DNA from: Nemertoderma westbladi
Taxonomy: Eukaryota; Animalia; Xenacoelomorpha
Direction of reading: 5' to 3'
NCBI GenBank assembly: GCA_032718475.1
Contig: JAUCBJ010004420.1
Location: forward strand, 1 to 64,000
Length of the DNA: 64,000 nt
Positions 1 to 64,000 of this stretch are shown here, one piece after another; position 1 is the stretch's first letter, and each line of letters begins with the position of its first letter. Position numbers and translations under genes: made by a program. The notes under the pieces were generated by a model, which saw only the letters and a list, made by a program, of their open reading frames with translations, ran no database searches and was not told the DNA's origin.

Positions 1-2
1 TG

Positions 3-3000
3 GACTATAGAAAATTCACCGCTCGCTATACGAATCGTAATGGTACGTATATGGACTTCTTAACTACCGGCCATCCTACCGATTTACATGATACTGATGA
101 TGTAGACACCCAAAGGGAAATGGTTTTATTTAAATATCATGCCCAGCGGAATCGTAATGATAAACTGAGAATAGAACACGAGAACTCTATTCGCAACCTA
201 CTCGACAGAGAAAACGTTGAAGAACCCGATAAGCGTATCAACTTCAACGACTACTTGGAATTTTTGAGAGAAACCTATCTCAATATTGCCAGTCAACAGA
301 ACCTAGAGACTCGATATCCTCAAGGTATACATCACGATCCCATGGTAGAACTCAAACGACTCTATTTCACCATGATGTATCTTACCGCAGATCGTCCACT
401 GCCTGTTGTCCCGGACAGCTTTGAACAAATGGAAGAGTATTGCAAAACTGGAGAACGATCACCCGCGTTTCCTCTGCAGGACGTACGTCTTTGGTATTAT
501 TGTGACTCATGTCCTAGACCTAACCAGCAAACGGAAAGACATAAACATCCGCGGAGACGTTGTGCTAAACACAGTTTTACGCGTTATACTTACGGGAGTT
601 TCGAGTGAAACCTGTTCGACGTATCACCTACGATCGCCCGTCTAAAACGATCGCTAAATAAACCCATGATCAGAGTTCCAGAATACTCGGTCAGGCCTCC
701 CCATTTCCCCGTGAGACCTCAAACTCTTGATCCTAACAGTATCACTGATCCTCCCGAGTTATATTCACTGTTCAAAGATTTGGTGTTACCCGAGCAGTTA
801 ATCGGTGGTGTTCCAGCGGTAGGTTCGTTAGATATTCGACCATCCTATTTAACCGGATTGGGACACGGGCATCTAACCTCGCCATTTAATCCTTACAATC
901 GGCCAGGATTAACACCGATACAACCTGCCACGGAAGTCGAGGAGAGTGTCATCTGAAACGCTCTAGACGCCATCCGACAGAAAATCGGAAAGGGAACCCA
1001 GGATTTTCTAGAGAAACGTAAATTACAGCAGCAGGTCCAATCGGTTAAAGAGTTAGCCTTGCCGCAGTTTGATAGAGAAATCCAAAACCTCGAAGAGGAC
1101 ATCGAGCTTGGACGTACGTATTCTCTACAGGAGTTTCTAGAAGAACGCTTACAGAAACAAGCGGAGGAAAATCAACTAGAGGAGAAACATACGGAAATGG
1201 ATGAGAGAGAAGAAGCCGCTTTAGCCCAACCCGAAGCTCAGATACTCATAACCGATCTCTACTCTAAAACCGTCCGTCATCCCTCGATGGTTCCTCATTT
1301 CGGCGACAAACTTTTCGCAAAGATACAACCCCAACCGGTTGATATCAGCATAAGATCGCAAAATCTTATCGCTGACGCTCCTATGTTACAGCGTCCGCCA
1401 ATCGAGGCCGCTCGAGTTGACGGTATACTCGTTGAACCTCCGGACAATCGAGCGGATCTTGTCCGTCGTATGGTACACGATGTCAACCTACGCGCTAGAC
1501 CTTTACAGAACTCTTTTTATGGAATTAAAGACCACCCTTATTACGTTAATCTGACTCAATATTATATGGTAAAACCAGAAGATCCGACGCATAATTTAAA
1601 GTTTCTACCACTAATAAATCCTCTGGACATTGTCGAACTCGAACAATTGCAAAAAAATCTGGATCAGTTAGTAAAGGTAAACTCATTTCGAAAACCATAT
1701 AACGTTTCTCGAATAGAGAAGGATACAGAACCTCCTTATAATCTCGATGGATTTATTAAAACTCGATTAGTCCATTGGAATCTAGACGTATTATTCGAGG
1801 AGGAGAAAATACAAAGATATGGAAACGTGGAGACGTATACCACTCGATACATGAAGTATAGTGATCTCCCTGACGCTAATCAATGCGCCACCTTGTGGCA
1901 TCCGGTAGGGATGACCCTCGAGAACGCCACCAAAGAGTGGAATGAAACTCTTAATATCATTGAGATGTATGGCGTTGTTACTTACGATAACGAAGGTAGC
2001 GTTCCAATCGGAGAATTAGGAACTACGCGCATGATACACATACGCGGATTAGCTGGTTCCACTCACGTGTTTACGCGAGCGTGTTCCGACGTGATCGATT
2101 ATTCCTTTGAAACTCTCACCGAAACGCAAAAGAATCTCCGACATGGACAATTCGAACTCGCGCAGCGTTACGTCATTGACACCGAACGCAAACCGGCCAT
2201 GGGTATCGATGGATCGATGTTACCCCAGCCCGTTCTCGAAATGTTATTCAACGAAAGAATCATTAAAATCGGCTCAGCTGTTTACGGAGATCTCCAAAAC
2301 GACTTTCGGAATATGGAGAATATCCCCTATCCTTTCGTGGATACTCAGCTGATAGCTCCTTGGGCAGAAGGCCGAGGTTTCTTTCGCACCATGTATGCTA
2401 ATGCGTCTAGCAACATTACAAAGGTGCAACGAACTTCCATCGGACATCTTGCTTTTCAGGAATACGGATGGAATTTCAAGGTCGGAAATCCCATCAACTA
2501 TCAACAAGTATACGGAGACCATTATTCTCGATTATACTTTGACGGACCGTTGACCGCACCTGGCGCCGTGTATAGCTTCATGAGTGTTCCACTCCGTCCC
2601 TCCTTAGCTATCTACACGATCTTCGAAAACACCGCACTTTCCGGTTGGCTAGCCGATGTGTGCAGTCGCACTATACGCGCCCATCCATTAATCCTTGGGA
2701 CCAAACTCGCTAAGCTAGATGAACATAATAAATTCATCCGCTTTGAATGTTTCCGACGGTTTTTAACCCCGTTTCGCAACGTGGATAGCCAATTCAAAGA
2801 CCGCGCTTTGACCAAGCTCAGCTTAAGAGACTCGGCTGCGGAGAAGTTAGATAGCGCTGGATTCGCTATTTTCAAAGACATTTGTATAATAAACCTGCAC
2901 TCCTCGGTTATCCAAAGACCTCGGATCCCCACAGGTTATTCTGTCGTGGAAATTCAGACGATAGGTCCACTTGAGGAGACAGCCACGCCTACCTCAACTA

Positions 3001-4088
3001 TACAAGGGGAAGACGAACCCATATGTTTAGAATCTGAAGAGATTCAGCCCCCCACGTCTCGGAGTAGCGATAGCGACTACATATTGGAATGGTATCAAGG
3101 TCCACAGTGTCTTACTGCGTATGATTATCGCCATGCCAATTATGTTTCTAGACAACGTTGTCGGCTGTGCGCATCGAGAGACCATATTACGTCTATGGAC
3201 ACCAACGATCTCTGTTCCTATTTCCACGAGCAACCGTCGATGGAAATCTATTGTGCATATTGTCGGCTTAATAATTTGCACATTTTTGCTGTCTGCCCCC
3301 AATTTATGACTCAATGCCATCATTGTCAATTAAAAGGACACGCCAGCTTTGATTGTCCCTTTAATCATGATTTAGAGAGCGTAGATGAAATGATTGTACT
3401 ACGTTATATCAGAGCTTGGGAAGCGAACGCTGATTTACATTGTGATTCACGCCATCGCTATTACCCTGGACGCGCTTACGAAGGAGTTTATGCGTTCCAT
3501 CCTTATTTGTTTGCCTCCGTCGAGCAGAAATCACGCCTATCAAGTTATGAACTATTGAAGCGCGTTGGAGAATGTATTTCAACTAAATATGTACGCAAAT
3601 TCCTCAGGAGCATTAATCCGAGTGACATCCATTCTTACAACTTAATAAACTTTATCCGTCAAGACCCTGCCTATGGAGACTTATTTGTCAACTCACACCC
3701 CGAGTTACAGGAAGTATATCGACGGCCTTACGAGTATCGAGCCCGCGAACGCGAGTTGGAAAGAACCATTAAACCAAGGAAGTTTCTAACTACCTATGGT
3801 CCACCCACGGCCCTCGTGCAGACCACTCGTACAGGACCCGTAAGAGCGGCTGTCTTGAAACGAGCTCTCAAAGCCGTTAGACCCCTCTCCCCGGACGTTG
3901 ATGTCAATCAACCCGGTACTTCGACCGGCGGATATACCGATCGTAATCCCATACCTTCTGATGCAATCATATTGCACCCTTCACCCAGGAGTTATAGCCC
4001 TCCTCGTAAAGTGGCTCGCCCCAAAGAGAAAAGGACTCTTGCTAGCTTTAAAAAACTGCGTAAACGCCGTCCGCGCAAGAAAGACTAA
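3..4088 (+). CDS. Retrotransposon accessory protein: Cys/His N-terminal domain, coiled coil, DEDDy (WRN/Mut-7/RNase D-like) 3'-5' exonuclease, zinc knuckles, basic tail; broken by two in-frame TGA
   Basis: Track ORFs 51-608, 666-956 and 1059-4088 share one frame that is open from position 3 and interrupted only by TGA at 606-608 and 954-956. Motifs: VVTYDNEG (ExoI), LFNERIIKIGSAVYGDL/FVDTQ (ExoII), PLRPSLAIYTIFE (ExoIII-like), CAYC-X5-H-X4-C and CHHC-X4-H-X4-C. Confidence 0.7.
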
Positions 4089-4166
4089 CTGTTTAGAGTA
4101 TTTTTATATTTTAGAAACTGTGATTTTGTATATTTTATAGACTTAAATCCCATTTTCTGGGAGCGG

Positions 4167-5378
4167 TGTAAAAGCTTTTGTGGGATAACTGATACGTTTG
4201 CCTTTGCTGGCCAGTTCCCCCCCGGTCGCTAGAATACTCTAAAAGGGAGCTATAGGTAAAATAGTGCAAGCTACCAGCTTATTGGCTGATGGGCTGTACG
4301 AGAGTATCTGGGTTCTGTTCGATCGGCGGCCAACCAGCTTAGGGAGGTTGCCTTAGCCTTGCTGTCCGTATCGGCCAATAGAATTTGAGTGGGCGTTGAT
4401 TTTGACCTATCCCAGAGCTACTGAACTGAATTTCCTATCTGTATGCTCATCCTCTGTGTTGGACGGGAGCTTCGGGGAATAAGGGTAGTTGGTATCCTCG
4501 TATAGTCAAGTAGTCATATGATTTTATATGATTCTGTTGTTGTGTTCCCATTTTCGCCATAACACCGGCTTTTTGGGAAGAACTCTAGTAAAACTGCTTA
4601 AATTATCGAAAGTATAAACTGTTATTTAATCAACTAATCAACTAATCAATCAATCTTATCTGATCTAATTAACTCACTATTAATCATATTGTTTGTACTG
4701 TTATTTACCGTCAGTTATTAATTGTATCTATTTGTTGATGGAAATATTGCTCTTTGGAGAATACTGATAAATCACCCAAATTTCCCAATTTTCTTGATAC
4801 ACTACAGGTTAGAGAGACAGGCTATATATAACAATTGCGATTTATATTAATGTGGTGTGTATTGAATCTAATGTTATTTAGCAGACCCTACATGAGTCAA
4901 TTGCTGCTCTCTTTATATGTGATCAAATTTACTGACGGTCGGCAGAATAGTGTGCATGATTGTGATTGGTAACAAAGCATTTCCTAAAGAATGCGCTTTA
5001 TACTTTAATCATAAGCAGTATCGTTGCGTTTAGTATAAGTCCTAGTTCTGTTTAAATAGATAAAGCGCCACGTCCTAAAGGAACTGTTAATATTTCCCGA
5101 AAGCCAATAATATCTGTCAGAAATTAATTAATAACGATCAATCGAATAATACAGTAAGTTTACACTGCAACCTTACACTGCAATAATAAAATTTAAGCAG
5201 CCGAATTCAGCCTCCCGGGTGTAGATCCATCGGGTGAATGATCGCGCATGGGCTGACTTCGGGTAATGTTTTGTTTATTAGCATAAAATATTGTCGTATG
5301 CTAAAGGTGTTTTAATTAACTAAAAGACATATAAATTTTGGCAGGTTAAACTGCTAAAGATCTTCAAAAGCGCGAACA
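4167..5378 (+). repeat. 3' LTR of element A (~1.2 kb, same family as Z)
   Basis: Starts TGTAAAAGC directly after the PPT and ends CGCGAACA; colinear with the reverse complement of 25453-26712. Confidence 0.85.
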
Positions 5379-5427
5379 ACAACCTTTTTCCAATTAGCTA
5401 CTGGGACTGGGGACTAATTGACTAGGG
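5379..5427 (+). mobile_element. 49-bp remnant of a B/D-family 3' UTR trapped between two LTRs
   Basis: ACAACCTTTTTCCAATTAGCTACTGGGACTGGGGACTAATTGACTAG recurs at ~43665-43710 (+) and ~56210-56256 (-). Confidence 0.75.
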
Positions 5428-7747
5428 TGTAAGGGTCCAGTAGTATACCGCTTACCAGATCCTAGTAACGATGTATCTTACTATGAGACTCTAGTAATGT
5501 ATACGGGCTTGTACAGTATCTGACAACAAATCCCAGTCCAGGATATCTAAACAAACAGATACAATACACAAACGACTACTGGCGAGGAACAGAGCCTAGT
5601 ATCTATTCTATGTACGTGAGCGGGTCTAATGCCTACGTACTAGACAAAAGGATACCTGTCCTCTAACCGGTGAGGCAGATGTACAGTTACAGTAACAGAC
5701 CAAACTCATGGGAAAACAATCCCCGCGCAGCGAATCCTAACTATCACTGACAGTCCTAAATACAGTAACTTGCCGCGGTGTGATTTATATGGTTTATATA
5801 CGAGCTAGTGGGTTAACAGACCTAGCGTAACAACACTGATTCAGTCCTAAATCAGTCGAAAAGGGGTCGTGCCTAAATGTAACGATAACTGATCCCCCTG
5901 TACGAAATCAGTCTAAAGGGTCAAGCCTAAATGTAACAATACTGCTGGACAGAAAACAACAGTTTAATAACGAAAGTGAAATACTCCTTATTGCCGCAAC
6001 TAAATCAGATCCTAATTTTACAAATACAGATAATTTCTGCCTAAAGTAATGTATAGTGCGCTATAGCTAGTAGAACTCTAAGGGCGATATGTTTTAGGGC
6101 GTGTGTGTGTGGGTGTGTTACAAAAAAAACAATTTCGTGTATTTCCTTTTACTAGGTTTTAGTGATTTTCTGACTAAATGATACCGTGCGCTAGCTACTA
6201 AAATAAACTAGTCGCGTTTGTAGAACTTTATACTCACAAATGACGTCAAAGCTCTCTCCTTCCTATCCACAACCCAATGGGCAACCACGGTGTTAGTAAC
6301 TACACCCGTGATCGGCACTAATACCAGATTCTGGTTGTAAGATAAGAAATAGGGGTTAATCGCTACCGTACGTTAGCTGATCTGGTATACTAATTTAATT
6401 CTAGAACTTTGTTGCCGCGGTAGTTAGCAGCAATACCTATCAGTACGTGGCAAGGCGCGGTAGGATATTAATAAACCTCCCTAGGCCAAGCAGTGTGCCG
6501 GTAGCAGAAATACTCCTTGCCTGATCAAATAGCTAACTCCAGACAGGGGGGGGGGGGGGTACTAATGTACGTTCTACAAAGCGAACCGGTACCAAACAGT
6601 CAGTGCTATGAATCACTAAATTATGGAACATATGCTGTCCGTACCTAATATGTACTCACGTACTGACGAATGGCAATAGTTCGCACCTATAGGAAGTACA
6701 GGTTAACCCAGGGATTCGTAGGACTGACAAGGGGGGGGGGGGGGGTGTTTCTGTCTGAATATAATTATTTGATCCTAAATTTGCGGCGTCCAGTACGGCG
6801 TCACGCTTACCCTGATCTATAGGTCTTACGGCGGGCAAGGGCGTCGAACAAAGTCTTACCTTCTCACAAAGCGGGCGCTGCATGGCAAGTGGAGTATTTC
6901 GAAGGGCAAAGGGGGTGCGCGGTCAATCCAATGTGGGCGCTAGCGTGTTGTGGACATCTCTTCCCTGTGTTGCTTACGGCCTAACGGTCTAGGCTGTCAT
7001 CTCCCTGATGTTTGGCTGTCCCAAAGTTGGACCAAAGGAAAACATGTTCAGGAATTTGCAGTATATTTACAGTTTTACAAAGGATTTATCAAAACGAAGT
7101 TTCAACAAGAAACCGAATTTAACTAATAAAAGTGGTAAGAAGGGTAACAGAAGTGAATAACGAAGTGAATAACGTAGTGAATAACGTAGTGAATAACGTT
7201 AGGTGAAGAGTGATAACCGAAGGCAAACCGGCCTTTTATACTAAATATCGCACATGGAAACTAAACAGAATTTTCCACAGCTTCACATTTGAGCAATAAA
7301 GTGCTTCGTGCCCTATGATTGGCCCAGCTCATCGTTCAACGCAGTCCGGCCCTTACACTAATCTGGGACATGGAATCCTAACAGAATTTTGCACTGCCTC
7401 ACATTTGAGCAATAAGATAATTTATGCCGTATGATTGGCCTGGCTCATCATTCGCTACGTTGTACGCTTCTCATTGGCCTACCAATTAGCACCAAATGAA
7501 AATAAATGGCTCCAAAATACAAATTTCCCGACTGGGATTCGAACTCGTAACCTATGTAATGTAACCAACGCCTTAACCATCTGACCACTACGCCACGAGA
7601 GTACCTAAGGGTTTTATGTGTACAAATATGAATAGGCATATTACATTACTGTAACTTAATCAAAATACGTCGGATTTTCGAAAGTTTTTACAGTTTAAAG
7701 TTTAAAGTTAAACTACAAATGCTACCTTATAGTGAAATAATTCATCA
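5428..7747 (-). mobile_element. 3' LTR of element X (~2.3 kb, related to LTR Y); internal region lost except the PPT area
   Basis: Minus strand reads PPT TTTTCATGGAGCGG, then TGATG...CCTTACA. Shares blocks with LTR Y (CCGGTGAGGCAG, CCCGCGCAGCGAATCCTAA, TGCCGCGGTGTGATTTATATGGTT, TATA, tRNA-like cassette). Confidence 0.8.
7526..7594 (-). promoter_or_regulatory. tRNA-like Pol III A/B-box cassette in U3 of LTR X
   Basis: Minus: GGCGTAGTGGTCAGATGGTTAAGGCG...GAGTTCGAATCCCAG; no proper acceptor or anticodon stems. Confidence 0.6.
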
Positions 7748-7984
7748 CCGCTCCATGAAAACAGTAAGTAAGACTGTTTTCACCAATCGAAATGCTGTTA
7801 TTTGTGCAGTACATGACAACTGTTTGGTTCAATCCGAGATATACAAATTATACCGTCGTTTACAGATTAATTAACTTTCAAACTGTACATTGTTATTGTA
7901 TTTTATAATGTGTATTTATATATTGTGCCATCATAATTTTTTACTATGTTCAATCTTGAATGAATAAAAAGAGATTTATATTTA

Positions 7985-9112
7985 TATAGTAATCAACCAC
8001 GAACTAAGTGCCAAGGAGTAAGTATCTTGAATTGATAATAGATGGATTAATCGATCGATAGATTGGTGTAATGGAGTATCACATTTTTGTAATACATACC
8101 AACCTGTAGTTTGGAGTGTTGAAGTTGTTGGAGTGGCCGTAGGAGTACCTGTATTAAAACAAAATAATTGTAATGACATTAGTAAACAACCACGAACTAA
8201 GTGCCAAGGAGTAAGTATCTTGAATTGATAATATATTAATTAATCGATCGATATATTGGTGTAATGGAGTATCATATTTTTGTAATACATACCAACCTGT
8301 AGTTTGGAGTGTTGAAGTTGTTGGAGTGGTCGTAGGACTACCTGTATTAAAACAAAATAATTGTAATGTCATTAGTAATCAACCACGAACTAAGTGCCAA
8401 GGAGTAAGTATCTTGAATTGATAATATATTAATTAATCGATCGATATATTGGTGTAATGGAGTATCATATTTTTGTAATACATACCAACCTGTAGTTTGG
8501 AGTGTTGAAGTTGTTGGAGTGGTCGTAGGACTACCTGTATTAAAACAAAATAATTGTAATGACATTAGTAATCAACCACGAACTAAGTGCCAAGGAGTAA
8601 GTATCTTGAATTGATAATATATTAATTAATCGATCGATATATTGGTGTAATGGAGTATCATATTTTTGTAATACATACCAACCTGTAGTTTGGAGTGTTG
8701 AAGTTGTTGGAGTGGTCGTAGGACTACCTGTATTAAAACAAAATAATTGTAATGTCATTAGTAATCAACCACGAACTAAGTGCCAAGGAGTAAGTATCTT
8801 GAATTGATAATATATTAATTAATCGATCGATATATTGGTGTAATGGAGTATCATATTTTTGTAATACATACCAACCTGTAGTTTGGAGTGTTGAAGTTGT
8901 TGGAGTGGTCGTAGGACTACCTGTATTAAAACAAATAATTGTAAAGACATTAGTAATCAACCACGAACTAAGTGCCAAGGAGTAAGTATCTTGAATTGAT
9001 AATATATTAATTAATCGATCGATATATTGGTGTAATGGAGTATCATATTTTTGTATACCAACCTGTAGTTTGGAGTGTTGAAGTTGCTGGAGTGGTCGTA
9101 GGACTACCTGTA
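7985..9112. repeat. 193-bp tandem array (~5.9 copies), each unit a candidate micro-exon plus intron
   Basis: Near-identical units at 193-bp period. Confidence 0.95.
8104..9107 (-). CDS. Six candidate 45-nt phase-1 exons encoding mucin-like GSPTTTPTTSTLQTT (9063-9107, 8876-8920, 8683-8727, 8490-8534, 8297-8341, 8104-8148)
   Basis: Each is flanked on the minus strand by TTTT..ATACAG and GTTGGT; length is a multiple of 3; same strand and phase as the EGF exons. Confidence 0.6.
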
Positions 9113-9177
9113 TGAAAACATTGAAATTTTAATGGTATTAGAAATTGAAATAAAATATAGTCATAATATAGTCATAT

Positions 9178-10945
9178 ACACCATGGGTGCTCTTCCACAG
9201 TAAACCCTTCCCCTCTGTTTCCTAAAGGAATGCCTGTTCACCACCATGGGTGATCTTCCACAGTAAACACTTCCACTCTGTTTCCTAAAGGAATGCCTGT
9301 TCACCACCATGGGTGCTCTTCCACAGTAAACCCTTCCACTCGGTTTCTTAAAGGAATGCCTGTTCACCACCATGGGTGCTCTTCCACAGTAAACCCTTCC
9401 CCTCTGTTTCCTAAAGGAATGCCTGTTCACCACCATGGGTGATCTTCCACAGTAAACACTTCCCCTCTGTTTCCTAAAGAATGCCTGTTCACCACCATGG
9501 GTGATCTTCCACAGTAAACACTTCCCCTCTGTTTCCTAAAGAATGCCTGTTCACCACCATGGGTGATCTTCCACAGTAAACCCTTCCACTCTGTTTCCTA
9601 ATGGAATGCCTGTTCACCACCATGGGTGCTCTTCCACAGTAAACCCTTCCACTCTGTTTCCTAAAGGAATGCCTGTTCACCACCATGGGTGCTCTTCCAC
9701 AGTAAACACTTCCACTCGGTTTCCTAAAGGAATGCCTGTTCACCACCATGGGTGCTCTTCCACAGTAAACCCTTCCACTCTGTTTCCTAAAGGAATGCCT
9801 GTTCACCACCATGGGTGCTCTTCCACAGTAAACCCTTCCACTCTGTTTCCTAAAGGAATGCCTGTTCACCACCATGGGTGCTCTTCCACAGTAAACCCTT
9901 CCACTCGGTTTCCTAAAGGAATGCCTGTTCACCACCATGGGTGCTTTTCCACAGTAAACCCTTCCCCTCTGTTTCCTAAAGGAATGCCTGTTCACCACCA
10001 TGGGTGCTCTTCCACAGTAAACCCTTCCACTCGGTTTCCTAAAGGAATGCCTGTTCACCACCATGGGTGATCTTCCACAGTAAACCCTTCCACTCTGTTT
10101 CCTAAAGGAATGCCTGTTCACCACCATGGGTGCTCTTCCACAGTAAACCCTTCCACTCTGTTTCCTAAAGGAATGCCTGTTCACCACCATGGGAGATCTT
10201 CCACAGTAAACCCTTCCACTCTGTTTCTTAAAGGAATGCCTGTTCACCACCATGGGTGCTCTTCCACAGTAAACCCTTCCACTCTGTTTCCTAAAGGAAT
10301 GCCTGTTCACCAACATGGGTGATCTTCACAGTAAACCCTTCCACTCTGTTTCCTAAAGGAATGCCTGTTCACCACCATGGGTGATCTTAAACAGTAAACC
10401 CTTCCACTCTGTTTCTTAAAGGAATGCCTGTTCACCACCATGGGTGATCTTCCACAGTAAACCCTTCCACTCTGTTTCCTAAAGGAATGCCTGTTCACCA
10501 ACATGGGTGATCTTCACAGTAAACCCTTCCACTCTGTTTCCTAAAGGAATGCCTGTTCACCAACATGGGTGATCTTCACAGTAAACCCTTCCACTCTGTT
10601 TCCTAAAGGAATGCCTGTTCACCACCATGGGTGATCTTAAACAGTAAACCCTTCCACTCTGTTTCTTAAAGGAATGCCTGTTCACCACCATGGGTGATCT
10701 TCCACAGTAAAACCTTCCATTCTGTGTCCTAAAGGAATGCATGTTCACCACCATGGGTGATCTTCCACAGTAAACCCTTGCACTCTGTTTCCTAAAGGAA
10801 TGCCTGTTCACCACCATGGGTGATCTTCCACAGTAAAACCTTCCATTCTGTGTCCTAAAGGAATGCCTGTTCACAACCATGGATGATATTCCACAGTAAA
10901 CCTTTCACTCTGTTTCCTAAAGGAATGCCTGTTCACCGCCATGGT
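9178..10945. repeat. 63-bp minisatellite (~28 copies)
   Basis: Unit CCATGGGTGCTCTTCCACAGTAAACCCTTCCACTCTGTTTCCTAAAGGAATGCCTGTTCACCA. Confidence 0.95.
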
Positions 10946-11215
10946 GTTTTTAAAATATTCAATGGTTTTATTTCACTAGAATCTAATAATTTATTTGTAA
11001 ATGTAAGTGCATCTTCATTAAGACTGAGGGACCACCCTTACAAATTGCAGCAGGGACATTGCAGAACTATTGCGGTGCAGAACTCCTTTCCAAATCGTGT
11101 TGTGCCTGTTTGGAACAATCTACCTTACGTTGCAGTAACTGCCCCCTCAGTTGAATTGTTCAAACGGCATATTTATGTGTGCGATTTTAACAATTGGACT
11201 AAATTTGACCGCAAT
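10943..11215 (+). mobile_element. 3' fragment of a CR1/L2-group LINE ORF2
   Basis: VFKIFNGF...LRDHPYKL...NSFPNRVVPVWNNLP...APSVELFKRHI resembles the typical CR1-type C-terminus. Confidence 0.75.
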
Positions 11216-11828
11216 TTACAAGTGACCCGAGATACCGTAGCTAGCAAGTTTAGCCAAAAGTTAACAGTGAACGACAGAATCAAACGCCTTGGCGAAATCT
11301 ATGTATATAACGTCTATAGAGCTGCGACTGTAAAGGGTGTCGTCGCGTCTTACGGCTAATTGTCGCGTTACGGCTAATATATTGTCTTGGTTTTACATAG
11401 GGAATCATTATCAATATTAATTATTCTATGGTGTTTACGTACAGATGAGGTCCGAAAAATCTAATGTACTGTAATAATGTTTTACAGCATGGGGTCTCCG
11501 GGGGGGGGGGGGGGGGGGGGGGGGGAATTTTACCATCTTTCATACTGTATGTTCTTCGACAACCTCACATTCAATTTAATATTGTATTCTATGGTATTCT
11601 TTGTCACAGCCTCAAGCACAGGTACGGATTACAGACAATAATAGCAGCCAAAGAAGCAATACATGGTTTTCCACATATTCCATTACTTCATATCGATGTT
11701 CTTATCGATGATGTCGCTACCTAGACCATATGGCGTTCTGTTTGGGCACTGGCAAGCAGGCAATGGCTGTCCTTCCGGCCGCTGATCACCCAGTTGAAAG
11801 TCCAGCTGCATTGGGAGGGGGTGTTGAT

Positions 11829-12389
11829 TGTTAGCGAATTCAATTCCGCTAACCACCCCATAAAGTTGGCTTTAAGCAATATTGGGAGTACGAGGTTGAT
11901 TGCCAATCAACCTCATATCACCCCAATAAGCGGGGATGACAAACCCCAAAGGAACACACACAATGGGGGTCAGAGGTTATACCTCCGAGAGAGAGAATGA
12001 CAGTAGAAAGGGGAAAACACTCCCAGAGAGATGGGAGGGCGAGAATTAGGTTATCAGCCAATGGGGGGCAGGCATCCGCTGAGTAATATGGCCAAACCAG
12101 AGCAGTATATTACCGGTTGGTGTTTATTCATTCAATCACTTAGTTAGTCAGTTCAGTTAGGGTAGAACGGTAACTTTGTTACCGTCCGCTACCGTCACCA
12201 TCACTAACTGCTTTACCGGTATTCATTCACTTATGATTCAACAACTGTGTCTTTAGTTATCTATACTTTATTCTATTATTGTATTCTCCTATCATTATAT
12301 CAACAACATCAGAACTCTTTTCACACACGGCGGGGGACGTGTAAACAAAACAACCTAACAACCGGTCGGGATTCCCGGATCCCGTCACA
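11829..12389 (+). repeat. 5' LTR of B
   Basis: TG...CA; CCAAT boxes, TATA-like GTATATT at ~12104, TCAGTT initiator-like motif at ~12148; homologous to 44192-44754. Confidence 0.9.
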
Positions 12390-12715
12390 GTAACAAAAGC
12401 CAACAGCCCGAACTGACTGCCAGCCACCGATCCACCGATAAGTCAAGGATGAGTCAAGAAAGAGAGACGACACCGCCGCGGACTCCGGACGGCGACCTAA
12501 CGATCCGCGAGGCCGCGACGCGACGGTATCGACCCACGACGCCGGATCTGTCGACCATAGACGATCCGGCAATCCAAACAGAAGGGGGCCGTCTACAATG
12601 AGAGAGTGAGTCGAGAGAGGATAGAGACGAGTCGACACATGACGGCGGTCGACGTACCGATGTCGCCGGCCAGCCACAGGCCGAGGGCGACGGACGACCC
12701 ACCGGAACGGCGACA

Positions 12716-15700
12716 GTGGGGCCGCCGGTACGACGCCGGACACGGAGGGATAGAGGGGATGTCGGCGACGATGACGTCGGAGTCAGCGACCGGCTCCGAC
12801 GAGCCTACAACGCGACCCGGAAGCAACTAAGAGAAGCCAAAGGAGGGGCCAAGATAGACCATGTGAAGCTAGAGAAGCGGCTAGGTGAGTCGAATAAACA
12901 TTTTGATTACTTAGTACACATTGGGCAGACTAGCCAATGAGAGAGCGAGAGGGGTTGCCAGCGAACTGTTTGAACTGTGGGAATGCAGGGGTATGGAGCC
13001 TGGTGTAGTGTACATAGGGCCATACTTAGTCGATGCCCGGGGAATAAAATTAGTGGGTTGGAGGGGACTGCAGGAGGGCGAATCCGAGGTTAACCCCGAG
13101 GATTCGGTCTTGTCGGTCGGAGAAAATTCCGGAAAGCGGGGGAGAGTCCATAGGATGGGAAGGCGGAGGGAGTCTGTCGCAACCGATAAGTCTGCTACAA
13201 CCTCCGCAAAAGTAAGACGGGTGCTAGAAATAGATCTGGCATGCCAGCTCGATCTGGCGGCGCTAGACCAGAGAGAATTAGAGAGACAGTTAGAAGAAGG
13301 GAGTGCGTTATTAGAGAAGGAGAAAGAACTGGCTAGAGAGAACAGAGAGAGAGCCGAAAAGGTCGCGAGAAGCTTTAAGGAGTGTGAGGAAATAGGGAGG
13401 ATGGAAAGGAAGGAGCGAGCAAGTGAACGTAAAGAGCATGAGGCGAGAGAGCAGAATAGACGTGAAGAGCGTGAGGCGAGAGAGCAGAGTGAGCGGAAAG
13501 AGCGCGAGGCGAGACGACTGGAGAGAGTTGTGAGAGAGGCGGAGTTAGCCAATCAGAGTTCAAGAGAGGATAGAGAGAGAGAAATACCGGGAAAGCGTGT
13601 GCGGGATGATATGCACGCCCGGTTGAGGGGGCTTATGCAATATCAAGCCACACAGAAGCGCCGACTAGAACTGGCACAGATGGGGCTGTCAGAGAGCGAG
13701 GCTGGCTCGAGTAATATTTACGAGGAGCCAGGAGTTAGGGAAACATTTATTAATACCGCACTTACAGGGACCGGACGACAGACCCAAGACTGGTATGACT
13801 GTACGGGCGGGGGGGGGGGGGGGGGGGGGGGGTAATAATGATAACAATACAGTAGATGACGTTAATATTAATAGTACCGTAGTGGATAATTCTAACCAAA
13901 CTTTCATTGCAGGAAATAATATTTTGCCCGACAGTAGTAATTTAGATCCGAACGATTCTAATATAAATGTACAAAGTAGTCCGAATAATTCAAATAATAT
14001 AATTACGCAAAATAATTCAAATAATAATCCCATTTCAAATTCTAATAATTCTAATAATTTAATTAATTTAGAAGATTGAATTGATTTAACAGATAATATT
14101 GGTACTGGTGCTATTAATATGAACGTGGCGGATGTGCATAGCCCGGCAAATGAGGGCCTGGTAGGCCACGTAGTCAGTAGCAGGAAGTGATGGGGTTGAG
14201 CCAACCCGAGGGGGGCCTGGTAAGCCACGTAGTTAGTAGGCAGGAAGTGGCGGGGTTAAGTCAACCCGAGGGAGGCCTGGTAGGCCACGTAGTTAGTAGG
14301 CAGGAAGTGGCGGGGTTGAGTCAACCCGAGGGGCGCCTGGTAGGCCACACAGTAGTAGAGGGAGAGGCGGAACCCCACAACGAGAGGTTAGCGGCGAGAG
14401 GGGGGGGGGGAGTGAATGCCCCACAGGCGTCGGCGGACAAAGCGCGGGGCGAATTAGGTGAACCGCAGCACCCGGCGATGGAGAACAGTAGGGGGGTTGC
14501 GAGAATCCCCAGCGGCGTGCGACCGAGTAGAGAGAGAGAGGTTGACGTCGCAAGAGGGCGAGCGATGAGACGTTGAGCCCAGTCAGAAGAGGGAAGAAGA
14601 ATGGTGGAGTTTAACCGGGAGGTCGACGAGAGATCTCACGACCGGGGATACTGCACTGCAGAGAGAAGAAGGGAAGAGAGTAGAAGAAGTGTCGTCGTGA
14701 ACGACAGGAGAGCAAGGACGGATAGTGAGCCGTTGGTAGTAGAGATGGAGACGGAGAGTCAGTGGGGTCGAACTCAGGGAGATTGCCGTCGTCCCGGAGA
14801 GACGCGACCTGACGAGGTGTACTATACACCGAGAGGAGGGTACAGGGTGTACCGGTACGAGGACGAGAACAGTAGAGGGGGTCGAAGAGAAACTTCCCGA
14901 CGGGATCTACCTACCGATCGAGAATACGGTAGCCGCGGGGAGTATTATTCGAGAAGATTAAACTTCGATCCCGAGCGACACATACAGACTGCAGGACATA
15001 CTGTAGGCCTTACTGCACATACTATAGGCCATGCTGGCAGCGATAATGTAGGCGAAAGGGTGGCGCGGACTACGGGATTAAACCCGGAAGTCGCGGAGTA
15101 TATACCGGTAGGTAGGCCAGAAGTGGATAGGCCTATACCAGTACCAGCACAGCAGTATGACTACAGCATGCAAGAACATAACATATATCCAGGGGAGGGG
15201 AGAATTATTGCGGATAGGTGCATGGGCCCCAATATATTAACATCAACCCCAGTATCAAACATACCGGTGGGGGGGGGGGGGGGGGACAGGGTGACATTCC
15301 CCCATCACTATATCAACAATATACTCCAATAGGAACAAGAACATCGAACCCTTTGGACGAAAACAGGTCATGCGACACCGAGATATGGAGGGGGCCGCTA
15401 CCCCCTATGACATACCCAACACAGAGAAGTGCAGCAGATAGGACGAACGGACCGCACCCAACGGCAGAATCTGTACAGCATCCATCGAACCCATTGGAGG
15501 CACAGGCGATGGGAATGGCTACATTAATCTATGCCTTAAAGACCAGGATCGAACTGCCACCTGTAGAGCCATTTAAATTCGATGGAAGTAGGCCGGAAGA
15601 ATACCTGCAGTTTCGGCGCATGTACAGCAATGAAATATTGACGAAGAACCTGACGCAGGCGGAGTGCCTAAAATATCTGCAAGTTTATACAGGAGGCCTA

Positions 15701-17384
15701 GCATACGACATCGTGAGGCAGTATCAGGGCATCGAGGGCGGCTTCACGACAGCATGGCGGGCGCTAGACAGGGAGTACGGGCACCCAGCCAAGATCATCC
15801 GGCAAACCCTGAGAGGTATAACATCGGGTGGCCTACAGGATAACCCCGTTAGCATAAAGACATTTGCAAACAAAGTTGAGAAGGCGCTAATCGTGTTAAA
15901 GACGCTGGACGCACCATACGAACTCAACGCGTCTAATAACATCACCACGATAGCGCAGGCACTACCAATATGGCTGCGCAACAAGTGGAGGAAGATTGCT
16001 TTCTCCACTGGAGACAGGAAGGGTGCGGAACCGGGTTTAGAAGAAATGTCGAGCTTCTTAAACTATGAAGCTGAACTAATAACGGACCCAGTCTATAGCG
16101 AGGATAGCCTGGGAAAGGGACCAAAGACCGATTACCACAGGCCGAAACCAGAACACAACGCGTCGAACGCATTGCCAAAACTCAGACAGTCACTGTCGTA
16201 CGCGGCGACGCAGGGGACTGCTAGTCCACAAGTAGCCGGGGGTAAGACCACATCATGGAGCGGACAAGAGAAAAATAACAACACAAATAAACATAACCCC
16301 AACACGCCCAGTAGGCCGAATCCAAACAATAAGAATAGTAGGGACTTTGGTACAAACGTAAGTGCGATATGCAGCGCACTGTATAAGGACGGCTACAACC
16401 CAAAGAGCAAATGCCAATTACATACAAATGCACTTCATCAGACCATGAACTGCAGGTACTGGCAAGCGTTACCCAGGGAAGATCAGGTAGAATACGTGAG
16501 GAGGAATGAAGTTTGTTCTCGGTGTGTGACGGGTGGACATAGAGCCGACCAATGCGAAGAAACGCCAATTAAATTCGGTCAAAGTAAAGGGCAGACGATG
16601 GCGACAAGCACCGTAGGGGCGAAGAAAAGAGGAACGGTACTACTCGGGGTAGTACCGGTAAGGATAATCGGGGAAGGCTATCGATCAGTAACCACACTGA
16701 TGCTGGTCGACAGTGGAGCAGCCTTCACATTGGTTGAGAATTGGGTGGCCGAAGAGATAGGATTGAGAACGAGGCCAAGTAGAATGGCGGTAACAACCAT
16801 CTCCAGCAAAGATGAGGTCCTGGAGATGAGGACCGGACGGTGCGGGATAGCAGCGATAGCACCGGGATGCGACTATGGGGCGACCATCGACCCCATCCAG
16901 GTGATAGAGTCGATAAATATCAACGCCAGGCGACCAACCAACATCTAGGTCGAACAATATAAATTTCTGGACAGTATCGACTTCTCAATCCCAGAGGTGG
17001 ACGTTAGGAAGGTATCCATCATGGTAGGAATGGACTGCCCGATGGCCCACTAGAGAATCCAAATGGTCTTCGGCGAAGAAAGGCAGTGTGACCCGGTGGC
17101 GATTTTAACACCATTCGGGTGGACGCTGAGCGGCCCAATTAAGAGCAAGATACCATTTAGGATGTCGGAGACATCAGGGTGCATGTTCGTGGGAACTATG
17201 CGAGAGATGGGAGATGAGAGAGCGGAGGAGCAGCACAGGAGACTGCTCAGGCAGGATTTTGAGGGATTGAAAGAGACCGGGTTCGGAACCTCGGTAGAAG
17301 ACAAGCAGGCTTTATAAAGCATAAAGGAGTCGATGAGATGTGACGAGGGGCGGTATACCATAGGGATGGTATGGAAACTACCAA
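12716..17384 (+). pseudogene. gag: B gag-protease (coiled coil, N-rich region, BEL gag domain, Cys/His knuckles, aspartic protease)
   Basis: LPPVEPFKFDG...CLKYLQVYTGG, CQLH...HQTMNC, CSRCVTGGHRADQC, LVDSGA, TPFGWTLSG. Frame breaks at poly-G runs; stops at 16946, 17051 and 17315. Confidence 0.85.
14152..14350 (+). repeat. 60-bp tandem repeat (~3.3 copies) in B gag
   Basis: Repeats peptide GLSQPEGGLVGHVVSRQEVA. Confidence 0.85.
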
Positions 17385-19282
17385 TATTCGAAGAGACAGT
17401 AACAATACCTGCAATATCTTACTGTAAAGTTTGCGAATCAAATCATAATCAGACCTTCTAACCAAAACAGTAAACTCCAAGTAAGCGAATATGTATATAT
17501 TGCAGTATCGGTCTCTTATAACCGGTGAGGCAGAAAACAGTCTACGAACGGACAAACTTCGATAAAACAAAATCCCGCGCAGCGAATCCTAAAATCAGGC
17601 TCACTCACTGATGGACTAAGGGGCTCGTATACTTTGCCGCGGTGTGATTTATATGGTTGGGCGAAAGGGACGCTAGCTACGTGCAGAGATTTGGAGATGT
17701 CTAACTAGCGGGCAAAGTGCAGTACGGACAAAAGTTAATTTTATATATTTTGAGGTGTAAATAATTTCTAACGCGCGTGTGTTAATTCTGAACCGTCAAG
17801 ATCAGTTTTGCTCCTTCATATATATAATTACTGGGTACGGTGTGCATTTTACAAATATTCTAATTTTGTAACTTATAGGGCCAATACTCACGAATGATAA
17901 GGCTCCTTCCCCTCTTGCGTATTTCCAGGACTCAAATTCAGGCATAAGATTAATGCTACGCCCAGAATTCGGCAATTTTTATTTACCAGGTCCCTAATAC
18001 TAAGAAGAAATGTGTTAGTTTACTACAGTAGGCGTACAATTACTAATAGCTAGCCTGGCGTCCTATCTAGAATTTTGGTTACCTAGGTGGGCTTGGTAAC
18101 TTCCTATCAGGATGTCGGCGGGGACACGGTAGATGTTAGTATCCCTAATTAGCCTCAATTTATTTGCGCCTAGTCGTAAACTGCCCTACCGCCTGAACGG
18201 TACAATCCTAATTCAGGTGAAACACAGTAACCCTCCTAGCCTACAAGTTCTAATGCAATGGACACCGTTGTACTACAAATAGTCGCAGACGCACCTGTAC
18301 TTAGCAAGAGTTAGGCGTACAGTTTGCTGCACCCTACCAATGTGTATGCTTTGTACCGGTGTGCCTACGTCCTATCTGCGTACTAGTATCTCTGCCTGCT
18401 CTCCCCCTCCTCCCGTAGGAATATGAAGGTCTACTGCGGTTTTTTCCTGAATTAAAACAGTACAGTCCCTAGATGTAATTTTAGGCGTACAGCGTGTCAC
18501 TACCTCTACCTTCGATCTTTGGTCTTATACTTAGGTAGCAAGGCATCGAACGCTGTCTAACCTTTCAGGCGATGGGCGAATAACTAAGATGATATTGCGG
18601 GTTGTCTCCTGTCTACATTCCTTAGATGTTCCCGTTCATTGCTGCGGCCCGATGTCTAGCCAGCCATCCTGTCCCTCAATTGAGTTCACCGTGGTGAAGC
18701 ATAGTAAAACAGATAGAAAAGGGCAGATGTGACAAGTATTTCTAACTTTTATTACAAAATCAAACAATAACTATTATACAATAAACAGAATAGCAAGTAA
18801 CAGTGATGTAGCGTGACGATTGTAAGAAAGAATAACTAATGAACGAAATCGCACCTTTTATACCAAATTTGTGCCACAATCAATCGAGAAAATTCTCGAT
18901 TGTTCTATAGGTTCTAACAGCTTTTTAAAGATAGCTATTGGTCCAGCAAATATATAACTTGTACGACATTGGTTACAATCTAATAACTACAGTCTTATTG
19001 GTTAACCTTACTTCGAGCAAATGCAATTAATTTGTAGCGGTCAATTTAAATGAGTTGAAATTCTGCACAAAAAATAATTCGCACCTACTAGGATTCGAAC
19101 TCAATACACCCTACATATAATTTCCAACGCTCTACCGACTGAGCTACTGAACCACTTGACTAATCATCGTTCAAATAGATATAGCAAATACAAATGAGGA
19201 CTTAATGTAATCTTTAGCAAAGTTAATTCGAATAAAATAAAAATTTTGAAAATCCACGGCATCTAGAGAATATAATTCTATA
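17385..19282 (-). repeat. 3' LTR of Y (1898 bp, ends TAT...ATA)
   Basis: Preceded on the minus strand by PPT TTTTCATGGAGCGG; carries ~208 bp (17974-18181) absent from the 5' copy; TATAAAAG at ~18855-18862. Confidence 0.95.
19080..19153 (-). promoter_or_regulatory. tRNA-like A/B-box cassette in LTR Y (second copy 39138-39211)
   Basis: Minus: GGTTCAGTAGCTCAGTCGGTAGAGCG...GAGTTCGAATCCTAG followed within ~15 nt by TTTTTT. Confidence 0.65.
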
Positions 19283-20102
19283 CCGCTCCATGAAAACAGG
19301 ATATTATCGTGCATAAAATATACGGTTTTCACCAATAATCAATCAAATTATTGAATACTTAGGGCGTACTTACATATTTACAAATTAAATTTCAAGCAAT
19401 GCTTCCTTTCTACATAATGATTCGATACAAATAATTACAAATTCAAACTTTACATATTTAAGGCTTTACTAAGTAAGTACAATATAAATCTAAATTAAAT
19501 TCACCAATATAAATCTATTGCATCTCAATATTGCATAAATTCAAACAATTACAAATACAAATAAATGAAAATCATAAGAAAGGCTCGCGAGTCTTCCATC
19601 TACTATTGCATCTCAAATATTGCATGAATTCAAATAATTACAAATACTTTCGTGCCTAAATGTAGATTGCATAAGTTCGGAATAATTACAAATATGAGTC
19701 TTTCTAAGTACAAAACTTTCTAACTATAAAACTTTCTAAATACAAAATATAACACTTTACAAATGAAACTATAAGAAAGGCCCACGAGTCTTCCATCTAC
19801 TCTTACTTTCTATTTCACTGTAAATACAAATACTGCTTATAAGATATAAATTGCATAATATTCGGAACAATATAAATTGCATAAGTTCGGAATAAACACA
19901 AATATAAAATATAAATCTTGCAAAATATAAATTCTTACTAAATATAAATCTTGCAAAATATAAATTCTTACTAAATATAAATCTTACTAAATATGAGTTC
20001 TTCCAGAATACAAAACTTACTAAATATAAAACATATAATTCAAATAAATCACAAATTCACAAGAAAGGCTCATGAGTCTTCCGTCTACTCTTGCCCTCCC
20101 TT

Positions 20103-23100
20103 TTATCGCTTAGTGGATCGAGCCCTGCCGCGTCCTCGAAAACTGCGCACAGGTGACTTTGCTCGCGATATGGGACTCGTGGGGCGAGTCACTGGTTTCG
20201 TTTGGACGTTGGGAGACGGTGCGACCGTTTCCTCACAAATTCGTCTATGTGGTATCCCAAAACCTCGACCGATTCCTCGTGACCGATCAGTTGTCACTAC
20301 AGTTGGTAAAACGTCTGGGAACGCGCGGGAAGCGGACGACGCAGACACAAGAGTAGCTTGCGCCCCCTTTTGATCAGCTGGTGTATGTCCCGATCCTCCT
20401 GTTGGTTCTCTAGGAAGCGATACCGTATCCCGAGTAATTCGAATGGTAGGCTCAACTCCCTTGCGTTCTTCTATATTAATAGACTTCTTTAATTGTTGGC
20501 TCACTTTCTGGACCCTTATGATCCTACCCTGTCCGTCCTCCCGAGGGTGACGTGCAGACGGCGCAACCGGAGTGGCTGGTATGTCGGTCGCCTCTAGGAT
20601 CTCCTCTTCCTCGAATACGCTCGCTCGTATACGTTTGTACAAATACTTAGCTATGTTATCTTTGTTACCATACCTGATGTTTAATGTATCCCATACTTGT
20701 CTTAATCCTTCTGGATGTCCAATAAACTTTAACGCCATTAAACTGGGAGGTCCTTCCAAACACTTGATGAGGAACCTAAGTTTCTCTCCGTTAGATAGTA
20801 CAGAGTTTTGTATGCTATCTTTGTAATATTCATTGAAAGGTAGCCATTTCATCTCATCTCCATTGAATTTAACGATCTCTCCCACTTTGACCGCTTGGCG
20901 GGCTTCTGTTCTAGCCATCTGACGCGTAAAGCTTTCTTGGGCCATCGTGTTATTTAATATCGAATTATCGGTATATAAATTTCTCGGATCATTATCAGGT
21001 CTATAGGGAACATCATTAACAACAGGTCTATAATCACCCTTAATAGGGTTTGCTATAGGAGTTTCTACTTCACTAGCAGTATAGATGCGTGTAGGCTCCA
21101 CACCTTGCGCATGTAATACTTCAGACCTAACAGGTTGACACAATTTTACAGGGGGTATTGGTATCCCTTTTTGTATATTGACTAACTTGTCGCGTTCCAG
21201 TGCGATACTTTGCTGCACTTCTTGCAACTCTGCCCTACCTTCCCTTACTGTTCCCTTAAGTTGGTGGACAGTCTCCTGCATCTGTCCGAGCAGGAGGTTC
21301 ATCCCCCGCCGTCCCTCCTCTACCCACTCGACCGCCGAAGCGGGAGTCGCCAACATTGTAGCGGGCCGACGCTGGACGACGGGAGACAAATCTTTGATTT
21401 CTCTCTCTGCTATCAGGACAGGGATATTCTCATGGACTGTTCTACCGGGTACAGGCAGTGTAGTACTATGTAAAGGGAATTTAGAGTTAAGCTCTGGAAG
21501 TACAGGGGTCTCTAACACAGAAGTGACTTTGGGAACGACAGGCCTAATTATTTCAGGCTCATCAACTATTGTAGGGAGTCTTTTGACCTGAATAGTTTGG
21601 TATGGGGGTTCCGTACTACCTAAGTCTGTGCTAGCTAGCTGTCTTCTAACAGCTGGGGGCAAATCAGGCAATTTGTGACGGTGAGATGTTTTTCTACGCC
21701 TGCTTAGACGAGATCTATTTCCTCCGCCTTCAGGATCGGTGGTTTCGCTTTCCTCCGATGATGTGTATCCCTGGCGTTTGGGAGTAGATCGTCTCATCAT
21801 CTGCATTTGACTAGCAGTTAACTGTTTATTTATGTTGTCTTGCGTCTCCTGCAGATTTTCCAACTCCAGTTGGGTAGTCTCCTCAGAGGCTCTCCGTTCT
21901 GCTTCTGCCACTGCCTTTGCTGCTTTTCTTTCTGCTTCTGCTTCTGCCGCCGCTGCCTTTCTTTCTGCTTCTACTTCTGCCGCCGCTGCTTTTCTTTCCG
22001 CTTCCACTTCGGCCATTGCCGCTGTTACTGCAGCTGCCGTTCGGTCCTCTATCCGTTTTTTCTTTACTAGTTCTTCTTGGACTCTAGTGAGGTGAAGTTT
22101 TTCATCAAACTCAGCTTGGTTGGCCGCTAACATTTCAGCATCGATTGAGTCTAACACACGCTGGGTTCCTTCACTATTAGGGGAAAGTCCAGACAGCCGT
22201 CTCCTCAACTCTTCGTCTCCTAGGAATCGCTGATAGTCGAACAGATATATATCGATGGCGTCTCTCATTTGTGGTCTCTCTGCGGTCTCTTCACCTTCCA
22301 CTTGAGAAAGGGTGACACCGGTTGGTTTTTTATAGGTTAGTCTCTCAGACAGCTGGGATTTCCACTGGTCCGTTTCTTGTACTTTGAGGCCTACCCGCTG
22401 GAACCAAGTTTTGACAGTAACCTGCAGCGACGTGTCCTGTCTTCTTTTGGAAGTTTCCTCAAAGGCTGAGAGGATTAATCTAATGCGTAAGGTTCTTTCG
22501 CGTACTTGATATAGCAGCTCTTCCTGCTCTTGAGGTCTTTGGGGTTGTCGAAACAGTTGTTCTTCTAATCGCTCCAAGGAGACGAAGAATCCCTGCACAT
22601 ATCCTGCTGCCGACCTCTTCCAAACAGCTGGATCCATCGTATCTTTAGCCACTCCCATCCTGTGTATATCTTCCCAAGTAGCTTCGGACAAATCTAACGG
22701 GAGTCCGGGTCCGGGAAAGTTCCATTGTGACTCGACAATAGACATCAATTCTTCCCTGGCGTATCCCGCATAATTATCTTGGGTCGCTCGCTTATTTCTC
22801 GCCCAATCGGCTTGATGTTCATCCACCGCAATCAATATAGTAGTTAGCACTGCGGCAGGAAGGGTGAGAAGGGGGTCCGAGTAGGCTTTAACAGCCATCT
22901 GCAATCCGCGTTCGGGGGTCAGCTCGACAGTATCCGAATTACTGGAGCTATCGGATCGCTGGGAACAAGTTTCTTGACAAGGCTGTTGCTGCTGTGGGAC
23001 AGCTGCTTCCTGGTTCCGTTTGACTTGGGCCCGAGTGCCGATGATAGACCTACGGTGTTGGATTAGCTTAGAGTCTGATACTTCTACTGGAGGGATGACC

Positions 23101-23216
23101 TTTCTTTCAGTAGGAGGTGAGCTGAACTCCTTTCTTAATCGCTCCACACTCCTATCTGTGTCACAGATGGTTGTATCGATTAGACTGTCTGACAGGTTTT
23201 GCTGGGTGTCAGACAT
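20103..23216 (-). CDS. gag: Truncated BEL gag of element Z fused in-frame to a basic low-complexity tail
   Basis: 1037-aa ORF with coiled coil and KFNGDEMKWLPF...EKLRFLIKCLEGPP gag domain, which breaks off near 20620; no knuckles or pol follow. Confidence 0.75.
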   Translation of the reverse strand: MSDTQQNLSDSLIDTTICDTDRSVERLRKEFSSPPTERKVIPPVEVSDSKLIQHRRSIIGTRAQVKRNQEAAVPQQQQPCQETCSQRSDSSSNSDTVELTPERGLQMAVKAYSDPLLTLPAAVLTTILIAVDEHQADWARNKRATQDNYAGYAREELMSIVESQWNFPGPGLPLDLSEATWEDIHRMGVAKDTMDPAVWKRSAAGYVQGFFVSLERLEEQLFRQPQRPQEQEELLYQVRERTLRIRLILSAFEETSKRRQDTSLQVTVKTWFQRVGLKVQETDQWKSQLSERLTYKKPTGVTLSQVEGEETAERPQMRDAIDIYLFDYQRFLGDEELRRRLSGLSPNSEGTQRVLDSIDAEMLAANQAEFDEKLHLTRVQEELVKKKRIEDRTAAAVTAAMAEVEAERKAAAAEVEAERKAAAAEAEAERKAAKAVAEAERRASEETTQLELENLQETQDNINKQLTASQMQMMRRSTPKRQGYTSSEESETTDPEGGGNRSRLSRRRKTSHRHKLPDLPPAVRRQLASTDLGSTEPPYQTIQVKRLPTIVDEPEIIRPVVPKVTSVLETPVLPELNSKFPLHSTTLPVPGRTVHENIPVLIAEREIKDLSPVVQRRPATMLATPASAVEWVEEGRRGMNLLLGQMQETVHQLKGTVREGRAELQEVQQSIALERDKLVNIQKGIPIPPVKLCQPVRSEVLHAQGVEPTRIYTASEVETPIANPIKGDYRPVVNDVPYRPDNDPRNLYTDNSILNNTMAQESFTRQMARTEARQAVKVGEIVKFNGDEMKWLPFNEYYKDSIQNSVLSNGEKLRFLIKCLEGPPSLMALKFIGHPEGLRQVWDTLNIRYGNKDNIAKYLYKRIRASVFEEEEILEATDIPATPVAPSARHPREDGQGRIIRVQKVSQQLKKSINIEERKGVEPTIRITRDTVSLPREPTGGSGHTPADQKGAQATLVSASSASRAFPDVLPTVVTTDRSRGIGRGFGIPHRRICEETVAPSPNVQTKPVTRPTSPISRAKSPVRSFRGRGRARSTKR

Positions 23217-24539
23217 GTTTAGCTATACAGTTGAATGCTTACTGCTATAGTTACAATTAAAGCAAGTCTAGTAATTCAGTATGACCGTTAGCCTAGTACC
23301 GGTAATTTATTGCAGTATATTAGAATACCGGTATGCACTTATAATATATATAAGTATTGTAAACTAGTTTTGTCACAGAGTACCGGTATATAAATTTAGC
23401 ACAAATATATATAAATATATAATAGGCCTATCGTGAATACCGGTATACAGCTTACACTTATAGTATATATAAGTATAATTATGAACTAGAATTAATTACA
23501 GAATACCGGTATGATTTTAGCTCAAATTTATAGAAATAAATATAATAAGCCTATGGTAAATACCGGTATGTCAATTATTTTAGAATAATTGAATTTCTGA
23601 ATATTTTAGGGTTACTTGGTTACTTTAACTTACTTTATTACCGTTATTTAAGCAGTAGTCCAACTGATATTGAGACCTAGTTGTTGTATGGCAGGCCTAC
23701 TATTTATAAATCGTTTGAGTTGATTTATAATAGATATATACCCGTTTAAAAGGGGTTTTGTCAATATTTGAAATAAATGTTATTATTTCTGGGGGAAGTC
23801 ACTACACAGAAGCTGTGCGCTCTCCGTGAAGTGCTACCTATGGGACACTAAAACAGATAATTCTAATTTACCTAAGTTACTTAATACTACAAATTGCTTA
23901 CGATACGGGTGAGATTAAATCTCTAATTAAACACAACAAAATATTACGTACGAATTTTTAGGGTAATTTTACAGGAAGTCTACAAACCAGTCTAACAAAG
24001 GGTTAGAATTCGGTTTATTACAACGGACAGGGTACTACGGTATTTGAAAATAATAAGTAGTAGTAAATATATTGCACTGTCCAGATAGGAAAATACCACC
24101 GCCTGACGACCTATAGCCGTATCGCTATAGGTACTACGTTATGTATCACGGAGTGTTCCTACCTAGAAGTTAATTACCGCGGACTACCAGATCCAACGTG
24201 CCTATTAACCACTTTACAACACAAATATACTGCCTACACACTAATTACTTTCGGAAAGCACTGTACACTAAACCCTAAATTAGGTACAAGTACTGGTACA
24301 ACAAATAATCAGTAGTTAAATATACTTGAACATTTAAAAGAACCACGGCATCTGCTGGAGTGACCGAAGCACAAAGTCACCAGTCTTTTCCTACGCCAAG
24401 CAGTCCGTGTAGTACCGGGGTTAATTTAACTATAACGGTATGTGTAACAAACACAATTACTGTAGGAATAAACTTGGGGACATGAATGTTGCGAATAATC
24501 GCATAAACTCTGAATAATAAATATTACGCTACCCGTACA

Positions 24540-25095
24540 GAATACTCAAACAAAATACAAACCAAACGCTGGCAGACTACCACCAAGCCTAAATAAACTA
24601 CAGTATGTGCAGATTCCAAAATGGTTAGTTAGTATGCGTTCTAACACGGTAGTACGACTTATTCTTTAAGAGGGGATTGACCTTACAGCTATGGCTGCCC
24701 CAACTTACTAACTGGCACTCTATCGGACAAACTCTACACACGCAGCAATCTCTTCAGACCTAATAATAGCTAGACAACAATCCAGCCTACAAAATATCTG
24801 AGTAATAACTATTACGGTACCTGAACAGACCACACAAACAAACACAGACCAAAAACGCTGGCAGAATACTGTCAAGCCTAAATAAACTACAGTATGTGCA
24901 GATTCCAAAATGGTTAGTTAGTATGCGTTCTAACACGGTAGTACGACTTATTCTTTAAGAGGGGATTGACCTTACAGCTATGGCTGCCCCAACTTACTAA
25001 CTGGCACTCTATCGGACAAACTCTACACACGCCGCAATCTCTCCAAACCCAACAACAATCTAACAACAGTCCGGGCTACTATTATCTGAACAATC
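24540..25095. repeat. ~289-bp tandem duplication in the Z leader
   Basis: AAGCCTAAATAAACTACAG... block at 24585 and 24874. Confidence 0.85.
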
Positions 25096-25254
25096 TGAGC
25101 AGACTTACACGTCTTCAGCTCAATATTAACTGACATGTAAATAAAACTGACAGAAATAAGTAAGCTCCAAAAGAAACAAGGGGTGTACAGTCCCTAATCT
25201 CTTAAACAGCCTACCGGTATGCAATAATCAAAATCGAATAATACTAATGTACTT

Positions 25255-25410
25255 ATACTGGAAGTACCGGTTAGAACAGTTGGGCCTACGGACCTACAGA
25301 AGTACCGGTTCTGGCAGTTGGACCTACGGACCTACAGCAGTACCGGTTCTGGCAGTTGGGCCTACTGACCTACAGAAGTACCGGTTCAGGTTTACCGGTC
25401 GACCGGTACT
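25255..25410. repeat. ~38-bp tandem repeat with GTACCGGT cores in the Z leader
   Basis: GTACCGGTTCTGGCAGTTGGRCCTACGGACCTACAG repeated ~3.5 times. Confidence 0.8.
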
Positions 25411-26707
25411 TTCTACTTTATTGCTTACTGCAATAAAGTCAATAACTGTTATTGTACGCGCTTTTGAAGACCTTTAGCAGTTTAACCTGCCAAAATTTAT
25501 ATGTCTTTTGGTTTATAAATAGACTTTAGAAGATGACAAATATTTAATACCAATAAACACAACATTAGCAGAAGCCAGCCTAGTGCGCGTCCATTCACCC
25601 GCTGGATATACCCGCGGGGCTGGATTCTGAGGGCTTAGATTATTATTGCAGTGTAAGCTTACTGTATTATTCGATTGATCGTTAATAAATAATTTCTGAC
25701 TAATATTATTCACTTTCGGGAAATATTAACAGTTCCTTTAGGACGTGGCGCTCTATCTAGGTAAACAGAGATATGACTTATACTAATCACAACGGCAAGT
25801 CGGTAAGGCTTATGATTCACGTATGAGGCGCATTCTTTAGGAAATGCTTAGTTATCAATCACAATCATGCACACTACCGGTAACACACAATACTGCCCAC
25901 TAATTTGCCGACCGTCAATGATTTTTATCATATATAAAGAGAACAGCAACGGACCAATGTAGTGCTTATCAAATAGCATTAAATTCACTACAAACACAAT
26001 AATATAAGTCGCAATCGCTATATATAACCCGTCTCTCTAACCTGTAGTGTATCAAGAAAATTGGGAAATTTGGGTTCTTTATATATGTTCTCCAAATAAC
26101 AATATTCAACCAAAACACAACAGTAAATAGCATTAAGACGGTAGGTTAAGATGGTAACACTGTTTGACTGGACCGATATGTGATATGATATGTTAAGATA
26201 ACAGTTATACGCTCTATAATTTAAGCCTACTAATGTTTCTTCTAAAGTATGAAAACGAATTGACTCTAGAGCCGGTGTTCCTGGCCTAGATAGCAACAAC
26301 ACAACAGTATGACAAAAACAGTAAGACTGAACACTCCTAGTATGATCGGCCGAAAAGCTCCACATCGACAGAAAAAATCGCTCTGATTGGCTTAAGCTAA
26401 ACAAAGAACCATGTGTCCAATGGCTGTTTCCATGTCAGCAACCAGCTGTTAGATGTCGTAATATGAATCATCACGGCTAAGCTGTGTAAAGGTATTTGGT
26501 ACATTGCGGGTTTTTTGCCTTACCATGTCCGCCAAAACACGTATATAGAGGAATGACTTTTATGTCCGTTAAAACACCTATAACGGTACCTTGCGGGCGA
26601 GGGGCAGGGGAATATATATATAGTTAGAGAGCCTTTTAGAGTATTCCAGCGCCTGGGGGGAAACTGGATTGCGAAGCAAAAGGGCCAGTTATATCCCACA
26701 GAAGCTT

Positions 26708-27394
26708 TTACACCTCGTCCAGCGTAAGTTCAAATACATCGGGTTCAACAACTTTAGGTGGGTAAACGACAGTTTCTCCCGCCTTTGGTCCAGTCATAGC
26801 AAACGAATGATATGGATTTGATAAAGGATACCCTCCTTCCTGGTAGCGTAGTTGTTGATGGTTCGAACACCTCGCCAATATCGGTTCAGGATTTTCCTTA
26901 TTCAAACGCATTGGAATCGCATTTCGTTGTTCGCGCATACAAGAACCGCATTGATAATAAAGTTTATACACTGAAAATGCTTCCTTGGTTTCTCTATCGT
27001 CCCCTCGTGTTCGTCTGTAAAGATGCATTCCATCGAATTCATCTCGTACCGCAGGCATAGGTTCGTGCGCCTTTAGGTATTGCATGGTATGATACAAACG
27101 ACTAATTTCAGTATTGGGGTCTTCGCTAATGTCTCCCGTATCACACAAAGCATCGTACGGGTAAAGTTCATTGAAGGTTTTGCGCAAACTTTCGATTCTT
27201 TCATTTAATGCGTTTTGCCTTCTCTTTAATACATTTGAGTCATATTTAGTTCTCGCGAGTTTCGCAGTACTTTCTGATAATTCTTTTATACCAAATATAG
27301 TGTAGTCCTTGGCTCCAAATCTCTCGAATGGCGCTGCTGCTTCCTCTTGGATATCATATCCCCATCTCGGCTCTCCATGTATCTCCTTCTCCAT
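26708..27394 (-). CDS. N-terminal part of the Y accessory ORF, cut by LTR Z
   Basis: EISRLYHTMQYL...PAVRDEFDGM...KLYYQCGSC...RCSNH is homologous to 51-608 and 51375-51794; the stop codon lies in the first bases of LTR Z. Confidence 0.75.
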   Translation of the reverse strand: MEKEIHGEPRWGYDIQEEAAAPFERFGAKDYTIFGIKELSESTAKLARTKYDSNVLKRRQNALNERIESLRKTFNELYPYDALCDTGDISEDPNTEISRLYHTMQYLKAHEPMPAVRDEFDGMHLYRRTRGDDRETKEAFSVYKLYYQCGSCMREQRNAIPMRLNKENPEPILARCSNHQQLRYQEGGYPLSNPYHSFAMTGPKAGETVVYPPKVVEPDVFELTLDEV

Positions 27395-28056
27395 AATTAG
27401 ATGTGTAGTTACATAATCATTACTACTAGAGGGAATACAACAGAGTTTGTAGTTAGTTGTGAGGAGATGTGAGAGTTTTCGTCTGCCCTTTTGGCTCGAC
27501 AATGCTCTAACCTCCTACCCATAGCCTAAGATCTAGGGTTTCTTTAATGACACGCTGCTTCTTATCTAAAATTTTTTGCCGAAATAAAAACGAATTTGGG
27601 CTAAACTGGCTGTGAGTCTAAAATACTCACCTTTTGATCCCAAACTATTATCAGAAAATAAGCAGTCAAGAGTTAGTAATAAATATAGGGAAGTCTATTT
27701 ATTGACGTAACTTATTGAAACAAGACCGTGTAAAATTTAATTAAAAATTTAAGAAAGGCTCGCAAGTCTTCCTCTCTTGTTTCTCTAATTTTAACTTCCA
27801 CCCGACTGTACCCTGAAATCTATTCACTGGAGAAAATTTTAAAAATTTTTCAAATCCAAATGGATTGTCTAAAATTTCGAAAATGTCTCAATATTGTGAG
27901 TTCCAAGTAGAATTCCATTTCTTATTCCTACAAATCCTGCTCCTATGTGACACATAAGGGTACTACCCTCAATGTTCACATATAAAGACAATGGAATTCT
28001 ACCGCTGTCCTTACTACGGTGTACAGGTACATGGAAATCTATTTGTAAACTCCTAA

Positions 28057-31000
28057 TTATTTACTAACATTAGTTGGAGATTTGTAGTCTCCAGACTCGT
28101 TACGAGTCTCTTCAAGAAGTACAATACGTTGAGTCAGTCTGTCTACTGTACGACCGTCAATTGTCCGTACCGTCACAGTTCTTGTTACTCCATCCATAGA
28201 TGGATGTGTGGCTAAAATTACACCTGTTATCCAGAAGCGTCTTTTTAGATTCACTTCCGCTAACAGCACGTGATCTCCCGGCTTTAATGCGCGGGTGTTA
28301 TTCTACCAGTTTGCTCTGGCAGAAATAGAGGGCAAATAATGGTTTTGCCATATTTCCCAGAATTTGTTAGCTAGTAGTTGCGTGATTTTCCACGCTTTTC
28401 TACCGTAGCTGTCGCTTTCTGTTGGAAAAGAAATAGGCGTCAAAGTAGTCGGTGCCTGCATAAGCAGGTGTGCCAGTGTTAAAGCAAACTGGGATTGTTT
28501 GTCATCGGGTACTAATACTATTGGTCTAGTATTTAGTATTGCCTCGATTTCAACAAACAGTGTTGTCAGTTGGTCGTCTGTCAAAATGTGGTTTACTGGA
28601 ATGACCTTTGCCATGGCTGTTTTTATAGATCTAATCAATCTCTCCCAGACTCCGCCTCTCCATGGACTATCTGGAGGATTAAACTTCCAAACAATCTTGT
28701 AAGGACGTAGTTCGTTTGAGATTTGATCATGATCTAATTTCTTAAAGGCTCTAGCAATTTCATTTCGGGCACCAACAAAGTTTGTCCCTTGGTCTGAGTA
28801 CAAGCATTTTACTAGTCCGCGTCTAGCGATAAATCGCCGCAGTGCTAGTATAAACGCGTTGGTGGAAAGATCCATCACACGTTCAATGTGAACTGCCCTG
28901 CTGGACATACATGTGAAAATCAGTCCCCAGCGTTTTACTAGTATACGTCCACGTTTCGTATGTATGGGACCAAAGCAATCAATTCCAGTCTCTGTAAAAG
29001 GTGGTCTGAATGCTTGAAGTCGTGCTTGTGGAAGTTCACTCATTTCTTGGGTACCTATTCTAGAATGTACCTTTTTACAAATAATACACGTACGTGTCAC
29101 TGAACTTAACGCTTTACTGGGTCTAATTAATACAAATCTTGTACGTAAGTAGGAAAGACAGTGGTGTCTTCCAGCGTGTTTCAGATGTAAATGTGCGTCC
29201 AGTATCATTGCAAGTTGTAGTTCGTGATGCTGCGGTATTATTATTGGGTATCTAAAGTTTGTGTTAAAGTCAATGTTTTGAAGCCGAGATTTATGACAAA
29301 TTAAGCCATTATAAATTATCGGACTCCAACTCAATATTGGTGACGACTTGATTGGTTGACCTTGATTTATAGATGTGAATTCGCGTGCGAAATATCGCAG
29401 TTGGTAATGGCGAATTAATTTAATTTCACACCTGTCAATCTCAGTCAATGTAAGTCGACGTGTAAAGTCGCGTTTGCCTTTAACGTATTGTACAAAACGT
29501 ACAATCCACGCTAATTTTCGGCACGCGTTTGTCCAAGAATCTGTTAAGTTTACAATACGGTCGACGTAAGTATTTGTGACGTCATCAGGTAAGTCAATGG
29601 AGAATTTGGAAGGTTTTGATTTACTAGAAGGGCCCACGGGTCCGCCGGTAAGTATTCCCTTGTTGACTGTTGATCCGTCCGGGTCTACAAGTAATTTGTC
29701 CTTCCTTGTTTTCTTACCTTGATTGTCGGTACTTTGTAAGTCGATCGTTAATGGTGGTTTGAACTCTATGGGGTCACTAGGTTTCGGTAAACTTATTTTT
29801 CTGCCGATATTAATCCCGGGTCTCACCATAGGTTGCAAGTTTGGTATGTCTCTTGAGCGCAAAGTAACACCTGTATTTACATTAGCGTAGGTACTACCCA
29901 CATCTGTAATACATGAGGTTTCACTGTGCTTATGGTTGCTCAAGTGTGTCAAATTTGGTAGTTTGTCAATACAAGGCCGCTCCAATAGGGAAACTGCGGC
30001 TTTACTATTTGTCAATATGTTACTAGTGTCTGGTAGAACATTTTGTGACATGTCTGGTAAAATGTTTCGTGGAACATCCGGCGAAATATCTAGTGACGTG
30101 TCTGGCAAAACGTCTGGTTGACCGTCTAGTAACGCGTCTGGTTGTTTGTCAATAGAAGGCCGCTCCAATAGAGATACTGCGGCTTTACTATTTGTCAATA
30201 TGTTACTAGTGTCTGGTAGAACATTTCGTGATATGTCTGGCAAAATGTCTGGTTGACCGTCAGTAACGCGTCTGGCGATAAATCTGGTAACGTGTCTGGT
30301 TGATCGTCTGGCGATATGTCTGGTGTAGAAAGGCTCGCAAGTCTTCCGTTCTTGACCTTTGAAGTTATATCCTTCCATTTCGCCTTCGGTTTTTTCTTGA
30401 GTTTTGCCGTCGTCCTTTTCTTTGCTTTCCCTTTCTTTGGTTTTTTAATTTCCGCGTCTTTAGGGATAGTGTTAGACTTGTTGTCGTATAGTGGCGGCCA
30501 ATGTAGTGTTGATCTTTGCAAGAATTGTGGTCCGTGCTGACAAAATTCTTTGTTTTCCGGTTTACAGAATTCCTTGGGCATCATTCCTCGCGACGCAATA
30601 TCAGCTGGATTTTGTGGTCCGGGACAATGTCGCCAATCTTCCTTTATTGAACGGTCTAAAATTTATGCGCGACGGTTAGCTACGAATGTCTTGAATTCAA
30701 GTGTGTCGTTGTTTATGTAAAATAAAACCAACGTCGCGTCAGTCCAATAAAATATCTATAAACTTGACTGTAGTTCCGTCTGTATAAGGTTCACGATTGT
30801 GGTTGACAGGGTTGCGGCTTGTAGCTCAGCTCGTGGTGTCGTCATATACTTAGTAGGCATGGTCTTGGCCTTAGAAGTAATGAGCGAAACATCGAACTCT
30901 TCTGAGTCTACTTGTCTGCGCAAGTACGCTGCCACACCAAAGCCGTTGTCACTGGCGTCGGAAAAACAATGTAATTCCAAGTTGTCAGGAAACGTCGTTT

Positions 31001-33426
31001 GTAATGGAAAGTATGTTATGGTATGGAATAATCCTCTAGCGAAGATAATTCTGCCTCCCAGGTTTTCCATAAGTCCACTTGTTCTGATGAGATCGGCTCG
31101 TCCCATGTCAGTCCATCCTTCCAAATACTGCGCATATAAATTCTGGCTTGCAGTATTATTGGGCTGATGAATCCTAATGGATCGAACAATCGACTCAATT
31201 TTGATAAGCAGGATCTCTTTGTCAGAGTGTTTTCTTGAGTGTCCAGTCTCACCTTCACTCGAAAGTTGTCCGTGTTTGGGTCCCAAAAGAGCCCCAACAC
31301 TTTTGTCGACGGTAGTGGTTCGAACTCTAGGTCAATGTCACCACCTCCACGCTCAGTCGTTCCGAATGAGTCTACCAATTCGGCACTGTTTGAGGCGAAT
31401 TTGGTGAGGTTAAAACCTCCGCCCGCTAAGCAGTCCCGTAATTGATGTGCTACTGTAATAGCACGTTCTACTGTGTCACAACTCTGTAAGCCGTCGTCTA
31501 CGTAAAAGTCACGTTCTACGATCTTAATTATCTCTGGGTCATATATATGTTTCTGATCCCTAGCGGCTTGCTTTAGGGCGTACATCGTACAGTTTGGGCT
31601 GTCCCTGGCACCGAAAACGCGAACTTGCATTTGGTAAGTCGCTGGTGGTAGACTTAAGTCTCCTTCCGGGTACCAGAGGAACCTCAAACTGTCTCTGTCT
31701 CGCTCTAACGCTCTCACTTGGTGAAACATAGCTTCGACGTCACAAGTAAAGGCTACTTGACGCTGACGGAAGCGCATAATCACCCCCATAAGATAATTAT
31801 TCATGTTTGGTCCATCCATTAACTCACTATTGAGGGACATTCCCTCAAACAGAGCCGCACAGTCATTGACTACACGTACTTTGTCTGGTTTATCGGAGTG
31901 TCTCACGTAGTGATGTGGCAAGTAGTATGACTGGTCAGTCACTATCTCTGGGTTAGTCATTCTGAGATTAGTCGTCTGAGAACTCTGGGTTAGTCGTTAG
32001 GACGTTGGTTACGCCATAGCATCCCTACCTCATAATGTCCGTCTTTCGTCTGGCGGATAGTATCTTCCATGATCCTCAAAGATTGTTTCTCTTGTTCCGA
32101 CATACATGGTTCGTAGCTACCAGGTTCGGCTGTATCTTGTTCTAACCACCTGATAGTCTTCTCCGTTAATTCTTTGTGCAATGCAGCTTGTTCCACTTGA
32201 TGATTTCTTAACGCGTCGTCATCGATATCGATGGGCATTGTTGAGGTTATTGGTTGAGGTAGACTCGCAAGCCTTCCAGCGTTATCATCTGTCGTCGATG
32301 GAATCTCTGGCTGACTCGTCTTCTTCCCAAGTTCTAAACTCACCTGGTGGATTAGCTGCTCCTTGTGACTTATCATACTCGCTACACACGTCGTGTCATG
32401 TTTTGTCGAATGTAGTGTAGTATAGTCTACGTCGTGTGAAAAGGAATGAGTCGAAGTTGTAGTTAATAAACTACATGTACTTTGTATATCGTCTTCCTCG
32501 TCACTTATATCCAGTGTGCGCACAGGCGCTCGAGTATACCACCCTATCGGCGTTCTACAGGCGTATGCGTTTCCCGCTACGACTGCCGATGGTCTGGTTT
32601 CCCACACTTGATGTAGGTTGAATTGATCTGTCCCGATCAGCATTGCTACCGACCTATAGTTGACAGGACATTCAGGTACACCAAGGTGTCTGAAGTACTT
32701 ACGGTCCTCCAAGGATTGTTCTGGGACAGGACCTAGTAGGTTACTAAAGTCCTTTGTGGCCGCAAAGGTTAAATCCTTAAAGGGTAACAAAGACCTCTCC
32801 TTTTCGCTATGTTGCGATTTCGGAAGAAGAGTGTCTAAGTTCAACTTAACTCGTGTTACTGGTATTGCATGTTGTCCATGCATACTACTTACGGTGTAAC
32901 TGACGTTCTTACCTTGTCGGAGATCCGTCACAACATCAGCTACTTTCTCATCCACGTAGCTATGAGATGAGGCTGAATCCAGGATAGCGTAGATCCTCTT
33001 GCTCCCTTTGGTGCCAGTAATCTTGACAGGAATTATACTAAACCCCTTTAGTTGATCAGGCGTCAGAAGCGCAATCGATGGTTGTTCGTCTCCAGTATCA
33101 AAGTAAACGTCGTCGTCTTCCGACTCTTCATCTGACGATCCTGATTGTTCCGAGAAGCAATCTCTAATGTGCGTCACGAATGTCGGTGTTGTTTTCGACT
33201 CTCGACCCTTATATGCTGTGTTGCATCTTGCTGCAGCTTCCGGGTGTTCCCTGGTGAAGCGTTTGGTCGGCGTATGACTGTCTGTATGTAGCAAGCCGTC
33301 GTGGTTACGTCCACAAGAAGGACAGGTGTCTGTATTTGGGCAGTCCTTACGGACATGTCCATGTAGCGTACACCGCCAACAAGAGTCCAATGGCCGTATT
33401 TGTAGTCGTCTTTCCTCCGAATTCAA
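28057..33426 (-). pseudogene. pol: Y pol (protease, RT, RNase H, integrase) with frameshifts and stops
   Basis: CWRC..HGH..DC knuckle, ILDSAS, YYLPHH..KVRVVND, CDVEAMFHQV, FYVDD, LFDPLG, HCFSDAS, PRAELQAA, HLHLKHAG..CIIC, IDCFGP, SDQGTNF, GGVWERL. Confidence 0.95.
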
Positions 33427-33480
33427 TTCGCGGAATAGTCGACAACCTCTCAGTTTATGGCTAGTATGTCGTTTACCTAG

Positions 33481-36400
33481 TCATTCACAATATTGGCATC
33501 CGCTAAAATCTGTGGTCAGTTGCTGTCGGATCTGTTTTGTTCCAATTGGTGCGGATACCTTATTACCGACCGAAAATTGTCGGGTGTCGGTCGATGTTGC
33601 GAAGGTAACCGTCTTTGTGGATGTCATCGGTGGTTTTTGTCTGTTCGAGGATGGTAATGTTATTCCCTCCGCCACAATATGTTGGTCCGTGTAGTTCGAA
33701 CGCGTCTCAACTACTGCCTCTCTGGATATCAGTAAGTAGACGTCTTCCAACTTCAAGAATCCGCCTCTCTCTTCTCGCTGATATTCTATCTTTCGCCACT
33801 CCCGACGAAGTCGATGGTGTAATCTTCCTATTATTTTTAATAGAACTGTCGGAGAGTTCGCGTAGTCAAGTTGTCCAATCGAGCGTAGTGTAGTAATGGC
33901 GTTCTTAATCTCGTCAGCTAATTTTAGTAAGTCAACGGGTTTTGTTATAGCCCCCCCTTTACAGAGTTCTTCTATCACTGACTTAGCCATACTCACCGTG
34001 CCTCCGTAAATCGAAGTTAAGCGATCATACGCTAGTTCGAAGGCATCTGGTACACCGACAAAGGTCTCCGCTAGACGTTTCGGTTCTCCCGTCAACGTTT
34101 GTAGCAGGTAGTTGAATTTCTCCCTCGATGTAAAGGCACACGCTGCTATTTGGGTTTCGATGTAGTCCACAAAGGTGTGCCAATGTTTCGAGTTACCTGA
34201 AAACTTCGGTGGTTGTTGTACCGGTAGTCCTTGTCTGGCGGCGAATTTCGCTATCTCCTCGGCCACGTTCAAAGTTTCGCGTCCTTGGTTGGCAATCGAG
34301 TTGATGTTCTCTCGTCTTGGCGCTTTTCTTTGATACGAGGTGTTTCTCGAGGGTTGTTTTCTTTGCTGCTTCGGGTGTCTAGAGTGTTCGAACTCGTTAC
34401 CTCGCGAACTATCGGTTTGAGTTTCCTCTAAACGTTCCTCTATCTGGGCCAACTTGTCTATAACTGGGCGCATTATTTCGGCGAGTTGTTGCGTACTAAT
34501 TGCGTCCGTTGGTTGTAACGCCTTCTGTGTTGGTGTATTTTGTGGAGGATTATCGATAAAGGAATTGTCTGAACGCTCACGTTTACATTCGTCGGCCGCT
34601 CCTGTTCTAAATACCTCGCGTTCCGGGTAATCCGACTCGCTTGAAGTACTACTGTCACCTGGATACGGTGGTCGACGTGTTCGCGTCCATTGTGCTGTCT
34701 GAATCCTAACATTCCGTTTCGGAACATCATCCACTTTTCTCCGTTGTTCGGTAGGCTCACAAGTCTTCCTCGAAGTCGTAGATTGCGATGTAAACTGATT
34801 AAACGGTCGCGTATCCACTAGGTCTCCGTTGTTCGGTAGGCTCACAAGTCTTCCTCGAAGTTGTAGATTGCGATGTAAACTGATTGAACGGTCGCGTATC
34901 CACTGGTCTCCGTTGTTCGGTAGGCTCACAAGTCTTCCTCGAAGTCGTAGATTGCGATGTAAACTGATTAAACGGTCGCGTATCCACTGTTCTCCGTTGT
35001 TCGGTAGGCTCACAAGTCTTACTCGAAGTCGTAGATTGCGATGTAAACTGATTAAACGGTGGTCGGACGACAGCGTTTGAATCTAAAGGCCTTGTAGGCC
35101 TAAACGTCATTGAGTACGTGTAGTGCGTGACAGGTTTTGGCGTCGAAGGTGGACTCACCTGTTTAGTCGTCAGTAGTGCAGGTCCTGTCAACAAACTACT
35201 ACGATCTGTAATCGGTGGGTTACTTACCTTGACGTTCAGAATGGGCGATGACGTTGCTCTTGGCGGTGTAAACTTGTCCGGAATAACAAACCTGTGTTCC
35301 GTCGCACCATGGATAGGAGAAATATTACTTCTACCAGCAATCGAAACAGGTTCCTTAGTCGTAACTGGTGCAAACATAGGAGTTACCTGAGGGAATCTTT
35401 GACATAAGTCTTTAACTAATTGTCTTTCTCGCCCAGGTGCCCCTACACTTCCTTCCTTCATTCGTTCCTGAATTTGGCGGTGTCTTACCTCTAACTGGTC
35501 TAGATCGTGTCCGTCTCGAGATCTCATCGATCGATCGCGGGCTTGTAGATCCAGATCTTCCTTCGCGTTGGCTAATTCTCTCGCCTTCTTCTCGAGTTCG
35601 AAATGAAGTTTAACTTCTTTCGCGCGTTGTTCCGTCTGTTGTTGTTGCGCCTCGAACTCCGCTTGTCTTATAGCTGATTGAGCCTTTATTTGCCGTTTTT
35701 CATCTCGGCTCTTGCTTCCGAAACTCGCTTATGTTCTTCCAATGCTGCTGCTCGTCGCTCTAAATCAGCTGCTGCTGCTTGTCGTTCCAACTCAACTGCT
35801 GCCGCTTGTTGCGCTAACTCAGCTGCCGCTGTTCGCTGTGCTATTTCTAGCTCCAACTTTTCCATCTCAGCCGCTTCCAACTCGGCTTGTTCTTGCAGAT
35901 GAGAGATTCTCGCAACATTTGCAACGCGTAATTTTTCTTCTTCTACCGCCGCTTGTGCCGTCAACAGTTGAGCTTGTTCCTCAACTTCCCGTTGTTGTCT
36001 ATATCGCTGTTGTTGCTGTCTGGAAATTTCTGACGTCACTATACTTATCTCGCTAATTTCGCTGCGAATACTCACTAGCGATTGGTCCAGTATTCCCGGT
36101 GCCGATTCGATTCGTATGGGTGAAGTTTCCCTCGTATATTCCGGCACGGTTTCTAAATCACCGACGTCTTCGCCGCACATACGTAAGTGGTCCGTCAGAT
36201 GTTTCAATTGTCCATCCAGTCGGTACAGTTCCTGTTCTTCCTCGGGCTGCAATAATTCGTCCGAAACTGACTCACCTAACAACTGGTCCGCTTGTTCCTG
36301 TTGTATCTGCCTAATCGTCGACTTAAACTGAATCAGTTTCTCTCTAGCGATCATTAATTTCTCGAGGATTCTAAGTTGAGTATCCACGTCCTGTCTCTGT

Positions 36401-36840
36401 CTAGCTAGATCTTGTAGACCAATTAGATTATCTACGGACTTATGTACTCTACTTTGTACTCTAACCTGGAGGGTGTAGAACTCAAACCGAGACATCGGAG
36501 CGGTCAACTCGTCTAATATGCGTTGGCCTTCTCCAATACTCCTGGTAATATGCGCCATGTATCCTCCGACGCTTCTAACCACGCTCTCCTGGCTTCCTAC
36601 TGAACTTACCATGTCCGTTTCCCTGTATCTAGGTTGCGGAACAGTTAGAAAGTCCTCGGTCCTGCCGTCGCCTCGTACTACGGCATCCGGTACTCCCATT
36701 GGATGTACTGGTGACGCACACGGTGTAGGTTCGGTAGGCTCGCGAGTCTTCCCCTGTAGTTCTTCCGCTGCTGACTTATCCGCATCACATGAGTCATAGT
36801 CGGTAGGTGTATTCTTCGTATAGTCTTGTTTGTCACTCAT
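33481..36840 (-). pseudogene. gag: Y gag (frameshifted)
   Basis: ATG at 36840, coiled coil, LPVQQPPKFSG...EKFNYLLQTLTGEP, CQYCE at the 3' end. Confidence 0.9.
34735..35060 (-). repeat. 84-bp tandem repeat (~4 copies) in Y gag
   Basis: 28-aa unit FNQFTSQSTTSRKTCEPTEQRRPVDTRP; one 85-bp unit shifts the frame. Confidence 0.9.
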
Positions 36841-37651
36841 TTCGGTAGTTGTAAGTCAAGTAAAATGTGAGTGTCAAAGTATCAAATTTACCGTATTTAT
36901 ATTTAAACGGTACTAATTACAGTCATATAAAATTAGCCTACCGGCCGATTTTATAGCAGATGGATAAAATTAGCCTAAACGGCCAATTTTACAGCAAATA
37001 AATGTCACGGAATAAGTATATAATAAAATTAGCCTAGCGGCCAATTTTATAACAAATAAATCGGATAACGATATGCGTTATCAAAAGGTAAATTAAATAC
37101 AATAATACGGACTAATTCAGCAATGAACAAAGAAATCGTACAGAATGCATAAATACTTGAGACAGTGGAACCCACAATAATTTTAACTAATACGGTAATG
37201 CCTAACTTATTTATGCAACTTTTCGAACTCACCCACTCCAATAATTCTCCAGAAAAACAGATTCCCAGATACAAACCGGACGTGAACCTTTCCGTTTCCA
37301 GCGTTGCGGACGAAGTGCGATTTTCCCAACCAAAGTTGTTGAGTTATCTATCTCCCAAACTTGCTAAACACGGTCTTGCTCCCGTTACAGTCTAGAAATG
37401 GGTTCTGAATCCTGAAAAACAAAAGAGTTAGGTTTTACTTTTACGAAAATTTTGTACCGGTACAATATGGTATTTAAACCCTTTTAAACACCGGTATTCA
37501 ATTCCAAATAATTTTACACGCGGTTCAAATCAAAATTTTATTTCAAAAAATTAGCACTTAGCCAATCAAATATAAACTTTTACCTCAAAATACAAAATTT
37601 TCAAATAACTTTAGTCCTACCGAACCGTAGTTCAGTAAAACATATTCCTAC

Positions 37652-39339
37652 TATTCGAAGAGACAGTAACAATACCTGCTATATCTTACTGTAAAGTTTG
37701 CGAATCAAATCATAATCAGACCTTCTAACCAAAACAGTAAACTCCAAGTAAGCGAATATGTATATATTGCAGTATCGGTCTCTTATAACCGGTGAGGCAG
37801 AAAACAGTCTACGAACGGACAAACTTCAATAAAACAAAATTCCGCGCAGCGAATCCTAAAATCAGGCCGACTCACTGACAGACTAAGGGGCTCGTATTCT
37901 TTGCCGCGGTGTGATTTATATGGTTGGGCGAAAGGGACGCTAGCTAGGTGCAGAGATTGTGAGATGTCTAACTAGCGGGCAAAGTGCAGTACGGACAAAA
38001 GTTAATTTTATATATTTTGAGGTGTAAATAATTTCTAACGCGCGTGTGTTAATTCTGAACCGTCAAGATCAGTTTTGCTCCTTCATATATATAATTACTG
38101 GGTACGGTGTGCATTTTACAAATATTCTAATTTTGTAACTTGTAGGGCCAATACTCACGAATGATAGGGCTCCTTCCCCTCTTGCGTATTTCCAGGACTC
38201 AAATTCAGGCATAAGATTAATGCTACGCCCAGAATTCGGCTGCCCTACCGCCTGAATGGTACAATCCTAATTCAGGTGAAACACAGTAACCCTACTAGCC
38301 TACAAGTTCTAATGCAATGGACACCATTGTACTACAAATAGTCGCAGACGCACCTGTACTTAGCAAGAGTTAGGCGTACAGTTTGCTGCACCCTACCAAT
38401 GTGTATGCTTTGTACCGGTGTGCCTACGTCCTATCTGCGTACTAGTATCTCTGCCTGCTCTCCCCCTCCTCCCGTAGGAATATGAAGGTCTACTGCGGTT
38501 TTTCCTGAATTAAAACAGTACAGTCCCTAGATGTAATTTTAGGCGTACAGCATGTCACTACCTCTACCTTCGATCTTTGGTCTTATACTTAGGTAGCAAG
38601 GCATCGAACGCTGTCTAACCTTTCAGGCGATGGGCGAATAACTAAGATGATATTGCGGGTTGTCTCCTGTCTACATTCCTTAGATGTTCCCGTTCATTGC
38701 TGCGGCCCGATGTCTAGCCAGCCATCCTGTCCCTCAATTGAGTTCACCGTGGTGAAGCATAGTAAAACAGATAGAAAAGGGCAGATGTGACAAGTATTTC
38801 TAACTTTTATTGCAAAATCAAACAATAACTATTATACAATAAACAGAATAGCAAGTAACAGTGATGTAGCGTGACGATTGTAAGAAAGAATAACTAATGA
38901 ACGAAATCGCACCTTTTATACCAAATTTGTGCCGCAATCAATCGAGAAAATTCTCGATTGTTCTATAGGTTCTAACAGGTCTTTAGAGATAGCTATTGGT
39001 CCAGCAAATATATAACTTGTATGACATTGGTTACAATCTAATAACTACAGTCTCATTGGTTAACCTTACTTCGAGCAAATGCAATTAATTTGTAGCGGTC
39101 AATTTAAATGAGTTGAAATTCTGCACAAAAAATAATTCGCACCTACTAGGATTCGAACTCAATACACACTACATATAATTTCCAACGCTCTACCGACTGA
39201 GCTACTGAACCACTTGACTAATCATCGTTCAAATAGATATACAAATACAAATGAGGACTTAATGTAATCTTTAGCAAAGTTAATTCGAATAAAATAAAAA
39301 TTTTGAAAATCCACGGCATCTAGAGAATATAATTCTATA
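37652..39339 (-). repeat. 5' LTR of Y (1688 bp)
   Basis: Near-identical to 17385-19282 apart from one ~208-bp deletion. Confidence 0.95.
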
Positions 39340-42300
39340 ACCAAAACTACCGTTACCCGACAACAATGGAATGGTACTCACGAGGCTTTGCAAGTTGAAG
39401 CAAACGCTAAAACGGAGCCCCGAAAAGAATGAGTACATCCATAAGACAATTAGCAAGTATGTTGAGAAAGGATGGGCCGTGGAGTTACCGGTCGACGAAC
39501 CAAACACGGACAGGACCTACTACCTGCCACTCCACGTGGCTCTAGACCCGAAGAAAGGTAAACTGCGGATGGTAGTTGACGCATCGGCTAAGACCAATGG
39601 CAAATGCCTAAACGATTATCTGCTGGAGGGTCCCAATATCTATAACTCAGGGATCGAGGTCCTACTTAGATTCAGGAACGGGAAGCACGCCTTCACCTGC
39701 GACATCGAAGGCATGTTCAACCAAGTCCGTGTAGCAGAAGAGGATAGCGATAGTCAGCGCTTCTTATGGTACAACGGCAACGAGGAACCGTCGACAATAC
39801 CGATGTACAAGATGGTAGTACAGAATATGGGAGCCAAGTCGTCTTCGTTTACAACGACTGTGGCCGTAAGAGACACGGTAGAAGGGAAGGAAGATAAATA
39901 TAGCGCCAAAGCCATCTATATGATTTGATGCGGCTTCTATGTAGACGACGGAATGGAGTCTGTAAACACGGTTAAGGAACTACGGGATACAGGGCGCTAG
40001 GTTCGCGACATCCTTAAAGGATCCGGCTTTAACCTGACCAAGTTCCAATCCAGTTCGGAAGAATTTATCAAAGCCATAGAGGACAGGAGGCCAGAATCGA
40101 CCATGGATAATCCCACGACAGCCAAGGGACAGGACATGGCGAACAAGAGGATAGAGTCCCAGCAGAAGGCACTAGGGATCGTGTGGAACAGAGAGACAGA
40201 CGAACTGAAGTACCAATTGAGCCAGGAGGGCGCAGACATCCACACAAAGAGGGGCTACATGTCGTACATAGCAAGGATATACGACCCCCTAGGCCTAGCA
40301 TCCCCATTACTAGTTACGGGGAAACAGATACTTAAGAAAGTATACAAACTGAAGGAGGAATGGGATACAGAGGTCCCGGAAGAGATCAGCAAGCAGTGGT
40401 GCAAGTGGACAGAGAGTTTAGAACTGATGGGAACATACAGCATGCCATGCGTGTATTTCCCGGATGGGGGCATGACGAATCTGCATCTACACATGTTCTC
40501 CGATGCGTCATTAGAGGCATACGGAGCGGCATACTACATAGTACAACGAGAGGGGGCTCACAAGCCAAGACTCGCATTTAGCAAAGCGAAGTCGACACTG
40601 CCAGATTCAGCATCAGTCCAGAAACTCGAGTTGACAGCTGCTAGGTTAGGAGTTAGGGCCACAGCCTACTTGATGGACGCTATCCCCAACATAGTGGAAA
40701 CACATTACTGGACGGACTCCATGGTGGTGCTTGGTTGGCTACATAACGAAAGGACGAGATACCCTATATTCGTCGCAAATAGGGTGGACGAAATAAGGGC
40801 AACAACGGAATTGGAAAGGTGGCACTACTGCCCAACGGACGAGAACCCAGCGGACTTGTTATCGAGGGGCGTGGCACGCCACACTTTCCTGAAGAAGGAA
40901 GTATTGTGGCAGCACTGGCCGCAATTTCTGAACGATAAGACAGCCTGGCCGCCGATGAGAAAGGTGGACCCAGGCTCAGGGGAAGTAACATTAGAGGAAG
41001 AGGGAGGAGATTCAGAGCGTGAAGAGATATATAGCCAGATGGTGAGGGAGATAAGGGACGTGCAACCAAAACCAGAAGAACTGTGCGATAACCCGACGGA
41101 CAAACTCCTTAGCTACAGCTCAAGTTGGTACAAGACCAAGAAGTTAGTGGCGTACTGGAGAACCTTTGGGGATTTCCTCAAGGGAGTCGGCAAAGACGTA
41201 AAAATTAGAACAACCATCGATCTGGAGGGAGCGGCCAAGGCCGTCATCCGCTACGAACAGAGAAAGAATTACGCCGACGAGGTGGAACGCGTCGGTAAAC
41301 AACAGCACCTCCGACGGGACAGTGAGCTGATCGCGCTGTCGCCACATCTTAATGATGATGCAATCTTAGTAATGAACTCTAGGGTGTCGAACAATAACAG
41401 TATTATCATTCCGCCAAAGCCCATCATCATCCTTAATGGATCGCCGATAGCCCACCAGATTATCTGGGACTCCCACAAGTCGATATTGCACGGGGGCGCC
41501 AACCGGACCCTCACGGAGATACGAAGGACCTTTTGGGTCAAACAGTTGAGGAAGAAGGTAAAGGCGGTAGTGGGGCAGTGCCAGACCTGCCGATGAACGA
41601 AGAAGGAGCGAGCCATACAAGAGATGGCGCCACTACCAGCGAGTAGAGTAAGACAGCACGACCCGCCATTCACGCACTGCAGTGTGGACATGTTCGGGCC
41701 GATAAAGATTAAGGTGATGCGACACACGGAGAAACGCTACGGTATTATCTTCATATGTAACAACACGCGGGTGGTAGGGATAGAACTCGCCCAAGATGCA
41801 ACCCATCGGCATTCATTAATGCCCTAGAAAGGTTCAGAGACCGCAAAGGTGGGACGATCGCAGTAATATACTCCAACAACGGAACCAACTTTGTGGGGGC
41901 GGAGAACGAGATGGCAGAGGCCTTGGATATCCTGGAAGGGGAGGAAGTCAGGGCAGCCATGAGAAGACGACAGGTGAAGTGGGAGAGGAGGACGCCGTAT
42001 GCTCCGCATACTCTAGGATGCGTCGAGAGACTCGTGGGTAGTTCAAAGCGTCTGATGACGAAGTTGATGAACACCCACATGGTAACAGAGGACGTACTAA
42101 GGACGGTACTAGCAAAGTGTGAGGGTATCATTAATAGCAGACCGTTATATCCAGAAAATGATGACCCAGAGTCATTAGATGTGCTGACGCCCAGTCACTT
42201 TTTAATGGAAAGGCCAGCGACCATCGACATGCGGGGTGTAGACCCAGACGATATACACTCCCGACAGATTTGGAAAGTTGCTAAGGCGATAAGCGCGGAG

Positions 42301-42597
42301 TACTGGAGGAGGTGGGTCGAAGAATATCTACCCACGCTTCATAGGAGAAGCAAGTGGAGAAATACAAACAGGGAGTTAAAGGAAGTGATCGTCACGGACG
42401 ATACCATCATCAACAACCAATGGCGGTTGGCGAGAGTTGTGGGCACTTACTCCGATGAGGACGGAAGAGTCCGGGAGGTGCGGATAGGTGGCAAGATAGG
42501 AGCGAAAGATAGAAAGACCTACAGGAGGGCTGTAGGAAAGTGCTGCCTTCTGGAGGGAGCACCAGTCAGTGGTTTAGTCGTCCAAGTTTTGGACTGA
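39340..42597 (+). pseudogene. pol: B pol (RT, RNase H, integrase) with stops
   Basis: YYLPLH..KLRMVVDAS, CDIEGMFNQV, FYVDD (~39935-39949), IYDPLG, HMFSDAS, HYWTDS, HKSILHGG..CQTC, VDMFGP, GTNF, CVERL. Confidence 0.95.
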
Positions 42598-42704
42598 GGG
42601 GGGTGGGATTGAGGGCAAGACGCCCTTCCCACACATAAAATAAAAAATAAAATAAAATTAATAGAAAGTAATAGTACATAATAGGTATGCAGTAAGTAGG
42701 CAGA

Positions 42705-43260
42705 TAGACGTTAGTAAGAGTTAGTTAGTAAGAGGGTACGTAGTACCGGTTAGTAAGAGTTAGTTGAGTTAGAAGTTAGTAAGAGGGTACGTAGTACCGG
42801 TTAGTAAGAGTTAGTGGAGTTGGAAGTTAGTAAGAGGGTACGTAGTACCGGTTAGTAAGAGTTAGTGGAGTTGGTACGTTAGTACAGGTTAGTAAGAGTT
42901 AGTGGAGTTGGAAGTTAGTAAGAGGGTACGTAGTACCGGTTAGTAAGAGTTAGTGGGAGTTGGAAGTTAGTAAGAGGGTACGTAGTACCGGTTAGTAAGA
43001 GTAGTAGTTAGTTGTAGAACTAGTTAGTAAGGAGGTACGTAGTACCGGTAGTAAGTTAGTTGTAGAGCTAAGTTAGTAAGAGGGTACGTAGTACCGGTTA
43101 GTAGAGAGTGTAGTAGAACTAGTTAGTAAGAGGGTACGTAGAGTACCGTTAGTAGCAAGAATTAGTGGTAGGGGGATATGTATAAGATATAGTATATAGT
43201 AAGAGTTAGTAGAAAATAGAGCTAGTAGGGTTAGTAGAGTTAGCAGTAAGAGATTAGAGA
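42705..43260 (+). repeat. GTTAGTAAGAG/GTACCGG-rich degenerate tandem repeats in the B 3' UTR
   Basis: ~47-bp units GTTAGTAAGAGGGTACGTAGTACCGGTTAGTAAGAGTTAGTGGAGTTGGAA. Confidence 0.85.
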
Positions 43261-44191
43261 GCACAAAATACCGTAGAAGTAGTGGCCAGAAAGGTAGATA
43301 GGGCAATAGCACAAAACAAAATAAAATTAAGAATATCAGGATCACCTCCGAACTACAGAAGAGCCTTCAAGGTGGCCTTCGAAGGTCTGGTAGACCACCC
43401 GGGGCTGGAGGGCGAGTCGGCGTAATACAACAGCCGGCATCTAGTAGACAGGGAGGTGGATACACATATCACGTGGGAGAAGTTGGAAGCGGATAGATTT
43501 GGGGAGAAGCGACTGGAAGAAGTCGCCAGGCGAGAAAGGCCGAGAGGGAATGAGGCGCGTTAATGTAGACGAGTAAATAATATAATATATGGTAATAATA
43601 GCCTTATAATAATTATATAAGTAACTCACATATATATATTATAAAGTATGTACCGTAGTCAAGCACAACCTTTTCCAATTAGCTACTGGGACTGGGGATT
43701 AATTGACTAGGGCGACAGGACGGGACTTAGATGGCTCCCAGTAACATGTGCGCACATGTGTGGGGCCCGATAAGTGTGTAAGGGACGAAAGCAAGAATGG
43801 AGAGGAGGTTTTTTTGACAGGATGAGGGACAGTGAGAGGAGTGCAATTCGAGTGTGGGGGGGGGGGGGGAGGAGTAAGAGTTGGAGCGGTTGAGAAGTTG
43901 GAGTAAGGGATAGAGCGGAGTTAGAGTGGTGAAACTGTTGGGGAAACAAAAATTGTGTGAGAGAAGCGCACGATCGGCCCGACACGGGACGCCAGATGTC
44001 TTGGTGCAAGATAGATAAAGTTGCACCAAGACGGGGTAGCGATATCATACCCATAGGGAGAGGCCTGGAAAGCCGGCTCTGAAGAAAAAAAAAGCTCCAC
44101 CCAACACCCAATGGTAGATTGGGATCCAGCGGAATTGTAGCGCACTAAAGGTGGATGCTATCTTCTCACCGGGAAGATAGCATGGGGGGAG

Positions 44192-44754
44192 TGTTAGCGA
44201 ATTCAATTCCGCTAACCACCCCACAAAGTTAGCTTTAAGCAATATTGGGAGTACGAGGTTGATTGCCAATCAACCTCGTATCACCCCAATAAGCGGGGAC
44301 GACAAACCCCAGAGGAACACACAATGGGGGTCAGCGGTCATACCTCCGAGAGAGAGAGAATGACAGCAGCAAGGGGAAAACACTCCCAGAGAGATGGGAG
44401 GGCGAGAATTAGGTTATCAGCCAATGGGGGGGCAGGCATCCGCTGAGTAATATGGCCAAACCAGAGCAGTATATTACCGGTTGGTGCTCATTCATTCATT
44501 CACTTTAGTTAGTCAGTTCAGTTAGGGCAGAACGGTGACTCTTAACACCATCCACTGCCGCCATCATCAAATCAGCAGTATTCAGTATATTACCCTTTGA
44601 TATCAAATAACTGTGCTTATACTTCATCTCACTTACTATTATATTCTCATATTCATATACCGATCAATAACTTCAGAACTCTTTTCACACACACATGGCG
44701 GGGACGCGTAAATAAGACACCCAGGATAAACCGGGACTCTCGGATCCCGTCACA
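44192..44754 (+). repeat. 3' LTR of B
   Basis: TG...CA after the PPT; U3 near-identical to the 5' LTR, R-U5 clearly diverged. Confidence 0.9.
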
Positions 44755-44782
44755 GTGATCCCGACTGACATGTTGGTGTATT

Positions 44783-45525
44783 GAACCACCCCTTCGTGAC
44801 CGAACCATTTCTTTCCAACCCACCCCGAACCACCCCTTCGCGGCCGAACCATTCCAAACCACCCCTATATATATACCTATATTGGTTTTAGGTTAGCGTA
44901 GTGTAATATTGTATTTGTAACCAAGCAACATAAAGGACCCCCTTGGAAATAAGCTGCAAAGCTTTAGGGGTAATCCTAAATGTTATGTTGGACAATACCT
45001 TTATACCGGTACATTGTTTGGTGTATTTGTTATTGTTTTTACATAATGTATAAATAAATCTATCTAATAAATCTATATCTATCACCCAACCACCGAACCA
45101 CCCGTTCGCTGCCGAACCATTCCTACCCAACCCTCCACCGAACCAATCCTTCGCGGCCGAACCATTCCAACCCACCCCGAACCATTTCTTCCTAACAAAC
45201 CCCGAACCACCCCTTTGCGGCCGAACCATTCCAACCCACCCCACCACCGAACCAACCCTTCGCGGCCGAACCATTGTCCTACCCAACCCACCACCGAACC
45301 AATCCTTCGCGGCCGAACCATTCCAAACCTCCCTGAACCATTTCTTCCCAACCCACCCCGAACAATCCCTTCACGGTTGAACCATTCCTTCCTAACCCAC
45401 CACCGAACCAATCCTTCGCAGCCGAACCATTCCAACCCACCCCAAGCCATTTCTTCCCAACAAACCCCGAACCACCCCTTCACGGCCGAACCATTCCAAC
45501 CATCCCCACCACCGAACCACCCCTA
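44783..45525. repeat. Degenerate CCGAACCA minisatellite, interrupted at ~44866-45082
   Basis: Repeated GAACCACCCCTTCGCGGCCGAACCATTCCAACCCACC. Confidence 0.8.
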
Positions 45526-46945
45526 ATATCTTTAATCAATGTAAGTAGCTCGTCGGATACATTGTTACCTGTTGTCCCGTAGTCCACAGGAAAATAATAA
45601 TTAATGATTAATATTTGTTTAGATCCCGGAATATTTATCCGAATAGCCTGTAACCTAGAGTTTGTAACCTTAACATGGGATATATATTTTTGAATATGCT
45701 TTTTAAATATAAAGCAAAGGCCACCGGATGGTCTACCAGCACGTATAACATTATCTGGATAAGTAGCTTGTTGTAATATGCACGGATAATCTGATAAAAA
45801 CTGTTTAAAGCGGTATGAATTATCATGCAAGACAAAATGCTCTTGCAAACATACAGTACTATATCACTTCCCATTAATAAATTTACTTAACTAACATTAA
45901 ATACTAACATTAATAAACTATAAGAAAGTTCGAGATGTCAGTTATATTCGATGAAAAAATTCTGGGTTGGAGCAAGTTAAATATTATTATTAGTATGTTC
46001 ATCAAATCTCAAATATATTTCGGTAGCTCAGCGCTATCATTATCAATAAATTACTTACAAATTCTAATATAAATTGCAGAAATTGACTACCGTAACGTAC
46101 TGTTGAAAATTGCACAAAAAACAGAATAAATTTTGTAACCAAAATTAGAAACATATGCTACTATATACATACGCTACACATACATCTTACATACAACCCC
46201 CCCCCCCCCCCCCCCCCCCCCACCAAACCTCCCCCCCCCCCCTTTATTATTGATTGAAGGACACTCGCTTCCCCGAAAACTTTGCTAGAGTTGCTGCACT
46301 CAGGTAGCCTACCTCTACTGACTGTCGCTTGTTAAGGGCCCTGTCACCTAAAGCCTTAATGTATAGGCTCTCCAGTGTGCACCTACGGTCCCTATGCGTT
46401 TCCCTGCCTATGTCTTGCATGAGGTCAAACCTCGGTACATGGCCTGTCTGCACATGGTGGTCAGCCAAGTCAGTAGCCTTAGCCCTCTGGTGGCGTATGT
46501 CTGAATCATGTTGAATTAACCTTATGTCGCTATGATATTTTGATTCGCCTATGTATACCTTACCACATGTACATGGGATCGCATAGACCACCCCCCTTGG
46601 GTCGGACTTTAGATTATGACCCTTCAATAAATAGGAATGGAGCTTCCGCCCTGACATAAAGCATGTAACCACCCCATAACATGCACATATTCTTTATAAG
46701 TTTTCTGTTAACCCAGTAATGTATGGTAGACCTATTCTAAATTCTAATTTGTCCTTCGGGGTTTGTTTAGGGTTAGGGTTACTAAAGCGCGCATTAATAA
46801 TACTAACATTAAATACTAACATTAAATAACTTTAATAAATTCGACCTTATCTGGTGATAAGCCTGTGCTGTTAAAAGACGTTACAGAAATGATACTTGAG
46901 TCTAACAGATTCGTAATAAAAATAGAGTTTGTGGAAGTAGCCATT
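45525..46945 (-). mobile_element. 5' fragment of a LINE APE endonuclease split by a ~0.9-kb insertion
   Basis: MATST...SVTSFNSTGL (46945-46830) continues as LQEHF...GRPSGGL...ILIINYYFP (45851-45530). Confidence 0.75.
46247..46790 (-). mobile_element. 3' fragment of a Penelope-like element (GIY-YIG endonuclease)
   Basis: LPYITG upstream; GVVYAIPCTCGKVYIGES...RLIQH...LADHH..TGH...LESLYI...LN. Confidence 0.85.
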
Positions 46946-48017
46946 GTAAAAATTATTAGAAATATATAACATAAGTATAAAAATAACAATTGCAGAATGT
47001 ATATTACGGCAGTGCGTTTTTTTACTTTTTTCGATATATATTTTTTTCGGTATATTATACTATACATATGTAACAAGTTATTTCGCTAAACCATCATCCA
47101 GGCTCTCGATAATTCCGATTATACCGAGAATATCTCCACGGACGAAGTATTACCACTGTTACGATATATGGCGCTGTGTACTGAAACAGCCCATTATACA
47201 GTATAAAGTATTTTAGATAAGTCATAAAGATGTACAGCCGTGATTAGATAGGCACAATAAAATATCCAAGTTTATATATTTCATCCGTTTTTGTACAGTA
47301 TGTAGTTTGCGTATGTAATTTTATATTAAATCTTATTAAATAACATTTATGGTGGCAAACTTTCATAACACCTTAATACGAATTTGCCGTTTATCAATCT
47401 TGACTGAACTAATTGCTATTTGTGTTAATTTCCTTTATATTTCTCCCTAAATTGGCTTTATATCGAATTTATGCTTAATGTGCTTTAATAATCGCGAAAT
47501 TAATGTTATGGCCAGCAACCTATAGCCCACCGGGACAGATTTCATTACAATTTATGGTAATAATTTGTGAAATGGGGCGAAAGGGATCATAACACGGCTT
47601 CCCCATTGGCCCAGCTGTTTTAGGTTAGTCTAATGGTGGCAGGGTTTGTTGGACCGATGAAACGATTATTGCATCATACATATTTCGTCAGCTATAAATT
47701 TGCAGTGCTTCAGTATCTTATTACCTTATCGTATCCGTTTTACCTGTCCTTATCCTGTTTTTTATCGTGTTACAGTTTACTGTATCCGTTTCCGTTTCTT
47801 AATGATTTGAATTCTTTGCTATTTCCTTTCTTCTAATTATGAAATTCGTTGATGCTGATTCTTCTGATTACTTCTTAATTACAATTTCGAATAATGATTT
47901 CTGCAATTGACTCTTGATTTCTATGTAATTGAGATGTGATAATCCTTACGGGGATTTCTTTCAGATTGTTAGACTGTTTGCGAATGCATGCGCCGATATG
48001 GTAGGTATTTGTTTTAG

Positions 48018-50565
48018 CATGGAGAGAGTGGGAAGCCGAGTTGCATCTATTGAAAAATATAGATGTACCCCGTTCCTACTTTCCGAATCAGCTGGTATTT
48101 CCAGCTGATCTAGAGCTGTACCTGTTCAGTGATGCGAGTGACACCAGCTTTGGTATGGTAGCCTAGCTTCGCCGAGAGGTAAGTCAGGATAAGTTTGAGA
48201 CGGCCTTTGTGACTTCTAGATCAAAGACAATGCCGGTCAAATACATGACGGTCCCTTGACATTATACTATTGGACGGACGCATCTTTAGTGTTAGTGTAT
48301 ATTGCAGCGGACTATATTGCACTAATGACATTTGTAGCCAACAGACGCACCCAGATTGTAGATTTTTCGACGAAGGAACAATGGAGACATTGTCCGGGAG
48401 TGTTAAACCCGGCCGACATAACTTCGAGAGGTGCTATGCCGGTGGAATTCTGCCAAGAAGAATCTCAAGAGTTTTGGTTACATGGGCCGGATTTTCTAAC
48501 AAGGACACTGGAACATTGGCCAGAGCGACTGAAGATTGTTACCAATCCGATGCCAATAGATGCGGAGGTCAAATTGGACAAGGTTTCCAAGTCTAAATCG
48601 AAAGCCATACTCGAGCCATTGGAGCGGCCTGAAGAGCAATTGGAGCGGCCTGAAAAGTCATTGGAGCGGCCCAGAGACCTGTCAGACCAAGAGACTTATG
48701 TGACTACAAGGTCTGGAAGGGTAAGTTATGACATAAAACCACCCTCACCGACTGCACAAGGGTCACAGTTAGTAAGTGACGGACAGCAAATGACTACCAA
48801 GACGGAGCCTTCGGTTTCCAAACCTGCGGGTTTGGATTCGAAAATTCCATTGGCCAGTGGGCAACCGTCACTAGCATTAGAGCCACGTAGTATTTATGAC
48901 AAATTGTTAACTTCGTCCGCCTCTTGGCTGACAATTTGTAAAAGAACCGCGTGGTTAAGCTGATATGTTTCGTTCCTTTGTTTGAAACATACGAAGCATT
49001 TAGGAGATCAAATGAGCACTAATAGTGAGCGAATTCAAAAATTGAAACAACCTCTGACAGAGGATGAGATCGACCAAGCGGAACTAAAGCATTTAAAGCA
49101 TTATCAAATGTGTGCCTTCCCAAAAGAATTCTATCTGTTATCGGCTCAATGACCAGTTCTTTATAAACCCCTCAAAAAATGGAGTCCATTAATACATAAG
49201 GGTTTGATTTGTCATAGATCAAGAATCCAGACTGTCGACATAAACTCACAGTTTAGGTTCCCAGTGATAATTCCTATTCACCCAATAGAATTGCAAAGAG
49301 TGATTCTGCAGGATATACATAAGAGGCTGCATCACGCGGGAAGGTTATACTGTTTGTCGACAGCGAGACAGCGATTCATTTTATTGCAGCCAAGCAGGGC
49401 GGTAGGTACCATGTACGACGCCTGTCTGGTTTGCAAGAGAGTGAACGCCAGAGTATTGGAACAGGAAATGGCTGAACTCCCGAAAGCGAGAGTGCAGGCA
49501 TACGATCCACCCTTCACAAATACGGGGCTGGACTGTTTTGGCCCGATTGAGGCAAAGAGTGGACGGATGACCCACAAGAGATGGGGCCTGCTACTAATAT
49601 TTATGGCAAGTAGGGCCGTACACATAGAACGTGTAGAACGGGCAGACATGTCAACCAAATCTCTACTCCTGGCTTTAAAGAGATTCATGGCCAGGAGATG
49701 ATTAGTAAGGGCGTTCTTCTCCGATAAGGGTGCTAACTTTGTCGGAGGGGATAGTGAGTTGAACGCGGCTCATAGGGCGGCGCAAAACAAAGAAATCTCT
49801 GCAGCACTTTTGCCGCAACGAATTAAGTGGAGGTTTAATACCCCAGAAAGTCCCTGGAGAGGAGGAAATTGGGAGTGTCTGGTTCGCTCTATAAAACAGG
49901 CCATTGCAAAAACATTGCCTGTAATTAAACAACTAACGGACGATGAGCTGGTAACAGCTTTCATTGAAATCGAGCATATTCTAAACTCGAGGCCGATAGC
50001 TATGTTACCGGACGGTGTTGCATTGATACCAAATCACCTGCTTATGTAGAGTCCGGCATTTCTTGTACCAGCATCAGAACCTATTAGTGCCGACCAATAT
50101 AGTAAAAAAAGCTGGAAAATAACCCAGTTTATAGTGTACACATTCTGGGAATATTGGCGGGAATAATACCTTCCCACAATATCCACCAGATCAAAATGGT
50201 ACAAAACAGTTCGGAGCCTCCTAAGAGGAGACTATGTATTAATAACCAAACCAGTGATAAAGAGAAAATATTGGGAGACCAGCGTAATCTTGCACATACA
50301 CCCGGACGTACAGAATATAGTACGCACCGTCACTGTCAAAATAAGGTGCAAATGTCCAAACAAGAAGAAGTGTAAAACTAAGGGTTTGCACAACTTGGAC
50401 AGGTCGGTCCAAGATATTGTGTTACTAGAGGAAACACGCATTGAGACAGGAGACTCTAATTTGTCCTCTGCCTCAAAACAGGATGAGTGTCAGAATGCAA
50501 ATTCACTTCTTATGCATTCCTCGTATGCAAATACTCGGAAATGCTTAGGAGCGGGTTTGCGGTGA
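48018..50565 (+). pseudogene. pol: Degenerate BEL pol of element E (RNase H, integrase)
   Basis: LFSDAS, YWTDA, CPGVLNPADITSRG, HKRLHHAG..CLVC, LDCFGP, SPWRGGNWE; many stops and deletions; similar to Y pol. Confidence 0.9.
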
Positions 50566-51255
50566 ATTGCGTTGAGAATTTGTCTGGTGGGTATCTAAAC
50601 AAAATTAAATTTTCATAAATGTTTGGAAAATAAAAAATTTTAAAATAGAAAGTGAACCCAAGACAATTCCAAACGCTAAATATAGATGCGTTCTAGGACC
50701 TGTCTATAAGAACAGTAACTTGAAAGTTGTGAAGCCTGGAAAATAGTATCTAGACACCATGGTTACGGCTATTATTATGTAGGAGTGTAAATTGAGTTAA
50801 GTAGCTTCCACAGATTGGTGCCAACAGCCAACAACCAAGGTGCTAAAGGTTAGTAGCAGCAGAGGCGTACACAGACCCCACTCTGTAGTTCGCAGTGGAG
50901 TGAGGTGTTCGATAATCAAAGCTGCGGGTTTGGTATAGTCGAGCGCCCTTTTTAATGTCCTTTCTAACTACTGTAGTCTAGTACAAGTATTGGGGAGTAG
51001 CTTGGGCATCAAAAAGTGAGTCGGTCACGGCCAGTTCATCTCCAAAGTTTTTGCGCTATGCATGGGAATAGGTTAGAAGGTAGTTAAGAATGAGATGGGA
51101 TCTAGAAAGCCGAACCTGAACTGCTGGAAGGCGGGCCAGGTAGCTCGGGATGTCTATCCCTCCGTATTATCTAACTGATCCACCTACAGTGTAATTAGCT
51201 TACGTAACGGACTATTGGAAAATATATATACATATATAATACACGCAATTAAGTA

Positions 51256-51794
51256 ATGATGAGTAAAGACATAAGAGCGGAACCGAGGAGAGGGTTTATG
51301 GCCAAGGAGGAAGCAGGGTTACCATTCGTCGTCATGGATGTAAGGACTCTAACGTTTATTATCACGGGAGGTCGGTGATGGAGCTAAATGGGAAATATAA
51401 ACCCACCTATGACAAGGATCTGAGGAGAGAAAAAATACAGGCGTTGGGGGATCGCATGGAGGTGTTGCGACGAGAATACTGGACTCGATATTCATACTGC
51501 TTCGCCCTTGACGGGTGCGATATTAGTGCCGATCCCGACGAGGAAATAGCGCGCTTATACCATATGAATATGTATCTGTCGCACATTGAATCCCTACCCG
51601 CCGTGAGAGATCAATTCGACGGAATGCATCCTTACTGGAGGACCCGAGGCAAGGATGAGGAGACGCCAAAGGTTTTCATCATGTATAAGTTGTTTTATAA
51701 ATGCAGTGAGTGCATGAATAAACAAGACGTATCAATCCCCGACCGACTGAACGAGCCGGAGCTCATAGCTCGCGGCAAGGAACAGACAGAGTAG
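51256..51794 (+). pseudogene. Frameshifted accessory ORF of element E
   Basis: DISADPDEEIARLYHMNMYL...PAVRDQFDGM...KLFYKCSEC matches the Y and A accessory ORFs. Confidence 0.75.
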
Positions 51795-52758
51795 TCCTTG
51801 GCAAGCGTCAAGCCAAAGACGTGCAATATCACGAAATCATAGATGTGCAAAAGCTGCAATGAAAGGCACAGGGGGCGTCCGATAGGGCGTGTGTGTAATT
51901 GCAGAAGGAAGAGTTGGCGGAGGCACCCGCATTGACATGGCAAATGGGACGAGGCTGAGGGAGGAGCACCAGCCGGGAGCCAGTTGGTGCCCAGGGAACG
52001 TCGTCGTCGCCGGTTCCGGGAAGTGACGCCTCATGGACGCCGTCAACAGAGTCTACAGGGGGTAGACTGGTGTATCTGGGAAGGGGACAGAAAAGAGGAG
52101 TGAGCCCGAGAGACCCAGGAGCTAGCCGATAAAACTATAATATCACGGAGCGACAAAGTCTAGACATACACATCATCTTCGCTCTGATGTATATTGTAGG
52201 TTTCAATAAAACATCTGACTGGACTCGGGTACACTAGTCGTATCCATATTTTAGAATTTTATAAGCGGTGTATATTATATTGTAATATAATATTAATGGC
52301 AAGAGGCGAAGGAGGTGATTGGGAAGACAAACCCACGGGTTTGGCATACCCCTTTCACCTGCCCTAGCCAGGGCGTTTTTGTATTATTTAGGTAGACTGT
52401 CAATTTGTAAATAATTGAAAGAAGCAATATTTTGTAATTTAATTTGTATGTAGTAATCATTATGCAGTAACGGAAGCAATATCTTAATTTGTATGTAAAA
52501 ATCAACGCAACGCAACGCTGGCGGAGGGCCACTTTTGCGGTCGGGCTAATCAGTTAAGGACCGGGGACCGGTCGCCATTACAGTATTTTGGGGGCTGACG
52601 ATCCAGACTTCATCTCAACCTTGTAGCGTTAGGAGTTAAAATTGGGGTTTTAGTTAGGAGGCATAGGTGTGGCTTTGGATGGCCTTTACTTCTTACACTG
52701 ATATACTAATGTACTGGTGTATTAGTACACTAGCTGACTGGCTCTGCTAGCGCTATCT

Positions 52759-53212
52759 GTGGCTGGCCACGAGAAAAGGGACCTTATGTTACCGGAGGTC
52801 GATTTTGAGTTATTAGGCCTATGAGAGGCAGAATTTTACAGAGATTTTAACAAAAAAAACGGTGTCTCAATATCTATTTCCAAAAAAAGTTATAGCGATT
52901 TATGTGAAGGTGATTCGGGTAGCTCTATTCCTACCTACCCGTATTAGTACCTTTTATTAAAGTCCTAAATTCAGACATGAAAACACTAAAATAGTGTTAT
53001 ATACAACACTGCAACATATATATTGCTTCCTGTAATTAGTTCTTTCCTAGGTATCTTGAATATCAGAACCAATTTGAATTTCCTGCATCGTTTTATACAT
53101 TTCTAAATTGATAATCCAATTAAATTTGTTTAAAAATAGAGGGAAACTTTAAACGCGATTATCTCAGAATCAGGTTTTGCCACATAAGGTCCCTTTTCTC
53201 GTGGCCAGCCAC
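52759..53212. mobile_element. MITE, short copy
   Basis: ~31-bp TIR GTGGCTGGCCACGAGAAAAGGGACCTTATGT; internal-deletion version of 53930-54735. Confidence 0.85.
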
Positions 53213-53929
53213 CTGCCTACTACAAGCTTATTGCTAAGCTATTTTACGTTGCATTGCTTAAGAGTGCCTGATTCTTGAGTGTGAATGCTTAGATAGGCAC
53301 TGTTTCCTTGATTGCTTTCCATTTCTTAGTTTATGCTTATTAATTGCTGATTAGGTCAAAATAATACAGTATTTAGGCTGTTGCTAGTACAACCCAGTAC
53401 GTAATAAATTAGAAGTACATATTCTGGAATACTCAGTAATTAGTACGCAAATTCGTATTTATGACACTGTAATTAATTTAGCGATGTTAAAAATAAAATA
53501 AAGAATTTGTATGCAGCATAGCGGAGAGTAGTTTAGGTAATTGTTTTAGAATACCGTAGACTATTCAACGCTAGGCGGTTATTTGAAAATAGCGGGGCAA
53601 CGAGCTGACAGCGGTATCTATTATACAGTAGTAAATTCACTGGTCTAAAACCAGTCAAAGGCCAAGTTTCGACATTAAGAAAATAAACAGATTTATTCCA
53701 TTATAATATTAAAAAATTCTCACATTCGACACATTCCGCCCTGTAAATGCCAGTGTTTCTGCGATAAGTGAATGCCGAGTGTTAGACCACCCGCTCTCAT
53801 TTTAAGTAGCTTAGGGTGCCAATTAAGGTTTATTGGTTTGGTTATTCCTGCGTGGCTCATAGATTCGAACAGTTAGCTCTCTGTTGAGCAATCAACAGAG
53901 AAAGGAGCAAGCGATATGTCGGAGGCATT

Positions 53930-54735
53930 GTGGCTGGCCACGAGAAAAGGGACCTTATGTCACCGGAGGTCGATTTTGAGTTATTAGGCCTATGAGATGC
54001 AGAATTTTCCAGAGATTCTAACAAAAAAAACGGTGTGTCAATATCTATTTCCAAATAAAAGTTATAGCGATTTATGTGAAGGTGAATCGGGTAGTTTTAA
54101 AAAAAATGGAAAATATTACTAATATCATAGCAATTCTTACTATATAATTAGGCAGCTCAATGTTATTCGGCTTTTTATACAACTTTTAACACTTTGAAAC
54201 TATTAATATTGTTCATGAACTATTTTAAAAAATTTTTTGCAAAATTTTCAAAAAAAACATGTAACCAAAAAAATTTATTTTTTTTTAATTTAACATTTTT
54301 TCAAAAATATAAATTTTTTTAACAAAATTTAAAATTATTTGTATTTTAAATTCTTTATTGGGATTACAAAATTTAAGAACTAACGAAGATAAATTAAGAA
54401 AATGACAGCCATATTGCATTTAAAAAATAACTGTAAGCCTACAGTACCTACATATTACAGTAGTACAATTACAATTTATTACAGTTCTAAATTCAGACAT
54501 GAAAACCCTAAGATAGTGTTACATACAACACTGCAACATCTTATATTGCTTCCTGTAATTAGTTATTTCCTAGGTATATTGAATATCAGAACCAATTTGA
54601 ATTTCCCTCATCGTTTTATACATTTCTAAATTGATAATCCAATTAAATTTGTTCAAAAATAGAGGGAAACTTTAAACGCGATTATCTCAGAATCAGGTTT
54701 TGCGACATAAGGTCCCTTTTCTCGTGGCCAGCCAC
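53930..54735. mobile_element. MITE, long copy
   Basis: Same TIRs and subterminal sequence; AT-rich non-coding interior. Confidence 0.85.
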
Positions 54736-55191
54736 ATATAGTCAATAATAGTAAAATATTTTAGCAGATGGCCCGGCTCGCGCGGCTTAACAACCACCTT
54801 ATTAAAGCCGGGAGGGGGGGTCAATATAATCCTATGATCCTATAATCCTATAATCCTTATGGACTAGCCTCAGTAAACACCCTAACACTCGGGTCCCCAA
54901 TGTGACAAGGTGAGCTGACTGCCTTGCAGCTAAGCTTTCTCTTAGCGCAGTGGGTGTTCAAGAGCACCGACTGCAGACTGGACAGACTGATGAGGTTCTG
55001 ATTAAGGACATGGGGCGGTTGGCTACACGCCCTCGCGTCAGCAGATGGTAGTGGCAATGGTGGTATTGGTATATTGATGATTGATGAATCCAACTGCACA
55101 TGCAGCATTGGATATAATAGACCAAATCTCTAACCGCATCATCCGTTGCCACTTTTCATAATCTGGAAGACTGGCTAAGAAGTTTCCTAAG

Positions 55192-55725
55192 GTGGTTCTG
55201 ATTGTGTGCTATTCTCCAACTAGTGTTGCCCCTGTAGAGGAGGTGGGAAATTTCCACCACAATCTACAAGCACCTACTGATGCAGTGGATCAGCATGCAT
55301 TCTTAACATTCCTGGGAGACTTTAATACAAGTCTGCATCAATCACCTACATCGCCCTGTGTCTATAGCAATAGTGTTAACCGAAATTCCATCCATCTTCA
55401 GGATTTTATCTCTGGATATGGATTGTTTTCGGCTGGAATCCAGTTCAAGAAGCGAACGGGAAAGCTATGGACTCATAGTGGACCCAGTGGTCACAAGTCC
55501 CAGATAGACCATAATATTCTGTTTCGTAGGAAATACAGGAGCTCTATACAAGACTGCAATGCATTTACACTTCGACCCTTTTCCAATGATCACCGCCTTA
55601 TTGTGGCCAAGGTAAGACTTAGTCTGCGCGCTAGCAGAACAACGAAATATGCCTTGCCACGGCATGACTGGTCCTCTCTGTTGCAACAGCCAAGTGTGAG
55701 ATCCAGCTTCACATTACAACCGCAA
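55192..55725 (+). mobile_element. LINE (RTE-like) APE endonuclease fragment
   Basis: VCYSPT, LGDFN, WTH...SQIDH, NDHRLI. Confidence 0.8.
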
Positions 55726-55738
55726 ATGTAATAAAATC

Positions 55739-58700
55739 TGTGACGGGATCGAAGATCCCGAACGGGTTGATGTTTTACGCGTCACAGTTCTACCACAGGG
55801 ATGCTGGGATGGTGCTAATAACTTGGCCGATGCCGTTGTAGGAAAACAATGAGAGTCTGGTGTTGTCTCTTTGATATCATAAATAATAATAGCACAATAA
55901 CTTATGGTAGAAGTACAGATGTGATGGGTACCGGAATGCTGTATACGATGACGGTAAACAACTGATACCGATCTGCACTAACTGAGTAACTAACTGAGTG
56001 TACCAACACAAGAACCTGGGATAATATATGATTGGTACACCCTACTCATATCCCGGTAGTGCCCATCTGGACGATTCTTATCCCGCAGGATACGAGCTTT
56101 CACAATAAATCCTGAACACCGCCCTGTTGTTTAATGACCACACACTTATCGGGTCCCACACATGTGTGCACCATGTTAGTGGGATCCGTCTAAGTCTCGT
56201 CCTGCTATTCTAGTCAATTAGTCCCCAGTCCCAGTAGCTAATTGGAAAAAGGTTGTACTTGACTATGGTATATATTATATAATATATATACGAATTATAT
56301 ATAATAATTAATTATTATAATTATATATTATATATATTATATCGTCTACATGATGCGTCTTAACCCCCCCCCCCCCCCCCCCCCCCGCTCGGAGGTGATA
56401 TGACTCGTCACTCTCGGTCTCGCCCGTTTCATTCTCTCTCAACCTTTCTCGCCTGGCGACTTCTTCCAGTCGCTTCTCCTCAAGTCTATCCGCTTCCAAC
56501 TTCTCCCACCTCTGTTATGGTGTATCCACCTCCCTCAATGTTGTCGTAGGCAAGTATGATGTCTTAATTTTATTTTATTCTACCTATGTTCCCCCTGTCT
56601 GCGCTATTATCCTATCTACCTTTCTAGGTGGCGCCCTTAGTGCCCACAACTTCCATGGTACTATGTGCCCTGCTAATATATGTACCCAGTACCCTGCTTT
56701 GTACCCCTCTCTTACTACGTGGCGTTTTCGGTGCCCACAACCCCTCTGCTTCTACTTCTATGGTATATTGTGCTCTCTACTCTCTTATTGCTAACTCTAC
56801 TAACTCTACTAACTCCACTAACTCTACTAGCTCTACTAACTCTACTAACTCCACTAACTCCACTAACTCTACTAACTCTCTAACTCTACTAACTATCTAA
56901 CTCTCTAACTCTACTAACTCTCTGACTATCTAACTCTACTAACTCTCTAACTCTACTAACTCTCTACCTCTACTAACTCTCTAACCCTACCAACTCTCTA
57001 ACTCTAACGGTACTATGTACCCTCTTACTCCCATGGTATGTTTATATACCACACTCCCCATACTTATAACTCTAACGGTACTATGCCCTCTTACTCCCGT
57101 GGTATGTTTATATACCATACTCCCTAACTTCTAACTTAACTCTTACGGTACTACGTACCCCTTCTACTCTCGTGGTATGTTTATATACCACACTCCCTAA
57201 CTTATAACGGTACTATGTACCCTTGCTGCTATTCCTATGTTATATTTACATTATGATTATTGGGATTATTTTGTATATTTGAATTTAAATTATTATTTGA
57301 ATTATTTTGTGCGTTAAAATTAGGGTTATTATTTTGTATATTTAAATCAGGATTATTTGGATTTAAATTATTATTAAGGGGTAAAACGTTATTTCCTGCA
57401 ATGAAAGTTTGGTTAGGGTTGTCTACTACAGTACTATTAATATTAATGCCCTCTAACGTATTATTATTACCCCCCCCCCCCCCCCCCCCCAACCCATACG
57501 GTTACACCAGTCTTGGGTCTGTCGTCCGGTGCCTTAAGTGGGGTATTAACAAATGTCTCCATTACTTCTGGCTCCTCGTAAATACTACCCGAGCCAGCCT
57601 CTCTCTCAGATAATCCCAATTGCGCCAGTTCTAGTCGGCGCTTCTGCTTGGCCTGATATTGCATAAGCCCCCTTAACCGGGCATGCAAATCATCCCGCAT
57701 ACACTTTCCTGCTCTCTCTCTCTCTCTGTGAGCGTATTCAATTCCGCCACATCAAGCCCCATAAAGTGAGGTTTAAACAATATTGGAACTACAAGGTTGA
57801 TTACCAATCAACCTTGTATCACCCCAATAAGCGGGGACAATAGGCCCCAAGGGAACACACACAGCGGGGGTCAGAGGTTATACCTCCGGGAGAGAGAGAG
57901 AGATAGCAGCGGGGGGGGGGGGGAAGCACACCCAGGGGATAGAAGGGCGACAACAGGGTTATTAGCCAATGGGGGGAAGGCATCGGCTGAGTAGTGCAGT
58001 GCGGCCAACCGTGCAATATATATTACCGGTCGTTGTGTATTCCATTCAGTTATCTCAGTACAGTCACGGCAGTACGGTGACAATTAAGACCATCATCGCC
58101 GTCACCAACTTACTGTATTTTACAGGTACATTCAGCTATCTCAGTGCATTCATGCTATCTGTTACTTCATTGTATACTATATATCTTATTACCAAAGAAC
58201 GTCGGAACAACAAGCAAACACAAACTATTTTCCATCGAACGGTGCGGCCCTTGACGCGTACATAAACAACACCGGATAAACCGGGATCCTCTCGGATCCC
58301 GTCACAGTCTTAATTTCTAAGAGCTGCCGAACTGTCTGAGTTGTGAGTCTTAACTCACAACAGTCTTAATTAAGAGATTAAGAGACGGGCACATAGGGTG
58401 CCAGATAGTAGAGTGGTTCTGGGCACCGCAAGCGCCACGTAGTTAGAAGAGTGGGTAGAGTTAGAAAGTTCTAGTTAAAGGGCTAGAGAGTTGGTAGACT
58501 TAGAGGGTTTTAGTTAGAGTTAGTAGTAGAGGGGTCGTGGGCACCCTAAGCGCCACGTAGTTAGAAGAGTTGGTAAGAGTTAGAGAGAGTTAGTAGAAGT
58601 AGAGAGTTAGTAGGAGTTAGTTAGACTTAGTAGAGCTAGTTAGAGTCAGAGAGTTAGTAGAGAGTTAGATAGTTAGCAAGTAAGTAGTAGGTAGATAGTA

Positions 58701-59700
58701 TGATAGCACAGGGGTAGCATTAGAGATTAGGGCCTTAGGGAGTGGTAGAGAGTAGAGAGGAGTATGGAGAGAAGTTAGAGTGTGATTCAGGTGTGGGGAG
58801 AGTGTAAGAGTGGTGAGAGAGTAAGAGGGGAGTTAGAGCGGAGTTAGTTAGAGTGGCGAGAGTGTTGGGGAAACAAAAATTGTGTGAGAGAAGCGCACAA
58901 TCGGCCCGACACGAGACGCCAGAGGGTAGTGACATCATACCCATAGGGAGCGGCCTGGAAAGCCGACTCCAAGAAAATAACTCCACCCTACACCCGATAA
59001 TAGATCGAGTTCCAGCGGAATTGAAGCGCACTTTGAGGTTGATGCTACCTTCTCACCGGGAAGATAGCATGGGGGGGAGTGTGAGCGTATTCAATTCCGC
59101 CACATCAAGCCCCATAAAGTGAGGTTTAAGCAATATTCGAACTACAAGGTTGATTACCAATCAACCTTGTATCACCCCAATAAGCGGGGACAATAGGCCC
59201 CAAGGGAACACACACAGCGGGAGTCAGAGGTTATACCTCCGGGAGAGATAGCAGCGGGGGGGAAGCACACCCAGGGGATAGAAGGGCGACAACAGGGTTA
59301 TTAGCCAATGGGGGGAAGGCATCGGGTGAGCAGTGCAGTGTGGCCAACCGTGCAATATATATTACCGGTCGTTGTGTATTCCATTCAGTTATCTCAGTAC
59401 AGTCACGGCAGTACGGTGACAATTAAGACCGTCATCGCCGTCACCAACTTACTGTATTTTACTGGTAGATTCAGCTATCTCAGTGCATTCATGCTATCTG
59501 TTATTTCATTGTATACTATATATCTTATTACCAAAGAACGTTGGAACAACAAGCAAACACAAACTCTTTTCCATCGAACGGTACGGCCCTTGACGCATAC
59601 ATAAACAACACCGGATAAACCGGGATCCTCTCGGATCCCGTCACACTCTCTATCCTCTCACAAACTCTGGTTCGCTAACTCTGTTTCTCTTGCCACCCGC
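55739..59700 (-). mobile_element. Deleted B-related element D (3' LTR 55739-56118, 3' UTR, gag remnant), interrupted by C
   Basis: Minus: PPT AGGGCGG then TGTTCAGG...GATCCCGTCACA; 56130-56530 resembles B 43380-43775; 57235-57726 and 59646-59700 resemble B gag 13540-14080. Confidence 0.8.
57727..59645 (+). mobile_element. Intact non-autonomous (TRIM-like) LTR element C, 1.9 kb
   Basis: LTRs 57727-58306 and 59080-59645 (TGTGAGCG...CCCGTCACA), TSD CTCTC, PPT ATGGGGGGGAG, 773-bp non-coding interior; LTR related to B. Confidence 0.95.
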
Positions 59701-60004
59701 TTTGTGGTGCAGTAGTATTTGTATCCGAGAAAGTAGTATTTCTGGTATGTGCACTCCCAATTTTGGTGCTATTCTGGTGCCCCAGAACGAAAAGTACAAG
59801 TAGCAAAAATTTCAAACTGTTAAATGTTGCCTTTGGATTTGTAATTCTGAAGCTATACAGGTTTTCAAAGCCGCAGGTAACAATACAACTCGTTAAATAT
59901 AATTCGCGGTAACGTGACTATCGTTTTTGGTGTTTGTCTGGTTGGACGAAAAATGCAAGTAGCATAACATTTCAAAGGGAAAAAATCAAATTTGGTTGGA
60001 TAGA

Positions 60005-60460
60005 TAATGCGATATTTATGAGTGTCATATTCGTATCAGCATCCCAAAAAACTTAAATGTTATAAAATCAGGTTGATTTGGTAATGATTTTTCATTATGA
60101 AATTTGTGCTATTTGTATTTTCCGTGCCGCACATTGACACATATCTAAAAAAAGCCGTAATCAACATGGTACGATATTTTTCAGTGTCATATTCATGATC
60201 AGCATCCCAAAAAACCCCAAATGTTATAAAATCAGGTTGATTTGGTAATGATTTTTCATTATGAAATTTGTGCTACTTGAATTTTTCGTGCCCCACATTG
60301 ACACGTATCCCAAAAAGCCGTAATCAACAAGGTGTGATATTTACAAATGTCATATTCGTGATCAGCATCCCAAAAAACCACATGGTCATAAAATTAATTT
60401 GTTTTCGTGGTGATTTTTCATTATCACATTTCCACTACTTTTATTTTTCGCGCTCCAGGG
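60005..60460. repeat. ~163-bp tandem repeat (~2.8 copies)
   Basis: GTCATATTC..ATCAGCATCCCAAAAAAC blocks at ~60023, ~60186 and ~60349. Confidence 0.8.
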
Positions 60461-61034
60461 GCACAAATAACTGACTAATAACTAATATAACAACATGCCT
60501 AGGTTGTTTGTTATATTACACAACTCTTCGATATGTTTGATGTAGAGGAATAAACCTTTCCTATGAAATCAGCACATTCTAAAACCTCAGTAGCCAAACT
60601 ATATGGCCAATTTACCACGTTTGAAAAAAGTGCTACTTGCACATTTGGTGCTCTTTTAGTATATATTGATAAAAAAATGAAAATTTTGCTTCTAATCTTA
60701 CTTTCGATTACTAATAATGAATCCAACAAACCAAAAAAGCTCAGTATGGTTTCATGGTTATACCAAAGTCTTTGATGGGTGATGTGTTTTGTGTAATTAT
60801 TATCAATTCCGAAAGGTTCCGAAATGGTATGGGTGCAAAGAACTCCTCATATCTCGAAAACTACTGGATCTATTAAATTTTTATTTGTCTCATCTTAAAG
60901 AGGACATAATTTTAGTTAGGGACAAGTACTTTCGACGCGCTAGACCTATTGTTTCAGGGGTTCTATATAAGATAAATAACTGGCCCACTAAATTTAGGGG
61001 CTTTGCAGCAGCTTGGCGGGTCGTATCTAGGCTA

Positions 61035-62285
61035 TGGTATTGTTATATTTTTACTAACACCAAAATTTTCTCAGCTAACTCCCCTAACAAATTATTGTTA
61101 TATATTTAATAACGCCAAGATTTTCTTAGCTAACTCCCCTTATAAAGTATTGTTATATTTTTACTAATGCCAAAATTTTCTCAGCTAACTCCACTAACAA
61201 AGTATTGTTATATTTTATCTAATGCCAAGATTTTCTCAGCTAACTCCCTAGCAAAGTATTGTTATATTTTATCTAACGCCAAGATTTTCTCCGCTAACTC
61301 CCCTAACAAAGTAATGTTATATTTTATCTAACGCCAAGATTTTCTCAACTTAACTCCCCAAACAAAGTATTGTTATATTTTATCTAACGCCAAGATTTTC
61401 TCAGCTAACTCCCTAACAAAGTATTGTTATATTTTATCTAACGCCAAGATTTTCTCAGCTAACTCCCTAGCAAAGTATTGTTATATTTTATCTAACGCCA
61501 AGATTTTCTCAGCTAACTCCCTAACAAAGTATTGTTAGATTTTATCTAACGCCAAGATTTTCTCCACTAACTCCACTAACAAAGTATTGTTATATTTTAT
61601 CTAACACCAAGATTTTCTCAGTTAACTCCCTAGCAAAGTATTGTTATATTTTATCTAACGCCAAGATTTTCTCAGCTAACTCCCTAGCAAAGTATTGTTA
61701 TATTTTATCTAAAGCCAAGATTTTCTCAGTTAACTCCCTAACAAAGTATTGTTATATTTTATCTAACGCCAAGATTGTCTCAGCTAACTCCCTAGCAGAG
61801 TATTGTTATATTTTATCTAACGCCAAGATTTTCTCAGCTAACTCCCTAGCAAAGTATTGTTATATTTTATCTAACGCCTAGATTTTCTCAGTTAACTCCC
61901 TAACAAAGTATTGTTATATTTTATCTAACGCCAAGATTTTCTCAGCTAGCTCCCTAGCAAAGTATTGTTATATTTTATCTAACGACAAGATTTTCTCAGC
62001 TAACTCCCTAGCAAAGTATTGATATATTTTATCTAACGCCAAGATTTTCTCAGCTAACTCCCTAGCTGAGTATTGTTATATTTTATCTAAAGCCAAGATT
62101 TTCTCATTTAACTCCCTAACAAAGTATTGTTATATTTTATCTAACACCAAGATTTTCTCAGTTAACACCCTAACAAAGTATTGTTATATTATTTACTAAC
62201 ACCAAGATTTTCTCAACTAACTCCTTAATAAAGTAATGTTAGATTTTATCTAATGCCAAGATTTTCTCAGCTAACTCCCGTAACA
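61035..62285. repeat. 54-bp minisatellite (~23 copies)
   Basis: Unit AAGTATTGTTATATTTTATCTAACGCCAAGATTTTCTCAGCTAACTCCCTAGCA. Confidence 0.95.
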
Positions 62286-62603
62286 ATAGAATTCTATTGA
62301 TTTTGACGATATTTGTCATTTTTAAATGTAGGAATATTTGCATTCCAATAATAAAATAGTGATGAGTGAAAATAGTGACTAGGTAGGTATTTACTTCCAA
62401 TCTCGCCATGATTGCTTTTCAGTTTGTGTTGGTATTACTTACTTACCTACTACCAGTTAGTGAATAATAAATTTATATATTATTATAAAAGAATAATCTC
62501 CTCCAGAAACTTATATACCAACATTGTAATATCAATTAATAATAATAGCACCCAGTCTTTTACAATACACGTGTAATAATGCTAATACAAATTTATATAT
62601 TAC

Positions 62604-62747
62604 CTGGGAGGCAAATCTGTGGATTGGCTGTTGGTATGAATCCAGCTTTACATTCACATTGATAGCTTCCCTCATTGTTTATACAACTTCCAGTTGTAGT
62701 GGCACTTTCAGCGCATTCGGGAGTATCAGCAGCGCACTCATCTACAT
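62604..62747 (-). CDS. Host exon: calcium-binding EGF-like domain (144 nt, phase 1-1)
   Basis: AG...GT bounded; DVDECAADTPECAESATTTGSCINNEGSYQCECKAGFIPTANPQICLP. Not in the ORF track. Confidence 0.9.
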
Positions 62748-63328
62748 CTGTTGATTAATTTATAATATTATTTATATTATTGTGATATTTAAAATAACCC
62801 AGTTTTGATGGTGTCTACACCAACTAATTCAACCTTTGCGGATCGAATTAGCAAATATTTAATTCTGTGGGATAATTAGAAGCACCTTTTTTTGTAATAT
62901 TATTCCAATATCTCAATGATGCACTAATATGGTGACTTGAGCAATCATTTTAACTTTTGTGCAATTTCTCGAGAACTAATAATTCTTGTGTTGTTTTCAT
63001 GGTCCCTACCCCCACTAAAATGATGTTTGCGATTCAAATGAGACAACTATTAGGTCTGTACAATCAACTGGAAGTGAATAAATTGAGAAGCTCCTATGTG
63101 ACTGTTGATCGTTATATTTGCGATGCTGTGAAAATCTGTAGAGAGTTTGGATTCTGAAAATCTTAAAATATTTTTGTGAAATGTTGTAGGATTCGTTTTT
63201 GTTTTGATTATAACATTTTATTTTCACTAACTCAACTAAATTTGAACAATAAAATTTTACAATACACAATATAATTTTATAATATAATTTAATTTAATAT
63301 AATTTGCTAATACAAATTTATATATTAC

Positions 63329-63469
63329 CTAGGCATATCTGTGGATTGGCGGTTGGTATGAATCCAGCTTTACAATCACATTGATAGCTTCCCTCATTGT
63401 TTGTACAACTTCCAGTTGTATTGGCACTTTCAATGCATCCGTGAGTATCATTAGCACACTCATCTACAT
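63329..63469 (-). CDS. Host exon: calcium-binding EGF-like domain (141 nt, phase 1-1)
   Basis: AG...GT bounded; DVDECANDTHGCIESANTTGSCTNNEGSYQCDCKAGFIPTANPQICL; paralog of 62604-62747 including flanking intron. Confidence 0.9.
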
Positions 63470-64000
63470 CTGTTGATTAATTTATAATATTATTTATATT
63501 ATTGTGATATTTAATATAAGCCAGAAAGGACTATCGAAAACAATAAAACCAAGATCTAAGTCAATTTATGCTGATCAAATAAGAACCGATGACTTAGTTC
63601 AACATGTGTACATAATTGCTAAATTATAATTACAACTAATTTGCTACTATTACTACTATTTGCGTGCTGCATTGCATTTGCATTCTATATGTGTATTCTG
63701 GTGTAAAATTTAATGGGATTCCGAATCCGAAATCCGTCATCTTATCGAAAAACTGATTTCAGATTCGAATCACCAAAGCGTTTTATATAGGAAAGCACTT
63801 AAAACTGTCGAAAAAAGACTGCCCCCCCCCCCCCCCCCCCTCCCTCCACCCTTAAGAATTGCTTGCATTTGATCCTGCAAATTGTGCCTGCAATTTAGGA
63901 ATGCTTGTATTTTCTATAAATAACCTAGCAGCCAACCTTTTTTACTTCACCCATCAAGCATCACTTATACGTATACTTTATTGTATAAATTGGGACCAAC

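What the first reader, a model, noticed from the sequence alone, without database searches (positions are those of the whole stretch)
12175..58315. BEL/Pao elements with no tRNA PBS: all four 5' LTRs have a self-complementary primer site (candidate self-priming system)
Seen: the bases directly after each 5' LTR do not begin with TGG but are the exact reverse complement of a word inside that LTR. B: GTAACAAA (12390-12397) vs TTTGTTAC (12175-12182). Y (minus): GTAGGAATATG (37651-37641) vs CATATTCCTAC (38484-38474). Z (minus): ATAACAGTTAT (25452-25442) vs ATAACTGTTAT (26208-26198). C: GTCTTAATT (58307-58315) vs AATTAAGAC (58082-58090). The words differ between families while pairing is kept (covariation), and in all four the duplex ends exactly at the last LTR base. 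Known: BEL/Pao elements normally prime on host tRNA; self-priming is established for the Tf1/sushi group of Ty3/Gypsy, where the first ~11 nt of the mRNA anneal to the PBS. Inference: the element RNA supplies its own minus-strand primer. Unlike Tf1, the partner word seems to lie internal to the transcript, roughly 40 nt (B, C), 120 nt (Z) and 400 nt (Y) past the apparent start, so an internal cut or 3' trimming would be needed. I do not know of this being described for BEL/Pao.
Basis: partly seen in the sequence, partly recalled or inferred. Interest (0 to 1): 0.93.

Follow-up and report, generated by a model that had tools for sequence, protein, structure and literature searches.

The report
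BEL/Pao retrotransposons primed by own LTR
Four jumping genes of the BEL/Pao group in this animal DNA lack the usual tRNA landing site and carry in its place a short word that pairs exactly with their own terminal repeat, and in many relatives from other animals that partner word forms only when a predicted intron is spliced out, so these elements likely start copying themselves with their own RNA.

Summary
Observation confirmed. All 4 word pairs are exact, start at the first base after a defined LTR end, and none begins with TGG. The chance per element is 0.00025 to 0.014. Sister LTRs B and C carry different words at the homologous site, each matching only its own primer site.

The trait is widespread. 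Of 18 BEL/Pao relatives from other hosts with a defined LTR end, none has TGG and 16 beat every control: 14 match a predicted exon-exon junction of a GT..AG intron inside the LTR (10-15 nt), and 2 match a contiguous word as in this window. A blind scan gave 22 of 61 loci against 6 of 708 control pairs.

Best reading: the 5' leader of the element's own RNA pairs with the primer site, is cut, and primes reverse transcription. The window's elements are likely intron-less forms. No RNA data exist here, so start site, splicing, cut and priming are all inferred. B alone is weak (8 bp). It works like Tf1 but is not Tf1. I did not find it in print in 10 searches. This scan noted the same trait earlier in other genomes.

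The parts
11829..12389 (+). Element B 5' LTR (TG..CA)
   Evidence: Repeat with 44192-44754, TSD TTGAT/GTGAT
12175..12182 (+). B predicted primer word TTTGTTAC; its 3' C pairs with the first base after the LTR
12390..12397 (+). B primer-binding site GTAACAAA, no TGG
12146..12154 (+). B leader segment complementary to 12410-12418 (second helix; 7 of 300 by energy, 337 of 2000 by alignment, so uncertain)
12367..12384 (+). Hairpin just before the LTR end, kept with different loops in B5', B3', C and D
15218..16948 (+). B gag-protease piece (DUF1759, aspartyl protease)
40001..42597 (+). B RNase H / integrase pieces beyond the nested Y element (Peptidase_A17, Integrase_H2C2, DUF5641); frames interrupted
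44192..44754 (+). B 3' LTR; 330 of 350 identical to the 5' LTR before the word, 94 of 145 in the stretch from the word on; different word TCTTAACAC at 44540-44548
57727..58306 (+). Element C 5' LTR (non-coding, TRIM-like member of the B family); TATA-like box 58017, initiator-like TCAGTT 58046
58082..58090 (+). C predicted primer word AATTAAGAC, at the site homologous to B's word
58307..58315 (+). C primer-binding site GTCTTAATT
58054..58072 (+). C leader segment complementary to 58324-58340 (second helix; 0 of 300 by energy, 25 of 2000 by alignment)
59080..59645 (+). C 3' LTR after PPT; TSD CTCTC; same word as the 5' LTR
55739..56190 (-). Element D 3' LTR, diverged B-family member (start approximate); fourth word variant AGTTGTTTAC at 55963-55954
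37652..39339 (-). Element Y 5' LTR, 1688 nt, TA..TA ends, nested in B
38474..38484 (-). Y predicted primer word CATATTCCTAC
37641..37651 (-). Y primer-binding site GTAGGAATATG
28303..36855 (-). Y gag-pol in several interrupted frames (DUF1759, RT region, Peptidase_A17, integrase)
17385..19282 (-). Y 3' LTR, about 98% identical to the 5' LTR plus a 207-nt extra segment; TSD TTGGT
25453..26712 (-). Element Z LTR inside Y, in 5' position; no partner LTR in the window
26198..26208 (-). Z predicted primer word ATAACTGTTAT (near-palindrome)
25442..25452 (-). Z primer-binding site ATAACAGTTAT
20103..23222 (-). gag-like ORF after the Z LTR (DUF1759), no pol
4167..5378 (+). Element A 3' LTR, sister of Z; word variant AAACTGTTAT at 4616-4625

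Best explanation
These are BEL/Pao LTR retrotransposons whose primer-binding site is not complementary to a mature tRNA end but to a word inside their own 5' LTR, so they likely prime reverse transcription with their own RNA leader. SHOWN: no TGG site; an exact 8-11 nt match anchored at the LTR end; different words in sister LTRs; in relatives from other hosts the same match, mostly across a GT..AG intron in the LTR. INFERRED, step by step: (1) transcription starts in the 5' LTR upstream of the word (about 43-47 nt before its 3' end in C and B); (2) where an intron is present, host splicing of the 5' LTR copy creates the word; (3) the leader folds back on the primer site, helped by a second helix where the core is short; (4) a nick right after the word, which nearly always ends in AC or AT, frees a 3' OH, by analogy with Tf1 made by the element's RNase H; (5) RT copies from the LTR end back to the nick and jumps to the 3' copy of the same sequence; (6) the primer is copied into the new primer site, so a changed word carries its own match along, which would explain why words drift freely between sister families while pairing stays exact; (7) splicing of the 3' copy before reverse transcription would delete the intron for good and give contiguous words like those of B, C, Y and Z.
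For: 4 of 4 exact anchored matches with low chance. B and C differ at the homologous word and each matches only its own site (8 vs 6 nt, 9 vs 3 nt); four different words in four B-family LTRs share flanking CGGT..AC|C. In other runs of the species, contig depth falls from thousands to about 20-150 just past the word and again after the primer site, joints skip exactly 12175-12299, and further words ending in AC appear in loose ends. 0 of 22 elements have TGG in the first 8 bases after the LTR. 16 of 18 relatives exceed all swaps and all 60 shuffles, 14 across a consensus intron and 2 contiguous; with any GT..AG allowed the same intron is chosen in 13 of 14. Changes on both sides are seen across junctions in sister pairs L082/L084 and L018/L034/L021. 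Blind scan: 22 of 61 loci at 11 nt or more versus 6 of 708 control pairs. The 30 loci counted positive (2 of them imperfect) form 19 clusters at 70% protein identity. A polyA-like hexamer lies 8-104 nt past the acceptor in 11 of 12 spliced relatives, leaving the overlap that strand transfer needs. Pairing starts 0-4 nt from the LTR end, inside the 0-5 nt criterion for self-primers in PMC6317226 (passages).
Against: No RNA run holds this DNA, so start site, splicing, nick and priming are unobserved. B's core is only 8 bp (-6.0 kcal/mol) and competes with a local hairpin; predicted pairing probability is 0.04-0.20 for B, 0-0.42 for C, and for Z falls from 0.94 to 0 as the 5' end is extended. B's second helix fails one of two tests (337 of 2000), and Y shows no excess extended pairing (153 of 300). 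3 of 12 spliced relatives fold without the duplex. Y's only AATAAA lies upstream of its word and the B and C LTRs have no canonical hexamer, so the 3' overlap the cis model needs is not evident in the window. L069 and L087 fail the exact test. 34 of 61 loci gave no hit in the blind scan; some are known positives cut by contig ends, and 6 of 10 re-examined stayed unexplained with undefined LTR ends. The model needs the 5' LTR copy spliced and the 3' copy usually unspliced, which is untested. The direction of intron loss rests on a tree with long branches and weak basal support.
Confidence: 0.6

Rival explanations
1. Element-derived but in trans: a separate short transcript that starts and ends within one LTR (5', 3' or solo), or the partner RNA of the dimer, is spliced, trimmed back to the word and anneals to the primer site of an unspliced genomic RNA, acting like a home-made tRNA.
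For: It explains intron retention without position-specific splicing. A polyA-like signal follows the word closely in relatives, directly after it in L082 and L084. The B family is very high copy. An A-family element carries an extra ORF resembling a 3'-5' exonuclease (atlas 0.93; a lead only).
Against: Each window site matches its own LTR and not sister LTRs, although trans priming among hundreds of copies would be expected to mix words. None of B, C, Y shows an exonuclease ORF in the window.
Confidence: 0.2
2. The pairing is real but structural: it gates packaging, dimer formation or translation (for instance marking spliced RNA), and the primer comes from elsewhere or from protein.
For: No direct evidence for a cut. 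Several sites are near-palindromes (Z; TTCGAA in L018, L021, L034), as dimer sites are. Fungal GalEa elements have a conserved hairpin of unknown role in place of a PBS (PMC5445492 passages).
Against: The duplex begins 0-4 nt from the LTR end in every positive and nearly always with GT or AT, which is where a primer 3' end must lie. No alternative primer site was seen in 22 elements.
Confidence: 0.13
3. A host tRNA fragment or another host small RNA primes, as half-tRNAs do for some copia elements, and the LTR match is secondary.
For: Half-tRNA priming is known (PMC6317226 passages). Some relatives' sites hold GTTCGAA, like a tRNA T-loop (motif recalled, not from a call). Host tRNAs could not be tested because no genome is held.
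Against: Words differ between sister subfamilies of one genome and track the LTR, including across predicted splice junctions; a fixed host primer predicts a fixed site.
Confidence: 0.05
4. Chance matches of short AT-rich words in long LTRs.
For: B alone is reached by 4 of 60 shuffles under loose rules, and Z's word is palindromic.
Against: Joint chance about 1e-11 for the four; 16 of 18 relatives above all controls; blind scan 36% versus 0.8%.
Confidence: 0.02

Closest known systems
Tf1/Tf2 of Schizosaccharomyces pombe, Tj1 of S. japonicus and the Tf1/sushi and Tcn1 groups (Ty3/gypsy); passages of PMC7175516, PMC4600332, PMC6317226
   Same: No tRNA site; the site after the 5' LTR is complementary to about 11 nt within the element's own LTR; a U5 hairpin lies next to it; a cut would be needed to free the primer.
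   Different: Different superfamily (BEL/Pao). In Tf1 the primer is the first 11 nt of the RNA; here the word is predicted to be internal. In most relatives it is built across an intron, which I did not see described for Tf1. The cut is proven for Tf1 and only inferred here.
Canonical Belpaoviridae / Semotivirus (ICTV profile PMC8742986, whole text)
   Same: LTRs, PPT, 5-nt TSD, gag with DUF1759, protease-RT-RNase H-integrase order, animal host.
   Different: The profile gives an 18-nt PBS for host tRNA-Arg or tRNA-Gly and tRNA-primed replication; 0 of 22 elements examined here have even the TGG.
TAR lineage of plant Ty1/copia, including Houba and Osr-1 (PMC6317226 passages)
   Same: Self-priming predicted from sequence complementarity outside the Tf1/sushi group.
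   Different: Copia, plants; no splice-junction partner in the passages read.
Fungal GalEa 'conserved hairpin site' and bivalve biv-TRIM (PMC5445492, PMC6934838 passages)
   Same: LTR elements without a recognisable tRNA PBS.
   Different: There the partner lies downstream in the leader and is conserved; here it lies upstream in the LTR and is variable.

Membership tests
BEL/Pao (Belpaoviridae) | BEL/Pao-type gag and pol domains in the order PR-RT-RH-IN | tested here: met
   DUF1759, Peptidase_A17, Integrase_H2C2, DUF5641 in B and Y; 409 homologs of Y RT at E<=1e-30, those listed mostly carrying PF05380. Z has gag only; C has no ORF.
BEL/Pao (Belpaoviridae) | LTRs with PPT and target-site duplication | tested here: met
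   B (TSD 4 of 5), C, Y; Z lacks a 3' LTR
BEL/Pao (Belpaoviridae) | 18-nt PBS complementary to the 3' end of tRNA-Arg or tRNA-Gly (ICTV profile) | tested here: not met
   0 of 22 have TGG in the first 8 nt after the LTR. This departs from the profile's description; the proteins still place the elements in BEL/Pao.
BEL/Pao subclade (Sinbad, Suzu or other) | Phylogenetic placement with named references | not testable with these tools
   No named reference sequences on hand; B, Y and E form long branches among 94 rows, 38-45% identical to the nearest loci
Tf1/sushi self-priming group | Ty3/gypsy (chromovirus) lineage | tested here: not met
   BEL/Pao domains
Tf1/sushi self-priming group | PBS complementary to 10 nt or more within the 5' LTR, starting 0-5 nt after it | tested here: met
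   Y and Z 11 nt; 16 of 18 relatives 10-15 nt; B and C fall short at 8 and 9 nt
Tf1/sushi self-priming group | Partner is the first 11 nt of the mRNA | tested here: inconclusive
   Start sites not mapped; promoter-like motifs and introns place the word inside the transcript
Tf1/sushi self-priming group | RNase H-dependent cut frees the primer | not testable with these tools
   Needs RNA-end mapping or biochemistry
Half-tRNA-primed elements (Osser, Bryco, Bianca, FunCo1 type) | PBS complementary to an internal part of a host tRNA | not testable with these tools
   No host genome; no tRNA in the window or loci

The most novel reading that the evidence does not exclude
A large aquatic-animal branch of BEL/Pao retrotransposons has dropped tRNA priming altogether and uses the host spliceosome to build its reverse-transcription primer from its own LTR, so that only a spliced 5' leader can prime while the unspliced 3' copy keeps the intron heritable. 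Intron-less lineages such as the four here arose from it, and their freely drifting primer words act as self-matching subfamily tags.
Probability: 0.55. Interest if true: 0.92.

Novelty: new variant of a known kind. Interest (0 to 1): 0.8.

Why it matters
The ICTV profile describes Belpaoviridae replication as poorly understood and assumes tRNA priming. If a broad branch primes itself, that description is wrong for many elements of aquatic animals, and PBS-based annotation tools will miss or misjudge them. A primer made by splicing would tie reverse transcription to nuclear RNA processing, a link I did not find described for any LTR element. It would also remove the tRNA and tRNA-fragment contact through which hosts can act on the primer site. 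The claim is cheap to test: the predicted junctions and RNA ends are exact to the base.

Tried and rejected
No genome is held for the window, so no family-wide phased test and no host tRNA test were possible. Scans of viral contigs found nothing, and a 34-letter B-family LTR pattern found nothing in metagenome contigs. No RNA holder was listed for the DNA; this is no evidence on expression. Both read-laying runs used contigs only and could not phase word with primer site; loose-end letters after the LTR were mixtures (agreement 0.5-0.65). The first anchored, unspliced test on relatives found 8 nt or more in only 2 of 18 rows (that set held L002, a duplicate of L003, and lacked L093). A palindrome or T-loop reading of those sites was dropped once the splice junctions explained them. 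An intron extending the window's own words was sought and not found. The conserved CGGT just before the B-family word is a poor splice donor, so I rejected the idea that the word sits inside an intron. Y's 207-nt extra segment does not end in AG and is not an intron. For the A extra ORF: Pfam gave only weak zinc knuckles, the PDB sequence search nothing meaningful, the homolog search nothing, the representatives search one hit, and the single-sequence fold was unusable (pLDDT 30), so no fold search was run. Literature searches found no report of self-priming or splice-made primers in BEL/Pao; searches are weak because the phrase may not match the form with a slash, and most subscription papers and Repbase notes are not searched. 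PMC554778 and PMC3118150 hold no occurrence of PBS or tRNA. Supplements were not read.
Full report
1. Observation. The four word pairs are exact at the stated coordinates. The window is a nest of BEL/Pao elements in repeat-rich animal DNA. Element B (11829-44754) is interrupted by Y (39339-17385, minus strand), which itself holds the Z LTR and a gag-only ORF. C is a 1.9-kb non-coding member of the B family. A and D are represented by 3' LTRs, and E by a truncated pol. Pfam finds DUF1759, Peptidase_A17, Integrase_H2C2 and DUF5641. The named homologs of Y's RT come from molluscs, cnidarians, echinoderms, tunicates, shrimp and fish at 38-48% identity; the host itself was not determined. LTR ends are fixed by LTR pairs and TSDs for B, C and Y, and by the sister LTR A for Z. 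In all four the match begins at the first base after the LTR.

2. Chance. Markov copies of each LTR held the anchored word in 274, 55, 5 and 26 of 20000 trials for B, C, Y and Z. In a 4 x 7 cross test each site matched its own LTR at full length and unrelated LTRs at 7 nt or fewer. Under looser rules B alone is reached by 4 of 60 shuffles and C by 2 of 60, so the weight lies in the set. Aligning five B-family LTRs puts four different words at one position, between a conserved CGGT and a conserved AC|C. That is real covariation for B versus C. Contigs from other runs of the species show a very abundant family whose depth collapses from the word through mid-U5 and again after the primer site, with the terminal hairpin conserved. 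These data are unphased.

3. Relatives. A profile search returned 78 loci from metagenomes (the best 80 kept of 563 confirmed) and 20 from MAGs. From self-comparison I took 18 of the 98 whose LTR end could be set. For L058 and L093 the end was set by a sister locus, and L002 was dropped as a duplicate of L003. None of these 18, nor the 4 window elements, has TGG in the first 8 bases after the LTR. An unspliced anchored search mostly failed. Reading the LTRs showed why: the partner is split by an intron with a GTAAGT-type donor and a pyrimidine-rich CAG or TAG acceptor. With consensus splice sites and an offset of 0-4 nt, 16 of 18 exceeded every swapped site (19-21 each) and all 60 shuffles: 14 across a junction (10-15 nt; introns 67-451 nt) and 2 contiguous. 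L069 and L087 failed the exact test and show one wobble or mismatch at such a junction. With any GT..AG allowed, controls come closer (up to 2 of 20 swaps and 2 of 25 shuffles among the positives), yet the same intron is chosen in 13 of 14. A blind scan that did not use LTR ends gave 27 of 61 loci at 10 nt or more and 22 at 11 or more, against 15 and 6 of 708 mismatched pairs. Of 10 further loci re-examined loosely, 4 gave a plausible match (3 contiguous, 1 spliced) and 6 did not. The 30 loci counted positive fall into 27 clusters at 90%, 19 at 70% and 6 at 60% protein identity, so they are related but not redundant. I reached the splice reading (note) before opening earlier findings; those report the same in other genomes and are not independent support.

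4. Anatomy of the predicted primer. In C a TATA-like box (58017) and an initiator-like TCAGTT (58046) put the start near 58048, 43 nt before the word's 3' end; B's homologous positions give about 47 nt. The leader upstream of the word is also complementary, in order, to the 15-30 nt after the primer site: for C 0 of 300 shuffles by energy and 25 of 2000 by alignment; for B 7 of 300 and 337 of 2000. Eight of 18 elements tested had such excess pairing at 5% or less, mostly those with weak cores; Y did not. The 45-nt window was chosen after seeing the folds. Folding is not uniformly favourable: B 0.04-0.20, C up to 0.42, Y about 0.9 for 5' extensions up to 60 nt and 0.08 at 100 nt, Z 0.94 falling to 0, and 9 of 12 spliced relatives 0.56-0.98. 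Y's only AATAAA lies upstream of the word, which is awkward for the cis model if the upstream TATA is the one used.

5. Mechanism. I favour self-priming in cis (0.6): the leader, spliced where an intron exists, pairs with the site after the LTR, is nicked after the word, and primes. The position of the duplex at the LTR end, the near-constant GT/AC at the priming end, a polyA-like signal downstream of the word in 11 of 12 spliced relatives and the free drift of words all fit. Copying of an unremoved primer into the new site would keep word and site matched; for Tf1 non-removal is stated in a paper title seen only in a reference list. Priming in trans by a short LTR-only RNA (0.2) differs only in which molecule supplies the word. 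Purely structural pairing (0.13), a host tRNA fragment (0.05) and chance (0.02) are less likely. The nearest loci with data in the tree (L032, L043) carry introns, which suggests loss in the window's lineage, but branches are long and support weak (94 rows, those under 40% coverage left out).

6. Comparison. It works like Tf1, whose first 11 nt pair with the PBS and are cut off by RNase H (PMC7175516 passages; PMC4600332 passages). It is not a member of that group: the proteins are BEL/Pao, and the word appears internal and is often splice-made. The ICTV profile (PMC8742986, whole text) gives BEL/Pao an 18-nt tRNA-Arg or tRNA-Gly site and calls replication poorly understood. Ten searches found no account of self-priming in BEL/Pao or of a primer built by splicing. 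The library lacks most subscription papers and Repbase notes, so prior mention cannot be excluded.

7. Verdict. New variant of a known kind; interest 0.8. The mechanism is inferred throughout and awaits RNA-end and junction data.

Noticed in passing
window 957-4088 (+): A 1043-aa extra ORF before the A 3' LTR looks like a DEDD 3'-5' exonuclease followed by zinc knuckles: atlas score 0.93 to DNA_pol_A_exo1 clusters, one homolog with the same layout (P0121, E 1.3e-6). DEDDy ORF3s are known in rotifer LTR elements (PMC5408684 passages). A role in primer trimming is speculation.
   Followed up: partly
window 3-608 (+), 26708-27514 (-), 51303-51767 (+): A second, unannotated extra ORF is shared by elements A, Y and E downstream of pol (35-43% identity); no Pfam match.
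   Followed up: partly
window 11829-12389 versus 44192-44754: The two LTRs of B share U3 but switch to a different subfamily sequence exactly at the primer word. This may be a recombinant made during reverse transcription or a later conversion; not resolved.
   Followed up: partly
window 39149-39205 (-) and the matching part of the Y 3' LTR: tRNA-like A-box and B-box motifs in the upstream part of the Y LTR (motifs recalled); no ARAGORN or Rfam hit.
   Followed up: no
window 17385 and 39339: Element Y has TA..TA termini in both LTRs instead of TG..CA, with a perfect 5-nt TSD; L053 and probably L032 and L036 also end in TA.
   Followed up: no
window 17974-18180: A 207-nt segment present in the Y 3' LTR and absent from the 5' LTR.
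   Followed up: partly
window 47900-52300 (+): A further, 5'-truncated Y-like BEL/Pao element (E), 54% identical to Y in integrase, without an identified LTR.
   Followed up: partly
window 62580-62802 and 63305-63524 (-): Two duplicated exon-like pieces that read as EGF-like repeats of a host gene (by eye).
   Followed up: no
window 7987-9145, 9179-10944, 61037-62293: Tandem arrays with periods of about 193, 63 and 54 nt.
   Followed up: no
L079-L098: Twenty contigs in bacterial MAGs of the GTDB set carry BEL/Pao elements and are probably animal-host contamination.
   Followed up: no
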